Origin: Burkholderiales bacterium
Lineage (GTDB): Bacteria; Pseudomonadota; Gammaproteobacteria; Burkholderiales; Casimicrobiaceae
NCBI GenBank assembly: GCA_038239945.1
Contig: JBBSEG010000001.1
Coordinates: 9,836-73,835 of the forward strand
Length of the DNA: 64,000 nt
Direction: 5' to 3'
Shown piece by piece: positions 1 to 64,000 of the stretch (its first letter is position 1; the number at the start of each line of letters is the position of its first letter). The notes under the pieces are model-generated. The model was not told the origin of the DNA. It worked only from the letters and a program-made list of their open reading frames with translations, and did no database searches. Both the position numbers and the translations under genes were made by a program.

Positions 1-1644
1 CGCCGGCGCCGCGCCGAGGAGGCGCTCGCGGCGCGGGAGCGCTTCACCCAGCTCATCACCGACACGATCCCGGCGCGCATCACCTACCTCGACACCGCCG
101 CGCGCATCCAGTTCGGCAACCGCCATTTCGCCGCGTCGTGGAACGCTGATGGAACGGACTTCATCGGCCGCCCCCTCGTGGAGGTCGTGCCGCCCGCCGT
201 CTACGCGCAGATCGCCCCGCACCTGGCGCGGGGCCTCGCCGGCGAGCCGGTGCGTTACGATCTGTCCATCGAGCGTGCGGACGGGGTGCACCACGACATC
301 GTCCATTACGTGCCCGATCGCGATGCGCAGGGCCGCGTGCAGGGCCTCTTCACCATCTCGCAGGACGTGACGGCGCTCAAGCACCTGGAGACCGCGCGGG
401 CCGAGTCCGAGCGCCGCGTGCGGATGATCGCCGACAACGTGCCCGCCGCCATGGCGTACGTGAACCGGCACGAGCGCTACCTGTTCGCGAACGCGGGCTT
501 CGTGGCGAGCTTCGGCTTCCCGCTCGAGGAGCTGATCGGCCGGCGTGCGGCGGACGTGCTTCCGCCGGAGGTCTACGCCACCACCCGGCCGCACATCGAG
601 GCGGTCCTCCGCGGCGAGCGGCAGCGCTTCCAGCGGGTGGTCACGCGGCTCGGCGTCCGCCGCCACGAGCTGGTCGAGTACATCCCCGAGCTCGACGAGC
701 ACGGGGCCGCCACGGGCTTCTTCGCGCTGGTCCACAACATCACCGATCTCCACGACGCCCAGGTGCGCGTCGAGGCGAGCGAGGAGCGCCTGCGCAGCAT
801 TACGGAGAACATCCCGGCGCTGATCTGCTACGTCGATCGCGAGCAGCGCTACCGGTTCAACAGCCGCTACTACGAGGAGTGGCTGGGCCGGCCGCTGGCC
901 GAGATCGTCGACCGCACCGTGCTCGAGGTCTGGGGCGAGGCGACGTACGCCGTGGACGCGCCGTTCATCGCCCGCGCGCTGGCCGGGGAACGCGTCGACT
1001 TCGAGGCGCGGCACACCGATGCGCGCGGCACGCGCTACGTACGCGGGACCTACGTCCCGGACGTCGACGCGAGTGGCCGGGTCGCGGGCTTCTACGGCGC
1101 GACCACCGACGTCACCTCGCTCAAGGAAGTGGAGAAGCAGCTCGAGCGGCTCGCGCAGTTCGACACGCTCACGGGCCTGCCCAACCGCAACCAGTTCAAC
1201 GAGCGCATCGCCGCCGCGCTGGCGCGGATGCATCGCACGGGCCTGGGTGTCGGCGTCCTGTTCCTCGACATCGACGCCTTCAAGCGGATCAACGACACGC
1301 GCGGCCACGCGGCCGGCGACGCCGTGCTCCGCGAGTTCGGGCGCCGGCTGCGCGGCGCGGTGCGCGAGACCGACGTCGTGGCGCGCCTGGCCGGCGACGA
1401 GTTCGTGGTGGTCCTCGAGGGCGTCCGGCAGCGCGACGAGTGCCTGTTCGTGGCGCGCAAGGTCGTCGCCGCCATGCGCCGGCCATTCGCGGCCGACGGG
1501 GCGGATCTGGCCGTCACCACGAGCATCGGCATCGCGCTCACCAACGACCCGTCGCTGTCGGCGGAGAACCTGCTGCAGAAGGCAGACGGCGCGCTGTACT
1601 CCGCGAAGGCCCGCGGCCGCGACCGCTACGAAGTCGCGTCCTGA
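1..1644 (+). CDS. Multi-PAS diguanylate cyclase (5' end outside window)
   Basis: Frame open from base 1 (RRRRAEEALAARERFTQLITDTIPARITYLD...). Three PAS-like repeats (TDTIPARITYLD, ADNVPAAMAYVN, TENIPALICYVD), the DxLTGLPNR motif, and RETD-VVARL-AGDEF (RxxD I-site plus GGDEF variant). Confidence 0.93.
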   Translation, partial: RRRRAEEALAARERFTQLITDTIPARITYLDTAARIQFGNRHFAASWNADGTDFIGRPLVEVVPPAVYAQIAPHLARGLAGEPVRYDLSIERADGVHHDIVHYVPDRDAQGRVQGLFTISQDVTALKHLETARAESERRVRMIADNVPAAMAYVNRHERYLFANAGFVASFGFPLEELIGRRAADVLPPEVYATTRPHIEAVLRGERQRFQRVVTRLGVRRHELVEYIPELDEHGAATGFFALVHNITDLHDAQVRVEASEERLRSITENIPALICYVDREQRYRFNSRYYEEWLGRPLAEIVDRTVLEVWGEATYAVDAPFIARALAGERVDFEARHTDARGTRYVRGTYVPDVDASGRVAGFYGATTDVTSLKEVEKQLERLAQFDTLTGLPNRNQFNERIAAALARMHRTGLGVGVLFLDIDAFKRINDTRGHAAGDAVLREFGRRLRGAVRETDVVARLAGDEFVVVLEGVRQRDECLFVARKVVAAMRRPFAADGADLAVTTSIGIALTNDPSLSAENLLQKADGALYSAKARGRDRYEVAS

Positions 1645-1717
1645 CCGGCCCCTTCCCGTGCACGCCACCGCCCGGTGCCTCCGCTTCGCGCGCGCCGGCG
1701 CGCGGTCGGCCCATGCG

Positions 1718-3352
1718 CTAGCGCGCGACAGCCCGCGGCAGGGTCACGGTCACGGTCACCCCGGGCGGCTCGCCCTGTGAATCGGCGCGCACCGTACCGC
1801 CATGGAACTGCGCGATCAGGCGCGCGATGTACAGGCCGAGCCCCAGGTGCGGCGGCGCGTCGTCGCGATGCGCTTCGGCCGGCCGCAAGCTGACCATCGA
1901 GTCGAACAGCCCGCCCGACATCGCCTCGGGCAGCGGCGGCCCTTCGTTCGATATCGCGAGGCGGATCCGCGCGGGCGCGTCGTCGAGCACCACGCGCACC
2001 GCGCCCGCGGTGCGAAACTCCATCGCATTGGCGACGAGCTTGTCGATCATCTGCGCGCACAGGTCGGGCGCGCCGTCGACATCGATCGAGCGGCCCGGCT
2101 CGGACAGCTCGATCGGCACGCCGGGGTAGGCGAGCCGGTAGCCGTCCACGCAGCCGGACACGACCGCGAGCAGGTCGAAGCGCTCGCGCTCGGCGTCGCG
2201 CAGCGCGCCCTCGAGGCGCGTCGCCTCGGTCATGCGGCGCAGGATCGCGGCCAGGCGCACGAGGCCGCTCCTCGCGCGGTCGAGGTAGATGCGCGCGGCG
2301 TCGGGCAGCGTCGCCTCGTCGAGGTTCTCGAGCGAGCTCTTGACCACCGCCACCGGCGTGCGCAGCTCGTGCGCGAGCCGGCTCGCCATCGCTTCCTGGT
2401 AGGCCGCGTATTCGGCGAGGCGCGCAAGCGCGCTCGCGAAGCTGCGCGACAGGTCGCCGATCTCGTCGGGGGCGGTCGAGCCCTCGAGCGGCGCCCGCGC
2501 GCGGCCTTGCGCGTCGATCGCCGCCTCCGCGTCGTCGCGCAGGCGGCGGATGCGCGCGGTCAGCCGTGACGCGAACAGCGTGAGCCCCAGGGTGCCGACC
2601 AGAAGCACGGCGAGCACGATATTGAACAGGCGCTCGAACGCGCGGTTGCGCTCGGCCAGGACGCGGTTGGTGGTCTCCTCGACGACCACGGCGCCGCGCA
2701 CCTCGTCGCCGATCCAGATGGGATTCGCGGCGGACACGATGACGGCGCGGCCGTCCGCGGTCGTGCGCCGGTCCGTGGTCAGGATGCCCGCGAGCGCCCC
2801 TTCGACGTCGTGACCCCGCAGCGGTCCCTGCGCGGCGGCCTCGTCGGCGAAATCCTCCGTCGGCTGGGTGAGCAGGCGCGCGTACAGCGGATGCAGCAGG
2901 ACATCCTCGAGCGAAGCCAGTCCCCGCGCCACTAGACCCCGCGGCGGCGCAGGCTCCTCGCCCGGCCGCTGCAGCGAGCCGGCGCGAGCGAGCACGACAA
3001 GGCCGCGATCGATCACCCAGATGCGCGCCGTGGTGCGCGACAAGCCGCGCACGATCTGCTCGATCTCGGGCGACGCGGACGGCGGCAGCCGGTCGTCGCC
3101 CGCGGCCTCTTGGGCGCGCTCCTGCGCGAACGTCGCGATGGGGTCGGCCGGCAGCGCGAAGAGGCGCGGCCGCTCGTGCAGCGCGATCGCGACGGCCTGC
3201 GCGGTGCCCGCGAGCGTGCGCTCCTGCGCGTCGCGGAGGAACCGCTCGAGCTCGCGCACGTATTCGTAGCCCAGGAAGGGCAGCGCGAGGAACCCCGACA
3301 GGGCCAGGAACAGCTTGGCGCGAATGCCGATGGCCAAGCGGCGCCGCGTCAC
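1718..3352 (-). CDS. Sensor histidine kinase of the proteobacterial dedicated sortase system (PdsS-like)
   Basis: Two TM segments, HAMP, H-box LAHELRTP, N-box IDKLVANAMEF, G-box HLGLGLYIA. Start placed at GTG 3352 (VTRRRLAIGIRAKLF); it could lie further upstream. Confidence 0.88.
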   Translation of the reverse strand: MTRRRLAIGIRAKLFLALSGFLALPFLGYEYVRELERFLRDAQERTLAGTAQAVAIALHERPRLFALPADPIATFAQERAQEAAGDDRLPPSASPEIEQIVRGLSRTTARIWVIDRGLVVLARAGSLQRPGEEPAPPRGLVARGLASLEDVLLHPLYARLLTQPTEDFADEAAAQGPLRGHDVEGALAGILTTDRRTTADGRAVIVSAANPIWIGDEVRGAVVVEETTNRVLAERNRAFERLFNIVLAVLLVGTLGLTLFASRLTARIRRLRDDAEAAIDAQGRARAPLEGSTAPDEIGDLSRSFASALARLAEYAAYQEAMASRLAHELRTPVAVVKSSLENLDEATLPDAARIYLDRARSGLVRLAAILRRMTEATRLEGALRDAERERFDLLAVVSGCVDGYRLAYPGVPIELSEPGRSIDVDGAPDLCAQMIDKLVANAMEFRTAGAVRVVLDDAPARIRLAISNEGPPLPEAMSGGLFDSMVSLRPAEAHRDDAPPHLGLGLYIARLIAQFHGGTVRADSQGEPPGVTVTVTLPRAVAR

Positions 3353-3355
3353 CGC

Positions 3356-3437
3356 CGGCCCGCTGTCGCCGCGCGGCCCGCTGTCGCCGCGCGGCCCGCT
3401 GCCGCCGCGCGGCCCGCTGTCGCCGCGCGGCCCGCTG
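3356..3437. repeat. 18-bp tandem repeat, 4 full copies plus a partial
   Basis: Unit CGGCCCGCTGTCGCCGCG at 3356, 3374, 3392 (one T>C) and 3410, partial at 3428; lies between the regulator stop and the kinase start. Confidence 0.9.
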
Positions 3438-3467
3438 GCGCCCGGAGCGCAGGCCGGCGCGCGGATC

Positions 3468-4163
3468 TCAGGCGTCGGCGAGCCACCGATAGCCGAGGCC
3501 GTACACCGAGGCAATGCGGTCGAACTGCTCGTCGACCGCTTGGAACTTGCGCCGGATGCGCTTGACGTGCGAGGTGATCGTGCTGTCGTCGACGACGATG
3601 CGGGCCTCGCGCATCAGGCCGTCGCGGTCCTTGACATGGCCGGGGAAGCGCGCGAGCGCGTGCACCATCCAGAACTCCGTGAGCGTGAGGTCCACCGGCC
3701 GGTCCTGCCAGCGCACGGTGAGGCGCTTGAGGTCGAGCGACAGCGCGCCGCGCGTCACCACGTCCTCGACCGCGGCGGGCTGCCCCGACAGGTCGCTGCG
3801 CCGGAACAGCGCCGCGATCCGCGCCGCGAGATGCGGCAGGCTGGTGTCCTTGGTAACGTAGTCGTCGGCGCCCAGGCGCAGCCCGGCGACGATGTCGAAC
3901 TCCGAATCGCGCGCCGACAGGAAGATGATCGGCAGCGTCGGCGACAACGCGCGCAGCGCGCGGCACAGCTCGAAGCCGCCGTCGATGTCGTCCGCCAGCC
4001 CGACGTCGATCAGCGCCAGGTCGGGCAGCCGGGTGCGGAACGCGTCCAGCGCGGCCGCGCGCGTCGCGAACGCCGCGACTTCGTAGCCCTGCCGCGCGAG
4101 CGCATCGGCGACGTTGGCGCGCAGGGCGGGCTCGTCTTCCACGATGGCGATGCGGCGGCTCAC
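3468..4163 (-). CDS. OmpR-family response regulator of the dedicated sortase system (PdsR-like)
   Basis: RIAIVEDEPALRAN receiver, LALIDVGL phospho-Asp, GADDYVTK, winged-helix DSTITSHVKRIRRKF...VYGLGYRW. GTG start at 4163. Confidence 0.92.
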   Translation of the reverse strand: MSRRIAIVEDEPALRANVADALARQGYEVAAFATRAAALDAFRTRLPDLALIDVGLADDIDGGFELCRALRALSPTLPIIFLSARDSEFDIVAGLRLGADDYVTKDTSLPHLAARIAALFRRSDLSGQPAAVEDVVTRGALSLDLKRLTVRWQDRPVDLTLTEFWMVHALARFPGHVKDRDGLMREARIVVDDSTITSHVKRIRRKFQAVDEQFDRIASVYGLGYRWLADA

Positions 4164-4172
4164 GGCGCGGCG

Positions 4173-4178
4173 ACTATA
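4173..4178 (-). promoter_or_regulatory. Putative -10 element (TATAGT) for the response regulator
   Basis: TATAGT on the minus strand, 9 nt before the GTG start. Confidence 0.45.
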
Positions 4179-4415
4179 CCGCACGCCGCGGTGATGAACG
4201 CCGTCCTTCTCGCGCGGGAACGGCGCGTCCTTCGACGACTGCCCGCGGTTTGCCATGGTTCTTCGCCGGATCGCCCGCTTCGGGGCATTCCGCTGCCCGC
4301 ATGCGCGCCCGTAATGCGAACCGGGGCGACGAGAAGCCGGCGGCCGTCGCCCCCCGGGACCACCGGGCCGCCGGCGTAGCCCAGGGGAGCCGGCACGCAC
4401 GCCGGCGGAGGCCAA

Positions 4416-6752
4416 GTGGAGACGATGGCAAGCAGTCGGGAAGCGATGCAGCGCACGACGGACGGGCCTGCGCCTGGCAGCACGCATGGTGGAGCGGTCG
4501 CCCGCATGCCGCCGGGCGCGAGCCGCACGGCACTGCGCGAGCTCGCGCGCCTCGTGATGGAAAGCATGCTGGCGGGCGCCTTCGTCAGCGTTGTGCTGGC
4601 CCTCGCCGTGTTCATCGTCGCCACGCAGGCCGAGGCCGCCCTGCCCGCCGCGGACGTCGAGCAGGGCACGCTCCTGCTGCGCGGCGGAGACGGCGCCCGC
4701 TCGGCCGCACCGCTCCTGGCCACGGACGTGCACATCGACGTCACCGGGATGACCGCGCGGGCCCGCGTCACGCAGCGCTTCGTCAATCCCACGGCGGAGT
4801 GGCGCGAAGGCGTCTACCTGTTCCCGCTGCCGGAGCACGCGGCGGTCGACCACCTCGACATGCGCGTCGGCGGGCGCGTGATCGAGGGGCAGATCAAGGA
4901 GCGGCAGGCGGCGCGCGCAGCCTACGAGGCGGCGAAGCAGGAGGGGCGCAAGGCGAGCCTAATCGAGCAGGAGCGGCCGAACCTGTTCACCACGAGCGTC
5001 GCGCACATCGGTCCGGACGAGGAGATCGTCGTCTCCATCGAATACCAGGAGAAGCTGGCATACGACAACGGCACCTTCCGACTGCGCTTCCCGACGGCCG
5101 TCACGCCGCGCTACGTTCCGGGCACGCCGCTGTCCTCGGGCGCTCCGCCCGGCAGCGTCGGCACGGCGGCGCCGACCGATGCGGTGCCCGATGCGGACCG
5201 CATCACACCGCGCGTCGCCGACCCGGCGGACGGCGCCGTCAATCCGCTCACGCTGACCATCGACCTCGACGCCGGCTTCCCCCTCGCGCGCGTGGCGAGC
5301 GCCTACCACCCAGTGCGCATCGTCGCAGGACCCGGCCACCGCTATCGAGTCATGCTCGCGACCGGCAGCGTGCCGGCGGCGCGCGACTTCGAGCTCGCCT
5401 ACGTCCCCGACGTCGGCGCCGCGCCGGCCGCCGCGCTGTTCACCGAGAACGTCGACGGACGCCGGCATGCGCTCGTGATGGTGCTGCCGCCGACCACGCG
5501 CGACATGGCGGGCGAGCGCGCCCCGCGCGAGGTCACCTACATCGTCGACACGTCTGGATCGATGGAGGGCGTTTCCATCGCTCAGGCGCGGGAAGCCATG
5601 TTGGTCGCGCTCGAGCGGCTCCGCCCGGGCGACCGGTTCAACGTGATCGAGTTCAACTCGACCACGCGGGCGCTCTTCACTGCGCCGGTTCCGCTTGACC
5701 CCGCCACGCTCGACGCGGCGCGCGCGTTCGTGCGCGGCCTGCGGGCGCGCGGCGGCACCGAGATGAAGCCCGCGCTCGAAGCGGCGTTCGCGCCCGCGCG
5801 CCGCGACGACCTGATCCGCCAGGTCGTGTTCATGACGGACGGCGCGGTCGGCAACGAAGGCGATCTCCTCGAGCTGATCGGCCGCCAGCTCGGCGACCGG
5901 CGGCTCTTCACGATCGGCATCGGGCCGGCGCCCAACACCTATTTCATGCGCAAGGCCGCCGAGGCCGGCCGCGGCACGTTCACGTTCATCGGCGACGTGC
6001 GCGAAGTAAAGGAACGGATGACCGCGCTGATCCGGAAGCTCGAAAGCCCGGTGCTGACCGACGTGCGCATCGACTGGCCGACCGCCGTGGAATCGTATCC
6101 GCGCCAGATGCCGGATCTCTACGCCGGCGAGCCGGTGGTGCTGACCGCCGTGTTCCCGCTCGGCGCCGTCGTCGGCGCGGTGCAGATGGCGGGGCGCAGC
6201 GGCGCGCAGTCGTGGCGGGCCAGCCTGCCCCACGACGGCGGGGCGTCGCAGCCCGGGGTCGGCGTGCTGTTCGCGCGCGACAAGATCGAGGCGATCGAGG
6301 ACGCCCGCCGCAACGTCGGATCGGTCGACGACGCCAAACGCGCCACGATCGCCGTCGCGCTCGCGCATCACCTGGTCAGCGCGTACACGAGCCTCGTGGC
6401 CGTCGACGTGACGCCCACCGCACCGGCGGGAATCCTGCCGCTGCGCACAGGAGTGCCGGGCAACCTGCCCGACGGCCTCTCCCATGAGGCGATCACGGGC
6501 CTGCCGCAGACCGCCACCCCGGCCCTGCTCGAGCTCCTCGCCGGCGCGTTGCTCCTTGTCACGGCCTGGCTTGGCCGCCGCCTGCTGCTGGATTCGCGCG
6601 CGGCGGCGCAGCCGCGCGGCGGCGCGGGACGATTCCACGGCGCGGATCCTGGAGCGTTGCGCCGGCTCGCGCCGCCGCCGCAGCGAGCCGTCGACCGCGA
6701 TCGCCTGGCGCGCCTGCACTCGGCGGAGCAGGCCGCGCGGCGCACATGCTGA
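4416..6752 (+). CDS. Sortase target protein (VIT + vWA domains, LPQTAT sorting signal)
   Basis: VIT domain (ARVTQRFVNPTAEWREGVYLFPLPE), vWA MIDAS DTSGS and FMTDG, LPQTAT at 6501-6518 followed by a hydrophobic helix and RR. Confidence 0.92.
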   Translation: METMASSREAMQRTTDGPAPGSTHGGAVARMPPGASRTALRELARLVMESMLAGAFVSVVLALAVFIVATQAEAALPAADVEQGTLLLRGGDGARSAAPLLATDVHIDVTGMTARARVTQRFVNPTAEWREGVYLFPLPEHAAVDHLDMRVGGRVIEGQIKERQAARAAYEAAKQEGRKASLIEQERPNLFTTSVAHIGPDEEIVVSIEYQEKLAYDNGTFRLRFPTAVTPRYVPGTPLSSGAPPGSVGTAAPTDAVPDADRITPRVADPADGAVNPLTLTIDLDAGFPLARVASAYHPVRIVAGPGHRYRVMLATGSVPAARDFELAYVPDVGAAPAAALFTENVDGRRHALVMVLPPTTRDMAGERAPREVTYIVDTSGSMEGVSIAQAREAMLVALERLRPGDRFNVIEFNSTTRALFTAPVPLDPATLDAARAFVRGLRARGGTEMKPALEAAFAPARRDDLIRQVVFMTDGAVGNEGDLLELIGRQLGDRRLFTIGIGPAPNTYFMRKAAEAGRGTFTFIGDVREVKERMTALIRKLESPVLTDVRIDWPTAVESYPRQMPDLYAGEPVVLTAVFPLGAVVGAVQMAGRSGAQSWRASLPHDGGASQPGVGVLFARDKIEAIEDARRNVGSVDDAKRATIAVALAHHLVSAYTSLVAVDVTPTAPAGILPLRTGVPGNLPDGLSHEAITGLPQTATPALLELLAGALLLVTAWLGRRLLLDSRAAAQPRGGAGRFHGADPGALRRLAPPPQRAVDRDRLARLHSAEQAARRTC

Positions 6753-6902
6753 GTCCGACGGCCGCGCCGATGCACGCCGGCGCAGCCGCCGAGCGGGGAG
6801 GACCTTTCGGTCGCGCCGGCGCAGCCGTGGGCGCGGCGCGCGGCACGCGCTCGCCCGGCCGAGTCTTCCCCGGTCGGCGGCCGCGCGCGCTGGCGGCGGG
6901 CC

Positions 6903-7448
6903 GTGATCGCGCTCGTAGCGCTCGCCGGCGCGGCCGCCATGAGCGCGGGCGCGTGGACCTACCTAAAAGCGGGTGCAGGTCAGTGGCTGCTGCGGCGCGC
7001 GTGGGCCGAGACCACGCGCACCGGGCTGCCTGCACGTCCCTGGCCATGGGCCGACACGCACCCGGTTGCGCGGCTGCTCGTGCCGTCCGCCGGAGGCGAC
7101 GTGCTGGTGCTCGCAGGCGCGAGCGGCCGCACGCTGGCGTGGGGACCGGGACATCTCGACGGGTCAGCGCCGCTCGGGGCGGCGGGCAACGCGGTGGTGT
7201 CGGCGCATCGCGACACGCACTTTCGCTTCCTGCGCGATGTCTCTCCGGGCGACGAAGTGCTGCTCGAGCTGGCCGACGGCGCGCGCCGGCGTTACCGCGT
7301 ACGCGAGCGCTACGTCGCCGACGTGCGCACGCTGCGGCTGCCGCGCAGCGCGCCGCTGCCGACGCTCACGCTGGTGACGTGCTGGCCCCTCGATGCGGTG
7401 GTGCCAGGGGGACCGCTGCGTCTGGTAGTGGTGGCGGAGTCGGGCTAG
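6903..7448 (+). CDS. Class GN (proteobacterial) sortase
   Basis: N-terminal anchor; catalytic His in AHRDTHF, TLVTC Cys, downstream Arg (PLRLVV); directly follows the LPQTAT target. Confidence 0.93.
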   Translation: MIALVALAGAAAMSAGAWTYLKAGAGQWLLRRAWAETTRTGLPARPWPWADTHPVARLLVPSAGGDVLVLAGASGRTLAWGPGHLDGSAPLGAAGNAVVSAHRDTHFRFLRDVSPGDEVLLELADGARRRYRVRERYVADVRTLRLPRSAPLPTLTLVTCWPLDAVVPGGPLRLVVVAESG

Positions 7449-7502
7449 GACCGCGGCCGGCGCGGCGCAGCGCGCGGCCCTCGGTCACCGATCAGGAGCC
7501 GA

Positions 7503-7751
7503 TCAGCCGCCGCCGCCCGGACGGGGCGTGGGCAGAGGTCGGAGGATGGGCGTCTCGTCCGGACGGACCGTTTGCACCCGGCTCGTCCCGCTCGGATCCT
7601 TGACCGGCAGGTTGCTGCCGGTGCGATAGATGGGCTCGGCCCGCGCCTCGTCCTTGTCCGCTGTCGGCGTGGCGCATCCGGCGATCAATGCCGCCGCGAG
7701 CGTAGCAAGCGCGAGTCCCGGCACGAACGCGACGCCGGCGGCACGCAACAT
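7503..7751 (-). CDS. Small putative lipoprotein
   Basis: Hydrophobic signal with lipobox IAG-C, YRTGSNLP motif, Pro-rich tail; TAACAT -10-like element at 7795-7800. Confidence 0.65.
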   Translation of the reverse strand: MLRAAGVAFVPGLALATLAAALIAGCATPTADKDEARAEPIYRTGSNLPVKDPSGTSRVQTVRPDETPILRPLPTPRPGGGG

Positions 7752-7829
7752 GCGAATCGTCACGAACATCCCCGTGGGCGAAAAAACAGCGCGCATGTTA
7801 CCGCAGCGCGAAGGCCGCGCGGCGGCCGG

Positions 7830-8030
7830 TCAGCGGATCACGCCGGCGCGCCGCAGCACGGTCGCGCCCGTACCCCATGCGACGGCCGCCACGAACATCG
7901 CGACCACCAGCGCCACCAGCGCGCCGCCCACGCCGCCGAGCTCGAGCCACGCCCGCACGAAATAACCGGCGACGGCGCCCAGTGCGCCGCAGGCGAGGAT
8001 GGCAAGCACGCTGGACAGGATCGATAGCAT
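7830..8030 (-). CDS. Small two-TM membrane protein
   Basis: MLSILSSVLAILACGALGAVAGYF...: two Gly/Ala-rich hydrophobic helices, 66 aa. Confidence 0.65.
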   Translation of the reverse strand: MLSILSSVLAILACGALGAVAGYFVRAWLELGGVGGALVALVVAMFVAAVAWGTGATVLRRAGVIR

Positions 8031-8138
8031 CGGATGGAGGTCGCGCGCGTCCCGTGAGCGAAGGCTGCGCGGTTGCGGGTCGGCGGGTGCACGCAGTATA
8101 AGACCTGTAGAACCACGGCGACCGACCGCCTCCCCGCC

Positions 8139-9341
8139 ATGCCCGACGCATCGTCGCCCATCGAACGCCCCACCGCGCGGCCCGCCGTGCGCGCGCTCTA
8201 CGCGTCGCAGATCCGCGCGGTCGCCGACGCCGGCATGGGCGACCCCGGCGTGCTCCCCTTCTGGTTCGGCGAGCCCGACGTCGTCACGCCGGCATTCATC
8301 CGCGCAACGGCGCAGGCGGCGCTCGAGCGCGGCGCCACGTTCTACACCGAGAATTTCGGCATACCCTCGCTGCGCGAGGCCATCGCGGCGTCGGTCACCG
8401 TCCTGCATGCGCCCATCGGCGCCGCACGCATCGCGGTGACGGCCTCCGGGATGTCGGCGCTCGCGATCGCGATGCAGGCGCTCGTCGGGCACGGCGACCG
8501 CGTGGTGGCGATCACGCCGCTGTGGCCTAACCTGACCGAGATTCCGAAGATCCTGGGTGCGAGCGTGGCCACCGTCTCGCTGACGCCGTCGCCGCAGGGG
8601 TTTGTCCTCGACCTCGACCGCCTGCTCGGCGCGCTCTCGCCGGGGACCCGCGCGCTGGTGATCAACTCGCCCAACAACCCGACCGGCTGGACGATCGACG
8701 CCGCCGCGCAGGCCGCGGTGCTCGCGCACTGCCGTCGCCACGGCATCTGGATCGTCGCCGACGACGTGTACGAGCGCCTCTGGTATGGCGACGCGCGCCC
8801 GGCCGCGCCGTCGGTCCTGTCGCTGTCGAGCGCCGACGCTCGCGTCGTCAGCACCAACAGCTTCTCGAAGGCGTGGGCGATGACCGGCTGGCGGCTCGGC
8901 TGGATCGTCGCGCCCCCGGCGCTGATGGCGGACCTGGGCAAGCTCATCGAATACAACACGTCGTGCTCGCCCGCCTTCGTCCAGGAAGCGGGCGTGGTCG
9001 CGCTGCGCGACGGCGAGGCGTCGGTGGCGGCCCTGCGAGCGCGGATGCGCCACGCGCGCGACGTGCTGGTCGGCGGTCTTGCGCGCCTGCCCGGCGTGTG
9101 GGTGGCCCCGCCGCCGGGAGCGATGTACGCGTTCTTCCGCGTCGACGGCCTCGCCGACTCGGTGGCGTTCTGCACGCGCCTCGTGCGGGAGGCCAGGCTC
9201 GGCCTGGCGCCCGGACGCGCGTTCGGTCCGGAAGGCGAGGGCTGGGTGCGGTGGTGCTTCGCGGCCGACCCGGCGCGACTGGAGGACGGCCTGGCGCGCC
9301 TGCGCGGTTTCCTGGCCGGCCCGGCGCGGCCGCGCGCATGA
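8139..9341 (+). CDS. PLP-dependent aminotransferase class I/II
   Basis: INSPNNPTG, ADDVYERL, SFSKAWAMTGWRLG (PLP Lys), LGLAPGRAFG. Confidence 0.93.
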   Translation: MPDASSPIERPTARPAVRALYASQIRAVADAGMGDPGVLPFWFGEPDVVTPAFIRATAQAALERGATFYTENFGIPSLREAIAASVTVLHAPIGAARIAVTASGMSALAIAMQALVGHGDRVVAITPLWPNLTEIPKILGASVATVSLTPSPQGFVLDLDRLLGALSPGTRALVINSPNNPTGWTIDAAAQAAVLAHCRRHGIWIVADDVYERLWYGDARPAAPSVLSLSSADARVVSTNSFSKAWAMTGWRLGWIVAPPALMADLGKLIEYNTSCSPAFVQEAGVVALRDGEASVAALRARMRHARDVLVGGLARLPGVWVAPPPGAMYAFFRVDGLADSVAFCTRLVREARLGLAPGRAFGPEGEGWVRWCFAADPARLEDGLARLRGFLAGPARPRA

Positions 9342-11179
9342 CTCGACTGCGCGGCGGACTGCGCGGCGCAATCAGCGGCGTCGTCCCGGCGGCGTTGTGC
9401 GCGCTGCTCGTTGCTGCGTGGCCCGAGGGGCGCGCAGCCGACGGTCCCGCGGACGCGCCGCACGTCGTGCGCGTGGAGTTACGGGTCGCCGAGAGCGGCT
9501 TCGATCCGCAGGCGGCGTCGGACACGTTCTCGTTCCAGGTGATCGACGCCATCTTCGATCCCCCGTACACCTACGATTATTTCGCCCGGCCGGTCCGGCT
9601 CATTCCGCGCACCGCCGCGGGCCTGCCCGAGATCACCGACGACGGCCGCACGTACACAGTGCGGATTCGCCCGGGCATCTATTACGCCGACGATCCGGCG
9701 TTCAGGGGCCGCCGCCGCGAGCTCGTCGCGCAGGACTACGTCTACTCGATCCAGCGCATGCTCGATCCGAAGGTGCGCTCCTACTGGCTCTACCTGTTCG
9801 AGCGGCACCTGACGGGCCTCGAGCCGGTGCTCGCACAGGCGCGCAAAACGGGCGCACTCGACTACGCGGCGCCGATCGCGGGCCTTGCCGTCGTCGACCG
9901 CTACACGTTTCGCGTGCGCTTCGACGAGCCCGACTTCGCGTTCCAGCATTGGCTGACGACCTCGCAGTTCGGCGCGGTGGCGCGCGAGGTCGTCGAGGCC
10001 AACGGCGACGACAGCCGCCGCGTCGCCGAGCATCCGGTGGGGACCGGCGCGTATCGGCTCGGCGCGTGGACGCGGGCCCAGAAGATCGTGCTCGAGGCCA
10101 ATCCCGGCTATCGCGAGGAGCGCTACCCGGCGCCCCCGCCAGGCGATGCGCCGGCACAGGCCGCGGCCGCCGGTCTCGTGGGCCGGCGCCTGCCGCTGGC
10201 CGCAACCATCGAGATCAGCGTGCTCGAGGAGGCCCAGCCCCGCGTGCTATCGTTCGAGCGCGGCGCGCTCGACCTGCTCGAGCTCCCCGCCTCGCTCGCC
10301 GGCAACGTGCTCGACGGCGCTGTGCTCAAGCCGGTCTACGCCGCCCGCGGGGTGCGGCTGCATCGGCAGGTGGATCCGGCGATCAGCTTCAACTTCTTCA
10401 ACCTCGACGATCCCGTGGTGGGCGGGTACGCGCCGGCCAAGCTGGCGCTGCGCCGCGCGATCGGCATGGGCTACGATCGCGCCGCCGCCATTCGCACGTT
10501 GCAGAACGGCCAGGCGCTGCCCGCGTCCCAGCCGCTGCCGCCGGGCGTGCCCGGCTACGACGCGACGCTCGCCCCCGCAGCCTACGACCCCGCCGGGGCG
10601 CGCGCGCTCTTGGACCGGTTCGGGTACCGCGACCTCGACGGCGACGGCTATCGCGAGACGCCCGACGGCAAGCCACTCACCATCGTGCGCGCCTCCACCC
10701 CGGATGCCGCAGCGCGCGCCGCCGACGAGCTGTGGAAGCGCTGCATGGACGCCATCGGCATCCGGATGGTCGACTTCAAGCAGAAGTGGCCGGAGCTCAA
10801 CAAGATGTCGGAGGCCGGCCAGCTGATGATGTGGGGGCTGGCGTGGATCACGTCGATCCCCGACGCGGACACGTTCTTCAGCACGCTGTACGGCCGCAAC
10901 ATCGGCACCTCGAACGACGCGCGCTTTCGCCTGCCCGAGTACGACCGGGCGTTCGAGGAGGCGCGGCGCCTGCCGGACTCGACCGCGCGTACGGCGCTCT
11001 ACAAGCGCATGACCGCGCTGGTCGCCGCCTACTCGCCATGGCTCCTGCAAACCTACTCGTACGACAACGTGCTCGCGCAACCGTGGGTGCGCGGCTACTA
11101 CCAGCATCCCTTCCTGCGCGGACAGTTTCGCTTCTACGATGTCGATCGCACCAACGCCGCGCCGGCCGGAGCGCGCTGA
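9338..11179 (+). CDS. ABC transporter substrate-binding protein, family 5
   Basis: ATGA overlap with the aminotransferase stop; signal-like N-terminus; ELVAQDYVYSIQR, PVGTGAYRL, LRRAIGMGYDR, ARALLDRFGY motifs. Confidence 0.88.
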   Translation: MTRLRGGLRGAISGVVPAALCALLVAAWPEGRAADGPADAPHVVRVELRVAESGFDPQAASDTFSFQVIDAIFDPPYTYDYFARPVRLIPRTAAGLPEITDDGRTYTVRIRPGIYYADDPAFRGRRRELVAQDYVYSIQRMLDPKVRSYWLYLFERHLTGLEPVLAQARKTGALDYAAPIAGLAVVDRYTFRVRFDEPDFAFQHWLTTSQFGAVAREVVEANGDDSRRVAEHPVGTGAYRLGAWTRAQKIVLEANPGYREERYPAPPPGDAPAQAAAAGLVGRRLPLAATIEISVLEEAQPRVLSFERGALDLLELPASLAGNVLDGAVLKPVYAARGVRLHRQVDPAISFNFFNLDDPVVGGYAPAKLALRRAIGMGYDRAAAIRTLQNGQALPASQPLPPGVPGYDATLAPAAYDPAGARALLDRFGYRDLDGDGYRETPDGKPLTIVRASTPDAAARAADELWKRCMDAIGIRMVDFKQKWPELNKMSEAGQLMMWGLAWITSIPDADTFFSTLYGRNIGTSNDARFRLPEYDRAFEEARRLPDSTARTALYKRMTALVAAYSPWLLQTYSYDNVLAQPWVRGYYQHPFLRGQFRFYDVDRTNAAPAGAR

Positions 11180-11826
11180 TGCTCGCAGGCTGGGTGATCG
11201 TGTGCGGAATCCTGGCGGGCGCGTTCGCCCTGCGCGCCGTCAACCGCGGGCGGCGCCGGCATCCCTTCGCGGCCGCGCTGCACGGTACGCTCGCGGCGTT
11301 CTGGCTGGTCCTCGCGGTGGCGGCGGCGCTGATCGGCATCGACCTGCGCAGCTACGCGCGCCTGACCAACGAGACCCCGGCCGCCGAGGTGCGCTTTCGG
11401 CAGGAGGGCGAGCGGCGCTTCGCGGCCGAGGTGATGTATCCCGAGGGGGGCAGCGAGTCGTTCGCCCTGGCGGGGGACGAATGGCAGCTCGACGCGCGCG
11501 TGCTGAAGTGGCACGGCGCCGCCCTGGTGCTGGGACTCGACCCGTCGTTCCGCCTGGACCGCATCGGCGGACGCTATCGCGACATCGAGCAGGAGCGCAG
11601 CGCCCCGCGCACCGTGCACGAGCTCGCACGTCCGGACGGCGTCGACGTGTGGAGCATCGCACAACGCTTTCACGCGTGGCTGCCCTTCGTCGACGCCGTG
11701 TACGGCAGCGCGACGTTCCTGCCGATGGCCGACGGCGCGCACTACGCGGTGAGCGTCGCGCCCACCGGCCTCCTGGCCCGGCCGCTGAACGGACCCGCCC
11801 GCCAGGCCGTCTCCGCCTGGCATTAG
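11179..11826 (+). CDS. Conserved hypothetical membrane-anchored protein
   Basis: TGATG overlap; two N-terminal TM helices, then a soluble domain (GDEWQLDARVLKW...VDAVYGSATFLPMADGA). Confidence 0.7.
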   Translation: MLAGWVIVCGILAGAFALRAVNRGRRRHPFAAALHGTLAAFWLVLAVAAALIGIDLRSYARLTNETPAAEVRFRQEGERRFAAEVMYPEGGSESFALAGDEWQLDARVLKWHGAALVLGLDPSFRLDRIGGRYRDIEQERSAPRTVHELARPDGVDVWSIAQRFHAWLPFVDAVYGSATFLPMADGAHYAVSVAPTGLLARPLNGPARQAVSAWH

Positions 11827-11994
11827 GGCGGCTGCTTCCCGCCCGGCTCAGCGACGCTCCGCGGCACGGCTCTTGCACAGGAGGTGGCCCTTGCCCTGCG
11901 GTGACCGGCAGCGCGAGCGGCCCCCGCGTAATCCTTACCAGGCGGGCGTGTAGATAACGCGCGCCGCCCGACATCCGCGTTCTCCGGAGTCCCC

Positions 11995-13323
11995 ATGCCT
12001 CGAGCAGCGCTTAGCCCGTCGGTCCTGTGGTCGATGACCAAGGAATGCGCCACCGCGTGGATCGACGACTTTGCGCCGAGCATGGGCGCGGCCATTGCGT
12101 ACTACACGGCGTTCTCGATCGCGCCGCTCCTCGTGATCGTCATCGCGGTCGCCGGCCTGTTCCTCGGCCGCGACGCGGCGAGCGGCCAGCTCTACACCGA
12201 GCTCGGCGGACTGATCGGCGACGATGGAGCCACGGCCATCCAGGGCCTGGTCAAGAGCGCGAGCAACACCGGCGACGGCATTGTCGCGACCATCATCGGC
12301 GTGGTGCTGCTCATCGTCGGCGGAACGACGGTGTTCGCGGAGCTGCAGACCGACCTCGACCGGATCTGGAAGGCGCCCGCGGTGAAGCAGGTGGAAGGCA
12401 TCTGGGGGCTCATCCGCAGCCGCCTGCTGTCGCTCGGCCTGGTCGTGAGCATCGGCTTCCTGCTGCTGGTCTCGCTCGTGATCAGCGCGTCGCTCGCCGC
12501 CCTTGGCCTGCTGTGGGGCGGCTTCTTCGCCGATTTCGAATGGCTGCTGCAAATCATCAATTTCCTGGTGGGCCTGGCGGTCGTCACCGCCATGTTTGCG
12601 CTGATGTACAAGATCCTGCCGCGCGTGAAGATCGCCTGGCTCGACGTTTGGGTCGGCGCAGCGTTCACGGCGGTGCTGTTCGCAGTCGGCAAGCTGCTGG
12701 TGGGCCTCTATCTGGGCAAGAGCGGCGTGGTGTCCGGCTTCGGCGCGGCCGGCTCGCTCGCCGTGCTGCTGCTGTGGGTGTACTACTCCGCGCAGATCTT
12801 CCTGTTCGGCGCGGAATTCACCTGGGTGTATGCCCACCGCTTCGGCTCGCGGGTCGGCCAGGACATGCCCGCGACCGCCAAGGAGCAGGCCGCCACCGCA
12901 CCGTTCTACTCCGGCGACGCCCCGCCGCGCCCGGACGACTCGCTAAACGCGACGACGCCCCGCAGCACGCCCGACCCCGCGCTCTATGCCCGGCAGAACC
13001 GGTTGCTCGGCTGGCCGCGCAGCGCCAACGACGAAACCGCGCGAAGCGGGGGCAGCTCCGCCGGCCGAGTTGCCGCTGGCGCGACCGGCCGTGCGCCCGC
13101 GCGGGGCGTGCTGGGCCTCGCCCGGCGACACCCCGGCCTCATGACCGGGGCGGCGCTCCTGCTCGGTGCATTGACGAGCGAGCTCCTGGCCCGCCGCGGC
13201 GGGCGGGGCGGCGAAAGGCCGCGCCCGATCGACGCTCTGGCGCGCGAATTGGCGGGGCTCCGCCACCTCGTCGCAACGCGCTTGAGCCGCTCGAAGCTGG
13301 TGCGCTTCCTCGACCGCCGCTAG
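11995..13323 (+). CDS. YihY/virulence factor BrkB family protein with long C-terminal extension
   Basis: GAAIAYYTAFSIAPLL, LQTDLDRIW, YGAAGS-like FGAAGSLAVLLLWVYYSAQIFLFGAE. Confidence 0.9.
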   Translation: MPRAALSPSVLWSMTKECATAWIDDFAPSMGAAIAYYTAFSIAPLLVIVIAVAGLFLGRDAASGQLYTELGGLIGDDGATAIQGLVKSASNTGDGIVATIIGVVLLIVGGTTVFAELQTDLDRIWKAPAVKQVEGIWGLIRSRLLSLGLVVSIGFLLLVSLVISASLAALGLLWGGFFADFEWLLQIINFLVGLAVVTAMFALMYKILPRVKIAWLDVWVGAAFTAVLFAVGKLLVGLYLGKSGVVSGFGAAGSLAVLLLWVYYSAQIFLFGAEFTWVYAHRFGSRVGQDMPATAKEQAATAPFYSGDAPPRPDDSLNATTPRSTPDPALYARQNRLLGWPRSANDETARSGGSSAGRVAAGATGRAPARGVLGLARRHPGLMTGAALLLGALTSELLARRGGRGGERPRPIDALARELAGLRHLVATRLSRSKLVRFLDRR

Positions 13324-13339
13324 CAGCGCGAAGCGCCGG

Positions 13340-13813
13340 TCACCCGCCGGCGCGGTGGATGTCGTCCACCCACTGCACGGCCTCGGGGTTGGGCTCGACG
13401 TTCGGCAGGTCGAGGTTGACCACCACCGGCTCCTGGCCGCTGCGCACCAGCACGCACGTCAGCGGCGCCGCGTCGCTGGCGTTGATCTCCTGGTGCGGCA
13501 CGTACGGCGGCACGAAGATGAAATCGCCCGGGCCCGCCTCCGCCACGAACTCCAGCCGGTCGCCCCAGCGCATGCGCGCCCGGCCGCTGACGACGTAGAT
13601 CACGCTTTCGACCGCGCCATGATGATGCGTGCCGGTCCTGGCCCTGGGGTGGATCACGACGGTCCCCGCCCAGAGCTTCTCCGCGCCGGCCCGTGCCGCC
13701 GTGATCGCGGCCGCGCGATCCATGCCGGGCGTCTGCGCCGTGTTGGGATCGAGCTCCCCGGCGCGCACGACGCGCACGCCGTGATGTTTCCATTTCGAGC
13801 CCGCTGCATTCAT
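13340..13813 (-). CDS. Cupin domain protein
   Basis: HHHGAVESVIYVVSG and GDFIFVPPYVPHQE cupin motifs. Confidence 0.85.
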   Translation of the reverse strand: MNAAGSKWKHHGVRVVRAGELDPNTAQTPGMDRAAAITAARAGAEKLWAGTVVIHPRARTGTHHHGAVESVIYVVSGRARMRWGDRLEFVAEAGPGDFIFVPPYVPHQEINASDAAPLTCVLVRSGQEPVVVNLDLPNVEPNPEAVQWVDDIHRAGG

Positions 13814-14014
13814 CGCCGTTTCCTCATGCGGGGAACCGCCCGCCCTACGGTGCCCGCCGCGCGCCAGGAGGCCGGCCCGGCGGTCGCCCCGAAACGCGCG
13901 GGTGCGCCGCCGTCCGCGAGCCTACCGCACCGCGCGAACGGCGTCCCATCCCGGGCCGCTTCGATCCGCCGGGGCCGGCCTTGTATCATCGCCGGCTCTA
14001 TGGAGGGAACGCTC

Positions 14015-15202
14015 ATGGATCCAAGGCAGGTGGTGCTGCTCGGCGGCGTGCGGACGGCGATCGGCGACTACGGCGGAACGCTCAAGGACCACGCGCCCAC
14101 GATGCTGGCCGCGACCGTCGTGCGCGAAGCGCTCGCTCGCACCAAAGTGGACCCGGCCGCGATCGGGCAATGCGTCTTCGGGAGCGTGATCCACACCGAG
14201 CCCAAGGACATGTACATGGCCCGCGTCGCCGCGATCGAGGGCGGGCTGCCCGTGGGGAGCGGCGCGCTGACGCTGAACCGCCTGTGCGGCAGCGGCCTGC
14301 AGGCCGTGATCAGCGCGGCGCAGTACATCATGCTGGGCGACGTTGACGCGGCGATCGGCGGCGGTGCCGAAAGCATGAGCCGCGCGTCGTACATCGACCC
14401 CGCGCAGCGCTGGGGTGCGCGGATGGGCGACACCAAGATGGTGGACATGATGGCGGGCGCATTGTCCGACCCGTTCGAGTCGATGCACATGGGCGTGACC
14501 GCCGAGAACGTGGCGAAGCAATGCGGCATATCGCGCGAGCAACAGGACGCCTTCGCGGTCGAGAGCCATCGGCGCGCGACGGCAGCGGCCGCAGCGGGTC
14601 ATTTCAGGAGCCAGATCGTGCCGCTCGAGATCAAGTCGCGCAAAGGTACGGTGCAGTTCGACACCGACGAGCACGTGCGCGCGGACGCGACCCTCGACGG
14701 GATGGCCAAGCTGAAGGCGGTGTTCGCCAAGGAGAACGGCACCGTCACGGCCGGCAACGCGTCCGGGCTCAACGACGCCGCCGCTGCCATCGTGCTGATG
14801 GAGGAAGGCGCCGCGCGTCGCCAGGGCCTCGTGCCCATGGCGCGGCTCGTCGCGTACGGGCACGCCGGCGTGGAGCCGCGCATCATGGGGCTCGGCCCGG
14901 TCACGGCCGTGAAGAACGCGCTCGCGAAGGCACGTCTTTCGCTTGCGGACATGGACGTCATCGAATCCAACGAAGCATTCGCGGCGCAGGCGCTCGGCGT
15001 GAACCAGGAGCTCGGGCTCGACGCCGCCAAAGTCAATCCGAACGGCGGCGCCGTGGCGCTCGGACATCCCATCGGCGCCACGGGCTGCATCCTCACTGTC
15101 AAGGCCATGTACGAATTACAACGCACGGGCAAGCGTTACGCGCTCATCACCATGTGCATCGGCGGCGGCCAGGGCATCGCCGCGATCATCGAGCGCGCCT
15201 GA
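14015..15202 (+). CDS. bktB: Beta-ketothiolase (BktB type)
   Basis: LNRLCGSG Cys, HMGVTAENVA, NEAFA, GHPIGATG, TMCIGGGQG; GGAGG RBS and TATCAT -10-like element upstream. Confidence 0.88.
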   Translation: MDPRQVVLLGGVRTAIGDYGGTLKDHAPTMLAATVVREALARTKVDPAAIGQCVFGSVIHTEPKDMYMARVAAIEGGLPVGSGALTLNRLCGSGLQAVISAAQYIMLGDVDAAIGGGAESMSRASYIDPAQRWGARMGDTKMVDMMAGALSDPFESMHMGVTAENVAKQCGISREQQDAFAVESHRRATAAAAAGHFRSQIVPLEIKSRKGTVQFDTDEHVRADATLDGMAKLKAVFAKENGTVTAGNASGLNDAAAAIVLMEEGAARRQGLVPMARLVAYGHAGVEPRIMGLGPVTAVKNALAKARLSLADMDVIESNEAFAAQALGVNQELGLDAAKVNPNGGAVALGHPIGATGCILTVKAMYELQRTGKRYALITMCIGGGQGIAAIIERA

Positions 15203-15263
15203 CTGCTGCGGCACCGCGCCGCCGCGCCTCTCGTCCACCCGCCGCCGATGCGACTTTCCCCCG

Positions 15264-15887
15264 ATGCACGACCTGCCGCTCCTCGTCGTCGCGCTCACCG
15301 TGTCGCTGTACTGGATCGGCGTCGGCGCAATGATCGTGCGCGTGCGGCGCCACCTGCGCACGGACGCCGGCCTGGTCCCGGAGCAGGCCCGCGAGCGGTT
15401 GATGTGGCTGGTGTGGGTGCCGCTCGTGGCGGCGTGGATCGCGCTGCCGTGGCTCGCCCAATCCCGCACGGACGCGATCCTGGCGCTGCCCGCTTTCGCG
15501 CACGACGATGCGGTGGCGCGGGCGCTGCGCGGCGCGGCCGCGCTGGTCGCAGTCGGCTGCCTGCTCGCCACGGCGCGTTGCTGGGTGCGGATGGGCGACG
15601 ATTGGCGGATGGACGTAAGCTCGCGCAGCGCGGCGCTCATCACCGACGGGCCGTTCCGGCGCATCCGGCATCCGATCTACGCGTTCAGCATCCTGCTCAT
15701 GCTGTGCTCGGCGGTCGTGCTGCCCACGGTGCCGATGCTCGCCATCGCTGCGATACACGTGCTGCTGATGAATCTCAAGGCGCGCAACGAGGAGGCCCAC
15801 CTGTCCGCGGTGCACGGCGAGGCCTATGCGCGCTACGCGGCGCGAACCGGGCGATTCGTGCCCCGGCTCACGCCGCGTGAGCATTGA
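15264..15887 (+). CDS. Isoprenylcysteine carboxyl methyltransferase/PEMT-family membrane methyltransferase
   Basis: Multiple TM helices; LITDGPFRRIRHPIY and NEEAHL...YARY motifs. Confidence 0.85.
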   Translation: MHDLPLLVVALTVSLYWIGVGAMIVRVRRHLRTDAGLVPEQARERLMWLVWVPLVAAWIALPWLAQSRTDAILALPAFAHDDAVARALRGAAALVAVGCLLATARCWVRMGDDWRMDVSSRSAALITDGPFRRIRHPIYAFSILLMLCSAVVLPTVPMLAIAAIHVLLMNLKARNEEAHLSAVHGEAYARYAARTGRFVPRLTPREH

Positions 15888-16857
15888 TCGAGCAACGCGG
15901 CTCGGCCTCGCGCTGGCGCTCGCGGCGTGCGCCGCCACGTCCGCAACTCGCGCCGCGCCCGGCGGAAGCGATACGCCGGCCGCGCGCGCCGTCGTCCTGG
16001 ACCTGCACTGCGATGCGCTGGACACCGGGCCAGCGCGCGCCGCGCTCGCGCAGGCCCCCGCCCCGCGGCTGATCCTGCTGCAGGGCGCGCTGCCGTTCGT
16101 CCCGATGGATTCGCTCGCGCGGTTCCTGGTCGACATGGGGTATCCCGAGGCGCGCATCCGCGACCCGCGCGACGGCGCGCTCACCGCCAGCGGCTATCTC
16201 GACAGCGTCAAGCTGGCCGGGATCGTCGCCTGGCACTACGAGCACGACGGCATGCCGCCGATCCTGGTGGGACACAGTCGCGGCGGCATGGTGGTCGTGC
16301 GCACGCTGCACGAGCTGGCAGGCGCGTTCCGGTCCGCGGTGGCGGTCTGGGATCCGGTGGCGGACGCGCCGCTTGATCGCACCACCATTGTCGATCCGCA
16401 CACCGGCTCCGCGCGTCCCGTCGTCGGGCTCGCCGTGCGGTACGCGGCCGCGCTCGCGACCGGCACGCTCCCGCGCATCCTCGCCGGCGAGTGGGCGATG
16501 GCCGGGCTCCTGCACGACATCCCGGACAGCGTGCGCGATTTCACTGGCTACCAGATCGACGCCGACCTGATCGCCGACGGCATCCTGCCGCGCGCGCCCT
16601 ACGTGGGGCGGTCGCGCGCCAACGTGCGCAACGTGACGCTGCCAGCTCGCACCGGGCATCTCGACGCGGTCCGGCTCGAGCACCTCGCCGCGAACCCGGA
16701 CGCGCGTGCGTACATCGAGTCCTACCGTCCGGAGACCGACGCCGCGGGGGCGCCCCCGGCGATGCGCAACGTCCTCCAGGCGGCGGACCTGTGGCACGGC
16801 ATCCGGCGCGCGTGGTGCGAGGAAGCGCAGGAGTGGGCTGCGCCGCGCGACTCATGA
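15877..16857 (+). CDS. Exported alpha/beta-hydrolase-like protein (paralog A)
   Basis: Signal peptide (RLGLALALAACAA); nucleophile elbow GHSRGG at 16270-16287; clearly paralogous to 18134-19234. Confidence 0.75.
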   Translation: MSIDRATRLGLALALAACAATSATRAAPGGSDTPAARAVVLDLHCDALDTGPARAALAQAPAPRLILLQGALPFVPMDSLARFLVDMGYPEARIRDPRDGALTASGYLDSVKLAGIVAWHYEHDGMPPILVGHSRGGMVVVRTLHELAGAFRSAVAVWDPVADAPLDRTTIVDPHTGSARPVVGLAVRYAAALATGTLPRILAGEWAMAGLLHDIPDSVRDFTGYQIDADLIADGILPRAPYVGRSRANVRNVTLPARTGHLDAVRLEHLAANPDARAYIESYRPETDAAGAPPAMRNVLQAADLWHGIRRAWCEEAQEWAAPRDS

Positions 16858-18137
16858 GAGGCGCGCTCAACCTGTTCCAGTCGAACATGCTGCGCTGGCG
16901 CGCGATGCATCCGTACAACGCCGTGCATGCGGTCGAGGTCGACCGGCACATGCCGCGCGCGGACATCGAGTCGGCCATCGCGGCCACGCTCGAGCACTGG
17001 GGCCTCACCGGCCTCGCGCTCGACGGGCGGCGCGGCCGCTACGAGTATCGCGGCGGGCCGGCGCGCAGCGTGCTCACCGTCGTCGCGGGGGCGCGCATGC
17101 TGGACACGCTCGAGGCGGAGATCGAGCGGCAGCTCAACACGCCCTTCGAAGCCGACGGCGCGCTCGACCCGTTCCGATTCTTCCTGGCGAGCGGCGCCGA
17201 CGGCACGATGCTGGGGCTCGCCTACGATCACTTCATCGCCGCGGGCGATTCCATCGTGGAGCTGCTGCAGTCGATCGTCGCGCGTTGCGCTGGCGAAGAG
17301 GGGCACGCCGCCGCGCCGCTGCTCTACCCGCCACGCCAGGGCCGGCTGTACCGCACCCACTGGCGGCGCGCGCTGGCGGGGCTCGGCCGGGTCCCGGCGC
17401 AGGTCCGCAACGCCCGGCGGACGGCGCGGCCACGCTACGGCGACGCGATGGACGGCCATAACGGCTATCGCCTGTACCTGCTGCCCGCGGACGCATCTCA
17501 GCGCCTGCCGGCCTGCGCGAAAGCATGGTCGGTGACCGTCAACGACGTGCTGCTGGCGCTCCTGCTGCTGGCGCTCGACCCGCTGGTGCCGCAGCGGCGC
17601 GGCGCGCGCCAGCGCGTCGCCATCGGCGTCGCCTCGATCATGAACCTGCGCTCGGAGTTCGGCGCGCCGGGCCGCGCGGCGTTCGGGCAATTCCTCGGCT
17701 CCTTGCGGGTCGCGCACCCGGTGCCCGACGGCATCGGTCTCGAGCGCCTGTCGCGCGACGTGCATGCCGAGACGGAACAGGTCAAGCGGGAGAAGCTCTA
17801 TCTCCAGACGCTGATCGCGATGCGTTGGGTGAAGGCCATCTGGCCGCTGCTCGACCCGGCGCAGCGCGCCGGCTTCTATGCGAAGACCTATCCCCTCCAC
17901 GCCGGACTGTCCGCGATGAACCTCAACGCGCTGTGGCGCCGGTCCGACCCGGCCAAGCCCCTGCCGGTGTACATCCGCGGCGTGCCGACGGGTCCGCTCG
18001 CGCCGCTCGTCGTGGCGTTCACCACCGTCGGCGAGCGCTTCTACGCCGGCATCTCCTATCGCACCGCCGCGTTCGATCGCGACGACGTCGACCACCTCTG
18101 GACCGGCCTCACTCGCCGGCTGACCACGCTCCCATGA
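16854..18137 (+). CDS. Standalone condensation-domain/CAT-fold acyltransferase-like protein
   Basis: ATGA overlaps at both ends; QLNTPF, FRFFL, LGLAYDHFIAAGDS (HHxxxDG-like), TVNDVLLALL, GISYRTAAF pattern. Confidence 0.7.
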   Translation: MRGALNLFQSNMLRWRAMHPYNAVHAVEVDRHMPRADIESAIAATLEHWGLTGLALDGRRGRYEYRGGPARSVLTVVAGARMLDTLEAEIERQLNTPFEADGALDPFRFFLASGADGTMLGLAYDHFIAAGDSIVELLQSIVARCAGEEGHAAAPLLYPPRQGRLYRTHWRRALAGLGRVPAQVRNARRTARPRYGDAMDGHNGYRLYLLPADASQRLPACAKAWSVTVNDVLLALLLLALDPLVPQRRGARQRVAIGVASIMNLRSEFGAPGRAAFGQFLGSLRVAHPVPDGIGLERLSRDVHAETEQVKREKLYLQTLIAMRWVKAIWPLLDPAQRAGFYAKTYPLHAGLSAMNLNALWRRSDPAKPLPVYIRGVPTGPLAPLVVAFTTVGERFYAGISYRTAAFDRDDVDHLWTGLTRRLTTLP

Positions 18138-19234
18138 AGAATCCGACCCGTCGCACCGTCCTCGTAGCCGCGCTCGCGCTCCTGCTCGCGCAGGGCTGCG
18201 CCATCGTCCCGCCCAGCCCATCGGTTCAGGACGAGCCGCGCGCCGGCGCCGTGTTCGCGCGGCTGGCGCTCGATCGCGATGCCGAGGACCGCATCCTCGC
18301 AATCGACCCGCTGCACGTGACGGAGGCGGACGTCCGCGGTCCGCTCGCGAACGCTCCGGCGCCGCGCGTAATGCTGCTGCACGGCGGGATCTATCCCGTG
18401 CACCTGATCATGATCTCGTTCGGGCATTTCCTGGTGGGCATGGGCTACCCCGAAGCCGCCATCCGCGACCCGGGCACCCGCGCATGGTCGTACAGCCCGT
18501 ACGAGCAGGGCGCGCACCTGACCGGCCTCCTCGCGTGGCAATACGAGCACGACGGCATGCGCCCGATGATGGTCGGGCACAGCCAGGGCGGCATGCAGGC
18601 GATCAAGGTGCTGCAGCAGCTCGACGGGCGCTTCGGCAACGAGATCGCGGTGGTCAATCCGTGGACCCAGGCGGCGGAAGCCCGCACCACCATCGTCGAT
18701 CCCCTCACGGGGCGCACACGACCGGTGCTCGGGTTGTCGGCCGCGTACGCGTCGGTGGTCGGCGCAGGCGGCGCGGCCTACCTGCTCCCGAACCAGTGGG
18801 ACATGATCGGCAAGCTGCGCCAGATTCCCGATACGGTCGGCGAGTTCACCGGCTTCTTCATCGCGATCGATCTCATCGCGTGGAATTTCCCCGGCATCAA
18901 CGAGCAGGAAGTGTTCCGCGGAGTCGGCACGGCGCAGGTGCGCAACCTCGAGCTGCCGGCCACCTACAGCCACGTCCTGCTGCCGGCGGTCCAGGAGCTC
19001 GCGAAGGACCCGGACACGCGGGCGCGGCTCAACGCGTATGCGCCGGGCAAGGCGGGCGAAGGCGGTCTCGAGGACGATCGGCTCACCGGCGCGCTTTGGG
19101 CCGCGGACGTCTGGTACAGCATCAAGAAGAATTGGGTGATCGAGCTTCAGCGGCTGATCCGCGCCAAGCGCGCCGCGGGCTCCGCCGGAGCCGGAGCGCC
19201 CAATAGCGTACAGGCGCCGGCGCCGCCGGTCTGA
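18134..19234 (+). CDS. Lipoprotein, alpha/beta-hydrolase-like (paralog B)
   Basis: Lipobox AQG-C after a basic/hydrophobic signal; GHSQGG with Ser at 18581; shares MGYPEAxIRDP, AWxYEHDGMxP and TTIVDPxTG with paralog A. Confidence 0.78.
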   Translation: MKNPTRRTVLVAALALLLAQGCAIVPPSPSVQDEPRAGAVFARLALDRDAEDRILAIDPLHVTEADVRGPLANAPAPRVMLLHGGIYPVHLIMISFGHFLVGMGYPEAAIRDPGTRAWSYSPYEQGAHLTGLLAWQYEHDGMRPMMVGHSQGGMQAIKVLQQLDGRFGNEIAVVNPWTQAAEARTTIVDPLTGRTRPVLGLSAAYASVVGAGGAAYLLPNQWDMIGKLRQIPDTVGEFTGFFIAIDLIAWNFPGINEQEVFRGVGTAQVRNLELPATYSHVLLPAVQELAKDPDTRARLNAYAPGKAGEGGLEDDRLTGALWAADVWYSIKKNWVIELQRLIRAKRAAGSAGAGAPNSVQAPAPPV

Positions 19235-19306
19235 AGCGAGGTGGTCGCGGCGTGCGGAACGCACGCATGAGACCGCCCGTTGGCAGGGCGCGCCCGGACC
19301 ACCGGT

Positions 19307-19312
19307 TAGAAT
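19307..19312 (+). promoter_or_regulatory. Putative internal -10 element (TAGAAT) before the FabL-like gene
   Basis: TAGAAT in the 142-bp gap; the same hexamer occurs upstream of several other genes in the window. Confidence 0.5.
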
Positions 19313-19376
19313 GGCGCTCCGACGCCGCTCACCGCCCGCGGGCCCCAGTAGAGGCCGGCCCGCGCTGCTCCCGACC

Positions 19377-20153
19377 GTGCAATCCGACGCAACGTGCAAC
19401 GACCTGCCGCTTGGCGGCAAGCTCGCGCTGGTCACCGGCGCGGCCCGCGGCATCGGTCGCGCCATCGCGATGAAGCTCGCGACGCGCGGCGCGGATGTCG
19501 TCGTCAACTACTACAACAGCGCCGACGAGGCGGAGGCGCTGTGCGGCGAGATTCGCGCGCTCGGCCGGCGCGCCCTGGCGGTGCAGGCGAGCGTCGGGAT
19601 GCCGGATAGCGTGGACGAGTTGTTCGAAGCGCTCCGGAAGGAATTCGACCGGCTCGACATCGTGGTGAGCAATGCCGCCTCCGGCGTGCTCAAGCCGACG
19701 CTCGAGATGGGTCTCAAGCATTGGCGCTGGTGCATGGAGACCAACGCGCTGGCGATCGGCCTCCTCGCGCAGCGCGCGGTGCCAATGATGCGCGACGGCG
19801 GGCGGATCATCGCGATGTCGTCGCTGGGCGCGCAGCGCGCGATGCCCAATTACGGCTTCGTCGGCGCGTCGAAGGCCGCCCTGGAGGCGCTGGTGCGCGC
19901 GCTCGCGCAGGAGCTCGGTCCGCGCGGCATCCGCGTCAATACCGTCAGCGCGGGCGTCGTGGACACCGACGCGCTCGCCTATTTCCCCAATCGCGACGAG
20001 GTGCTCGCGAACTTCGCGCAGCGCACGCCGGCCGGTCCCACGCTCACGCCGCAGGCAGTGGCCGACGCGGTGTACCTGCTCTGCCTTCCCGAGGCCGCGA
20101 TGATCAACGGCCACACGCTGGTCGTCGACGGCGGCTTCGCCATCTCCGGCTGA
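19377..20153 (+). CDS. fabL: SDR oxidoreductase, FabL-like enoyl-ACP reductase
   Basis: TGAARGIG; VVSNAASGVLKP and NYGFVGASKAALE (YxxxxxxK spacing) as in FabL. Start taken at GTG 19377, downstream of the -10. Confidence 0.72.
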   Translation: MQSDATCNDLPLGGKLALVTGAARGIGRAIAMKLATRGADVVVNYYNSADEAEALCGEIRALGRRALAVQASVGMPDSVDELFEALRKEFDRLDIVVSNAASGVLKPTLEMGLKHWRWCMETNALAIGLLAQRAVPMMRDGGRIIAMSSLGAQRAMPNYGFVGASKAALEALVRALAQELGPRGIRVNTVSAGVVDTDALAYFPNRDEVLANFAQRTPAGPTLTPQAVADAVYLLCLPEAAMINGHTLVVDGGFAISG

Positions 20154-20159
20154 CGCGCG

Positions 20160-20918
20160 ATGGACGTCGATCCTGGCCTCGCGGGCAAGACGGTGATCGT
20201 GACCGGCGGCAGCCGCGGCATCGGCCGGGCCATCGTCCTGCGCTTCGCCGCCGAAGGCTCCGACGTGACGTTCTTCTACCGCGGCAATGCCGCCGCCGCC
20301 GGCGCGGTGACCGATGCGGCCGCGGCCGCGGGGCGCGCGGTGGCCGCCGCGCAGGTGGACGTGACGGACGCGGCGGCCTGCGCCGCCGCGGTCGAGCGCG
20401 TCGCCGAGCGCACCGGCCGCGTCGACGTGCTCGTGAACAACGCCGGCGTCATCCGCGACAACCAGCTCGCCGCGATGTCCGACGAGGACGTAAGCATGGT
20501 GCTCGACACCAACGTTGGCGGCGTATTCAACATGGCGCGCGCCGTGGTGCCGCACATGATCGTGCAACGCGCCGGACGGATCGTGAACCTGAGCTCGGTC
20601 GCCGCGGAAAAGGGCGGGCGCGGCCAGACCAACTACGCGGCGAGCAAGGGCGCGATCAACGCGTTCACGCGCTCGCTCGCGGTCGAGCTCGCGCCGCGGC
20701 GCATCACCGTCAACGCAGTGGCGCCGGGCGTGATCGAGACGGAGATGTCGCAGGACGTGCGCGACATGGCCGGCGACGAAGTGAAGAACCGGATCCTGCT
20801 GAAGCGCTACGGCAAGCCGGAAGAGGTCGCGTACGCCGTGTGGTTCCTGGCGTCCGACTACGCGAGCTACGTGACGGGACAGGTGTTCCACGTCGACGGC
20901 GGCTTCAAGATGGCATGA
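20160..20918 (+). CDS. fabG: 3-oxoacyl-ACP reductase
   Basis: TGGSRGIG, NNAG, NLSS, NYAASKG, VTGQVFHVDGG. Confidence 0.88.
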   Translation: MDVDPGLAGKTVIVTGGSRGIGRAIVLRFAAEGSDVTFFYRGNAAAAGAVTDAAAAAGRAVAAAQVDVTDAAACAAAVERVAERTGRVDVLVNNAGVIRDNQLAAMSDEDVSMVLDTNVGGVFNMARAVVPHMIVQRAGRIVNLSSVAAEKGGRGQTNYAASKGAINAFTRSLAVELAPRRITVNAVAPGVIETEMSQDVRDMAGDEVKNRILLKRYGKPEEVAYAVWFLASDYASYVTGQVFHVDGGFKMA

Positions 20919-20933
20919 AGGGAGAACCGCAAC

Positions 20934-21362
20934 ATGGCTGAGCAACCGATCACCCAGGCGCAGATCGACGCCGTATATCCGAAGGTCGCCGAGACGATGG
21001 CCGACGCGCTCGGCGCCGACCTCGAGGACATCAAGCCCAAGGTGTCGCTCATCGAGGGCCTCGATGCCGAGTCCATCGATTTCCTCGACATGGTGTTTCG
21101 CCTCGAGCGCGCGTTCAAGATCAAGATCCCGCGCGGCAAGATCGTCGAGAACGCGCGCGGCGACCTGCCCGAGGAGGAGTTCGAGCAGAAGGGCATCGTC
21201 ACCGAGAGGGGCCTCGTGCAGCTGCGCGAGTATTTGTCCGAGGTGCCGGCCGAGCGCTTCAAGACCCCGCTGAAGGCGGCCGAAATCCCGCGCCTCTTCA
21301 CACCCGAGACGTTCTGCAAGCTGGTGATCCGCGCGCAGCGCGAGGCGCCGGCGCCGGCGTGA
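20934..21362 (+). CDS. Oversized acyl carrier protein (142 aa)
   Basis: Acidic; LDAESIDFLDMVFRLERAFKIKI with Ppant Ser at 21072; GGAG RBS. Confidence 0.85.
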   Translation: MAEQPITQAQIDAVYPKVAETMADALGADLEDIKPKVSLIEGLDAESIDFLDMVFRLERAFKIKIPRGKIVENARGDLPEEEFEQKGIVTERGLVQLREYLSEVPAERFKTPLKAAEIPRLFTPETFCKLVIRAQREAPAPA

Positions 21363-21387
21363 AGACCGGTCCAGTCGTGAGCTGACC

Positions 21388-22230
21388 GTGCCTTCGGCCG
21401 ATCACTTCGCCGCGTACTCGTTCGTCGACCGCATCGACCGGTTCGAGCCGGGGCGCGTAGCCACCGCGCGCTTCGCCGTGCCGCGCGAGGTGGCGCGCTT
21501 TCCGGCGTGCCTGGTCGCCGAGGCGGTCGGCCAGCTCGCGGCGTGGGTGTCGATGGACCGCATCGACTTCCGCGGCCGGCCCGTCGCTGCGCTCGCGAGC
21601 CAGACGCGCATCCTGGGCGATGCGCGTCCAGGCGACGTGCTCGAGCTCGCCGTGACCGTGGACCAGTGCGACGACGAGGCGGTCGCGTACGGTGGGTCCG
21701 CCCATGCGCACGGCGCGCCGCTGGTCGAGCTCGTCGATTGCCTCGGACCGATGCTCCCGGTCGCCGAGTTCGACGCGCCAGAGGAGCTGCGCGCGCGGCT
21801 TGCCGTGCTGCGCGGCCCGGGCGCCGTGCCGGGACGGTTTCGCGGCGTCCCGTCGCCGGCCGTAACGATGCTCGAACGGGTCGCAGGCGTGTCCCTGCGC
21901 GCGCGCCTCGACGTGCCGGCCAGCGCGGCGTTCTTCAACGATCATTTCCCGCGCCGGCCGGTGTTCCCGGCGACGCTGCTGCTCGACACGCAGATCGCGC
22001 ACACGCTCCTGCTCGCCCGCGACGCGGCGTGGGCCGCCGGACGCACGGTGACGGCCGCCAAGGTCACCCACGTGAAGATGCGCTCGTTCATCCACCCCGG
22101 CCAGGCGCTCGATCTCGCCCTCGACGTGGCCGTGCCGGTGGACGGCGTTGCGAAAGCGACGATGCAGGCGCGTTGCGACGCTCGCGTGGTCGCCGGTGCG
22201 CGCCTCGAGATGGAGGTGACCGATGCGTGA
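21388..22230 (+). CDS. Tandem hotdog-fold (FabZ/FabA-like) dehydratase
   Basis: Domain 1 FVDRI...FPACLVAEAVGQ; domain 2 FFNDHFPRRPVFPATLLLD. Confidence 0.8.
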   Translation: MPSADHFAAYSFVDRIDRFEPGRVATARFAVPREVARFPACLVAEAVGQLAAWVSMDRIDFRGRPVAALASQTRILGDARPGDVLELAVTVDQCDDEAVAYGGSAHAHGAPLVELVDCLGPMLPVAEFDAPEELRARLAVLRGPGAVPGRFRGVPSPAVTMLERVAGVSLRARLDVPASAAFFNDHFPRRPVFPATLLLDTQIAHTLLLARDAAWAAGRTVTAAKVTHVKMRSFIHPGQALDLALDVAVPVDGVAKATMQARCDARVVAGARLEMEVTDA

Positions 22231-23515
22231 GCGCCGCCGGGTCGCGATCACGGGCGTGGGGGTGGTCACGCCGGTCGGCAACGACGCGCCGGCCACGTGG
22301 CGGGCGGTGCTCGATGGGCAGAGCGGCGCCGCGCCCATCTCGCTGTTCGACGCGAGCGGCTTCTCCACGCGCATCGCCGCGGAGGTGAAGGGCTTCGACT
22401 CGCGCGTGCTCACCGCCGAGCGCAAGCTCGTGAAGTTCGCCAACCGGTCGCATCGCTTCGCGCTCGCCGCGGCCGAGCAGGCGATGGCCGACGCGGGCAT
22501 CGCGCCCACCCCCGGCGACGCCGAGCGCTGGGGTTGCGCGGTCGGCACGGGGATGATGGGGGTCGACTTCGACGATCTCACGGCGGTGCACCGGCATTCG
22601 GCGCGCGGCGGCGAGCTCGACCCGCAGCGCATGGTCGACGACCCGGCCGCCACCGATCCGCTGGTTTTCTGCCGCAGCCAGGCGACGGCGGGCGTGGCTC
22701 TGCTCACGCGCCGGTTCGGCATCCGCGGATATTCCACGTCGGTGCACACCGCGTGCGCGTCGGGAGGCCAGGCCATCGGCACCGCCCTGAAGCTGATCCG
22801 GCGCGGCGCGGTCGACCGCGCGCTCGCGGGCGGCTTCGACTCGATGATCAGTCCGGCCGGGCTCGCCGGGTTCTGCCTGCTCTCGGCGGTGTCGGCCGAC
22901 AACGACGACCCGACGCATGCGAGCCGCCCGTTCGACGCGAATCGCAACGGCTTCGTGCTCGGCGAGGGCGCAGGCTTCCTGGTGCTCGAGGAATGGCAGG
23001 CGGCGAAGGCGCGCGGCGCGCGCGTCTACGCGGAGCTGGCCGGCGACGGCAATTCGCTGTCGTCGTATCGCATCACCGACTCGCCCCCCAACGGCGACGG
23101 TCCGATCCAGTCGATGCTGGCCGCCCTCCGCGACGCCGGCGCGTCGATCGGCGACGTCGACTACATCAACGCGCACGGCACGTCCACGCCGATGAACGAC
23201 CGCAGCGAAAGCGCCGCGATCCACGCGGTGTTCGGCGCGCGCACCGCCGATGTGAGCGTCAGCTCCACCAAGAGCACGATGGGTCACCTGATCGCCGCCG
23301 CGGGCGCCGTCGAGGTGGTGATCTGCGCCATGGCGATCCGCCACGGCGAGCTGCCGGTCAACGCGAACTTCGTCGATCGCGATCCGGACTGCGATCTCAA
23401 CCTGGTGCTCGCGCCGCGCCGGCAGGCCGTCGGCATGACGCTCTCCAATTCCTTTGGCTTCGGCGGCTCGAACAGCTGCGTGGCGCTGCGGCATCCGGAC
23501 GCCGTGGCAGCGTGA
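22223..23515 (+). CDS. fabF: Beta-ketoacyl-ACP synthase II (intact Cys-His-His)
   Basis: TACASG (Cys 22754), YINAHGTST, KSTMGHLIAAAG, GFVLGEGAG, SNSFGFGG. Confidence 0.92.
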   Translation: MRERRRVAITGVGVVTPVGNDAPATWRAVLDGQSGAAPISLFDASGFSTRIAAEVKGFDSRVLTAERKLVKFANRSHRFALAAAEQAMADAGIAPTPGDAERWGCAVGTGMMGVDFDDLTAVHRHSARGGELDPQRMVDDPAATDPLVFCRSQATAGVALLTRRFGIRGYSTSVHTACASGGQAIGTALKLIRRGAVDRALAGGFDSMISPAGLAGFCLLSAVSADNDDPTHASRPFDANRNGFVLGEGAGFLVLEEWQAAKARGARVYAELAGDGNSLSSYRITDSPPNGDGPIQSMLAALRDAGASIGDVDYINAHGTSTPMNDRSESAAIHAVFGARTADVSVSSTKSTMGHLIAAAGAVEVVICAMAIRHGELPVNANFVDRDPDCDLNLVLAPRRQAVGMTLSNSFGFGGSNSCVALRHPDAVAA

Positions 23516-24819
23516 CGGCACCCGCGATGCGCGAGCGCATCCTGATCACCGGCGCCGGGGCGGTATGCGCATCGGGCATGGATCCCGCCGCCATCTTAGC
23601 TGCCGTGCGCCGCGGGGAGTCGGCGATCGGACCCATCCGCGGCTGGGATACGACCGGCTGGCCGATCCGGTCCGCGGCCGAGATGCCGACTTTCGACGCG
23701 CGCGCGCTGGTGGACGATCGCAAACTGCACAAGTTCATCCGCCGCACCGACTTCTTCGGCATCTATGCGGGCGATCGCGCGGTCGCGGAAGCGGGCTTCA
23801 CAGCGTTCCGCTCCGGCCTTGCCGCCGACGCCGCCGCGCACTTCAACGACCGCACGGGCGTGTACGTCGGCTCCGGCGGCGGCGCATTCGCGAACATGTA
23901 CGACTACTTTCCGCTGATGACGGAATCCGGCGGCGCGATGCCCGCCTTCGGCGCCGAGCTTGGGAATGTCGTCAATCCGATGTGGCTCCTGCGCACGTTG
24001 CCCAACAACGTGCTCTGCCACGTCGGCATCCGCAACGAGCTCAAGGGTGCCAACGCCTGCATAACCAACCATAGCTGCGGCGGCGCGATGGCCGTCATCG
24101 AGGCCGCCGAGGCGCTGCGCACCGGCGAGGCGGACCGCGCCGTCGCCATCGGGCACGACACGCCCATCGAGCCGCAGATGGTCCTCTTCTACCACCGCTG
24201 CGGGCTCCTCGGCCGCGACACGCTGCGGCCGTTCGACGCGCACCGCGACGGCAGCGTGTTCGGCGAAGGCGCCGCCGCGCTGGCGCTCGAGACCGCGACC
24301 GCCGCGGCGGCGCGCGGCGCCCGCGCGATGGGCGAGGTGCTGGGCGGCGGCTCGGCTGCCGAAGCGGAAGGACTTCTGTCGATCCGTGCCGACGGCGATG
24401 GCGTCGAGCGGGCGATCCGCGCAGCACTTGCCGACGCCGGCGTAGCACCCGCCGACGTGGGCATGATCGTCGCGCACGGCAACGGGACGCGGCTGTCCGA
24501 CGCCAGCGAGGCGGCCGCGCTCCTGAGGGTCTTCGGCCCGGACGGTCCGCCGGTCACCGCCTTCAAGTGGGTCTTCGGCCACCTGATCGCCGCGGCGGGC
24601 ATCGTGGAAACCGTCGTGGCGCTCGCCGCGCTGCGCGCAGGCGTCGTGCCGGGCATCGCGACCTTGCGCGCGCTCGACCCGGCTTGCGCCGGCCTGGCGG
24701 TGTCTTCGCAGGACCAAGTGCCGCGCACCGACGTCGCGCTGATCGTGTCCCGGGGCTTCGCCGGGACGGACACCGCGCTGCTCGTGCGAGCCGGCGCGCG
24801 CGATCCCGGCGTAAGCTAG
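23512..24819 (+). CDS. Ketosynthase-like protein with catalytic Cys replaced by Ser (chain-length-factor-like)
   Basis: GTGA overlap; KS fold (GSVFGEGAA, VAHGNGT, KWVFGHLIAAAG); TNHSCGG aligns with HTACASG. Confidence 0.85.
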   Translation: MTAPAMRERILITGAGAVCASGMDPAAILAAVRRGESAIGPIRGWDTTGWPIRSAAEMPTFDARALVDDRKLHKFIRRTDFFGIYAGDRAVAEAGFTAFRSGLAADAAAHFNDRTGVYVGSGGGAFANMYDYFPLMTESGGAMPAFGAELGNVVNPMWLLRTLPNNVLCHVGIRNELKGANACITNHSCGGAMAVIEAAEALRTGEADRAVAIGHDTPIEPQMVLFYHRCGLLGRDTLRPFDAHRDGSVFGEGAAALALETATAAAARGARAMGEVLGGGSAAEAEGLLSIRADGDGVERAIRAALADAGVAPADVGMIVAHGNGTRLSDASEAAALLRVFGPDGPPVTAFKWVFGHLIAAAGIVETVVALAALRAGVVPGIATLRALDPACAGLAVSSQDQVPRTDVALIVSRGFAGTDTALLVRAGARDPGVS

Positions 24820-24832
24820 CGAGCTCCCGGCC

Positions 24833-25750
24833 ATGCTCGAAACCCTGCTCGCACCGCGCTTCATCGTGCTGTACGCGTTCATCGCGTCGGCCGTGTACAT
24901 CCACTATCGCGGCCGCGTGCGCCACGGCTTCCTGCGCCAGCTGACCGACCATTCGTCGCTGATGGCGCCCTACAACACGCTCATGTACCTGTTCTCGGCG
25001 GTGCCGAACCGCCCGTATGTGGAGGTCGACCGGTTTCCCGAGCTCGCCCCGCTGCGCGACAACTGGCAGGTGATCCGCGACGAGGCGCTGTCGCTGTTCG
25101 ACGAAGGGCACATCCGCGCGGCGGCGACGTACAACGACCTCGGCTTCAACTCGTTCTTCAAGACCGGCTGGAAGCGCTTCTACGTGAAGTGGTACGACGA
25201 GCCGGTGCCGTCGGCGCGTGCGCTGTGCCCGCGCACGGTGGCGCTGGTGCAGTCGATCGGCACCGTGAACGCGGCGATGTTCGCGCTGCTGCCGCCGGGC
25301 AGCAAGCTCGGGGCGCACCGCGATCCCTTCGCCGGGTCGCTGCGCTATCACCTCGGGCTCGTCACGCCGAACAACGACACGTGCCGCATCGTCGTCGACG
25401 GGCAACCGTACTTCTGGCGGGATGGCGAGCCGGTCATGTTCGACGAGACCTTCATCCACACCGCCGAGAATCGCAGCGACGTCACGCGGCTCATCCTGTT
25501 CTGCGACGTCGAGCGCCCGCTCACGCTGCGCCCGATGCAGTGGCTGAACCACCTGATCGAGATGACGGTGATCCGCGCCAGCCAGACCGAGAACGTGCCG
25601 GGGGACGGCGTAGGCCTGCTCAATCACCTCTTCAACGGCGTGTACCGCGTCCGCCTGATCGGCAAGTGGATCAAGAGCAAGAGCCACTTCGCGCACTACA
25701 CGCTGAAGTGGCTGCTGATCGGCGGGCTGCTCTACCTGATCTTCCGCTAG
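24833..25750 (+). CDS. lpxO: LpxO-like Fe(II)/2-oxoglutarate acyl-chain hydroxylase
   Basis: N- and C-terminal TM helices; DLGFNSFFKTGWKRFYVKWY, HRD and DETFIHTA iron-binding motifs. Confidence 0.85.
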   Translation: MLETLLAPRFIVLYAFIASAVYIHYRGRVRHGFLRQLTDHSSLMAPYNTLMYLFSAVPNRPYVEVDRFPELAPLRDNWQVIRDEALSLFDEGHIRAAATYNDLGFNSFFKTGWKRFYVKWYDEPVPSARALCPRTVALVQSIGTVNAAMFALLPPGSKLGAHRDPFAGSLRYHLGLVTPNNDTCRIVVDGQPYFWRDGEPVMFDETFIHTAENRSDVTRLILFCDVERPLTLRPMQWLNHLIEMTVIRASQTENVPGDGVGLLNHLFNGVYRVRLIGKWIKSKSHFAHYTLKWLLIGGLLYLIFR

Positions 25751-25787
25751 CCGGGCTTCAGCGAAGCGCCAGAGCGACGCCGCCCGG

Positions 25788-26651
25788 ATGGACGATACCG
25801 CCTCCAAGCCCGCGCCGGTGTCGCCCCTCCGGCCAGGCGTGCGCAACGGCGGGCTGTTCGCGCCGCTCGTGCAGCTGGCGCGCCATCGGCGCCTCGTGTT
25901 CCATCTCACGCGGCGCGAGATCGCGGGCCGCTACCGCGGCTCGACGTTCGGGCTCCTCTGGTCGCTGTTCAATCCGCTGCTGCTCCTCGCGCTGTACACG
26001 TTCGTGTTCAGCACGATCTTTCGCATGAAGTGGGGCGCGGGCCCGGCCAACCGCGCGGAGTTCGCGATCGTGGTGTTTGCCGGGATGATCGTGCACGGGC
26101 TGTTCGCCGAGACCGCCAACCGCGCGCCGGGGCTGATCGTCGCCAACGCGAATTACGTGAAGCGGGTCGTCTTCCCGCTCGAGATCCTGCCGTGGGTGGC
26201 GACGCTGGCGGCGCTCTTCCATACCACGGTGAGCACGCTCGTGCTCGCGGCGTTCATCCTGGTGGAGAACGGCGCGCTGCCGCCGACCGCCTTGCTGGCA
26301 CCGGTGGTGCTGCTGCCGCTCGTGCTGATCACCGCCGGCGCGTGCTGGGCCTTGGCGGCGCTCGGCGTGTTTTTTCGCGACGTCGGCCAGACCATCGGCC
26401 TCGTCACCACCGTGCTGTTGTTCCTGAGCCCGGTGTTCTATCCGCCGGCCGCCGTGCCGCCTGAATTCCGCGCGCTGGTGGAATGGAATTTCCTGACGCC
26501 GGTGATGGAGGCGTTTCGCAGCGTCCTGTACTACGGCCGCGCGCCCGATTGGCTCGCGTGGCTATACCTGATGGCGGCCGGACTCGTGGTCGCCTGGCTG
26601 GGACTGCGCGCGTTCGAGCATTCTCGCAAGGGTTTCGCGGATGTCATCTAG
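25788..26651 (+). CDS. wzm: Polysaccharide ABC transporter permease (Wzm)
   Basis: REIAGRYRGSTFGLLWSLFNP, YVKRVVFP, SPVFYP, HSRKGFADVI. Confidence 0.93.
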   Translation: MDDTASKPAPVSPLRPGVRNGGLFAPLVQLARHRRLVFHLTRREIAGRYRGSTFGLLWSLFNPLLLLALYTFVFSTIFRMKWGAGPANRAEFAIVVFAGMIVHGLFAETANRAPGLIVANANYVKRVVFPLEILPWVATLAALFHTTVSTLVLAAFILVENGALPPTALLAPVVLLPLVLITAGACWALAALGVFFRDVGQTIGLVTTVLLFLSPVFYPPAAVPPEFRALVEWNFLTPVMEAFRSVLYYGRAPDWLAWLYLMAAGLVVAWLGLRAFEHSRKGFADVI

Positions 26652-28113
26652 CGGGCCGGCCATCCGCGTGTCCGGGCTCTCGAAGACCTACGCGATCTAT
26701 CGCCGGCCCGAGCATCGGCTGCTGCAGTCGCTGCTGCGCGGGCGCAAGCGCCTCTATCGCGAGTTCCATGCGCTGCGCGACGTGTCGTTCGACGTCGAGC
26801 CCGGCGAGACCGTGGGCATCCTCGGCCGCAACGGCTCGGGCAAGTCCACGCTGCTGCAACTCATCGCGGGGACGCTCACGCCCACCGCCGGCAGCGTCGC
26901 GGTGCGCGGCCGCAGCAGCGCGATCCTCGAGCTCGGCGCCGGCTTCAACCTCGAGTTCACCGGCCGGGAGAACCTGGTGGTGAGCGCCGCCGTGGCGGGC
27001 ATGACCGCCGACGAAGCCGTGTCGCGCATGGCGGCGATGATCCGCTTCGCCGATCTCGGCGACTTCATCGACCAGCCCGTCAAGACCTACTCGAGCGGCA
27101 TGCATGCGCGGCTCGCCTTCGCTGCGGCGATTCACGTCAACCCCGACGTGCTCATCGTCGACGAGGCGCTCGCGGTGGGCGACGCGCGGTTCCAGGCGCA
27201 GTGCTTTCGCAAGTTCGACGAATTCAGGAAACGGGGTGTGACAATCCTCTTCGTGTCGCATTCGGTCGACCAGATCGCGCGCCACTGCTCGCGCGCGCTG
27301 TTGCTCGAAGGCGGCGTGCTGGTACGCGCCGGGGAGCCGCGGCCGGTGATCGCGCACTACCTCGAGCTTTTGTTCGGCACCCGGCCTGCGACGGCACCGG
27401 CGCCGCCAGGCGCGGACACGACCTCCACTGCGGCACCCGGCGACGCCAACGCGAAGTCCGTCCTGTCCTCTGCTGCGGCCACCGGCGCCGCCGACGCGAC
27501 GCCCGGCATCCCCGCTCCACCGGCCGCGGACGACGGCGCGCTCCCGGCGCACATCGCCCGCTACTTCGGCCCGGACGCACGAGAGGCCGCGGACCGCTTC
27601 GCGACGCGTCCGGGGTACAACCGCCTCGAGCACCGCTGGGGCGACGCGCGGGCGCGCATCATCGATCATGCGGTCGCCGGCGGTGACGGGCAGGTGGCGC
27701 CGTCGATCGCCACCGGCGAGGCTGCCACGCTCTTCATCCGCGTGCGCTTCTCGGTCGCGATCGCCCAGCCGATCTACGGCATGACGATCAAGACGCCGGA
27801 TGGCGTCGAGGTCACGGGCAACAATTCGCGCGACGGCGGTGGACTGCCCGTGTTCGTTGCCCGCGCAGCCGGCGAGCGCGTGGTCATCCGCTTCGACTTC
27901 GAGTGCCGGCTCAATGCCGGCGACTACCTGGTATCCGTTGGCGTGGCCGAGGACGGCGATGCGGGAGTGCTGCCCCTCGACCGCCGCTACGATTCGATCG
28001 TGCTGCACGTGCGCAACGCGCGCAAGTCGTTCGGCCTCGTCGATCTCGGGATTCGCGCCCAGGAGGTCGGCGACGGCGACCACGGCCGGGCGCAGGGCGC
28101 GGCCAGCGCGTGA
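26641..28113 (+). CDS. wzt: Polysaccharide ABC ATPase with C-terminal carbohydrate-binding domain (Wzt)
   Basis: GRNGSGKS Walker A, YSSGM signature, VDEALAVGD Walker B, VSH; C-terminal Wzt_C-like domain (HRWGDARARI...GDYLVSVGV). Confidence 0.93.
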   Translation: MSSSGPAIRVSGLSKTYAIYRRPEHRLLQSLLRGRKRLYREFHALRDVSFDVEPGETVGILGRNGSGKSTLLQLIAGTLTPTAGSVAVRGRSSAILELGAGFNLEFTGRENLVVSAAVAGMTADEAVSRMAAMIRFADLGDFIDQPVKTYSSGMHARLAFAAAIHVNPDVLIVDEALAVGDARFQAQCFRKFDEFRKRGVTILFVSHSVDQIARHCSRALLLEGGVLVRAGEPRPVIAHYLELLFGTRPATAPAPPGADTTSTAAPGDANAKSVLSSAAATGAADATPGIPAPPAADDGALPAHIARYFGPDAREAADRFATRPGYNRLEHRWGDARARIIDHAVAGGDGQVAPSIATGEAATLFIRVRFSVAIAQPIYGMTIKTPDGVEVTGNNSRDGGGLPVFVARAAGERVVIRFDFECRLNAGDYLVSVGVAEDGDAGVLPLDRRYDSIVLHVRNARKSFGLVDLGIRAQEVGDGDHGRAQGAASA

Positions 28114-31100
28114 GCCCGCGTGCCCACGATGGCAGCCCGGCAGGCTATCGCCGCGACGAGGCAACCGGTGTGCTCGTTGCAGAGGCCGCCCCCGCGTTCG
28201 AGTATTCGGATGCGCCCGGGTTCGAGGCCGAGCTCCTGCAGCGCTTGCGCGCGGCACGCGATCTGTCGTCCGGATCGGCCGAGCTGTTCGCGCTCGCCGA
28301 TCGCTGGCCGCTGGAAGCTCACCTGTCGCCGCTGCGGGCCAACCTGCTGCGGCCGTTCCGGATTCACGCGGCGCACCGCGTGCTGGAGGTTGGCGCCGGT
28401 TGCGGCGGCCTGACGCGCTCGCTCGGCGAAACAGGCGCCCAGGTGACGGCGCTCGAAGGCGCCCTGCCGCGTGCGGCGTGCGCGGCGGAGCGCTGTCGCG
28501 ATCTGGCGAACGTGCAGGTCGTATGCGACGAGCTCACGCGCTTTCCCGCGGGCGCGGGTTACGACGTGGTGACGCTGGTCGGGGTGCTGGAATACGCGCG
28601 CCTGTTCGTCCCGGGTGACGACCCGGTTGCGCGCATGCTGCAATACGCACGCGCGCTGCTCGCGCCCGGTGGAACGCTGCTGCTCGCGATCGAGAACCAG
28701 CTCGGCCTCAAGTATTTCAACGGCTGCGCCGAGGATCACCTGGGAACGCGCTTCGCCGGCGTCACCGATCTCTACGGGAGCGGCACAGCAGTCACCTTCG
28801 GACGGTCCGAGCTTGGGGCGCGCCTGCACGCGACCGGCTTCGTGCACCTCGACTGGTACTACCCGTTTCCCGACTACAAGCTGCCGTCCGTGGTGCTGGC
28901 GGACCGCGCGTTGCGCGAGCCGGGCTTCGTCGCAGCCGACCTCCTGTTCGGCGAAGCCAGCCGCGACTACACCGGCGCGCCGGAGCGCAGCTTCGACGAG
29001 GCCGCCGCCTGGCCCGTGCTGGCGCGCAATGGCCTGCTCGGCGACTTCGCGAACTCGCTGCTCGTCGCCGCGACGCAGGACGGCGCGGCGAGCACGCTGG
29101 ATGCAGGCGACTGGCTCGCGTACAAGTTCGCGGTCCTGCGCCGGGCGCGCTACGCGACCGCCACGCGCTTCTTCGTGAGCAACACGGGGCTGCAGGTCGA
29201 GAAGCGCAGGCTCGATGCCACGCTCGCGGCGACCGACGCCGCAGACGGGGCGGCGCCACCCCGCGATGCAACGCCGCTCGCCTCGAGCGAAGACGGCCTG
29301 CCGGCCCTGCGCCATCGCGTGAGCGTTGCGCCGTACGTGACCGGCCGTTTGCTGGCACGCGAAGTGGCCGACACGATCGGCCGGGGAGGCACGCCCGGCG
29401 ACATCGCGGGGGCGCTGCAGCCTTGGGTGGCCTTCCTGCGCGAGCATGTCCTCCCGGGCGACCGGCCGGAAGACGAGCCGTCGCTGCCCGGGCGCCTGCT
29501 CGACTGCCTGCCGTTCAACGTCGTGCGCGACCGCGACGGCACGCTGCACGCGATCGACCTCGAATTCGCCGTCGAGAGCCGCATTCCGCTGGGCTGGGTG
29601 ATCCTGCGCGGCGTGGTGCACACCCTCGGCAAGTGCTTCGGGCAGCGCAGCATACGCGACGTCGCATTCGACACGCTCCTGCACGGCGTGCTGCCGCACC
29701 TCGACGACGCGGCGGAGGCGCTGCGGGCGCGGCACCGGGCGCGCGAGGACGCGCTGATCCGCGAAGTGCTCCTGCCCTGGCCCGGACGTCGCGCCGTGGG
29801 GATACTCGAGGAGCGCCTGCAGCTGCCGGTGGCCGCGACGCAATCGGCCTACGAGCGGCTCGCCGAAGCGACCGAACAGATCGACGCCGCCCGTGCAGCG
29901 CGCGACGAGATGCCGCGACTGCGTGGCTTGCTCGAGAGCACCGCCGCCGAAGCAGCGCGGCTCCTCGCCGAGACGGCCACGCGCGAACGTGCGGCAGACC
30001 TGGCCGAACGCGCCAGAAGCGCGGCGGAGCACGCCGTGGAGGTCGCGCGGACAGCGGCGGAACAGGCGGCTGGACGGATCGATGCGCTGCGCGCCCATGT
30101 CGGCGAGCTCGAGCTCGCGCACGAGCAACAGGCACGCGCCACGGCACGCGCTCGGGACGAGCTGGCGGCGGAACAGGACGCCCACCGCCGCAGCGCGACC
30201 GGCGCGGCGGAGCTACGCATACAGCTTGCGGCGACGCGCGGCGAGCTCGCCCGCACCCAGGCGGACGCGGAACGTGCGTGCGCGGAGCGCGACGCCGCGC
30301 GGGCGAGCCTCGTCCGGATGGATGCCGAGCTCGCCGACGCCCGCACAGTCTTCGCACAGGCGCAGGCCGACGCGACGGCGGCCGGGCAGGCGCATCGCGA
30401 TGCCGTCGCAGCGGCCGCACACCGGGCCGCCGTGCTCGAAGAGTCGAACCGCGCCGCAACGGCCGCCGCCGCCGGGCGACACGCCGCACTTGCCACGCTC
30501 CTGCACGAGCGCGAGGCGCGCCTCGCCGCCCTCGGCAGCGCGGCCGCCGCGGCCGCCGTGAGCTTCACACGCGAGCGCGACGCGCTGCACGATTCGCTCG
30601 CCGCCGTGCAGGCCGACCTGCACGATCAGCGTGTCGCAGGCGATGCCGCCGCCGCGGACCATGCGCGAACGCACGCCGCCGCTGCGGTCGCGCTCGCACG
30701 ACTCGAACAGGAAGCGGCGGAGCAATCCGCGCGTGCCGGTGAAGCCGAAGTGCGCGCCCGCGCCGCGGAAGGGCAGGCGGTGATGGCCGAGTCGACTGCG
30801 CGCGCGGCCGGCGGGCGGGCCGACGCGCTCGCCCTCGAGCTCGCGGCCTTGCGCCGCCGCGCGCTGGTGCGGCTCGTCGCGTGGCTGCCGTCGCCGGGTG
30901 CGCCTGCGCTACGCACGGGGAGCGGCGCGAGCGGCGCCGGCGTGATCTTCCGGGCCCTGCGGCGCAGCTACGCCGCACTGCCCGTGCCGAGCGGCCTGAA
31001 GCTCGCCGCCAAGGATGCGTTCTACCGTCGCGCCGGCCGCTGGTTCCGCGACGCGCAGCACTACCAGGTATGGCTGGCCCACGAGGAGGCGCGCCGGCGC

Positions 31101-33044
31101 CCGGGCGAAGCGGGCTTCGCCGGCGTGGCCGCGCAGTTCGGGGCAGCCGCGCACTTACCCGCGCCCGAGCCCGTGCGCGCCGCGGTGCCTCGCGTCGAGC
31201 CGGCAACCCCGTCCGCGCTCGTGCACCCGCATCCCGGGCTCGCCGGCGTCAGCATCAGCGTCGTCATTCCGGCCTACGGCCGTGCGGAGATGACCCGCGC
31301 TTGCGTGGACGCGCTGTGCGCGTCGGGCAGTCCGGTGACCACGGAGATCATCGTCGTCGACGACGGCTCGCCCGAGCCGATCGCCCCCGCACTCGCCGGC
31401 GTCGCCATCCTGCGCGTGGTACGGCAGGAGACGAACCAGGGGTTCATCGCAGCCTGCAACCGCGGCGCGCAGGAGGCGCAAGGCACGCATCTGCTCTTCC
31501 TCAACAACGACACTCTGGCCGCCGCCGGGCTGCTGGCCGCGCTCCTCGACGTCTTCCTGCGGGCGCCCGATGCCGGCGTGGTCGGCGCCAAGCTGGTGTT
31601 TCCCGATGGGCGCCTGCAGGAGGCCGGCTGCTACGTGCGGCCGGACGGCAGCGCGGAAATGATCGGGCTGTGGGACCAAGCGGACCGGCCCGCCTATGCG
31701 TTCACGCGCGAGGTGGGTTACGTGTCGGGTGCGTGCCTGATGATCGAGCGCGCGTGCTTCGCCGCGCTGGGCGGCTTCGACCCGGCCTATGCGCCGGCCT
31801 ATTGCGAGGACTCCGACCTCTGCTACCGGGTACGCGCCCTCGGCAAGCGCGTGTATTTCGCCCCCGGCGCGATCGTCACCCACGCGCTCAGCGTATCGAT
31901 GCGCGACGCGTCCATCGACAAGGCCGCCCTCGTGGCCGCGAACCAGGCGAAGTTCGTCGTGCGCTGGGGCGCAACCCTGGCCGCTGACGACGCGGTGCGC
32001 GCGATCGCCATGTACCTTCCGCAATTCCACCCGATTCCGGAGAACGACCAGTGGTGGGGGCCCGGATTCACCGAGTGGACCAACGTCGCGCGCGCGGTGC
32101 CGTCGTTTCCCGGCCATCGACAGCCGAACCTGCCGGCCGACCTCGGCTTCTACGATCTGCGGCTTGCACAGACGCGCGAAGCGCAGGCCGCGCTGGCGCG
32201 CGCCGCAGGCCTATACGGCTTCTGCTACTACTACTACTGGTTCGGCGGCAAGCGGCTGCTCGAGCAGCCCCTCGTCGCAATGCTCGAAAGCGGGCGCCCC
32301 ACGCTGCCGTTCTGCGTATGCTGGGCCAACGAGAACTGGACCCGCCGCTGGGACGGGCTTGCCTCGGAGATCCTGATTGCCCAGCAGCACTCGCCCGACG
32401 ACGACCGCGCGTTTCTCGCGAGCCTCCTGCCGGCGATGCGTGACTCGCGCTACATCCGCGTGCACGGCGCGCCGCTGCTGCTGGTCTATCGTCCGTCGCT
32501 GCTGCCGGACGCCCGTGCCACGGCGGCACGCTGGCGCGCCATGGCGCGCGACGCTGGGCTGCGCGACCTGTATCTTTGCACCGTGCAAAGCTTCTATCAC
32601 CTCGACAGCCGCGGCCCGCAGGCATACGGCTTCGACGCGGCGGTGGAGTTTCCGCCGCACGGCCTCGCCGTTGCGGCGGCGGAGCGTCCAGCGGGCGCCG
32701 GCGCGCGCGGCTTCGACGGCTCGTATTACGACTACGAGCGCACCGTGGCGAGTTTCGAGGGCCGGCCGGCGCCGGACTATCCGCTGTACCGTGCCGCCAT
32801 GCCACGCTGGGACAACACGCCGCGCCGCGGCCGCTCGGCGACCGTGTTCGCCGGCGGCTCGCCGGGCGCCTACGAGGCGTGGCTGCGCAGCGCGGTGCGC
32901 TACACCCGCCGCATGTACTTCGGCGACGAGCGCCTCGTGTTCGTCAACGCCTGGAACGAATGGGGCGAAGGCAATTTCCTCGAGCCCGACCAGCACTTCG
33001 GCCACGCGTACCTGGATGCGACGCGCCGCGCGCTGGCCTCATGA
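28110..33044 (+). CDS. Multidomain glycan protein: class I SAM methyltransferase + long coiled coil + GT2 + WbsX/GH99-like domain
   Basis: GTGA overlap; VLEVGAGCG; Ala/Glu/Arg-rich helical run ~29840-30860; ISVVIPAY, VVDDGS, LFLNND; AIAMYLPQFHPIPENDQWWGPGFTEW...VNAWNEWGEG. Confidence 0.88.
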   Translation: MSPRAHDGSPAGYRRDEATGVLVAEAAPAFEYSDAPGFEAELLQRLRAARDLSSGSAELFALADRWPLEAHLSPLRANLLRPFRIHAAHRVLEVGAGCGGLTRSLGETGAQVTALEGALPRAACAAERCRDLANVQVVCDELTRFPAGAGYDVVTLVGVLEYARLFVPGDDPVARMLQYARALLAPGGTLLLAIENQLGLKYFNGCAEDHLGTRFAGVTDLYGSGTAVTFGRSELGARLHATGFVHLDWYYPFPDYKLPSVVLADRALREPGFVAADLLFGEASRDYTGAPERSFDEAAAWPVLARNGLLGDFANSLLVAATQDGAASTLDAGDWLAYKFAVLRRARYATATRFFVSNTGLQVEKRRLDATLAATDAADGAAPPRDATPLASSEDGLPALRHRVSVAPYVTGRLLAREVADTIGRGGTPGDIAGALQPWVAFLREHVLPGDRPEDEPSLPGRLLDCLPFNVVRDRDGTLHAIDLEFAVESRIPLGWVILRGVVHTLGKCFGQRSIRDVAFDTLLHGVLPHLDDAAEALRARHRAREDALIREVLLPWPGRRAVGILEERLQLPVAATQSAYERLAEATEQIDAARAARDEMPRLRGLLESTAAEAARLLAETATRERAADLAERARSAAEHAVEVARTAAEQAAGRIDALRAHVGELELAHEQQARATARARDELAAEQDAHRRSATGAAELRIQLAATRGELARTQADAERACAERDAARASLVRMDAELADARTVFAQAQADATAAGQAHRDAVAAAAHRAAVLEESNRAATAAAAGRHAALATLLHEREARLAALGSAAAAAAVSFTRERDALHDSLAAVQADLHDQRVAGDAAAADHARTHAAAAVALARLEQEAAEQSARAGEAEVRARAAEGQAVMAESTARAAGGRADALALELAALRRRALVRLVAWLPSPGAPALRTGSGASGAGVIFRALRRSYAALPVPSGLKLAAKDAFYRRAGRWFRDAQHYQVWLAHEEARRRPGEAGFAGVAAQFGAAAHLPAPEPVRAAVPRVEPATPSALVHPHPGLAGVSISVVIPAYGRAEMTRACVDALCASGSPVTTEIIVVDDGSPEPIAPALAGVAILRVVRQETNQGFIAACNRGAQEAQGTHLLFLNNDTLAAAGLLAALLDVFLRAPDAGVVGAKLVFPDGRLQEAGCYVRPDGSAEMIGLWDQADRPAYAFTREVGYVSGACLMIERACFAALGGFDPAYAPAYCEDSDLCYRVRALGKRVYFAPGAIVTHALSVSMRDASIDKAALVAANQAKFVVRWGATLAADDAVRAIAMYLPQFHPIPENDQWWGPGFTEWTNVARAVPSFPGHRQPNLPADLGFYDLRLAQTREAQAALARAAGLYGFCYYYYWFGGKRLLEQPLVAMLESGRPTLPFCVCWANENWTRRWDGLASEILIAQQHSPDDDRAFLASLLPAMRDSRYIRVHGAPLLLVYRPSLLPDARATAARWRAMARDAGLRDLYLCTVQSFYHLDSRGPQAYGFDAAVEFPPHGLAVAAAERPAGAGARGFDGSYYDYERTVASFEGRPAPDYPLYRAAMPRWDNTPRRGRSATVFAGGSPGAYEAWLRSAVRYTRRMYFGDERLVFVNAWNEWGEGNFLEPDQHFGHAYLDATRRALAS

Positions 33045-34483
33045 CGCGTTCGCTGCGGAGCGGCGCGGTGACGGCGCGGCATGCCCACGCGGCCGGTGGC
33101 ATCGGCATCGCGGCCACGCTCGTCGCGAAGGTGCGCGCACTCGGGTGGCGCGAAGCGGCGCGGCGCGCGCGCACCATCGTGGCGATCGAGGGTTTCCGCG
33201 GCCTTCGCATGCGGGCCGCCGCGTGGCGTCGGCGCATCCTGGACGACCACCCGCCCGCCATCTCGCCCGCGGCGTTCGTGACGTCGAGTGCAGCCGCGAG
33301 CGAAAGCGGCGACGCGCAGGCTGCTGGTCCGGTGGGCGCGGCGCCCGTCACCGGCATCAACCTGGTGGGGCATCCTTTCGGCGTGCTCGGCATGGGCGAG
33401 CATGTCCGCAAATCGGCCCACGCGTTCGCGGCTGCCGGCGTGCCGTTCACGCTGATCGACACCTTCGACCAGCCCGGCGCGCTCGCGGCGAAGATCCGCG
33501 AATTTCCATTCCTCGACCGGCTTTCGCGCGTGCCGGCTTTTCCCGTGTCGCTGTTCCACCTCAACGCCGACGAAATGCCGCTCGCCTCCGCGCATCTGGG
33601 TGCGGCGTTCTTCGCGGGACACTACAACATCGGCTACTGGGCGTGGGAGCTCGCGAAGTTTCCCGACGCATGGTGCAGCGCGTTCGAATATTTCGACGAG
33701 ATATGGGCGCCGTCGCGCTTCATCCAGCAGGCGCTGGCCGAAAAATCCCCGGTGCCCGTGCGCTACATGCCGCTCGCCGTGGGATTCCCGGAGCACGCGC
33801 CGCTCGACCGGGCCCATTTCAGGCTGCCGCGGGATCGTTTTCTCTTTCTGTTCTACTTCGACTTCACCTCCTACGTCGCGCGCAAAAATCCGCAGGCCAC
33901 GCTGGCGGCCTTCGAGCAGGCCTTCCCCCCCGGATCGACCGTCGCCGCGACGCTCGTCATCAAGCTCAACGGGATGCACCTGCGACCCGACGACTACGCG
34001 CGCTTTTGCGCCGGCCTGAAGCCCCGCGGCGATTCGGTCATCCTGCTCGAGGAAGTGATGACCGATCGCGAGGTCCGCAGCCTCGTCCAATGCTGCGACG
34101 CCTTCGTGTCGCTGCACCGGTCCGAGGGTTTCGGCCGCGGCCTCGCGGAGGCCATGTACTACGGCAAGCCGGTGATCGGCACCGGCTACTCGGGTAATCT
34201 GGATTACATGAATCCCGACAACGCGTGCCTCGTCGACCACGTGCTCGTGCCCGTGCGCGAAGGTGAGTATCCGCACGCGGAGGGACAGGTGTGGGCCGAC
34301 CCCGACGTGGCCCAGGCGGCGGCGTACATGCGTGCGCTCGCAGGCGACGCGCGGCTGTGCGGGCGGCTCGGTGAGCGAGCGCGCGCATCGATGCGCGAGC
34401 ACCACGGCTTCGCCGCCATCGGACGCCGCTATCGCGCGCGCCTTGCGGCGATCGGCTTGGCCGGGACGCGCGACGCGCCGTGA
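33041..34483 (+). CDS. GT4-family glycosyltransferase
   Basis: ATGA overlap; RKNP, FVSLHRSEGFGRGLAEAMYYGKPVIGT (ExFGxxxxE motif). Confidence 0.88.
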   Translation: MTRSLRSGAVTARHAHAAGGIGIAATLVAKVRALGWREAARRARTIVAIEGFRGLRMRAAAWRRRILDDHPPAISPAAFVTSSAAASESGDAQAAGPVGAAPVTGINLVGHPFGVLGMGEHVRKSAHAFAAAGVPFTLIDTFDQPGALAAKIREFPFLDRLSRVPAFPVSLFHLNADEMPLASAHLGAAFFAGHYNIGYWAWELAKFPDAWCSAFEYFDEIWAPSRFIQQALAEKSPVPVRYMPLAVGFPEHAPLDRAHFRLPRDRFLFLFYFDFTSYVARKNPQATLAAFEQAFPPGSTVAATLVIKLNGMHLRPDDYARFCAGLKPRGDSVILLEEVMTDREVRSLVQCCDAFVSLHRSEGFGRGLAEAMYYGKPVIGTGYSGNLDYMNPDNACLVDHVLVPVREGEYPHAEGQVWADPDVAQAAAYMRALAGDARLCGRLGERARASMREHHGFAAIGRRYRARLAAIGLAGTRDAP

Positions 34484-35256
34484 GCTCCGATCACTACCTG
34501 CCTGCGGTCGACTGGGTGGCCCCGGGAATCCGCAAGGGCCGCAATCCCCGCGAAGGCTACATGCGCGGCTGGGGATTGCAGTTCCGCGGCCTCGCCGACG
34601 CCATCCGCGCCGACCCGCTGTATCGCGAGGCGCTCGCGCTGGCCGAGGGGCGCAGCGTGATGGCCGAAGCCCATCGCCAGAACCTCTACCTGATCCTGCG
34701 CTTCTTCCTGCCCAAGATCCCGTTCGGACACGTGGTGGAATTCGGCGCCTACCGCGGCGGCAATGCGATGTTCATGGCCCACGTGCTCGCGCGCACGCTG
34801 CCGGGCGTGCGGGTCTACGCATTCGATTCGTTTGCGGGCATGCCGGCCACCGATCCGACCGTCGACGCCCATTCGGCCGGCGACTTCAGTGACGCCAGCG
34901 TGGACGAGATCCGCACGGCGTGCAGCCGGCACGGCATCGCCAACCTCGAGCTGGTCAGCGGCTGGTTCGAGGACAGCGCGGCGCCCGCGCTGCGGCGCAT
35001 CGGACCCGTCGCGCTCGCGCACATCGACTCGGACATCCACTCCGCCGTGACGACGGCCTACGACGCGGCGCGCCCGCACATGGTCGAGGGCGGCTACCTG
35101 GTGTTCGACGACGCCACGGTCTCGAGCTGCCTCGGCGCCACCGAGGCGGTCGAGGCGCTGTGCGTGCGCCGCGACGGGCTGCACGCAGAGCAGATCTTCC
35201 CGCAGTTCGTGTTCCGCAGCGGGCTTCACGACACCGTCGCGGACGCAAGCGCATGA
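34480..35256 (+). CDS. TylF/MycF-family sugar O-methyltransferase
   Basis: VVEFGAYRGGN, YAFDSFAGMP, GWFEDS, LAHIDSD, GYLVFDD. Confidence 0.82.
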   Translation: MSSDHYLPAVDWVAPGIRKGRNPREGYMRGWGLQFRGLADAIRADPLYREALALAEGRSVMAEAHRQNLYLILRFFLPKIPFGHVVEFGAYRGGNAMFMAHVLARTLPGVRVYAFDSFAGMPATDPTVDAHSAGDFSDASVDEIRTACSRHGIANLELVSGWFEDSAAPALRRIGPVALAHIDSDIHSAVTTAYDAARPHMVEGGYLVFDDATVSSCLGATEAVEALCVRRDGLHAEQIFPQFVFRSGLHDTVADASA

Positions 35257-35987
35257 AAGAGTGCAGCAAGGCGCTCGCGCGACGGCTGGCCGACGCGTCG
35301 TTCGCGACGCGCTACTTCGTAGGCCCGGGCCTGGACGTGGGGGGCCGGCCGGACCCCCTGTCGCTCTATCTCGAGCTGTTTCCGCGCGCCACGTCGATCC
35401 GCACGTGGGACCGCGAGGATGGCGACGCACAACACCTCGCGGGCGTCGCGGACGATTCGGTCGGCTTCGTGCATGCGAGCCATTGCCTCGAGCACCTCGT
35501 CGATCCGCAGGAGGGCCTCGCCAACTGGCTGCGCGTCACCGCCCCGGGCGGCCACCTGATCGTCACCGTTCCCGACGAGGACCTCTACGAGCAGGGCGTG
35601 TTCCCCAGCGTCCGCAACGCCGATCACCGCCATACATTCACGATCTGGAAGCCCCGCTCGTGGAGCGAGAGCTCGATCAACCTGGTCGAGCTCGTCACGC
35701 GGCTCGGACCCGCCGCGCAGGTGTTGAAGCTCGAGTTGCTCGAGTCGACCTATCGCTATGCGCTGCCGGCCTACGACCAGACGCTGACGCCCGTCGCCGA
35801 ATGCGGCATCGAGCTCGTGATCCGCAAGCGGCCGGCCCGGGAGATCGTCGCGGGCGGCCGGTTGCCTGCCGCCGGCCAGCCATTGCGCGAGATGCGCATC
35901 CATCTCAACCAGTATCGGCAGGACCGCGCACGCGCACGCTCCGGCAACGAAACGGAGCCGCCGTTTCGCGACGACGGGGAGCTCTGA
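35253..35987 (+). CDS. Class I SAM-dependent methyltransferase
   Basis: ATGA overlap; GLDVGG, GDAQHL, FVHASHCLEH, APGGHLIVTVP. Confidence 0.82.
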   Translation: MKECSKALARRLADASFATRYFVGPGLDVGGRPDPLSLYLELFPRATSIRTWDREDGDAQHLAGVADDSVGFVHASHCLEHLVDPQEGLANWLRVTAPGGHLIVTVPDEDLYEQGVFPSVRNADHRHTFTIWKPRSWSESSINLVELVTRLGPAAQVLKLELLESTYRYALPAYDQTLTPVAECGIELVIRKRPAREIVAGGRLPAAGQPLREMRIHLNQYRQDRARARSGNETEPPFRDDGEL

Positions 35988-36027
35988 TGCGGCGCCGTAG
36001 CGAACACCCCCGCCTCCGCCGCGCAGC

Positions 36028-37059
36028 ATGAAGGTGCGCGCCCGCGCCCCGCTGCGCCTGGGGCTCGCCGGGGGGGGCACCGACGTCTCGCCCTATTGCG
36101 ACGAGCATGGCGGCCTCGTGCTGAACGCGGCCATCGGCCTGCATGCCTATGCCACGCTGGCGCCTGCCCACGACGGGCGGCTGCGATTCGCGGCGGTCGA
36201 CCGGGGCGAGCGCGAGGACGTGGCGCTGGCCGCCTCGCTCGACGCCGCAGGTCCGCTGTGCCTTCACCGCGGCGTCTACAACCGGGTCGTGCGGGATTTC
36301 CGCAACGGCGAGCCGCTGGCAATCGAGCTCTCCACGCATTCCGATGCGCCCGCAGGATCGGGACTCGGCGCATCGTCGACGCTCGTCGTCGCCATGGTCA
36401 AGGCGTTCGTCGAGCTGCTCGCACTGCCGCTCGGCGAGTACGACATCGCGCGACTGGCCTACGAGATCGAGCGCAATGACCTGCAACTGGCCGGCGGCCG
36501 CCAGGATCAATACGCCGCGGCGTTCGGCGGCGTCAATTTCATGGAGTTTCACGCCGGCGAGCGCGTGGTCGTCAACCCGCTGCGCGTCAAGAACTGGATC
36601 CTATCGGAGCTGGAGGCGTCCCTAGCGCTCTACTACACCGGCGTATCGCGCGACTCGGCGCGAATCATCGCCGCGCAGAAGTCGCTGATGGCCGCCCACG
36701 ATCCGACCCAGCGCGCCGCCTTGGACGCGCTCAAGGACGAGGCGCTCGCGATGAAGGAGCATATCTTGCGCGGGGACATTCGGGCGCTGGCCGCCTCCAT
36801 GCGCGCCGGCTGGGACGCGAAGAAGCGCGTCGCGCCCGACGTGTCCAGCGCGCCGATCGAGCAGGCGGTGGACACGGCGCTCGCGCACGGGGCCTACGCC
36901 GCCAAGGCGTCGGGCGCGGGCGGCGGTGGGTTCATCATGCTGCTCGCCGATCCGCTGCGCATGGTGGACTTGCGCCGCGCGCTGGACGGGCTCGGCATGG
37001 GACGCACACAGGCGTGCCACTTCACGCCTCACGGCACGCAGGCGTGGCGCATCGAGTGA
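36028..37059 (+). CDS. hddA: D-glycero-alpha-D-manno-heptose-7-phosphate kinase (GHMP family)
   Basis: RAPLRLGLAGGGTDV, PAGSGLGASS, GGRQDQYAAAFGG, KASGAGGGGF. Confidence 0.88.
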   Translation: MKVRARAPLRLGLAGGGTDVSPYCDEHGGLVLNAAIGLHAYATLAPAHDGRLRFAAVDRGEREDVALAASLDAAGPLCLHRGVYNRVVRDFRNGEPLAIELSTHSDAPAGSGLGASSTLVVAMVKAFVELLALPLGEYDIARLAYEIERNDLQLAGGRQDQYAAAFGGVNFMEFHAGERVVVNPLRVKNWILSELEASLALYYTGVSRDSARIIAAQKSLMAAHDPTQRAALDALKDEALAMKEHILRGDIRALAASMRAGWDAKKRVAPDVSSAPIEQAVDTALAHGAYAAKASGAGGGGFIMLLADPLRMVDLRRALDGLGMGRTQACHFTPHGTQAWRIE

Positions 37060-37793
37060 GCGGCGCGTCGACGCTGGCGTGCGAAGCGATCGTGCTGGCG
37101 GGCGGCCTCGGCACCCGCCTGTCTTCCGTGTCAGGCGGCCGGCCCAAGGCGCTCGTCGAGGTGGGCGGCCGCGCCTTCGTCGACTGGCAGCTCGACTACC
37201 TGGCCGCGCAGGGCGTGCGCCGCGTGGTGCTGGCGACCGGCCACCGAGGCGACGCCATCGTCGCGCACGTCGGCACGCACCGCGGGCCGCTCTCGATCGA
37301 TTGCGTGCGCGAGGCCGCGCCGCTGGGGACGGGCGGCGCCACGCGGCGCGCACTGCAAGAGATTGCCGGCCGCGGCGCGTTCGTGCTCAACGGCGACACG
37401 TTCGCGGCGGCGGACCTGCGCGAACTCGAGGGACGCGACCGGGAGCACGCCGTGATGACCGTCGCGTGGGTCGACGATGCCGCAGCGTTCGGCTCGATCG
37501 GCCTCGAAGACGGGCATGTCGCGACCTTCGCGGAGAAATCCGCCGTCGTCGCGGGGTGGGTGAACGCCGGCGTCTACTGGCTGCGGCGCGATGTGTTCGA
37601 CGCAGCCGCGTTGCCGGAGGCGTTCTCGCTCGAGCGCGATTTCCTGGCTCCGAATGTGGCAGCGCTGCGCCCCCGCGCCGTCCGGCTCGCGGCGCCCTTC
37701 GTCGACATCGGCACCCCGGAGGCGCTCGCGGCTGCGCAAACAGCCGTGCCCGCGATGGTGGCGCGGGCAACGCTCAGCGGCGGCTGCGCATGA
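37056..37793 (+). CDS. hddC: Heptose-1-phosphate guanylyltransferase-like nucleotidyltransferase
   Basis: LAGGLGTRL, PKAL, EAAPLGTGGA, LNGDTF, FVDIGTPE; coupled to hddA by GTGA. Confidence 0.82.
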   Translation: MSGASTLACEAIVLAGGLGTRLSSVSGGRPKALVEVGGRAFVDWQLDYLAAQGVRRVVLATGHRGDAIVAHVGTHRGPLSIDCVREAAPLGTGGATRRALQEIAGRGAFVLNGDTFAAADLRELEGRDREHAVMTVAWVDDAAAFGSIGLEDGHVATFAEKSAVVAGWVNAGVYWLRRDVFDAAALPEAFSLERDFLAPNVAALRPRAVRLAAPFVDIGTPEALAAAQTAVPAMVARATLSGGCA

Positions 37794-39702
37794 GCGGCAC
37801 CACGACGGCGGCGCTTTCCTCGCGCGCAGCCTCGCTGCGCGGCGGCCACGCCAGCCGGAACGGAACGCCCGTCGCGGTCAGATTCACGTTGTAATACGGA
37901 TCGGCGTTCGCGCGAGCGCCCCACTTGTGCCGAAACCGCGCCGCCTCGTCCGCCGCGCGCGTGCGCTCGGCCGGCCGGTCCTCGTGTCCGCGCGTCGCGC
38001 CTTCCAGATGAATCAGCTCGGCGTGCGGCGTGAAGAGGTTGCGCAATCCAAGCGCCTGCACGGCGAGACACAGGTCGAGATCATTATGCGAAACGGCGAA
38101 CGCCTCGTCCATTCCGCCCGCGCGATGGTAGGTGTCGCGGCGAACCGCGGCGCATGCGGTGATCACCGCAGTCACGGCCTGCACCATCGCGGCTCGTCCG
38201 GCGATCCCCGGATAGCCGCGGCGCCGCCCCAGATAAGGCCGATCCGCCGTCCCGTTGACGCCCATCAGCACGCCCGCGTGCTGGATGGTGAAGTCTTCGT
38301 AATACAGGAGCGCCCCGACCACTCCCACGCCGGGCCGCAGCGCCTGCGCGACCAGCTCGCCGAGCCAGCCGCCCTGGATCGCCTCGACGTCGTTGTTCAT
38401 CAGCACGACGACGTCGCCGGACGCTTCGTGCACGCCGCGGTTGCACAGCCGTGCATAGTTGAACGGCTCGTCGTCGCGAACCACGCGCACGTCGGCACGC
38501 TCCCGTAGCGTAGCGAGGAACGCGAGCGACTCGGGCTGCGCCGACGCGTGGTCGACCACCACGATCTCGAACGGCGCGTAGGCCGTGTGCGCGAACAGGC
38601 TGTCGGTGCATCGTCGCAGCAGGTCGGGCCGCTCGTGCGACGGGATGACGATCGACACGAGCGGCGGGGGCGTTGGTAATGCAGGGCGCAGGCGCCACCC
38701 GTGCAGCGAGGGTTCCACGCTCGCCTGCAGCCGCCGCCGGCGCACGGCCTCGACCAGCGCGACGCGCTGCGCCTCCTCGATGCCCGCCTTGCGGTACACG
38801 CCGGTCGACACCGATTGCCCGTGCTCGCGCCAGTGATACAGCACGTAGGGCACGTGGGCGACCTGCTCGGGCGCCAGCGACTCGGTCACCCTCAGCAGTA
38901 GGTCCCAGTCCTGCACGCCGTCGAAACGCGCTTCGAACGCCCCCGCCGCGCGCACGCGGTCCGTCGCCACGACCGTCAGGTGCAGGATGTAGTTGGTCGC
39001 GAGTAGCCAGTCGGGATTCCAGTCCGGCTTGAAATGCGGCGCGTGCCGTCGCCCGGCGAGGTCGATGCGATCCTCGTCGGTGTAGAGGAGCGCGAGCGCG
39101 GGCCTCGCCTGCAGCGCCTCGACGACACGGTAGAGGGCCAGCTCCGCCAGCAGGTCGTCGTGATCGAGGAACGCCACGAAGCGGCCCTGCGCCATCGCCA
39201 CCGCGTCGCGGGTCGCGGCGGCCGTTCCGCCGGTCGTCGCGCGCGCGGCGATGCGGATGCGCGGATCCATCGCCGCGGCCTCGGCAAGCATCGCATGAAC
39301 ATGCGCCGAGGGCGAGGCATCGTCGACGATGCACAGCTCCCACTCCGGATAGAGCTGCGCGCGGACCGACGCGATCGCGGCACCGAGCAGCCGCGGCGAC
39401 GACTCGTAGGCGGGCATGATCACGCTGATCAGCGGCCGCTCGCGCCATCCGCTCATCGCCTCGCGCAGCGCGTCGCGCGCGGCGGCGTCGAGCGTATCGT
39501 GCCGATTGATCCACGCCGGATAATCGGCGTACAGGTCGTCCGCGGTCGCATGGCGCTCGAGCACGCCGGGCAGGGCGCCGGCGAGCACGAGACGCACGCC
39601 GCGCTGCAGCACCCACCACCAGCGGCGCGGATCGAGCGCGGCGTGCCGGGTATGCCGGCGCAGGACGACCCAGCCCGCGTGAAGATGGCGGAGCGGGATC
39701 AA
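37774..39702 (-). CDS. Double-domain GT2 glycosyltransferase
   Basis: ISVIMPAY...IVDDAS, FLDHDD, VSIVIPS...VVDHAS, LMNND, NDLDLCL. Confidence 0.9.
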   Translation of the reverse strand: MIPLRHLHAGWVVLRRHTRHAALDPRRWWWVLQRGVRLVLAGALPGVLERHATADDLYADYPAWINRHDTLDAAARDALREAMSGWRERPLISVIMPAYESSPRLLGAAIASVRAQLYPEWELCIVDDASPSAHVHAMLAEAAAMDPRIRIAARATTGGTAAATRDAVAMAQGRFVAFLDHDDLLAELALYRVVEALQARPALALLYTDEDRIDLAGRRHAPHFKPDWNPDWLLATNYILHLTVVATDRVRAAGAFEARFDGVQDWDLLLRVTESLAPEQVAHVPYVLYHWREHGQSVSTGVYRKAGIEEAQRVALVEAVRRRRLQASVEPSLHGWRLRPALPTPPPLVSIVIPSHERPDLLRRCTDSLFAHTAYAPFEIVVVDHASAQPESLAFLATLRERADVRVVRDDEPFNYARLCNRGVHEASGDVVVLMNNDVEAIQGGWLGELVAQALRPGVGVVGALLYYEDFTIQHAGVLMGVNGTADRPYLGRRRGYPGIAGRAAMVQAVTAVITACAAVRRDTYHRAGGMDEAFAVSHNDLDLCLAVQALGLRNLFTPHAELIHLEGATRGHEDRPAERTRAADEAARFRHKWGARANADPYYNVNLTATGVPFRLAWPPRSEAAREESAAVVVPLMRSRR

Positions 39703-39792
39703 CGCGCGGCGAGCGCGCCGGACGGCCGGCCCCGGCCGCCGGCTGCGCCATGCCGGGCGGCCGACGACGTCACGTCCGCGCCCGCGGATCGA

Positions 39793-42700
39793 TCAGGGGA
39801 CGAGCGACCACCCGCCGCCCACGCCCGGCAGCGTCTCAATGGTCGGCGCGACCCCGCGTCCGTTGAAGAGCCAACGGACCACGCTGCCGGTCGTCGGGCT
39901 GTACCACATCAAGTCCGCGAAGCCGTCGAAGTCGATGTCGCGCGCAGGCCCGACCTGCCAATCAACAATCGGGACGGACGGCAGGAACTGCGACGCGGAG
40001 ACGGCGCCGGCATTCATGTACCAGATCACCGCCTGGCCATTGGACTCGTTGCGCCAGAAGATGTCTTCCTTGCCATCGCCGTCGAAGTCGCCGAAGCGAT
40101 ACGGCTTCCAGCCGCTCGACGGGCCCACGCCCGGCGGAAACACCGCGGTGAACGTGCCGTTGGCGGCCATCAGGTAGATCACGGCCTGGCCCGCCGAGGC
40201 GTCGAAGAACACGATGTCGCCGATCTTGTCGCCATTGACGTCGGCCACCCCGCGGATTTCGTACTTGGTCGGAATGATGCCGTAGTCCCGGGTCGACTGG
40301 ACCAGTCCCGAGGCACTCATGTACCACACCACCATCTGGCCGCTCACGTTGCGCCAGACCAAATCGGTGCGTCCGTCGTTGTTCAGGTCCCCGACTCCCG
40401 CAAGCGTCCAGGCGCCGCCCGAGCCGACATTCGCCGGAAAGGTCGTTGCGCCCACCGTCCCGGCGTCGGCCATCAGCCAGATCGCGACCTGTCCGGTAGA
40501 CGGCTGGAACCACACGATGTCCCGCACACCGTCGCCGTTGATGTCGACGACGTACAGCGCCTGCCAGCTCGTCGGCACGCCGGGCAGGAAGTACGGGGCG
40601 TACATGTTCGACAACGGGCCGTACCAATTGTAGTTCACGTTGGTGCCGTCGTTCTTGCGGAACATGACGAACTCGGGCGGGTACTTGCCGGTGCTCTTCG
40701 TGAATGCCGCGAGCGCCGGAAGCGGCTGCAGCTGAACGGTCGTCCAGATGCCGCCGATGAGCACGCGAGTGCTGTCGGGAAGGATGTCGTAAGCGGCATT
40801 GTTCAGCATGGGATACCAGCTCTGCGCGAGCCCGGTGGTGGCGTCGACGGCCGCCGCGTTGCCCGTCTCGACGACGTTCTGGCCGTAGACGTTGATGTCC
40901 GGGAAGGCGCCGGCAAGATAGAGCGTGCTCGGGTTCGACGGGTCCGGCACGATCTTCAGCACGATGTAGCTCGGCTCGGGAAACCAGTTGAGTAGCGCGC
41001 CGTTGGTTGCGTCGAACGAGCCCGCGAAATGGCGCACGAAGTAATTCGAGTCGGTGGTGCCGGCAAGCTGCTGGAAGTTACCGCCGGCGTATAGCGTGTT
41101 GCCGATGAGCGTGAGCGTGTACACGACGTCGTCGGCCGCGGCTCCGAACGCCGCCACCGCCGTTCCGGCGCCGGACTTCGTGATCTTGGCGAGACCCTGG
41201 TGGTTCGCGCCGCCGATGCTCCCGAAGTAGCCACCCGCGTAGACGTCGGCCGCATCCTGCGCAAGCGTGAACACCCAATCGTTGGCATTCGGATTCCACC
41301 CCGCCACGAGGGCCCCGCTGGTCGAGTTCACCGCGGCGATGTAGTTGCGCGCGGTGCCGCCCATTGTGGTGAAGCGGCCGCCGATGTAGGCCGTGGTGCC
41401 GTCCACGATGATGCTCTGCACGAGGCTGTTCGGGGCCGGGTTGAATGCGGTCAATGCGCCCGTCCCGGAATCGATGCCCGCCGCATAGGCGCGCGCAGTC
41501 GCGCCCACCTTGGTGAACGTTCCGCCGATGAGCACCGTGCTGCCGTTCAGCGCCATCGTGAGGATCTGACCTTCGACCAGGGGATTGAAGGCGGTATCGA
41601 GCGTGAAGTCGCTGTTGAGGCGGATGAGGCCCTTGTACAGCACGCTGTTGACGTTCATGTAGAACGAGCCGCCGACGAGCGTCTTGCCGTTCGGCAGGCG
41701 CAGCAGCGCCCACGCGCTGCCGTCGTCGCTCACCGAGCCGACCGACGTGGTCGCGCCGGAGGTCTTGTCGAAGCCCGCGAAGCCGGTGTTCGACGCTCCG
41801 TTGGCCACGAGGAAGCTGCCGCCTGCGCGCAGCGTCGTGCCGGTGAGGGCGAGCGAATAGACCGTGCCGTCGGGTGCCGGGTTGAACGACTTCGCGATGC
41901 TGGAGGTAACCGTGGTGTCGAGCGCGGCAAGATGCGGCCGCACGGTGCCGCCGACCGTGCCGAACTCGCCGCCCGCATACAGGGTGGTGCTGTCGAGCAG
42001 CAGCGTGTAGACGATCTTGAGGTCGGTGCTCGGATTCCACGGCGTCGCGTTGTTCGACACGCCGCTGGCGTCGAGCGCCGCGATACCGATGCGGCTGGCG
42101 AAATTGGCGCCGATCTGCGTGAACGCGCCCGCTACGTAGACAACCGTGGCCGCGCTATTGGGCGCGATCGCATAGACGGTGTTGTTCGCGCCGGGATTCC
42201 AGGTGGTGTGCCCGTCGATGTTGACGGCCGCCTGGATCGCCGCGAGCCGGAACCGCTGCACCGCCGTATGGCCGACCTGGGTGAAATCGCCGCCGATGTA
42301 CACGAGCGAGCCCTGGACCGCGATCGCGCGGATGGTGGCGATGCCGGTGGCGGTGTTGTTCGCGTCCAGCGGATAGGGATCCCAGGCCGTGATCGAGCCG
42401 CCGTTGAACGCCGCCAGTCCCGGACGCGCGGATCCTGCGATCGACCCGAACCGCCCGCCCACGTACAGGGTCGTGCCGCTGGCGGTCAGCGCGTAGATCT
42501 CGTTGTCGGAATCCGGATCGAAGGCCGTCACCGTAAGGCCGGCCAGGTCGATCGCGCCGATGCGGTTGCGCGTGCTGCTGTTGATGGCCGTGAAGTCGCC
42601 GCCGACGTAGAGCGTGTTGCCGATGATCGCAAGCGCGTTGACACCCCCCGTGACACGGAAATTGAAGCTCGTGTCGAGCGTGCCGTTGGTGTTGAAGCGC

Positions 42701-43011
42701 GCGATGCCCTGGCGCCGGTTGCCCGCCGCGTCCACCGTCTCGAACGCCCCCGCGACGATCATCTTCCCGTCGGACTGGACGGCGATCGCGCGCACGATGG
42801 CGACGCCCTTGAATGGCAGCGACGGGTTGGCGAGCACCGCCTGCGCGCTGGCCACGGGAGCCTGCGCGAGCCACGCGGCCGACGCGAGCACGAGGATCGC
42901 GAACGCGACGAGCGACGATGTGCGTTCACGCGCGACGCGCGCATCGCGCGGTGCGAGGACGATGGGGACCATCCGGCGAACAGCGTGGACCAGGCGATAA
43001 GCGATGGACAT
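39793..43011 (-). CDS. Large exported beta-propeller protein (delta-60-like repeats + C-terminal FG-GAP-like repeats)
   Basis: Signal peptide ending VASAQA; AVQSDGKMIVAG...NGTLDTSF; recurring LYxGGxFTxxGGxxR...AAxD...WNP units; five DxxxDG calcium-loop-like repeats at the C-terminus. Confidence 0.88.
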   Translation of the reverse strand: MSIAYRLVHAVRRMVPIVLAPRDARVARERTSSLVAFAILVLASAAWLAQAPVASAQAVLANPSLPFKGVAIVRAIAVQSDGKMIVAGAFETVDAAGNRRQGIARFNTNGTLDTSFNFRVTGGVNALAIIGNTLYVGGDFTAINSSTRNRIGAIDLAGLTVTAFDPDSDNEIYALTASGTTLYVGGRFGSIAGSARPGLAAFNGGSITAWDPYPLDANNTATGIATIRAIAVQGSLVYIGGDFTQVGHTAVQRFRLAAIQAAVNIDGHTTWNPGANNTVYAIAPNSAATVVYVAGAFTQIGANFASRIGIAALDASGVSNNATPWNPSTDLKIVYTLLLDSTTLYAGGEFGTVGGTVRPHLAALDTTVTSSIAKSFNPAPDGTVYSLALTGTTLRAGGSFLVANGASNTGFAGFDKTSGATTSVGSVSDDGSAWALLRLPNGKTLVGGSFYMNVNSVLYKGLIRLNSDFTLDTAFNPLVEGQILTMALNGSTVLIGGTFTKVGATARAYAAGIDSGTGALTAFNPAPNSLVQSIIVDGTTAYIGGRFTTMGGTARNYIAAVNSTSGALVAGWNPNANDWVFTLAQDAADVYAGGYFGSIGGANHQGLAKITKSGAGTAVAAFGAAADDVVYTLTLIGNTLYAGGNFQQLAGTTDSNYFVRHFAGSFDATNGALLNWFPEPSYIVLKIVPDPSNPSTLYLAGAFPDINVYGQNVVETGNAAAVDATTGLAQSWYPMLNNAAYDILPDSTRVLIGGIWTTVQLQPLPALAAFTKSTGKYPPEFVMFRKNDGTNVNYNWYGPLSNMYAPYFLPGVPTSWQALYVVDINGDGVRDIVWFQPSTGQVAIWLMADAGTVGATTFPANVGSGGAWTLAGVGDLNNDGRTDLVWRNVSGQMVVWYMSASGLVQSTRDYGIIPTKYEIRGVADVNGDKIGDIVFFDASAGQAVIYLMAANGTFTAVFPPGVGPSSGWKPYRFGDFDGDGKEDIFWRNESNGQAVIWYMNAGAVSASQFLPSVPIVDWQVGPARDIDFDGFADLMWYSPTTGSVVRWLFNGRGVAPTIETLPGVGGGWSLVP

Positions 43012-43223
43012 GTCGGCGATCCCGAAGTAACGACTGTTGACGCGGCTAACGGCGGCCGGCGGGTTACTTTGTACTCCGACCGGGCGCGCTAAGAAAGCGG
43101 AATTACGCAAGCGTTGGTGTTCGGTTTGTAGTGTGCAAGCGTACGAGGTCTGGACTTGCGGCGCCCCGCCGACCGCCGGTCGCGCCCCTCGGCGACGATC
43201 CTGCGCTCGCTCGCGACGTGGCT

Positions 43224-43573
43224 TCAGCGCGCAACCTCGACCTTCACGCCCCCCGCGAACAGGGCCGGCATGATCACGGGCACGGTGCCGTCCGGCTCGA
43301 GCGCGGGGCCAAATCCGGCGACGCGGCGATGTGGGCGAATCGCCTTGTTCAGGCGTTCGACCAGCGCCGGCGGCGGGTCGGCCGGCGCCAGTCGACCAAC
43401 GGGCAAACAGAATAGCGGAAACGCCTTTCCGCAACCATTCGCACGCGGCGCCGCGATCTGGATGGAGAGCGCCACGCCGGTGCTGGAGTCGCCGTTGACC
43501 AGCTTCGCACCTTGGGCGGGCACGCAATTGATGGATGTACCGCAACCCCATCGATGGTCGTCGTGAATTCCAT
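43224..43573 (-). other. Possible small hypothetical gene or frameshifted relic
   Basis: Coding-like GC3 bias in the AQGAKLVNG...VKVEVAR frame; the plausible ATG at 43573 (MEFTTTIDG) is in a different frame. Confidence 0.3.
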
Positions 43574-43641
43574 TTCCCTGGCATGGCGCGGTCTGCGTCA
43601 CCGAGCAGCGCCGGCTGAACCGGCACGCCCGCAACCCGCGC

Positions 43642-43650
43642 TGCTAGAAT
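43642..43650 (+). promoter_or_regulatory. Putative extended -10 promoter (TG-C-TAGAAT)
   Basis: 30 nt upstream of the DUF1993 ATG, with a GGAG RBS between them. Confidence 0.55.
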
Positions 43651-43679
43651 CCCGCTCCCGTCACCTCGCAGGAGTCGCC

Positions 43680-44189
43680 ATGCCACTGTCCATCTACGAG
43701 GCGTCCGTGCCCGCTTTGACCAAGACGCTGCGGAACCTGCGCGCAGTCCTGGAAAAGGCGAAGACATACGCGGCTGGCCGCAAGATCGATGACAGCGCGC
43801 TACTCGGAGCGCGGCTCTTCCCCGACATGCTGCCGCTGAGCTTCCAGGTTCAGGTGGCCACCGACATCGCGCGTGCGGGCGTGGCGCGCCTTGCAGGCGT
43901 GGAGCCGCCGAAGTTCGAGGACGACGAGACCACGTTCGACCAGTTCCTCGACCGCATCGACCGGACGGTGGCCTATATCGAGGGACTCGACCACAAGAGC
44001 TTCGACGACGCCGATAGCCGCAAGATCACCCGTCCGGTGCGGGGCCAGCCGCACGAGTTCACCGCGCAGAATTTCCTGCAGCAGTTCGTGCTGCCCAACG
44101 TGTACTTTCACGTCGCGATGGCCTACGGCCTGCTGCGCCACGGAGGCGTCGAGCTTGGCAAGCGCGACTATCTGGGCGAGTTCGACTGA
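43680..44189 (+). CDS. DUF1993 family (DinB-like) protein
   Basis: SIYEASVP, ARLFPDMLPLSFQV, LPNVYFHVAMAYGLLRHGGVELGKRDYLG. Confidence 0.9.
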   Translation: MPLSIYEASVPALTKTLRNLRAVLEKAKTYAAGRKIDDSALLGARLFPDMLPLSFQVQVATDIARAGVARLAGVEPPKFEDDETTFDQFLDRIDRTVAYIEGLDHKSFDDADSRKITRPVRGQPHEFTAQNFLQQFVLPNVYFHVAMAYGLLRHGGVELGKRDYLGEFD

Positions 44190-44238
44190 GAACAGGTACG
44201 TCGCGAAACGCGGAGACGGTGCGCGGCCGATCGGTGCG

Positions 44239-44613
44239 TCAGTGCGCGCGCGCCGAGACGATCCACGCGTACGCGTCGCCGCGCTTCTCGAGTGGGAAGC
44301 GCCGCACTTCGAGCGGCGTGAGCAGGCGGACGACGTCGGGCAGCGGCTCGAGCCAGGGATTGTCGGTGAGCAGCGCCACGCGATCGACCTTGGGCAGGTG
44401 CTCCCGCACGAAGCGCAGGTGCGCCGCGGCGGCGTCCCAATCGTCCCATCCGGGGAAGTGCTCGAGCTCGAGCAGCAGCCCGCGCAGCTTGCCGTGGTCC
44501 TCGATATAGCCGTCGACCGTGAGCGCCAGCGACGCGAAGTCGGTGGCCTCGAGCGGCCCGCGCGGGCGCAGCTCGACGATGCCGGTGGACTCGTTGAGGT
44601 GGTAGGCGAGCAT
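44239..44613 (-). CDS. STAS/SEC14 (SpoIIAA-like) domain protein
   Basis: GPLEATDF, HGKLRGLL, FPGWDDW, RVALLTD; GGAGA RBS. Confidence 0.85.
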   Translation of the reverse strand: MLAYHLNESTGIVELRPRGPLEATDFASLALTVDGYIEDHGKLRGLLLELEHFPGWDDWDAAAAHLRFVREHLPKVDRVALLTDNPWLEPLPDVVRLLTPLEVRRFPLEKRGDAYAWIVSARAH

Positions 44614-44734
44614 GGCCATTCTCCGTCGCACCGCAGCCCAAGGCGGGGCGTAACATCCGTTCGATCGGCAGGGTGCGAGCTTGGTTCCGTGCCAGCGTAC
44701 TCGCCGGCGGCTCGATGACGTGTAGATTTTTCAA

Positions 44735-45157
44735 GTGCCGCTCGCCGGACGATTCGCGGTGCTGAACGCTGCGGACTGGGATCGCCTCGCCGCCGCGGCC
44801 CGCGCCGCGAGCGCCAACGCCTATTGTCCGTACAGCCGGTTCCGCGTCGGAGCGGCCGTGCAGGCCGACGACGGACGCGTTTTCACGGGCTGCAACGTCG
44901 AGAATGCGTCGTTCGGATTGACCCTGTGCGCCGAACGCGCCGCCATCGGGCAGGCGGTCGCAGCCGGCGCACGCGTGCTGGTCGCCGTCGCGCTCTTCAC
45001 GGCCACGGCGGAGCCGGCTTCCCCATGCGGCGCGTGCCGCCAGGTGATCGCCGAGTTCGGAACGGCCGAAGTGATGGCCTGCTGCGACGGCCGCGCGACG
45101 GCGCGGTGGAGCGCTGACGAGCTCCTGCCCGGGGCGTTCAGGCTGCCGCAGGCCTGA
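44735..45157 (+). CDS. cdd: Cytidine deaminase
   Basis: AYCPYSRFRVGAA, GCNVENAS, CAERAAI, PCGACRQ. Confidence 0.93.
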   Translation: MPLAGRFAVLNAADWDRLAAAARAASANAYCPYSRFRVGAAVQADDGRVFTGCNVENASFGLTLCAERAAIGQAVAAGARVLVAVALFTATAEPASPCGACRQVIAEFGTAEVMACCDGRATARWSADELLPGAFRLPQA

Positions 45158-45517
45158 GCCGGCCGGTCACGACGGCGGGGCGCGCACGCACATGGCGGGG
45201 CCTTCGTCGATCCAGCCGCGCAACGGTGAGCGTTCCGATGGCGACCGGGTGGCGGGCCGCGCAGTCTCCGGACGTCAGGGTTGCGTTCTTTTGCACGCTG
45301 ATCGCCACCGTCGAGGTCGTCCGTCGCACGATCGGGTCGACGGCGCAATCCACGGCGGCGTCATCGGGCCTCACCGACACGCGGATTGGGCTGCCTTCCA
45401 CCAGCTCGCCGTAGTCCGCGAACACATCGATGGATACATCGGTGGCGATCGCGACCACCGGCGCCCCGAGCAGAAGCACCGCGACGACGACCGCGACCCC
45501 CCGCGACCAGCCGCGAC

Positions 45518-45521
<4 letters not shown>
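45138..45521 (-). CDS. Small exported hypothetical protein, possibly truncated
   Basis: ATGA overlap with the metH stop; signal peptide; two Cys; the C-terminus loses protein-like character. Confidence 0.45.
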
Positions 45522-48219
<2,698 letters not shown>

Positions 48220-48223
<4 letters not shown>

Positions 48224-49272
48224 GCCACGAGGGCGGCGGCGGGCGCGTCCGCGTCCGCGTCGGCATGTCGACGCCGCGGCGGCAGGTCGCGCACGGCGTC
48301 GGCAATCGCACGGATGTGCTCGGGCGTGGTGCCGCAGCATCCGCCGACGAGATTGACGAAGCCGCTCGCGGCGAAGTCGCGCAGCAGCCGCGCGGTTTCC
48401 TCCGGGCGCTCGTCGTAGCCCGTGTCGGACATCGGGTTCGGCAGCCCGGCGTTCGGGTAGCAGCAGACGAACGCGTCGGACACGTCCGCGAGCTCCTCGA
48501 TGTACGGGCGCATCAGCGCGGCGCCGAGCGCGCAGTTGAGCCCGACTGCCAGCGGACGGACGTGCCGCACGGCATTCCAGAAGGCCTCGGGGGTCTGCCC
48601 CGACAGCGTCCGCCCGGACGCGTCGGTGATGGTGCCCGAGACAATCACCGGCAGCCGCTGCCCCCGCGCCTCGAACAGCGACTCGATGGCGAAGAGCGCC
48701 GCCTTGGCGTTCAGCGTGTCAAAGACCGTCTCGACCAGCAGGAGATCGACGCCGCCGTCGACCAGTCCTTCGGCCGCCTCGCGATACGCGCCGACCAGCT
48801 CGTCGAAGGTGACGTTGCGCGCGCCCGGATCGTTGACGTCCGGCGAGATCGACGCGGTGCGATTGGTGGGACCGAGCGCGCCGGCGACGTAGCGTGGCCG
48901 CGCGGGCGTGCGCGCGGTGGCGCGGTCCGCGCAGTCGCGCGCGATGCGCGCCGCCGCCGCGTTGATCGCGCGCGCCTGCCCCTCCATCCGGTAATCGGCC
49001 TGCGCAATGCGCGTGGCGCTGAAGGTGTTCGTCTCGACGATGTCGGCGCCGGCCGCGAGGTAGGCATCATGGATGTCGCGCACCGTATCCGGACGGGTGA
49101 GCACGAGGATGTCGTTGTCGCCCGCGAGGTCGACCGGATGCGCGTGGAACGGCCCGCGAAAGTCGCTCTCCGCGAGATGGCACTGCTGGATCATCGTCCC
49201 CATTGCGCCGTCCAGCACGAGGATGCGGCGGCGGAGGAGCGCGGTGATCTCGGCGGTACGGTCGGGCTGCAT
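48220..49272 (-). CDS. metH: Methionine synthase homocysteine-binding domain (split MetH N-terminal part)
   Basis: [37 protein letters not shown]; GTGA overlap with the second part. Confidence 0.93.
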
Positions 49273-49309
49273 GATCGGCGGACTTGCATTCGGCGCGGCG
49301 AAGTCGCAA

Positions 49310-49318
49310 ATTCTAGCA
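49310..49318 (-). promoter_or_regulatory. Putative extended -10 promoter of the metH operon (TG-C-TAGAAT)
   Basis: On the minus strand, about 38 nt upstream of the ATG at 49272. Confidence 0.55.
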
Positions 49319-49439
49319 TCGCGCCTCGGGCGGCATGCCGCGTCGCAGGCATGGCGATGCGGCCGGAATGCATAAGCGTGCCGCTTCGCGCCTGGCGCCG
49401 CCGCCGGCGCTGCGCAACCTCAACGTCGGGTCTTAGGTC

Positions 49440-49826
49440 ATGAAGCATCTCAAGCCGCAGGAAGCGCAGGCGTTTCTCGAGCAGCACCCGCAGGCGGTGC
49501 TGGTCGATTGCCGCAGCGAGATGGAGTACCTGTTTGTGGGCCACCCGAAGGGCGCGCATCACGTCGCCTGGAACGACGGGCCCGACTGGGACGTCAATCC
49601 GCATTTCGTGGGGCAGGTGAAGAAAGTGGCGAGCATGAACCGGCCGGTGGTGCTCATCTGCCGCAGCGGCCAGCGCTCGGTGGCCGCCGGTGTCGAGCTC
49701 GAGAAGGCGGGCTTCGAGGACGTCTACAACGTGCTCGAGGGCTTCGAAGGGCCGCTCGACGACGAGCACCATCGCGGCAGCGTCGGCGGCTGGCGCAAGG
49801 AAAACCTGCCGTGGGAGCAGACTTAG
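49440..49826 (+). CDS. Rhodanese-like domain protein
   Basis: LVDCRSEMEY, GHPKGA, ICRSGQRS, NVLEGFEG, GW. Confidence 0.9.
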   Translation: MKHLKPQEAQAFLEQHPQAVLVDCRSEMEYLFVGHPKGAHHVAWNDGPDWDVNPHFVGQVKKVASMNRPVVLICRSGQRSVAAGVELEKAGFEDVYNVLEGFEGPLDDEHHRGSVGGWRKENLPWEQT

Positions 49827-49843
49827 GCGGCCTGCCGGACGCC

Positions 49844-50581
49844 GTGCACGGCACGCTCGGCGCGCGCTTCGACGACGCCGCGCGTGGCGCGCCCGACGAC
49901 CGCGAGCTGGACTTTTACGCGACCCGCCTGCCGCGAGGCGCCGGCAGCATCCTCGATGCCGCGTGCGGAGCCGGCCGGCTCCTGGTGCCGCTTCTAGCCG
50001 CCGGACACGCCATGCACGGCGCCGCGGCCTCCGCCACGCTGCTCGAGGCGTGCCGGGCACGCGTCGCAGCCGCGGGAGGCACCGCCACCCTCGTGCGCCA
50101 GGACCTCGACGGGCTGAACCTCCCGTTCCGCTATGCGGCGGCGTTCGTCGCGGGTCGCGCCTTCCAGCGGCTGGCCGATCCCGTCGCCGTCCGGGCAGCG
50201 CTGGCGCGCCTGCGCGCGCATCTCATCCAGCCGGGGATCCTGCTCCTCGACCTGCAGGTGCCGTCCCCGGGCGCGCAGCGGCTCGCCGCACCGCTGGTCG
50301 AGCTGCGCACCATGCAACTCGCCGACGGCTCGCACATCACGGTGCGCTCCGAGACGACGATGTACGCCGAGGAGCGGATCGCGCGCTCACGGCACCGCTA
50401 CGTGCACCGGCGCGGCACCACGCGGCTCGCGGAGGAATGGGAGTCGACCAGCATGACGTGGTACGCGCAGGACGAGATCGCCGCGCTGGTGGCCGAAGTT
50501 GGCTTCGAGTCGGTCGAGATCGGACCGCCGGCACGCGCGGCGGATGACGGCGAGGCGTATTCGGTTAGCGCGCGCATCTAA
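49844..50581 (+). CDS. Class I SAM-dependent methyltransferase
   Basis: LDFY, ILDAACGAGR, HLIQPGILLLD. Confidence 0.75.
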   Translation: MHGTLGARFDDAARGAPDDRELDFYATRLPRGAGSILDAACGAGRLLVPLLAAGHAMHGAAASATLLEACRARVAAAGGTATLVRQDLDGLNLPFRYAAAFVAGRAFQRLADPVAVRAALARLRAHLIQPGILLLDLQVPSPGAQRLAAPLVELRTMQLADGSHITVRSETTMYAEERIARSRHRYVHRRGTTRLAEEWESTSMTWYAQDEIAALVAEVGFESVEIGPPARAADDGEAYSVSARI

Positions 50582-50633
50582 AGCCCGGGCCAGCCTCCGC
50601 GCAACGCCCGCGCGACCGGACCCATGCGGCGCG

Positions 50634-51629
50634 TCACCAGCTGCCGGAGCTGCCGCCCCCGCCCGAGCTGCCACCGCCGCCGGAGAACCCGCCGCTGTCG
50701 CCGCTGCTGCCGCCGGACGACCAGCTGCCGCTGCCGCTGGAAATCGTCATGCCGCCCACGGTCGCATGGCCGTGCGCCTTCATCTCGCTCTGCGCCTTCG
50801 CGTACCAAGGCTGGCGCGCGACGATCAGCTTGGCGATCGGAAACGCCACCACGTACGTTCCGAGGGTGATGAGCGCGCCGCGCACGCCGAGCACGACGAT
50901 CGGGAACATCGCCCAGAACGGGATCAGGAACAGGTACAGGAACCAGCCCATGCCGGGCGTCATCACGCCGATGACGGTGAACAGCCCGATGACGCCGAAG
51001 ACGAATGCGCCGAGCAGGATGCGCATCGGCCACGGGGGCAATTCCGTCGTGCCCGAGTCGAATAGCGAAACGGTGGAGGACGCCGGCGCGGCGGCGGCGT
51101 CCGCCGGACCGCTGCGCCCCTCGAGCACGTCGAGGAGCGCGTCCACGCCAGCGCTCACCCCGCGGTCGAAGTCGTTCGCCTTGAACGCGGGCGTCATGAC
51201 GTTGCGGACAATGCGGCCGGCCTGCGCGTCCGTGAGCGTTCCCTCGAGGCCATAGCCGACCTCGATGCGCATCTTGTGGTCGTCGGGCACCACGATCATC
51301 AGCACGCCGTTGTCTTTCGCCTTCTTGCCGAGCTTCCACGCGTCGAACACGGCGGTGGCGTACTGCTCGATCGAATCGCCGCCGATGGTGCGCACCGTGA
51401 GCACGGCGACCTGGTCGGTCGTCTGCGCCTCGTGCGCCTTGAGCTTGGCCGTGATGGCCTCGCGCGTGGCCGGCTTGAGGATCTCCGCGTTGTCCACCAC
51501 GCGCCCCGACAGGTAAGGGACGTCGGCGGCTTGCGCGGCGCCTACCGTAGCGCACACCACGATGCACAATGCCCACAGCGCAGCGAGCCTGATGACGAGG
51601 GGACCAGCGGTGGCGCGCAGCATCGTCAC
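50634..51629 (-). CDS. TPM domain protein (YgcG-like) with Gly/Ser tail
   Basis: GRVVDNAEIL, DNGVL, RIEVGYGLEG, FSGGGGSSGGGGSSGSW. Confidence 0.9.
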   Translation of the reverse strand: MTMLRATAGPLVIRLAALWALCIVVCATVGAAQAADVPYLSGRVVDNAEILKPATREAITAKLKAHEAQTTDQVAVLTVRTIGGDSIEQYATAVFDAWKLGKKAKDNGVLMIVVPDDHKMRIEVGYGLEGTLTDAQAGRIVRNVMTPAFKANDFDRGVSAGVDALLDVLEGRSGPADAAAAPASSTVSLFDSGTTELPPWPMRILLGAFVFGVIGLFTVIGVMTPGMGWFLYLFLIPFWAMFPIVVLGVRGALITLGTYVVAFPIAKLIVARQPWYAKAQSEMKAHGHATVGGMTISSGSGSWSSGGSSGDSGGFSGGGGSSGGGGSSGSW

Positions 51630-52303
51630 GGGCCGGGCGCTTCGATGGGCGCATCCGGAAGCTCGTTGTCCGATCGCTCGTCACCCTGCAGCCGATCGCC
51701 CGACCTCGTCGCGGCGCGGTAGCCGCGCGCGACGAGCAGCGCTTCCAGCCGGTCGAGCGCGGCGCCCAGCGCCTCGGCGCCGTCGCCGCGCGCAAGCCGC
51801 GCGGTAGCCGCGTCCACCACGGCGCGCCAGTCGGCGGCGTCGACATGGCCCGCATAGCCCGAGTCCGCGATGAGCTCCACGCGGCGCTCGAAGCGCGCGA
51901 CCAGCAGCAGCACCGCGGTCCGCGCCCGCGTGCGGGCCAGGTTCCGCTCGAAGAACAGGCACTGCGCGTAGCGCCGGACCCGGACGGCGCGCCGCGCGCC
52001 GCGCACGAACAGGCGCCCGAACTCGGGGACCAGCACCGCGGCGAGCGCGGCGAGGCCGCCGGCACCGAGCACCGGCAGGACGTGCGCCAGCGCGACGTAC
52101 GTGCCCATCCAGTCAGGACGCAGGAGGTCGAGGACGACGACCGCGAGCGCGGCCAGCGCCGTGGCCAGCGCGAACGCGGTCCACGGCGCTTCGGGGTAGG
52201 CATCCGCCCGGCCCACGACGGCGGTGACGACCTGCGCCCCGGTATGCGCCTCGAGCGCGGCGATGCGCGCCTCCAGCGCGAGCTTCTCGGCCGCGCTCAG
52301 CAC
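51626..52303 (-). CDS. TPM domain membrane protein
   Basis: EAHTGAQVV, two TM helices, TRARTAVLL, DNELPD. Confidence 0.82.
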   Translation of the reverse strand: MLSAAEKLALEARIAALEAHTGAQVVTAVVGRADAYPEAPWTAFALATALAALAVVVLDLLRPDWMGTYVALAHVLPVLGAGGLAALAAVLVPEFGRLFVRGARRAVRVRRYAQCLFFERNLARTRARTAVLLLVARFERRVELIADSGYAGHVDAADWRAVVDAATARLARGDGAEALGAALDRLEALLVARGYRAATRSGDRLQGDERSDNELPDAPIEAPGP

Positions 52304-52409
52304 GCGGGCGTCCTCACGCGGCGCGCGCGCATTGACGCCGCACCGCGCGTGTCGCGCGCGGCGAGGGCCGGTTGCGGCGCAGCGAGGGCCGCCTGCGGCG
52401 CAGCGCCGG

Positions 52410-52835
52410 TCAGCTCACCGCGCATGCACCCGCCTTGACGTCGCTGCCGCCGTATTGCGCCTGCAGCTCCTTGATGCGCGCCACCACCGCCTGCTGCGGG
52501 TCGCGCACCACCAGCATGGTCTGCGCAGGCGTAGCCCCGCGCGCATCGAGCCGCCGCTGCGTGAGGAGGCGTCCGAGCGCGAGCGGCTCGAGGTCGGCCA
52601 GCGCGCGCGTCCGCTCGGCGTCTGAGAAGGGCCCCCATTCGAGGCAGACGTCAGCCAGCGACGCGACCTTGCCGGGCCCTAGCGCCGCCACCTGCTGCGG
52701 CGTGAGGATGACGAGCTTGTCGGGGCGCACCTGCTCGCGCAGGCGCACGGCCTCGCCCGATCCGGCGCTGTCGAGCCGGGTGTAGGCGAACAACGTGAGG
52801 TTCGCGACCAGCAGCAGGAGCAGGACCGTGCGCAT
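52410..52835 (-). CDS. Membrane-anchored protein at the usual coaX-adjacent SPOR position (short)
   Basis: MRTVLLLLLVANL, EQVRPDKL, CLEWGPF. Confidence 0.7.
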   Translation of the reverse strand: MRTVLLLLLVANLTLFAYTRLDSAGSGEAVRLREQVRPDKLVILTPQQVAALGPGKVASLADVCLEWGPFSDAERTRALADLEPLALGRLLTQRRLDARGATPAQTMLVVRDPQQAVVARIKELQAQYGGSDVKAGACAVS

Positions 52836-52883
52836 CGACCCTATCCGCGCCTCGCGGGCGCATTGGCGCTTCGCGCCGTGCAG

Positions 52884-53627
52884 CTACGCCGGCTCGGCGG
52901 CAAGCAGGAGGACGCCTTCCAGCACCAGATTATCCACGACCTCCAGCGGTCCGGACACGTAGGGCGCCACCTCGTGCGCGGCCCCGCCCGACAGGTAGCA
53001 TTGCACGGCGCCTTCGTCGAGCCTCACCTTAATGCGGAGCAGCTCGATCGACCCGCAAATCGCGTGGACGGCCCCCGAGAAGATGGCGTCGGCGGTGTTG
53101 GTCGGGAAATGCGCGTAGGTGCCGGTCGGCACCTTCAGCGCCGCCGTGTTGTCGGCGAGCGCCTGCACCATCAGGCGAATCCCGGGCAGGATGAGGCCAC
53201 CCTGGAACACGCCGTCGGCGTCAAGCGCGTCGATGGTGACGGCTGTGCCCGCGTTGACCACGATGCAGGCCGCGCCACCGCTGGTCGCCAGGGCGCGCCG
53301 GCGGGCCGCTACCAGCGAGGCCCACCGGTCGGGCCCGAGCTGGGTCGGACGGGCATACCGGTTGACGACGCCGCCGCCGGCCGGCTCCGCGTGGAGCCAC
53401 TCGACCCCAAGGCGCCAGCGCGCAAGCTGGCCCTCGACGCGCACCCGCGCGGCTTCGCCGGCCACGTTCACCCCGACCGCGCGAGCGGGACGCGGCAGGT
53501 TCTGCCAGTCGCGCAGCGCGAGGGTGCCGATCTCCTGGTTGGGCACGACGCCGCTGGCGAGCCAGCCGCGCGGGTCGTGGAGAGCCCACTTCATCCGGCT
53601 GTTGCCGACGTCGATCACGAGCACCAT
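52884..53627 (-). CDS. coaX: Type III pantothenate kinase
   Basis: IDVGNSRMKW, LGPDRW, NAGTAVTID, GGLILPG, LVLEG. Confidence 0.93.
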   Translation of the reverse strand: MVLVIDVGNSRMKWALHDPRGWLASGVVPNQEIGTLALRDWQNLPRPARAVGVNVAGEAARVRVEGQLARWRLGVEWLHAEPAGGGVVNRYARPTQLGPDRWASLVAARRRALATSGGAACIVVNAGTAVTIDALDADGVFQGGLILPGIRLMVQALADNTAALKVPTGTYAHFPTNTADAIFSGAVHAICGSIELLRIKVRLDEGAVQCYLSGGAAHEVAPYVSGPLEVVDNLVLEGVLLLAAEPA

Positions 53628-53723
53628 GGCTTTAAGGTGCGAACGATGGACCGCAGGCCGGCCGTGACCGGCGGGCGGCGGGGACGTGCGGCGCGGAACG
53701 GAGCGCCGCGGCGACGCCTGGGG

Positions 53724-54812
53724 CTAGGCGCGGCGCAGCGAGATCTCGCCGGCCAGGAACCGTGCCCGGCGCGGCCCGTCGGCGAGCACGAGCGCCCCGG
53801 TGCTGTCCACGCCGGCGACGGTGCCCTTGACGCTGGCGCCATCGGGCAGGAGCAGCTTCACGAGCTTGCCCTGGTAGGCGTGGCGGCGCTGCCACTCGGC
53901 GGCGAACGGCGCGAAGCCGTGCTCGTCGTAGGTCGCAAGCGTCTCGGCGAGCTCGGCCACCAGCCGCGCGAGCAGTCGGTTGCGGTCGATCGGCGGCGCG
54001 CCGCGGCCGGCCACGGCCGTGAGGTCGCTGACCGGCTGGGCGATATCGCGCTTCATGCTGGCCGGCAGGCGCACGTTCAGGCCGACACCCACCACTACGG
54101 TGGAAGGACCGAGCGAGTCGCCGTTTAGCTCGACCAAGATGCCGCCCACCTTCAGGTGCCGGAAGATGAGGTCGTTGGGCCACTTGAGCTCGACGCCGTC
54201 CAGGCCTTCGGCTTCGAGCGCCCGGATGACGGCCACCCCCACCGCGAGCGACGACCCGGCCAGGAACCCCGCGCCGTGCTCGTAACGCCAGCCGAGCGAG
54301 AACGTCAGGCTGCCGCCGGCGACGGCCGTCCAGATGCGGCCGCGGCGGCCGCGCCCGGCGGTCTGCCACTCGGCTGCGAGCAGCGCGCCGTGGATATCGC
54401 GGCGCGAGGAGCGACGCAGAAGCTCCGAGGAGGTCGAATCGACCTGGTCGAGCACTTCGACCGCCAGCGCGGGGCGGGCAGGAATGAGCGGGATGGCGTT
54501 GCCGGGCAGCGCGAGATCGTCGTCGTTCGCGGCGGGCAGTAGCGGGGCCTTGGCGTCCCCCGGAAGCACCTCGACCCCGATGTCGCGAAGGGCTTGGCGC
54601 AGGGCCTCGGCCTCGAGGAAATCGGGCGCGGCGAGCAGTCGGTAGCCCCGGCCGCGCACGCGTTCGAGCGCGAGCCCGGCCGTTTCGGCCTGCTTCAGGA
54701 GCTGCGAAACGCGGGCACGCGTGAGCCCCACCGTCGCGGCGAGGTCTTCGCCCGAGTGGAAGTCGCCGTCCGAGAGCTGGCGCAGGAGCGAGAAACTAAG
54801 AGGAGTAAGCAC
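53724..54812 (-). CDS. birA: Biotin-[acetyl-CoA carboxylase] ligase with HTH
   Basis: LSDGDFHSGE HTH, DSTS, QTAGRGRRGR, KWPND, KVGGIL, GVGLN. Confidence 0.94.
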   Translation of the reverse strand: MLTPLSFSLLRQLSDGDFHSGEDLAATVGLTRARVSQLLKQAETAGLALERVRGRGYRLLAAPDFLEAEALRQALRDIGVEVLPGDAKAPLLPAANDDDLALPGNAIPLIPARPALAVEVLDQVDSTSSELLRRSSRRDIHGALLAAEWQTAGRGRRGRIWTAVAGGSLTFSLGWRYEHGAGFLAGSSLAVGVAVIRALEAEGLDGVELKWPNDLIFRHLKVGGILVELNGDSLGPSTVVVGVGLNVRLPASMKRDIAQPVSDLTAVAGRGAPPIDRNRLLARLVAELAETLATYDEHGFAPFAAEWQRRHAYQGKLVKLLLPDGASVKGTVAGVDSTGALVLADGPRRARFLAGEISLRRA

Positions 54813-54985
54813 TAACAATCAGCTCCTGGGACAAGCGCCGGATTGTAGCCGATCCGGGGCCCCTTTGCACCTGTTTTGCACTGCACGATGCAGGGCAACG
54901 CCCTTTGGATGTGCGGTCGGAACTTACGTTCGCAAGCGGCCGGCACAATTTCGGAACGCCGTCAGGCGGGGTCGCCGATTGAGCG

Positions 54986-56089
54986 CTAGATCACGCCGCG
55001 GCGCAACTGGTCGAGCTCGATCGACTCGAACAGCGCCCGGAAATTGCCTTCGCCGAAGCCCTCGTTGCCCTTGCGCTGGATGATCTCGAAGAAGATGGGG
55101 CCGATGACGGTGCGCGTGAAGATCTGCAGCAGCATTTCGTCCGCCGCGGGCGCGCCGTCGAGCAGGATGCGATTCTCCGCCAGCCGCTGTGCGTCCTCCT
55201 TGTGGCCGGGGAGCCGCGTGGGCAGCGCCTCGTAGTAGGTCTGCGGTGTGTCCTGGAAGGCGACGTCCTGGCGGCGCAGCACCTCGACGGTCGCATAGAT
55301 GTCCTCGGTGCCGAGCGCGACGTGCTGGATGCCCTCGCCCCGGTAGTCGACCAGGTATTCCTGGATCTGGCTCTTGTCGTCGGCGCTTTCGTTGATCGGG
55401 ATGCGGATGCGCCCGCACGGGCTCGTCATCGCCTTGCTCTTGAGCCCCGTGAGCTGGCCCTCGATGTCGAAGTAGCGCACCTCGCGGAAGTTGAACAGGC
55501 GCTCGTAGAACGACGCCCATTCCCCCATCCGGCCGCGGTGCACGTTGTGCGTGAGATGGTCGATGTAGGTGAGCCCCGCGCCGGCCGGATGCTGGTCGAC
55601 CCCGGGCAGCGGCACGAAGTCGATGTCGTAGATCGATACGCCGGTGCCGTTCCCCGCGTAGCGGTCGACCAGATAGATGAGCGAATCGCCGATCCCCTTG
55701 ATGGCCGGGATGTTGAGCTCCATCGGACCCGGGTGCGCCTCCACTCCCCAGGCGCCGTTGGCGACGCAGGTCGCATAGGCCTGCGCCGCGTCCTTTACCC
55801 GGAACGCGATGGCGCAGATGGAGGGGCCGTGCACGCGCGCGAACGATTGCGCGAAGCTGTTCGGCTCGGCGTTGACGACGAAATTGATCTCGCCCTGGCG
55901 GTACAGCAGCACGTCCTTGGCGCGATGGCGGGCGATCGGCCGAAAGCCCATCCCCTCGAACAGCCGGCCGAGCGCTGCCGGGTCGGGCGCCGCGTACTCG
56001 ATGAACTCGAACCCGTCGGTGCCGAGCGGGTTCTCCCAGAGATTGGTCGGCGGATGGGCGGCCACGGCGGCTCCTTGCATGCAGAGCAC
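54986..56089 (-). CDS. hppD: 4-hydroxyphenylpyruvate dioxygenase
   Basis: NPLGTDGFEFIEY, IDHLTHNV, GIQHVAL, FFEIIQRKGNEGFGEGNF. Confidence 0.95.
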   Translation of the reverse strand: MLCMQGAAVAAHPPTNLWENPLGTDGFEFIEYAAPDPAALGRLFEGMGFRPIARHRAKDVLLYRQGEINFVVNAEPNSFAQSFARVHGPSICAIAFRVKDAAQAYATCVANGAWGVEAHPGPMELNIPAIKGIGDSLIYLVDRYAGNGTGVSIYDIDFVPLPGVDQHPAGAGLTYIDHLTHNVHRGRMGEWASFYERLFNFREVRYFDIEGQLTGLKSKAMTSPCGRIRIPINESADDKSQIQEYLVDYRGEGIQHVALGTEDIYATVEVLRRQDVAFQDTPQTYYEALPTRLPGHKEDAQRLAENRILLDGAPAADEMLLQIFTRTVIGPIFFEIIQRKGNEGFGEGNFRALFESIELDQLRRGVI

Positions 56090-56115
56090 GCCATGCTACG
56101 CCGGCTTGACGACGC

Positions 56116-57156
56116 TTAGCCGGCCGCGGACGCGGCGACGGCCTCGGCGACGATGGCCCGTTCGCGCGCAGCGGTCAGTACCTGCTTCCACGCCCCGGCG
56201 TGGTCGCGACAAACCAGCCAAGCCGCCGTGTCCTCGATCGTCGCCGTCAGCGGCCGCGGCGCAAGCCCGGCCTGCAGCGCGGCGCGGCAGTCGAAGCCCA
56301 TGAATCCCGCGCTGTCCGGGTCGCTGGCCGGAATCCACAGCGGCAGGCCGACCCACGGCTCGACGCCCTGCGCGAGCAGCGTCGCGTCGTCGACGTAGAA
56401 GGGCTGCGGTGCCGCCGCGCCGCTCCCGCTGCGCAGCGCGTCGATAAGGTCGCGCATCGTCCAGCGGCCGGCGTCGCTGCAGGCGTTGAACGTGCCGCCG
56501 CGGTTCGCCTCGAGCAGCGCGAGCATGAATGCGGCGAGGTCGCGCGCGTCGATCAACTGGATCGGTCGCTGCGGCGGGCCCGGCACCACCGCCTGCGGAC
56601 CGCGCTCGCCGAGGAGCACCGGGGCCCGGAAGCGCGCGACCCAGTAGCCGAAGCGGTCCGTCGCATCGTAGGGCCCCACGATCAGTCCAGGACGCACGAT
56701 GGTCGCCGCGAGGCCCATCCGCGCGGTCACCGCGGCCTCGCTCGCGGCCTTGAGCGCGCCGTAGTTCGGCAGGATGTCCTCCGTGTCCGGGTCGGCCAGC
56801 GTCGCGAGCGGCGCATGCTCGTCCAGACCGGGGCGCACGGGCGGCGCGTACACCGAGAGCGAGGAGACGAACAGGTAGCGGCCCACTCGGCCCGCCAGCC
56901 GGTCGGCGCCGGCGCCGACGACGCGCGGGACATAGCCGGAGGTATCGACCACCGCGTCCCACTCGCCGCCGTCGAGCCCGCTTAAGCCCGGCGAGCGGAA
57001 CGGATCGCGGTCGCCCGTACGCGCCTCGACGCGCCGGCCCCACGGCACCGGCGCGGTGCCGCGCGTGAACACGGTGACTGCGTGGTCCCGCGCGAGCGCC
57101 GCGTCGACCAAATGGCGGCCCAGGAATCGCGTCCCGCCGAGTACCAGGAGCCTCAC
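56116..57156 (-). CDS. NAD-dependent epimerase/dehydratase family protein
   Basis: GGTRFLG, VDTSGY, FVSSLSVY, YGALK, RPGLIVGP; GTGA overlap. Confidence 0.85.
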   Translation of the reverse strand: MRLLVLGGTRFLGRHLVDAALARDHAVTVFTRGTAPVPWGRRVEARTGDRDPFRSPGLSGLDGGEWDAVVDTSGYVPRVVGAGADRLAGRVGRYLFVSSLSVYAPPVRPGLDEHAPLATLADPDTEDILPNYGALKAASEAAVTARMGLAATIVRPGLIVGPYDATDRFGYWVARFRAPVLLGERGPQAVVPGPPQRPIQLIDARDLAAFMLALLEANRGGTFNACSDAGRWTMRDLIDALRSGSGAAAPQPFYVDDATLLAQGVEPWVGLPLWIPASDPDSAGFMGFDCRAALQAGLAPRPLTATIEDTAAWLVCRDHAGAWKQVLTAARERAIVAEAVAASAAG

Positions 57157-57953
57157 GGCAGCGCCATCTCGCGCAGCAGCGTCGCGTGCAGCTGCGGATC
57201 GCCGCACGCAAGCACGTCGCCGCCTTGCTGGCATGAGTTGCCGCGCCAGTCGCTGACCACGCCGCCGGCCGCCTCGATGAGCGGGATCAGCGCCTGGATG
57301 TCGTAGGCCTGGAGCCCAGTTTCGATGACGATGTCCACGAGTCCCATGGCGAGCAGCGTGTAGCAATAGCAGTCGCCGCCGTAGCGCACCAGCCGCGCGT
57401 CGCGCGTCGCCACCGCGTATGCATGCCGCGTGCGGTCGGTCGAGAAATGGCGCGGATCGGTGGTCGCGACGATCGCCTGACCGCGCGTCGCGCAGCCGCG
57501 CGTTCGCAGCGTGCGTCGCTCGGCGCCGCGCCGCCATTGCGCCGCGCCCCCTGCGACGCCCACGAAGGTCTCGTCCACGAAGGGCTGGTGCGTCACGCCG
57601 AGGACCGGACGCATGCCGTCGTTGAGCGCGATCAGCGTGGCCCAATGCAGCTGCCCGACGATGAAGCTGCGCGTGCCGTCGATGGGATCGATCACCCAGG
57701 TCCATGGCGCGGTGCCTGCCTGCTGCCCGAGCTCCTCGCCGTGGATGCCATGCGTCGGCCAGGCGGCCGCGATGCGCGTGCGGATGGCGGCTTCCGCCGC
57801 GCGGTCGGCCTCGGTCACCGGGTCGTAGCCGCGCGCGCCGCCCTTGTCGGTCACCGCGATGGGAGCACGAAAATGCGGCAGGATGACCGCGCCCGCCGCC
57901 TGCGCCGCGGCGCAGGCGAACGCGACGAACGCGTCGCGCTCGTCCCCGGTCAT
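57153..57953 (-). CDS. hisN: Inositol monophosphatase family, histidinol-phosphatase-like
   Basis: DPVTEAD, GEE, DPIDGT, GGDCY, YDIQAL; TAATG overlap. Confidence 0.75.
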   Translation of the reverse strand: MTGDERDAFVAFACAAAQAAGAVILPHFRAPIAVTDKGGARGYDPVTEADRAAEAAIRTRIAAAWPTHGIHGEELGQQAGTAPWTWVIDPIDGTRSFIVGQLHWATLIALNDGMRPVLGVTHQPFVDETFVGVAGGAAQWRRGAERRTLRTRGCATRGQAIVATTDPRHFSTDRTRHAYAVATRDARLVRYGGDCYCYTLLAMGLVDIVIETGLQAYDIQALIPLIEAAGGVVSDWRGNSCQQGGDVLACGDPQLHATLLREMALP

Positions 57954-58861
57954 TACGGTCGGCGCACGATCGACACGCCGGTCAGCTTCTCCTGTGCCTC
58001 GAGCAGCGACGGCACGTACTTGTCGCCGAAGCCCAGCGCGTTGGCGGTGACCAGGCTCTGGTGCACGGCCTCGCCGATGATCGACGGCAGCATCATCGAC
58101 TCGGTGAAATGCGTGTAGTAGCGCAGGTCCTTCGCGGCGTTCGCGAGCGTGAACTTCAGGCCGGTCAGGTCGCCGCTCTCGAGCATCTTGCCGAGCACGA
58201 GCTGGAACAGGCCGGAGTTGACCGCGCCGGCGGAGATCACCGCATGCAGCTTGTGCAGCGACAGCCCGGACTTGACCGCCGCCGCGCACGCCTCAGCAGT
58301 GGCCGTGCAGATGGCCTGCGCGATGAAGTTGTTGATGAGCTTCAGTACCAGCCCGTGCCCCGCGGGACCGGCGTGGATGACATTCTCGCAGAATGCCCCG
58401 AGCACGGGCTTCAGCTCGTCGAAGGTCGCATCGTCGGCGCCCACCATTATGTTGAGCCGGCCCGCCTCCGCCTCCACCGGCGTGCGTGCGAGCGGCGCGT
58501 CCACGAAGCGCACGCCTTTCGGCGCGAGCAGGTCGCGCATCCGCGTGGTGGTCGAGGGCTCGCTGGTGGACGTGTCGATGACGACCAGCCCCGGCTTGGC
58601 GGCCGCCGCGATGCCGTCCGCGCCGAACATCACCTCCTCGACCTGCGGAGCGCCGGTGACGCATAGGAAGACGATGTCGGATGCCGCGGCGAGCTCGGCA
58701 TAGGACGCGGCCTCGCGCGCCCCGGCGGCCACCAGGTCGACCGCAGCGGCGCGGTTGCGGTGCACGCGCAGCGTGAGCGGATAGCCTTTGGTGACCAGGT
58801 TCTTCGCGATGCCGTGGCCCATCAGGCCGATGCCGACGAATCCGATGCGGGGTTGCCCCAT
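57953..58861 (-). CDS. NAD(P)-dependent beta-hydroxyacid dehydrogenase family protein
   Basis: GFVGIGLMG, IDTST, FVDAP, LKLINN, AAKDL. Confidence 0.88.
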   Translation of the reverse strand: MGQPRIGFVGIGLMGHGIAKNLVTKGYPLTLRVHRNRAAAVDLVAAGAREAASYAELAAASDIVFLCVTGAPQVEEVMFGADGIAAAAKPGLVVIDTSTSEPSTTTRMRDLLAPKGVRFVDAPLARTPVEAEAGRLNIMVGADDATFDELKPVLGAFCENVIHAGPAGHGLVLKLINNFIAQAICTATAEACAAAVKSGLSLHKLHAVISAGAVNSGLFQLVLGKMLESGDLTGLKFTLANAAKDLRYYTHFTESMMLPSIIGEAVHQSLVTANALGFGDKYVPSLLEAQEKLTGVSIVRRP

Positions 58862-58894
58862 GTGCGGCTCCTAGTGGTGATTGGGAAAGACGCT

Positions 58895-59791
58895 TCACTC
58901 CGCCGCGACGGGGCCGGGCATGCCGCCGCGGCGGCGGCGCTCGTGCAGCGTCGTCAAGAGCCCGCTGCCAGCGATCACGGTCATGCCGACCAAGGTGAAT
59001 GCGTCGGGAAAGTCCCCGTACACCAGCCAGCCGAGCAGCATTGCCCAGACGAGCTGAAGGTACGTGAAAGGTGTCAGCGCCGACGCCGGCGCGTGGCGGA
59101 AGGCCAGGATGAACAGGAAGTGGGCCACGGTGCCGAGCAGCCCACCCATGACGACGAGCGCGACGTGCTCCCATGGCATGGCCGGGGGCCAGTCGAACGT
59201 CGGCGCGAGCACCGTGAGCACCAGGGCGCCGAGCAGCGCCGGATAGAAGAGCAGCACGCGCGGGTTCTCCCGCGCCATCACGCGCGTCAGGATCTGGTAG
59301 AGCGCGTAGCAGCACGCCGCGCCGATCGCGTACAGAGAGCCCTCCTGGAACAGGTCGCTCCCCGGGCGCACGATCATGATCATGCCGGCGATTCCAGCGC
59401 CCACGAAGGCGATCCGGCCGCGGGTGATGCGCTCGCCGAGAAACGCCGCCGCGAGCAGCACGACGAGCACCGGGGACGAATAGTTGACCGCCGTGGCGTC
59501 GGCCAGCGGGAGCAGGCGCAGCGCGTTCACGAAGGCGAACGACGACGCGAGGAGCAGCGCCGAGCGCACCACCTGGAGCGGCAGCCGGGACGTGCGTAGC
59601 ACGCGCAGGCGCATGGTGGGGCCGAGCCATACGAGCAGCGCGACCAGCTGCACCATGTAGCGGGCCCACAGCAGGATCGACACCGGGTAGAGCCGGGTCA
59701 GGTACTTCATGATCGTGTCGAGCAGCGTGAAGCACAGCACCGATCCCACGATCAGCAGCACCGCGGAGGTCGGGACGGGGGTGTGGCGCAC
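58895..59791 (-). CDS. DMT/EamA family transporter
   Basis: About 10 TM helices; LPLADATAV, FLGE, APASALTPFTYLQL; start uncertain; TAGAAT at 59866-59871. Confidence 0.88.
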   Translation of the reverse strand: MRHTPVPTSAVLLIVGSVLCFTLLDTIMKYLTRLYPVSILLWARYMVQLVALLVWLGPTMRLRVLRTSRLPLQVVRSALLLASSFAFVNALRLLPLADATAVNYSSPVLVVLLAAAFLGERITRGRIAFVGAGIAGMIMIVRPGSDLFQEGSLYAIGAACCYALYQILTRVMARENPRVLLFYPALLGALVLTVLAPTFDWPPAMPWEHVALVVMGGLLGTVAHFLFILAFRHAPASALTPFTYLQLVWAMLLGWLVYGDFPDAFTLVGMTVIAGSGLLTTLHERRRRGGMPGPVAAE

Positions 59792-59950
59792 GGGAGGGTG
59801 CCGGCCGGCGCCTTGAGCGCGCGAAAAGGGGGAGGACGGCCGATGCGAAAGCGTGGCCGCACCGCATTCTAGCGCGCTCCGGTCTGCCGATGGCCCGGCC
59901 CGCAGCACCCATGAAGGTGAACCGCCGTGCCTTCGCCGGGTCCTACCGAT

Positions 59951-62005
59951 ATGACCTCACGCGTACGCAACGCCGGCCTCGTCCTCCTGCTCGTCGCGGC
60001 GCTGGTGGCGGCCTTCCTGGCCTGGTTCGACTGGAACCGGCTGAAGCCCTACGCGGAGCGCAAGGTCTCCGAGAAGACCGGCCGGGAGTTCCGGATCCTG
60101 GGCGACCTGCACGTCCGGCTCTCGCTTCACCCGCTCATCGAAGCCGACGGCCTCACGCTGGCGAACGCCGGCTGGTCGGCCAACCAGCCGATGCTGTCGA
60201 CCGGCCATGTCGCGTTCCGGATCAGCCTCTGGCCCCTTCTGCACGGCGAGGTCGATCTTCCCGAGGTCACCGTGGCCGAGCCCAAGGTCGTGCTCGAGCG
60301 GCGCGCCGACGGCGAGCGCAACTGGATCTTCGACCAGAAGCAAACCGGCGCATCGAAGCCGCCGCGCATCGGCCGGCTCGCGCTCGACCACGGCACCCTC
60401 GCGTTCCACGACGTGAAACCCGACACGCATATCTTCCTCGACCTCACGACCTCCACGGGCACGGACGTCAAGGACCGGCTGCCCACGGCATTCTCGGCGC
60501 GCGGGCAGCTCAAGGGCCTGCGCTTCACCGCCAAGGGCCGCGCGGGCGACGTCATCTCCCTGTCCGACGATGCGTCGCCCTTCCCGATCGCGGGTGCCGT
60601 CGACCTGGGGACCACCCATATTTCGGTCGACGGCACGATCACGGGCATCGCCGTGTTGTCGGTTGTCGACCTCAAGTTCGACCTGCGCGGCGACGATCTG
60701 TCGGCGCTTTATCCCCTGCTCGGCATCGCCTTGTTCCCCTCCCCGCCCTACAAGCTCGCGGGCCGGCTCGTCAAGTCGGGCACGCAGTGGGAGTTTCGTA
60801 AGTTCGAAGGGCAGGTCGGGGACAGCGACTTAGGCGGTGACGCGTCGTACGATACCGGCGGCGCGCGCCCGCTCCTCAAGGGCGAGCTGGTCTCGCGCGT
60901 GCTCGACCTGCGCGACCTGGCCGGCCTCATCGGCGCGCGGCGCGCGGGCAAGCCCGAGGACGCCCCCGCCGAGCGCGCGCAGAAAGCCGCGTCCGCGCAA
61001 GCGCAGCGCGACCGGATACTTCCCGACCAGGCCTTCCGGCTCGATCGCCTGCGCGCGATGGACGCCGACATGAAGTTCACCGGCAAGTCGATCCGCAACA
61101 AGGAGCTGCCCGTGGAACACCTGACCGGGCACGTCAAGGTCGACGGGGGCGTGATGACGCTCGACCCGCTTGATTTCGCAGTCGCGGGCGGCACGGTCGG
61201 CGCACGAATCGTGGTCGATGCGAAGGGCGAGGTCCCCACGGGAACGGCCAAGGTGTCGTTCCGCAAGATGCAGCTGCCGAAGCTGTTTCCCGGTTTGACG
61301 CTCACGAAATCCAGCATTGGCAGCATCGGCGGCGAGATGGACCTCAAGGGCCGCGGCACGTCGGTTGGCGCCCTGCTCGGCTCGTCCAACGGGCGCTTCG
61401 CGCTCGCGATGTCGTCGGGCGAGATCAGCAACACGCTACTCGAGGTGATCGGTCTCGACGGCGGCGAGATCATGAAGTTCCTGTTCACGGGCGACCGCAA
61501 CGTGCCGCTGCGCTGCGCCGTGGCCGATTTCGGGGTGAAGGACGGCGTGATGAACGCCAATACGTTCGTGTTCGACACCACCGATACGATCGTCAACGCG
61601 GAAGGTTCCATGAGCCTGCTCGACGAGACACTCGCGCTCGAGCTGATGCCCCAGCCGAAGGATCCGAGCATCTTCAGCCTGCGCTCGCCGCTCCATCTCG
61701 AGGGCACGTTCAAGCACCCGAAGGTGCGTCCGGACAAGGCGCTGGCGGCGCGGGTGGGCGCCGCCGTGGTACTGGGCACGCTCCTCACTCCGCTGGCGGC
61801 GCTCATCCCCCTCATCGAGACGGGTCCCGGGCAGGACGCCAACTGCGGCGCGCTGCTCGCCTCGGTCCAGGGCGCGGTGGCGAAGGCCGGGCCAGCGACG
61901 CCTGCCAGTCCCAGGGTCGCCGCCGCGGGGAGTGGCCCGCCCGCCTCCCCCGCCGCGAAAGCCGCGGCAAAGAACCCTCGCCCGGCGCCTTCGGCGGCGC
62001 GCTGA
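59951..62005 (+). CDS. AsmA family protein
   Basis: N-terminal TM, FDWNRLKP, LERRADGERNW, GDSDLGG, FAVAGG, RCAVADF, TLLTPLAALIPLI. Confidence 0.9.
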   Translation: MTSRVRNAGLVLLLVAALVAAFLAWFDWNRLKPYAERKVSEKTGREFRILGDLHVRLSLHPLIEADGLTLANAGWSANQPMLSTGHVAFRISLWPLLHGEVDLPEVTVAEPKVVLERRADGERNWIFDQKQTGASKPPRIGRLALDHGTLAFHDVKPDTHIFLDLTTSTGTDVKDRLPTAFSARGQLKGLRFTAKGRAGDVISLSDDASPFPIAGAVDLGTTHISVDGTITGIAVLSVVDLKFDLRGDDLSALYPLLGIALFPSPPYKLAGRLVKSGTQWEFRKFEGQVGDSDLGGDASYDTGGARPLLKGELVSRVLDLRDLAGLIGARRAGKPEDAPAERAQKAASAQAQRDRILPDQAFRLDRLRAMDADMKFTGKSIRNKELPVEHLTGHVKVDGGVMTLDPLDFAVAGGTVGARIVVDAKGEVPTGTAKVSFRKMQLPKLFPGLTLTKSSIGSIGGEMDLKGRGTSVGALLGSSNGRFALAMSSGEISNTLLEVIGLDGGEIMKFLFTGDRNVPLRCAVADFGVKDGVMNANTFVFDTTDTIVNAEGSMSLLDETLALELMPQPKDPSIFSLRSPLHLEGTFKHPKVRPDKALAARVGAAVVLGTLLTPLAALIPLIETGPGQDANCGALLASVQGAVAKAGPATPASPRVAAAGSGPPASPAAKAAAKNPRPAPSAAR

Positions 62006-62093
62006 CCCGTTGCATCGGGCCGCCACGGGCGCGGCCCGGCGCCATCGGCGCGCGCATAATCGCGCCTCGATCCTGCCGGAACTGCCCATCGCC

Positions 62094-62543
62094 ATGAGCC
62101 TCCTCCTGCGTCTTCTGATGCTGCCCGGCCGCCTCGTTCCGGCCGCGCTGTTCGCGCTGGCCACGGCGCTGGCCGTCCCGTCGCTCGCGCAGGGTGCGGC
62201 CGAGAATCACGTCGTGATGCAGGTGAGCGACGCCGACCCGGCGAAGTGGAACCTCGCGCTCAACAACGCCCGCAACCTGCAGGCGGACCTGGGTGCAAGC
62301 CACGTCGACATCGAGATCGTCGCCTACGGCCCCGGCCTCGCCATGCTCAAGCTCGACTCCGCGGCGGGCGGGCGCATCGACGAGGCGCACTCGGCAGGCG
62401 TAAAGCTGGTGGCGTGCGAGAACACCATGCGCGGGCTGCAACTCACGCGTGCGGACATGCTGCCCAACCTGGACTACGCGCCGGCCGGAGTGACGCACAT
62501 CATGAAGCGCCAGCAACAGGGCTGGGCGTACATCCGGCCGTAG
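62094..62543 (+). CDS. DsrE family protein, exported
   Basis: Signal peptide; VAYGPGL, VACENTM, GWAYIRP; CATAAT -10-like element at 62055-62060. Confidence 0.85.
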   Translation: MSLLLRLLMLPGRLVPAALFALATALAVPSLAQGAAENHVVMQVSDADPAKWNLALNNARNLQADLGASHVDIEIVAYGPGLAMLKLDSAAGGRIDEAHSAGVKLVACENTMRGLQLTRADMLPNLDYAPAGVTHIMKRQQQGWAYIRP

Positions 62544-62551
62544 GGTCCGCG

Positions 62552-62625
62552 TGGAGCGGGTGAAGGGAATCGAACCCTCGTCGTAGGCTTGGGAAGCCTC
62601 TGCTCTGCCATTGAGCTACACCCGC
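62552..62625 (-). tRNA. tRNA-Gly (CCC)
   Basis: GCGGGTGTAGCTCAATGGCAGAGC-AGAGGC-TT-CCC-AA-GCCT...GGTTCGATTCCCTTCACCCGCT-CCA; TAGAAT upstream at 62634-62639. Confidence 0.96.
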
Positions 62626-62735
62626 GCCCGGCGATTCTACCGCGCAGGATTGCGTGGGCATGGCCGGCGAATATTCGGTGTGCCGGCGCGCTCGCGCAGG
62701 GATAACATGCCGTTCCCTTACGAGAAGGAGTGGCG

Positions 62736-64000
62736 ATGGCCGCGAGCGCGCGTCGCTGGCTCTTCCGCGCGGCGTGGGTCCTGCTTGCGGTCGCGCTGGT
62801 GCTGCCGCTGCCCTCGCCGACCTCCGGGTCGGGAACGATCACCGCGCTGACGCTCTACGACAGCGCGCCCGCGTGGAGCGACGCCGCCGCCGGCGCGCCG
62901 CTCGACCCCGGCTTCCTGTACGACGCGGCGCTCGCGCTCGCGCTGTATCTCCACGTACACGCTCTACCTTCACGCCGACGGGCGGCTGGCGCCTGGCTGG
63001 AAGGTGCTGGCCGTGGGCGCGCTCGGCGTCGCGACGTTCGTAGCGGTGGTCGCCGGCGCGCACGTGCCACTGCTCCACGACCTGCCCGCCCGCTGGGCGT
63101 GGCTCGCCTCGATCACCCTGCTCGCCGCCGGCTATCTCACGCCCGCGCCCGCCGCTGCAGGCAGCGCCCAGGAAATCGCGCGGGTGCGCCGGCTAGCGGC
63201 AGCGACGGATCGCGGCGACGTGCCCCCGGTGGTGTGGACGCTGCTCGCCTTCACCGTGTTCTGGATCGGCGTGAGCGCGATCGACCATGCGCGGGCGGGC
63301 GATACCCGCAACGTGGCGTTCACCCTGCCGCTGACCGACTTCGTCAACGATCGTGCGCACGTGCTCGACGTCGCGACCCAGCAGCGGCTCGCCGCCATGC
63401 TGCAGAAATTTGCCGAATCGACGCCGAGCCAGGTAGTGGTGGCGATTTATCCTCGCGCGCCGGATGGTGCGATCGAGGAATTCACGATTCGCACGGTGGA
63501 GCGTCTGCCGGTCGGCCGGGCGGATCTCGGCAACGGCGTGCTGCTGTTCGTGTTCATGGCGGAGCGGGCGGCGCGGCTCGAGGTGGGATACGGACTCGAG
63601 GGAACCCTGACCGACGTGGCCGCGCACGAGATTCTGGAGCGGACGCTCGCGCCGGCCTTTGCGCGCGGCGCGTATGCCGAAGGCCTCAAGGCCACGCTGC
63701 AGGCCGTCATGGCGACTGCGCAGGCCGCGGACCGCGACAACCGGCTCTCCGGGACGATCGGGCTCGCGGCTCGCAAGCTCATCTCCGGTCCGCCGTTCTT
63801 CGAGCGGCTGGGACATGCGATCCGCGATGCGACGCTGCTGAGGCGCATCGGCGTGACGCTGCTGTGCACGTTCATCGGGTTCGCGCTCGCTTCCACGGCG
63901 GGGCAATGGGCCGGTCTGGCGCGCGACATGCGCCGCGGCGCCGGCAACCTGATGACGGGGCGCAAGGCAGCGGAGGGCATGGAGAAGGTCGATGTGGGCG
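62736..64000 (+). pseudogene. Membrane + TPM domain protein with apparent frameshift near 62952 (3' end outside window)
   Basis: AAGGAG RBS and ATG 62736; hydrophobic protein-like sequence up to ...LALALYL; continues in the +1 frame (TYTLYL..., DFVNDRAHVL, GNGVLLFV, RLEVGYGLEG). Confidence 0.65.

Follow-up and report, generated by a model that had tools for sequence, protein, structure and literature searches.

The block at 15264-37793 of the window, the 64-kb stretch of DNA that we analyzed, likely consists of two independent envelope cassettes, a lipid-A-type lipid cassette and an ordinary polysaccharide locus, which have been placed head to tail by rearrangement. The lipid half (15264-25750) is a single copy of a 12-gene cassette. 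It is probably a lipid A late-acylation/remodeling cassette, adjoining an O-polysaccharide-type locus at a rearrangement breakpoint.

As for the layout of the block, GC3-based gene calling together with Pfam and NCBIfam scans yielded 19 consecutive genes on the + strand. This confirmed the gene content, shared strand, overlaps, and gaps reported in an original prediction made for this DNA. Overlaps of 4 bp occur at 16854, 18134, 23512, 28110, 33041, 34480, and 35253, while the gaps between the KS2 gene and lpxO and between lpxO and wzm measure 13 and 37 bp, as stated. Similarly, the claim that the window has no WecA/WbaP, WaaL, or KpsDE was borne out, since none of the called genes in the 64 kb matched the corresponding Pfam families.

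The cassette is defined by an ICMT-like methyltransferase, one or more exported lipase-like hydrolases, a free-standing condensation-fold protein, FabL, FabG, a 142-aa acyl carrier protein (ACP), a double-hotdog dehydratase, the ketosynthases KS1 and KS2 (Cys→Ser), a PPTase::LpxL fusion, and sometimes LpxO. Its first gene in the window (15264-15887) encodes a membrane methyltransferase of the ICMT/PEMT superfamily (PF04191, 37 bits; PF04140, 27 bits), which keeps this position in relatives' cassettes and weakly matches the lipid A 1-phosphate methyltransferase LmtA in the NCBIfam scan. The exported Ser-hydrolase-like protein A (15877-16857, its start being uncertain between 15826 and 15877) and the lipoprotein Ser-hydrolase-like protein B (18134-19234, with an AQGC lipobox and conserved Ser150/Asp246/His280) are paralogues sharing 43% identity, and a GHSxGG motif, an Asp, and a His are invariant across both. 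No Pfam or NCBIfam family was found for either protein (A gave no match in these scans), and the AF2 model of B (pLDDT 89) shows weak structural matches to minimal-lipase alpha/beta-hydrolases. Between them lies the gene for a free-standing 427-aa protein (16854-18137) with an invariant YDHFxAxGD motif, predicted to be a condensation-fold acyltransferase. Its AF2 model (pLDDT 89) retrieves NRPS C domains in Foldseek (E 4e-19, TM up to 0.79), its Pfam Condensation and PapA_C scores being under cut-off (PapA_C, 18 bits vs. 30).

The dedicated type II acyl-chain line proposed originally is real, with its own ACP, KS1/KS2, FabG, FabL, dehydratase, and LpxO-like protein. The enoyl-ACP reductase FabL (19311-20153; NF005975, 344 bits, cut-off 328) probably starts at the GTG at 19377, because the relatives' proteins are 251 aa long. 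The TAGAAT noted earlier in the gap before fabL lies at 19306-19311 on the + strand and runs into the ATG that opens the long fabL ORF. This motif is likely a genuine −10 element of an internal promoter, since it is conserved upstream of the enoyl reductase gene in locus L002 and in seven of nine same-genus loci, in DNA of ~70% GC. The 3-oxoacyl-ACP reductase FabG (20160-20918; NF009466, 246 bits, cut-off 222) is followed by the ACP (20934-21362; PF00550), whose L(D/G/N)AESIDFLD motif, including the Ser, recurs unchanged in 46 of 46 family members, and by a 280-aa FabA/FabZ/ApeI-like dehydratase (21388-22230) with PF07977 on its C-terminal half and orthologues matched by PF22818 (ApeI-like). 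KS1 (22223-23515; NF005589, 414 bits, cut-off 387) is a canonical FabF-type ketosynthase (Cys-His-His), with TACAS/AHGT/GHLI kept in 37 of 37. KS2 (23512-24819) scores under cut-off with every NCBIfam ketosynthase model. Its alignment corrects the original prediction: it carries Ser at the position of the catalytic Cys (H-S-(V/C)-G in 37 of 37 relatives) while retaining both His and the Lys, as in a ketosynthase-like partner of the CLF or decarboxylase type. The last gene (24833-25750) encodes an LpxO-type Fe/2OG acyl 2-hydroxylase, 89% identical to its L002 orthologue; the window's protein reaches 438 bits with the LpxO equivalog (NF033391, cut-off 500) vs. 109 bits for OlsC. That this is not a recognized pathway holds true: every named homologue of the condensation-fold protein is annotated "hypothetical," and neither hydrolase falls into a Pfam or NCBIfam family. 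The lipid cassette is thus an undescribed, lineage-specific envelope-lipid pathway.

The cassette was detected in 93 of the 151 genomes of a family sample, which corresponds to every sampled member of 5 of the 12 genera, including all 37 same-genus genomes. These five genera are uncultured and belong to one Burkholderiales family. It was not found in the remaining seven genera of this sample, in any of 24 other families of the order, or in any of 400 genomes sampled across the phylum. Gene order is kept in 80 loci from species genomes. The flanking genes are not conserved among relatives, whose loci show no exporter, flippase, or glycosyltransferase that consistently accompanies the cassette.

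The copy in the window is without one gene that all relatives possess, which had been overlooked previously. The 13-bp junction between the KS2 gene and lpxO (24820-24832) is the site of a clean deletion, at which relatives carry a ~1.27-kb gene encoding a PPTase(AcpS)::LpxL-family acyltransferase (46/46 relatives' loci and 20/20 further genomes). Neither this gene nor a replacement was found anywhere in this genome, and the predicted acyl-transfer step is therefore missing. The evidence for the deletion and for the junction comes from a single assembly, that of a MAG. The precise loss of a single component universal in relatives, with no replacement, could mean that the pathway was inactivated and survives as a dying remnant whose other genes are not yet degraded. 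We find this distinctly unlikely because the 11 remaining ORFs are intact, with a coding-type GC3 of 0.88-0.95, and because the distances among the window, L002, and L007 are about equal for every cassette gene and give no clear sign of acceleration. Moreover, activation of the ACP could be taken over by the housekeeping AcpS, and the condensation-fold enzyme could still off-load the chain.

The glycan half is best read as an ordinary ABC-transporter-dependent, O-polysaccharide-type locus with a WsaE/WbdD methyl-cap pattern. It begins with the permease Wzm (25788-26651; PF01061) and the ATPase Wzt (26641-28113; PF00005), which has a C-terminal glycan-cap-binding domain (PF14524, Wzt_C, 97 bits). 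A giant 1644-aa protein follows (28110-33044), composed according to Pfam of an N-terminal methyltransferase, a conserved middle domain, a long A/E/R-rich helical region, a GT2 domain, and a WbsX-type glycosyltransferase. Downstream, Pfam identifies a GT1-family glycosyltransferase, a TylF-type O-methyltransferase, and a class I methyltransferase (33041-35987). The last two genes (36028-37793) encode an HddA-like heptose-7-P kinase and an HddC-like heptose-1-P guanylyltransferase, whose best NCBIfam matches, the HddA and HddC equivalogs, are both under cut-off (370 bits vs. 600 and 142 vs. 300). The original prediction ended there, but a convergent gene on the − strand (37774-39702) probably belongs to the locus as well; its product has two GT2 domains (PF00535 twice) and shares 34% identity with the giant protein's GT2 domain. 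WecA-like and WaaL-like genes are present on contigs C38 and C4 of this genome, and GmhA-like genes on C5 and C12. A location of WecA and WaaL outside the locus is normal for ABC-dependent O-polysaccharide loci.

This organization resembles cap-terminated, ABC-exported glycans such as the Geobacillus stearothermophilus wzm-wzt-wsaE S-layer glycan and the Escherichia coli O8/O9a WbdD-Wzt systems, with overlapping wzm/wzt genes, then a multidomain protein that joins an N-terminal methyltransferase to two glycosyltransferases, a C-terminal carbohydrate-binding domain in Wzt, and nucleotide-sugar genes at the distal end. Both the wzm-wzt-WsaE order and the methyl-cap logic are known (PMC2943079). 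The giant protein differs by its ~400-residue A/E/R-rich helical insert and its WbsX-type second glycosyltransferase, and the locus by HddA/HddC-like sugar genes instead of rml/man and by two further methyltransferases. An HddA/HddC-like pair within a wzm/wzt polysaccharide locus is also seen in the Burkholderia pseudomallei wcb capsule and in E. coli O52, where hddAC is part of the O-antigen cluster (PMC7685785). In contrast to loci for GDP-D-glycero-alpha-D-manno-heptose, however, gmhA/gmhB and dmhA/dmhB are absent from this locus (the GmhA-like genes being elsewhere), as are KpsC/S/D/E and a WcbR-type synthase, and the HddA- and HddC-like proteins fall short of the equivalog cut-offs.

The proposal that the lipid line and the glycan locus are functionally fused into one lipoglycan system is not supported, each informative relative having the lipid module without the glycan locus. 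In these ~45 loci, wzm/wzt or other glycan genes of the window never follow the cassette. Across the 80 cassette loci, there was no match to Wzm, the giant protein, GT1, TylF, MT2, HddA, or HddC, save for one fragment with 24% identity, and the glycan genes were seen in none of 20 further long-contig genomes (five genera, ~10 kb past the cassette). In the closest relative, a chromate transporter gene and further unrelated genes come after lpxO, exactly where synteny with the window ends, and the relatives' WbsX/GT2 homologues sit on contigs other than that of the cassette. Conversely, a wzm-wzt-giant-GT1 core without lipid genes (40-49% identity) occurs in G054, a 55%-GC genome from another family; its Wzm and Wzt are 40 and 43% identical to those in the window, and its giant protein has the same end domains. 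Since each set occurs without the other in ~45 related genomes, these are two neighboring cassettes, not one machine.

The gene arrangement itself could nevertheless be taken to favor one system, in which the condensation-fold enzyme would transfer the acyl-ACP chain to the Wzm/Wzt-exported methylated heptoglycan, as anchor or decoration, and replace the LpxL route lost here. Indeed, lpxO and wzm are co-directional and only 37 bp apart with no terminator predicted between them, which makes read-through co-transcription likely and leaves a small probability of a functional link in this one genome. The 11 remaining genes are no more diverged than in sister species although the PPTase::LpxL outlet is gone, so that the acyl-ACP would need another outlet, and the window has no match to an initiating transferase or ligase. 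We nonetheless regard a single system as highly improbable: none of the ~45 informative relatives shows this adjacency, the synteny break falls exactly at the lpxO-wzm junction, the glycan core of another family stands on its own with no lipid genes, and the WecA-like and WaaL-like genes elsewhere provide an ordinary route. Furthermore, the condensation-domain family is equally conserved in relatives' cassettes, none of which adjoins this glycan locus.

Two independent cassettes being the preferred reading, the fallback in the original prediction, modification of lipid A, is the best-supported function of the lipid cassette, family membership pointing to lipid A as the putative acceptor. On Lip_A_acyltrans, the relatives' fused acyltransferase scores 131-151 bits vs. 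107-128 for housekeeping LpxL and 39-62 for APE-type proteins. Several cassette genomes have just one other LpxL, and one cassette-free genus has a tandem LpxL pair. LmtA is a member of the ICMT family, and the hydroxylase's higher score with LpxO than with OlsC and the five VLCFA-cluster functions seen in relatives (below) point the same way. On the other side, further glycolipids are substrates of LpxL-family acyltransferases too, as with the PIM acyltransferase and in APE clusters. An APE-like cluster on contig C45 has a second LpxO paralogue (59% identity) as its last gene, so the presence of an LpxO-type enzyme is no proof of lipid A.

Alternatively, the halves are independent but the cassette makes a separate outer-membrane or secreted lipid (acylated sugar, wax-ester-like, or acyloxyacyl), much as in mycobacterial PapA/Chp systems. 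Mycobacterial acyl-trehalose synthesis involves acyl transfer by a cytoplasmic condensation-fold enzyme, then transesterification by an exported Ser-hydrolase. PapA3/PapA5 and Chp1/Chp2 offer a likeness in this pairing, and the condensation-fold gene here is set between two exported lipase-like paralogues with intact triads and ATGA-overlap translational coupling. The APE-like cluster with its LpxL-family enzymes and LpxO paralogue, and persistence of the cassette without its LpxL gene, would also fit. We nevertheless think a separate lipid rather unlikely: with no conserved exporter, flippase, or glycosyltransferase it would have to ride existing envelope machinery, among Lip_A_acyltrans domains in relatives' genomes the fused acyltransferase scores highest, and the hydroxylase comes near the LpxO equivalog. 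Beyond fold, no sequence relationship to PapA/Chp was detected, and the cassette has no MmpL or polyketide synthase.

For a cassette acting on lipid A, we propose that in relatives the AcpS-type PPTase domain would activate the dedicated ACP, on which KS1 with its Cys→Ser partner KS2, FabG, the double-hotdog dehydratase, and FabL would produce a saturated acyl-ACP. The fused LpxL-family domain would then move this chain onto lipid A as a late (secondary) acyl chain, to be 2-hydroxylated there by LpxO. We infer this chain type as well as the more speculative roles, in which the condensation-fold enzyme might form an additional ester or amide, the ICMT-like enzyme might methylate a phosphate or carboxylate, and the exported lipase-like paralogues might act in the periplasm, trimming acyl groups or transferring them. 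As for the glycan, the polymer would presumably be started by the WecA-like enzyme encoded elsewhere, methyl-capped by the giant protein, read by the C-terminal domain of Wzt, and ligated by the WaaL-like enzyme.

If true, the cassette would correspond in function to the rhizobial AcpXL/LpxXL system, as its analogue in betaproteobacteria. The VLCFA lipid A cluster of rhizobia and Bradyrhizobium comprises acpXL, fabZXL, fabF2XL, fabF1XL, and lpxXL, and relatives' cassettes have all five of its functions, namely an ACP, two FabF-type ketosynthases, a dehydratase, and an LpxL-type transferase (PMC5613085). Both are operon-like and insulated from housekeeping fatty acid synthesis. The likeness is one of functions, the rhizobial-type NCBIfam models all scoring far under cut-off for cassette proteins. 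In contrast to that cluster, the cassette has the Cys→Ser change in KS2, its own FabG and FabL, a 142-aa ACP, and as extras the condensation-fold enzyme, one or two exported lipase-like proteins, the ICMT-like methyltransferase, and LpxO; the relatives' acyltransferase is fused to an AcpS-type PPTase, and the window is without an LpxL-type gene.

With APE clusters, the cassette shares a ketosynthase with an inactive-Cys partner, an ApeI-like dehydratase, FabG, and, in relatives, an LpxL-family acyltransferase. It differs in having an enoyl reductase, so its chain would be saturated, unlike APE, and in being without an aryl-activating AMP-ligase, thioesterase, LolA-like protein, and MMPL exporter. 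The cluster on contig C45 is a separate and typical APE-like one.

We called genes in the window, whose DNA has a GC content of 71%, by third-position GC and annotated them with Pfam and NCBIfam, which revealed 19 successive + strand genes between positions 15264 and 37793. The first encodes an ICMT/PEMT-like methyltransferase. It is followed by two paralogous exported proteins (hereafter hydrolases) that share a GHSxGG motif and match no Pfam family, and which flank a free-standing 427-aa condensation-fold (C-fold) protein (16854-18137) with weak similarity to Condensation, PapA_C and WS/DGAT. Then come FabL (above the NCBIfam cut-off), FabG, a 142-aa ACP (PF00550), a 280-aa double-hotdog dehydratase, the ketosynthases KS1 and KS2 (ending at 24819) and an LpxO-type hydroxylase (starting at 24833), which complete the lipid cassette (15264-25750). 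The glycan half (25788-39702) opens with Wzm (PF01061, 81 bits) and Wzt (PF00005, 88 bits, with a Wzt_C domain), and continues with a 1644-aa giant protein (28110-33044) composed of methyltransferase, helical, GT2 and WbsX regions, a GT1, a TylF-type and a class I methyltransferase, and HddA-like and HddC-like proteins. Genes overlap by 4 bp at seven boundaries, and the gaps between KS2 and lpxO and between lpxO and wzm are 13 bp and 37 bp, respectively. The original prediction, made from the sequence alone, had these gene identities and junctions right, and the TAGAAT that it reported before fabL is present at 19306-19311. This motif is probably a real internal -10 element, since it recurs 5' of the reductase gene in the closest relative (L002) and in seven of nine same-genus loci despite a GC content of ~70%. 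GTG 19377 is the most likely start of the reductase. Also as predicted, no called gene of the window has a Pfam match to initiating transferases (WecA/WbaP), WaaL or Kps export families, including KpsDE.

The C-fold protein has more than 1000 metagenome homologues, the named ones all being "hypothetical" and from Casimicrobiaceae or Betaproteobacteria MAGs. In three homologue neighbourhoods, the genes run in the order ICMT, hydrolase, C-fold, hydrolase, SDR, SDR, ACP, dehydratase, KS and KS, after which an AcpS-type phosphopantetheinyl transferase is fused to, or followed by, an LpxL-family (Lip_A_acyltrans) acyltransferase (PPTase::LpxL), with an LpxO-type gene usually next. A profile scan of species genomes found the C-fold protein in 241 of them, and when the window's proteins were mapped onto the best 80 loci, the order of the cassette was kept throughout, with one hydrolase paralogue, never both, being absent in some. 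Clustering of all flanking ORFs yielded no further conserved neighbour, no transporter and no glycosyltransferase. The cassette is present in all 37 same-genus genomes and in 93 of 151 genomes sampled across the family, that is, in every sampled member of five of its 12 genera and in none of the other seven. It occurs in none of 24 other families of the order and in none of 400 genomes sampled across the phylum. It is a 12-gene cassette with a dedicated ACP, found in all sampled members of five genera, uncultured and from soil, within one Burkholderiales family. We found no description of it in the literature on the family name, on dedicated-ACP lipid A systems or on LmtA/ICMT. Its parts (a KS/KS(Ser) pair, a PPTase::LpxL-type fusion, a C-fold enzyme, Pfam-less exported lipase-like paralogues, an ICMT-like methyltransferase and LpxO) have not previously been seen together, and we regard it as a further version of the dedicated-ACP envelope-lipid theme, undescribed in the literature searched. 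Two observations were made on its surroundings. A thiolase gene (13826-15202) lies immediately 5' of the ICMT gene, as it does in 16 of 58 relatives' loci by flanking-ORF clustering, and may supply the cassette or be a mere conserved neighbour. In a genome of genus g32 (L106, G067:C1), the region ~8-10 kb 3' of the cassette contains another LpxL-family gene (28% identity) and an additional FabF-like KS (37%).

The original prediction held that the lipid line is fused with the glycan locus into one lipoglycan system, which, if true, would be a new class of surface polymer, and it proposed looking for the lipid module without the glycan locus in other genomes. This is what we found in the relatives. 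In the best 80 loci, 22 of which reach at least 1.5 kb beyond the cassette, nothing matched Wzm, the giant protein, GT1, TylF, the second methyltransferase, HddA or HddC, except for one fragment with 24% identity. We also extracted 20 kb from each of 20 further long-contig genomes representing all five genera. PPTase::LpxL is present in all 20 and LpxO in 10, and none has glycan genes within ~10 kb downstream of the cassette. The closest relative (loci L002, L003 and L093), whose cassette proteins are 59-91% identical to those of the window, has the same upstream neighbourhood (aminotransferase, solute-binding protein, BrkB-family protein, cupin and thiolase), and 3' of lpxO it carries a chromate transporter, an Na/H exchanger and a gamma-glutamyltranspeptidase. 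Homologues of these three genes are scattered over other contigs of the window's genome, so synteny stops exactly at the lpxO-wzm junction. Conversely, WbsX/GT2 homologues of the giant protein in same-genus genomes are on contigs other than that of the cassette, and its best full-length relative is in a genome from another family (G054, 55% GC). There, a core of the same arrangement, with no lipid genes nearby, is formed by Wzm (40% identity), Wzt (43%, its C-terminal domain included), the giant protein (41-49%) and GT1 (44%). Since each half occurs without the other and synteny ends at their junction, the two halves are separately heritable units, and the view of the block as a single lipoglycan system is not supported. 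We rejected an island of horizontal origin that composition would reveal, GC being uniform (0.70-0.75) across the junction. Co-transcription over the 37-bp gap is possible, since no terminator is predicted between lpxO and wzm, but even if it occurs, it would be insufficient to establish a shared product.

The window's cassette also differs from those of its relatives in one gene. In L002, a 1269-bp gene separates the orthologous ends of KS2 and lpxO, and a PPTase::LpxL-type gene is kept in all relatives' cassettes, whereas no LpxL-family acyltransferase lies between KS2 and lpxO in the window. In the 98%-complete genome to which the window belongs, tblastn and Pfam found two Lip_A_acyltrans genes only, a housekeeping LpxL on contig C23 and a weak aryl-polyene (APE)-type acyltransferase on contig C45. 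The remaining 11 cassette genes are intact, and we see no clear sign of decay, since for each cassette protein the window, L002 and another relative's locus (L007) lie at about the same distance from one another. It is conceivable that this genome, having lost the PPTase::LpxL outlet, re-routes its dedicated acyl-ACP via the C-fold enzyme onto a co-transcribed, methylated heptoglycan exported by Wzm/Wzt. This would amount to a lipoglycan without counterpart in the relatives, and would mean that a lipid A acylation cassette and an O-polysaccharide locus had become fused recently in evolution. The comparative evidence speaks against the lipoglycan model, and we consider re-routing very improbable. 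The natural deletion of the transferase gene offers a ready comparison case.

As for what the cassette makes, its proteins provide several clues. KS1 keeps the Cys-His-His triad, while KS2 has a Ser in place of the catalytic Cys and retains both His and the Lys, a pattern shared by all 37 relatives aligned. By these residues, the two are a KS/CLF-type pair, in which KS2 may be a priming decarboxylase; acting alongside FabG, the dehydratase and FabL, they would yield a fully reduced chain. The window's KSs score 323 bits (cut-off 629) and 55 bits (cut-off 320) against NCBIfam PRK06501 and PRK06519, presumed rhizobial-type ketosynthase models. The ACP, with an L(D/G/N)AESIDFLD motif whose Ser is conserved in 46 of 46 sequences, scores 40 bits against the AcpXL-like model NF005079 (cut-off 83). 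In relatives, the fused acyltransferase has the top Lip_A_acyltrans score of the genome (131-151 bits, vs 107-128 for housekeeping and 39-62 for APE-type enzymes); in several genomes with the cassette it is accompanied by a single other LpxL, and a cassette-free genus has a tandem LpxL pair. The hydroxylase matches the LpxO model NF033391 over positions 2-296 of 297 with 437.9 bits (cut-off 500), vs 109 bits for OlsC, and the ICMT-like methyltransferase weakly matches LmtA, a lipid A phosphate methyltransferase of the ICMT family. The C-fold protein is predicted (pLDDT 89) to adopt a two-lobed, CAT-like condensation fold, similar to AmbE, AzeD, SgcC5 and CDA-C1 (Foldseek E 4e-19, TM 0.64-0.79). 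It shows no canonical HHxxxDG (Pfam Condensation 18 bits, cut-off 30.6) and has an invariant YDHFxAxGD motif, in which the His is retained and the Asp shifted. One hydrolase (B) is predicted to be a divergent alpha/beta hydrolase (pLDDT 89), with minimal lipases as its closest, weakly matching structures, and both paralogues have an invariant Ser, Asp and His. In PDB sequence searches, profiles of neither the C-fold protein nor the hydrolases gave a significant match, and the comparison of folds alone was informative.

The product of the AcpXL/LpxXL type of pathway is a very-long-chain (omega-1)-hydroxy acyl group on lipid A. The five-function rhizobial cluster for very-long-chain (VLCFA) lipid A can be taken as a parallel (PMC5613085). 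Like the window, that AcpXL/LpxXL-type cluster has a dedicated ACP and two KS genes, although KS2 of the window has the Cys-to-Ser change; and while the rhizobial cluster includes LpxXL, the window has no LpxL-family gene in its cluster and the relatives have one. Together with this parallel, the evidence from the KS pair, the ACP, the fused acyltransferase, LpxO and the ICMT-like protein leads us to favour lipid A late acylation and remodelling as the role of the cassette, to which we assign even or marginally better than even chances. Lipid A modification, a fallback in the original prediction, is the best current reading for the cassette. The main alternative, to which we give about half that weight, is that a separate outer-membrane lipid is made by PapA/Chp-like logic. 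Two points keep it in play: LpxL-type and LpxO-type enzymes also occur in an APE-like cluster on contig C45, and what the C-fold enzyme, the hydrolases and the methyltransferase do is purely inferred. The C45 cluster (C45:21429-33015, - strand), which is outside the window and typical of its kind, has genes for ACP, AMP-ligase/hotdog, Lip_A_acyltrans-type acyltransferase, LolA-like, MMPL-type exporter, KS, KS-like, dehydratase, KR and GT2 proteins. Its last gene, overlapping the one before it by 4 bp, encodes a second LpxO paralogue, with 59% identity to that of the window. Two different lipid clusters of this genome thus end in an LpxO-type hydroxylase. The cassette itself was rejected as an APE cluster: it has a FabL enoyl reductase and no AMP-ligase, thioesterase or LolA/MMPL export, the APE hallmark genes all being in the separate C45 cluster. 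If lipid A is what the cassette decorates, this would be a second answer to the AcpXL/LpxXL problem, evolved independently, and lipid A of unusual chemistry would be expected in this abundant lineage of soil bacteria.

The glycan half resembles known export systems. The wzm and wzt genes overlap and are followed by that of the giant protein, which combines a methyltransferase at its N-terminus with two GT domains. Wzt has a C-terminal carbohydrate-binding domain (PF14524, 96.8 bits, cut-off 30.4, residues 330-469). The giant protein has Methyltransf_12/23/25 matches at residues 85-245, in the same chain as GT2 and WbsX, and would, at the domain level only, combine a putative chain-terminating methyltransferase with polymerising glycosyltransferases; a PDB sequence search with its first 597 residues retrieved generic methyltransferases only and did not match WbdD. 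The same arrangement is found in wzm-wzt-wsaE of Geobacillus stearothermophilus, where the chain receives its cap from the methyltransferase and Wzt is believed to recognise this cap, as in Escherichia coli O8/O9a (PMC2943079). As for the sugar, HddA/HddC equivalogs are the best NCBIfam matches of the HddA-like (370 bits, cut-off 600) and HddC-like (142 bits, cut-off 300) proteins, and heptose is likely. Neither GmhA nor GmhB is in the glycan locus, and GmhA-like genes are found elsewhere in the genome, at C5:53618 (209.1 bits, cut-off 209.45) and on C12. E. coli O52 also uses an ABC transporter. Its O-antigen cluster contains hddA and hddC (PMC7685785). A WecA-like Glycos_transf_4 gene (C38:27047) adjoins a WaaL-like Wzy_C gene (C38:30046), and another Wzy_C is at C4:117181; we infer that the glycan locus draws on these. 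Since initiator and ligase are encoded elsewhere in the genome, their absence from the window needs no special lipid anchor. A wcb/kps (group 2) capsule was rejected, there being no Kps genes in the window: its called genes have no Pfam match to KpsC/KpsS or KpsD/KpsE, which provide the linker and export of such capsules. The locus is another example of the ABC-transporter-dependent, cap-recognising glycan pathways already known.

The genome has two more Wzm/Wzt loci, at C9:100885-103000, where the C-terminal domain of Wzt is 43% identical to that of the window, and at C30:45373-49300, where a GT2 related to the giant protein follows. Directly past the glycan locus, on the - strand, is a gene for an FG-GAP/DUF5122 beta-propeller repeat protein of at least 1072 aa (39793-43767; 1324 aa in the ORF list), which lies in the only lower-GC stretch of the window (0.66-0.67). 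Elsewhere in the window are three TPM-domain (phosphatase-like) proteins (50634-52303 and 63004-63999), two of them adjacent, and, at 4416-7448, a 778-aa VIT/VWA-domain protein and next to it a 181-aa sortase-domain protein, in that order, which together look like a proteobacterial sortase-substrate pair.

Follow-up and report, generated by a model that had tools for sequence, protein, structure and literature searches.

A stand-alone condensation-fold protein with a variant active-site motif and its possible role in envelope lipid assembly in a Casimicrobiaceae bacterium

Peptide and polyketide natural products, together with the envelope lipids of mycobacteria, are the settings in which condensation-fold enzymes are known. 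The presence of such a gene in a fatty-acid synthase operon of a Burkholderiales bacterium, with an active-site motif that departs from the canonical H-H-x-x-x-D-G, raises the question of what reaction the protein could carry out there and whether the altered site is a lasting feature of its lineage.

A stand-alone member of the condensation-fold superfamily

The gene (16854–18137) lies in the window, the whole 64,000-nucleotide stretch of DNA that was analysed, and its stop-free translation gives a protein of 427 aa, here named P0001. A longer open reading frame from 16491 was rejected as the coding frame by GC3 frame analysis, which placed the coding region at approximately 16850–18137, and homologues of 426–430 aa are consistent with the shorter frame. 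The start ATG overlaps the stop of the upstream gene within an ATGA at 16854–16857, the stop overlaps the ATG of the next gene (18134–18137), and the gene is translationally coupled to both neighbours. No signal peptide was found in P0001, which is a cytoplasmic, stand-alone member of the condensation-domain (CAT-like) superfamily. The claim of the earlier note that the protein stands alone, with no NRPS partner, was upheld, as no AMP-binding domain is present in the window and the Pfam Condensation family has no second match anywhere in the genome (98% complete). A genome-wide PF00550 scan identified a single carrier protein in the window, the acyl carrier protein (ACP) at 20934–21362, which is encoded 2.8 kb downstream in the same operon. 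The partnership of NRPS C domains with adenylation and peptidyl carrier domains is absent here, the only local carrier being an ACP of fatty-acid synthase (FAS) type.

The AF2 model of P0001 (pLDDT 91) contains the two-lobe pseudo-dimeric CAT-like fold. The top Foldseek and VIA matches were all C-family proteins, with the alignment spanning residues 1–427, so that the condensation fold assigned in the earlier note was borne out by structure searches. At the level of sequence, P0001 falls under the threshold of every curated family: PF00668 (18.7 bits, gathering threshold 30.6), PapA_C (PF16911; 18.5 bits, cut-off 30), NF006787 (15.7 bits, cut-off 396) and the WS/DGAT model TIGR02946 (E 2e-7, 30.1 bits, cut-off 309.95). 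The last of these matches covers residues 217–346 only and is explained by a T-x-N-D block that is conserved where the C-terminal lobe begins. Condensation matches are weak in 36 of 44 family members (best E 3.4e-10), as are PapA_C matches in 31 of the 44. A single-sequence phmmer search of P0001 against PDB sequences returned no match at E <= 10, and the family profile matched only C-domain and WSD entries of the PDB, all marginally. The P0001 family, with more than 1000 sequences in about 470 clusters at 50% identity, is an uncharacterised and unnamed large branch of the condensation-fold superfamily. The branch of P0001 is a fixed trait of several betaproteobacterial genera from soil and wastewater whose members are abundant and uncultured. 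The distant relatives are all metagenome-derived; one is labelled 'NRPS condensation-like uncharacterized protein' and the other names are uninformative.

The active-site motif across the family

Base reading of 17226–17249 (gat cac ttc atc gcc gcg ggc gat) confirmed the motif D-H-F-I-A-A-G-D described in the earlier note, with the catalytic His kept and Ala at the Asp position. A profile of 44 homologues aligned this stretch to FHHSILDGWS of the McyA C domain, and also to the bacitracin synthetase C domain. By this mapping H126 is the catalytic His, aligned with the second His of both C domains, and G131 is the canonical Gly. D125 stands for the first His and A130 for the structural Asp, both canonical residues thus being missing. 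This Asp is generally reported to be important in PapA5 and in NRPS C domains.

Among approximately 150 relatives from Casimicrobiaceae-type Betaproteobacteria the common motif is Y-D-H-[FV]-[IV]-A-[GA]-G-D, and the canonical DG occurs in no member. This clade fixes D125, G131 and D132 together with the absence of the Asp, which is kept in more distant relatives (30–40% identity). Regarding conservation of the Ala in homologues, the missing Asp proved common to the whole clade, but Ala itself is the minority state, found in about one fifth of members, with Gly in most. Drift or sequencing error behind Ala130 was rejected on account of this recurrence and the lack of DG throughout the clade; judged from the alignments, the variant motif is a clade trait and not drift. 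His126 is kept without exception in the 219 family sequences whose alignment spans the motif; these come from different clades at 25–40% overall identity. The residues around His126 and a C5-like GQF block are likewise invariant, and 42 columns, several Arg and Lys included, are invariant among the 44 sequences.

The altered chemistry suggested as possible in the earlier note would fit the nearest solved structure, which is a dehydratase and not an acyltransferase. In the wider family, however, the canonical Asp has been gained or lost at least 10 times while gene context stayed unchanged, an argument that the P0001 family can simply do without it. Compensatory coupling of D125 to loss of the Asp at position 130 was unsupported, with only three to four independent contrasts and a sign test that was not significant. 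A shifted Asp at position 132 was rejected, D/E132 being present also in relatives that retain the canonical residue.

The cassette, the fatty-acid synthase operon and a deleted acyltransferase

All genes from the upstream thiolase to the LpxO-like gene lie on the forward strand. P0001 is encoded in a four-gene cassette that begins with an ICMT/PEMT-like polytopic membrane methyltransferase of 207 aa (15264–15887; Pfam PEMT 3.7e-9, ICMT 5e-6). Its NCBIfam matches to isoprenylcysteine O-methyltransferase (2e-15) and to LmtA are both far under the cut-offs. On either side of the P0001 gene an exported lipoprotein alpha/beta hydrolase is encoded: by its translation hydrolase A (15877–16857, starting at either 15826 with ATG or 15877 with GTG) carries GHSRGG and the lipobox LAAC, and hydrolase B (18134–19234) carries GHSQGG and the lipobox LAQGC. 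The two hydrolases are 43% identical; their fold resembles that of esterases and thioesterases, and a Ser, an Asp and a His are invariant. Some hydrolase homologues bear the name 'pimeloyl-ACP methyl ester esterase', which is a generic automatic label.

In 72 of 74 Casimicrobiaceae-type loci, and in all 16 distant ones, the condensation-fold (C-fold) gene is found together with the methyltransferase and one or two exported lipoprotein hydrolases, a linkage that survives differing gene order. A natural full-length fusion of the methyltransferase to the C-fold enzyme (P0225) was seen on two contigs; a search for fused forms of more than 749 aa found none. The C-fold enzyme, the ICMT-like methyltransferase and the exported lipoprotein serine hydrolases probably work as a unit. 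At some loci (L105, L171/172) this trio adjoins housekeeping genes with no neighbouring FAS, and its substrate therefore need not be the product of the FAS found here. Nothing relevant to the cassette or to Casimicrobiaceae lipids emerged from a literature search.

Just upstream of the cassette lies an acetoacetyl-CoA-type thiolase (14015–15202; Pfam Thiolase_N/C), which is present in only about a third of long related loci. Downstream follow the enoyl-ACP reductase FabL (19311–20153; NF005975, 344 bits, above the cut-off of 328), a FabG-like 3-oxoacyl-ACP reductase (20160–20918; TIGR01830 1.5e-81, subfamily NF009466 above cut-off), the dedicated ACP of 142 aa (20934–21362; Pfam PP-binding) and a 280-aa dehydratase whose C-terminal half is FabZ/FabA-like (21388–22230). 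Two ketosynthase (KS) genes come next. KS1 (22223–23515) is FabF-type, with its active-site Cys in an HTACASG motif and NF005589 above cut-off, and KS2 (23530–24819, start approximate) is a divergent, chain-length-factor-like partner in which Ser replaces the KS1 Cys. An LpxO-like lipid A acyl-chain hydroxylase (24833–25750; NCBIfam LpxO 1.4e-131, 438 bits, cut-off 500) is followed directly by Wzm and then Wzt (25788–28113, both by Pfam); Wzt also flanks the cassette in other genomes. In the usual layout of relatives, the cassette heads a FabL-FabG-ACP-dehydratase-KS-KS series followed by a PPTase, an LpxL-type lipid A acyltransferase and LpxO. This neighbourhood suggests a link of the cassette to lipid A.

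In this genome the junction between KS2 and the LpxO-like gene is only 13 bp (24820–24832), at the position where relatives carry the PPTase and LpxL/LpxXL-type genes. The same junction in locus L016 holds ACPS, Lip_A_acyltrans and LpxO, and the PPTase and LpxL-type genes are both present in G501, the nearest relative. Of 49 related loci that extend far enough downstream, 48 carry the LpxL-type gene, which among the related loci compared is missing only here. In the GTDB family, 67 genomes combine the C-fold gene with the LpxL-type gene, three have the former alone, none has the latter alone, and 51 lack both. No orthologue of the LpxL-type gene is present in the window or in the rest of the genome. 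Relocation was rejected: there were only two matches, one to a housekeeping-type LpxL on contig C23 (25% identity) and the other to an ApeD-like gene that lies in an aryl-polyene-type cluster on contig C45. The PPTase and LpxL-type genes were lost from this genome by deletion, which leaves the C-fold enzyme as the only acyltransferase candidate in the operon. All ten genes are intact despite this loss. Relaxed selection thereafter is not evident, the root-to-tip distance of P0001 (0.59) falling inside the range of its own subclade (mean 0.46, maximum 0.67).

The deletion also bears on the view in the earlier note that P0001 performs the release or tailoring step that defines the product. For release P0001 is no more than a candidate, and with an LpxL-type gene in 48 of 49 loci that acyltransferase is the more obvious off-loading enzyme. 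A role in release is more plausible in this genome than elsewhere, since here the LpxL-type gene is missing. Retention of the cassette and FAS after loss of the lipid A acyltransferase makes this genome a natural experiment separating the two routes.

Proposed function and alternatives

The reading that P0001 moves an acyl group, in a His-dependent reaction, from acyl-ACP or acyl-CoA to an envelope lipid is given about an even chance of being correct. In this reaction His126 would act as general base or transition-state acceptor in transfer from a thioester, the donor being the operon's acyl-ACP or an acyl-CoA, and the acceptor would be an envelope-lipid intermediate, acylated on a hydroxyl or amine at the inner membrane's cytoplasmic face. 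In relatives the private type II FAS set would feed the LpxL-type lipid A acyltransferase and LpxO. P0001 could then form a tertiary ester on a hydroxylated long acyl chain or, as another candidate, off-load a special acyl chain to an acceptor other than lipid A. That molecule would also be the target of the methyltransferase, and the hydrolases would trim it once exported. A narrower version, in which the C-fold enzyme, in physical coupling with the ICMT-like methyltransferase, serves LPS/outer-membrane lipid assembly through a tertiary ester or amide on a privately made long acyl chain or through off-loading of that chain, using a DHxxxGGD site that lacks the Asp, is offered tentatively as less likely than not.

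In function, the proposed reaction comes closest to that of PapA5/PapA of mycobacteria, stand-alone C-fold proteins that esterify a carrier-bound long acyl chain to a cell-envelope lipid alcohol. For P0001 the context, a private ACP and FAS in the operon, would suit such a transfer. The WS/DGAT enzymes belong to the same superfamily and perform His-based O-acylation of lipid alcohols, but their only structural-sequence match to the P0001 family is marginal (7nxg, E 0.3) and a fatty-alcohol-forming reductase is absent from the P0001 operon.

A further comparison is offered by the VLCFA cluster of rhizobia, Brucella and Agrobacterium, acpXL-fabZXL-fabF2XL-fabF1XL-adhA2XL-lpxXL, the rhizobial VLCFA bearing a tertiary 3-hydroxybutyrate ester at its (omega-1)-OH (PMC11901934). 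That ester is the reaction type proposed for P0001. Both systems have a private ACP, a FabZ-like dehydratase and two FabF-like KS, and an LpxL-family acyltransferase occurs in the rhizobial cluster and in the relatives of P0001 but is missing from this window. The P0001 operon type adds FabL, FabG, a PPTase, LpxO and the four-gene cassette, whereas the rhizobial cluster has no C-fold enzyme. Because NCBIfam equivalog cut-offs are not reached, the P0001 operon is, as far as sequence allows, an analogue of the acpXL-lpxXL system and not its orthologue. To our knowledge, no enzyme has been assigned to the tertiary acylations of VLCFA lipid A. If the proposal is true, P0001 would be a candidate type for these acylations, would bring the C-domain family into Gram-negative envelope lipid biogenesis for the first time and would stand for a new enzyme class in outer-membrane lipid tailoring, and the 'essential' Asp of HHxxxDG would be dispensable in a whole lineage.

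It is fairly unlikely that P0001 is instead a non-acyltransferase whose conserved His drives dehydration, epimerisation or cyclisation on a growing or finished lipid, as in AzeD and the C_modAA domains. Among solved structures the nearest is indeed AzeD (PA3329) of Pseudomonas aeruginosa (PDB 8S6L), the founding member of the 'C_standalone' clade, a dehydratase that acts on a free small molecule, an azabicyclic alkaloid, in an NRPS pathway (bioRxiv 10.64898/2026.07.17.738954). AzeD is likewise encoded by a stand-alone gene, but its identity to P0001 is just 16%, the family profile does not retrieve 8S6L from the PDB at E <= 10, and its Z margin may stem from lobe opening rather than kinship. 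AzeD also retains the canonical Asp-Gly, and its NRPS pathway contrasts with the FAS/LPS-type operon, membrane methyltransferase and exported hydrolases of an NRPS-free genome. Moreover, the P0001 operon already encodes a dehydratase, and relatives with canonical xHxxxD occupy the same cassette, so that the change of motif does not track a change of context.

Enzymes of the ICMT family methylate carboxylates on membrane-bound substrates. P0001 could accordingly be imagined to act in release, hydrolysing the thioester of acyl-ACP or passing the chain on to a small nucleophile, the free carboxylate becoming a methyl ester through the ICMT-like methyltransferase in a BioC/BioH-like masking and the exported hydrolases removing the ester later. 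The fusion in P0225, the esterase/thioesterase-like hydrolases with their invariant Ser, Asp and His, and the retention of FAS and cassette here after loss of the LpxL-type transferase favour this scheme. It is nevertheless unlikely, given that the methyltransferase falls far under the cut-offs for isoprenylcysteine methyltransferase and LmtA and that the esterase names borne by hydrolase homologues are generic.

Tailoring of a diffusible polyketide- or fatty-acid-derived secondary metabolite, with the LPS neighbourhood a coincidence, is quite improbable. The KS/KS-like pair with its private ACP, KR and DH does resemble a highly reducing type II PKS, three or four KS genes stand beside the cassette in some distant loci (L140, L151, L161), and natural-product clusters typically hold stand-alone C proteins. 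Nearly all loci, however, carry the LpxL-type acyltransferase and LpxO after the FAS, no efflux or regulator genes are conserved within the block, and the C-fold gene is near-fixed in the genera that possess it, which is unusual for accessory natural-product clusters. Finally, a non-catalytic scaffold that docks the ACP or methyltransferase like the glycopeptide X-domain, as hinted at by a motif degenerate at three of four signature positions and by an X-domain among the Foldseek matches, is very improbable in the face of a catalytic His that is invariant across such divergent clades and of His-flanking residues and a GQF block that are likewise invariant.

Architecture of the lipid gene block

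Third-position GC analysis of the window, which has a G+C content of 71%, gave an unbroken coding frame on the plus strand, spanning about 16850–18137, and translation of the open reading frame at 16854–18137 yielded the 427-aa condensation-fold (C-fold) protein P0001. Base-level reading of 17226–17249 (gat cac ttc atc gcc gcg ggc gat, D-H-F-I-A-A-G-D) confirmed both the coordinates and the motif assigned to this protein in the earlier note. The start codon shares bases with the stop codon of the gene before it (ATGA), and the stop codon with the ATG of the gene after it; the three genes are therefore translationally coupled.

All genes of the block lie on the plus strand. The cassette consists of an ICMT/PEMT-like membrane methyltransferase (15264–15887), lipoprotein hydrolase A (15877–16857), the C-fold gene and lipoprotein hydrolase B (18134–19234). 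The FAS set follows, with FabL (19311–20153), a FabG-like reductase (20160–20918), an ACP (20934–21362), a 280-aa FabZ-like dehydratase (21388–22230), a FabF-like KS1 (22223–23515) and KS2 (about 23530–24819), and then an LpxO-like hydroxylase (24833–25750). The ACP, at 142 aa, is almost double the usual size, with PP-binding profiles matching only residues 12–72 or so. KS1 has the active site HTACASG. In KS2, which is 34% identical to KS1, Ser replaces the active-site Cys and the next residue is Cys, and the HG(N/T) and GHLIAAAG blocks are retained; these features suggest a KS/chain-length-factor-like heterodimer (22223–24819). An O-antigen ABC-transporter pathway (25788–33044), apparently transcribed together with the lipid operon, lies directly 3' of it and contains Wzm, a Wzt with a C-terminal carbohydrate-binding domain, and a 1644-aa glycosyltransferase with methyltransferase, GT2 and WbsX domains. 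Just 5' of the cassette, a cupin-domain gene (13340–13921, minus strand) and an acetoacetyl-CoA-type thiolase gene (14015–15202, plus strand) form a divergent pair, an arrangement also present in about one third of the long related loci.

Family placement and the variant active site

P0001 belongs to the condensation/CAT-like superfamily by its fold and catalytic His. It scored below the curated cut-offs for Pfam Condensation (18.7 against 30.6 bits), PapA_C (18.5 against 30) and NCBIfam WS/DGAT (30 against 310) and was placed in none of these families because of the failed thresholds and the missing first His and Asp of the signature. A word-indexed search recovered more than 1000 relatives, none of them named, almost all from metagenome-assembled genomes of Casimicrobiaceae and other Betaproteobacteria and from soil and sediment metagenomes. 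Exhaustive profile searching gave 1399 clusters (50% identity) at E ≤ 0.001, of which 474 reached E ≤ 1e-30. The literature searched appears to contain no description of this family or its cassette.

Profile alignment matched the family motif Y-D-H-f-v-a-g-G-d-S to F-H-H-S-I-L-D-G-W-S of the peptide synthetase McyA, so that D125 occupies the position of the first His, H126 that of the catalytic His, residue 130 that of the Asp and G131 that of the Gly. In a set of 220 full-length relatives, the consensus of the Casimicrobiaceae-type clade is Y-D-H-[FV]-[IV]-A-[GA]-G-D-[SC], with Gly about four times commoner than Ala at position 130, whereas distant relatives (30–40% identity) mostly read Y-F-H-P-[IV]-A-D-A-E-S and keep the canonical Asp. 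On a tree built with the motif columns omitted, the Asp state switches at least 10 times and the catalytic His shows no change. Given this recurrence of Ala and Gly across the clade and the repeated changes of state, the Ala is neither unique to this genome nor an error, the possibility raised in the earlier note. Judged from these sequences, the canonical Asp appears dispensable in the family. P0001 retains all family-invariant residues. An acidic residue at position 132 was rejected as a shifted Asp, its acidic state being ancestral, and coupling between D125 and the loss of D130 had no statistical support on the tree.

Conserved neighbourhood, fusion and distribution

Eight congeners and some 70 other loci of the Casimicrobiaceae type share one gene order: methyltransferase, hydrolase, C-fold, hydrolase, FabL, FabG, ACP, dehydratase, KS1, KS2, PPTase and LpxL-type acyltransferase, often with LpxO last. 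Distant relatives with the canonical Asp have a different order, in which the C-fold gene, one or two hydrolases and the methyltransferase precede the same FAS set and acyltransferase. Some distant loci carry a multi-KS set of another kind (at L140, L151, L161 and L163 the cassette adjoins three or four KS genes, an ACP and FabG rather than the FabL-to-KS2 block), and others have no FAS genes nearby and adjoin housekeeping genes. Where enough flank was available, the C-fold gene was accompanied by the methyltransferase and hydrolase at 72 of 74 Casimicrobiaceae-type and 16 of 16 distant loci, the FAS set was present at 69/78 and 15/21, and the LpxL-type gene at 48/49 and 11/11, respectively; as these loci are kin to one another, the counts should be read as a measure of conservation, not as independent trials.

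A 654-aa metagenomic protein found on two contigs, P0225, is a full-length fusion of a methyltransferase (residues 11–206, 35% identical to that of the window) and a C-fold part (residues 216–636, 31% identical to P0001), with some 10 linker residues between the two; its C-fold motif, Y-Q-H-V-I-G-D-A-S, keeps the canonical Asp. The fusion places the two activities in one pathway and the C-fold enzyme at the membrane. In one congener (L016, 17163–19394), PPTase, LpxL-type acyltransferase and LpxO share a stop-free frame of 743 codons; this could represent one fused gene or three separate genes in the same frame.

The C-fold gene occurs in 5 of the 12 genera of the GTDB family and is near-fixed in those that carry it (24/24, 23/23, 17/23, 3/3 and 2/2 genomes), with 0/24, 0/12 and so on in the remainder. 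The LpxL-type gene follows the same pattern: of the same 121 sampled genomes of this family, 67 carry both genes and 51 neither; three have the C-fold gene alone, and there is no genome with the LpxL-type gene alone. Only one of 399 sampled other genomes of the class gave a strong C-fold match. The C-fold protein is a real, conserved feature. It represents a variant form of an established enzyme type, with putative catalysis, in a pathway setting that was not expected.

Putative acyl transfer and a missing acyltransferase

P0001, a cytoplasmic and translationally coupled protein, has the fold of C domains and a catalytic His that never varies; its gene is obligately linked, at times fused, to the ICMT-like methyltransferase, linked to exported serine hydrolases and usually also to a private FAS, LpxL-type transferase and LpxO. 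It may work most like PapA5, by analogy with that stand-alone C-fold enzyme acting on carrier-bound lipid. Transfer of an acyl group from acyl-ACP or acyl-CoA would depend on H126 and would take place on the cytoplasmic side of the inner membrane, with a hydroxyl or amine on an envelope-lipid intermediate as acceptor. The methyltransferase would next modify this lipid, and the lipoprotein hydrolases would trim it on the periplasmic side. The nearest operon-level analogue is the rhizobial acpXL-lpxXL system, whose VLCFA bears a tertiary 3-hydroxybutyrate ester (PMC11901934). The thiolase gene just 5' of the cassette, found likewise in about one third of related loci, fits a short hydroxyacyl-CoA donor but is no proof of one. 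We know of no enzyme assigned to the rhizobial ester.

A less likely explanation is AzeD-like chemistry without transfer. AzeD (Pseudomonas aeruginosa PA3329, PDB 8S6L), a stand-alone dehydratase with the motif PHxxxDG that founded the 'C_standalone' clade (2026 preprint, bioRxiv 10.64898/2026.07.17.738954), is structurally the closest to P0001, yet shares only 16% identity and was not retrieved by the family profile; its closeness is therefore a lead rather than a family assignment. Also less likely are thioester release supplying a methyl-ester route, a role in a secondary metabolite, and a scaffold without catalysis, which the invariant His speaks against. The genome has no NRPS: it gave no second Condensation match, its AMP-binding matches all lie outside the window, and within the window the operon ACP is the sole carrier protein.

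One peculiarity of this genome is that PPTase and the LpxL-type gene, both present in G501, the nearest relative (63% identical in C-fold and 89% in LpxO), and in nearly all others, are absent from the junction at 24820–24832 between KS2 and LpxO, and no orthologue was found elsewhere in the genome (98% complete). A housekeeping-type LpxL (25% identity only) and an ApeD-like gene on contig C45, inside an aryl-polyene-type cluster, were rejected as a moved LpxL-type gene. Either the two genes were cleanly deleted or the assembly is at fault here. Even so, none of the ten genes in the block is disrupted, and the P0001 branch is not accelerated. In its present form the operon retains no acyltransferase candidate other than the C-fold protein, a situation that lends some support, in this genome, to the earlier proposal of a release step.

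The cassette genes (15264–19234) change faster than the FAS genes when compared with G501, at 63% identity for C-fold, 56% for hydrolase A, 69% for hydrolase B and 76% for the methyltransferase, against 85% for KS1 and FabL, 88% for ACP and 89% for LpxO. The cluster on C45 (about 2400–13300) is a second, aryl-polyene-type lipid cluster containing LolA_3, Lip_A_acyltrans-like, AMP-binding plus FabA-like, Ketoacyl-synt_2, SDR and GT2 genes and a second LpxO paralogue with 59.5% identity to that of the window.
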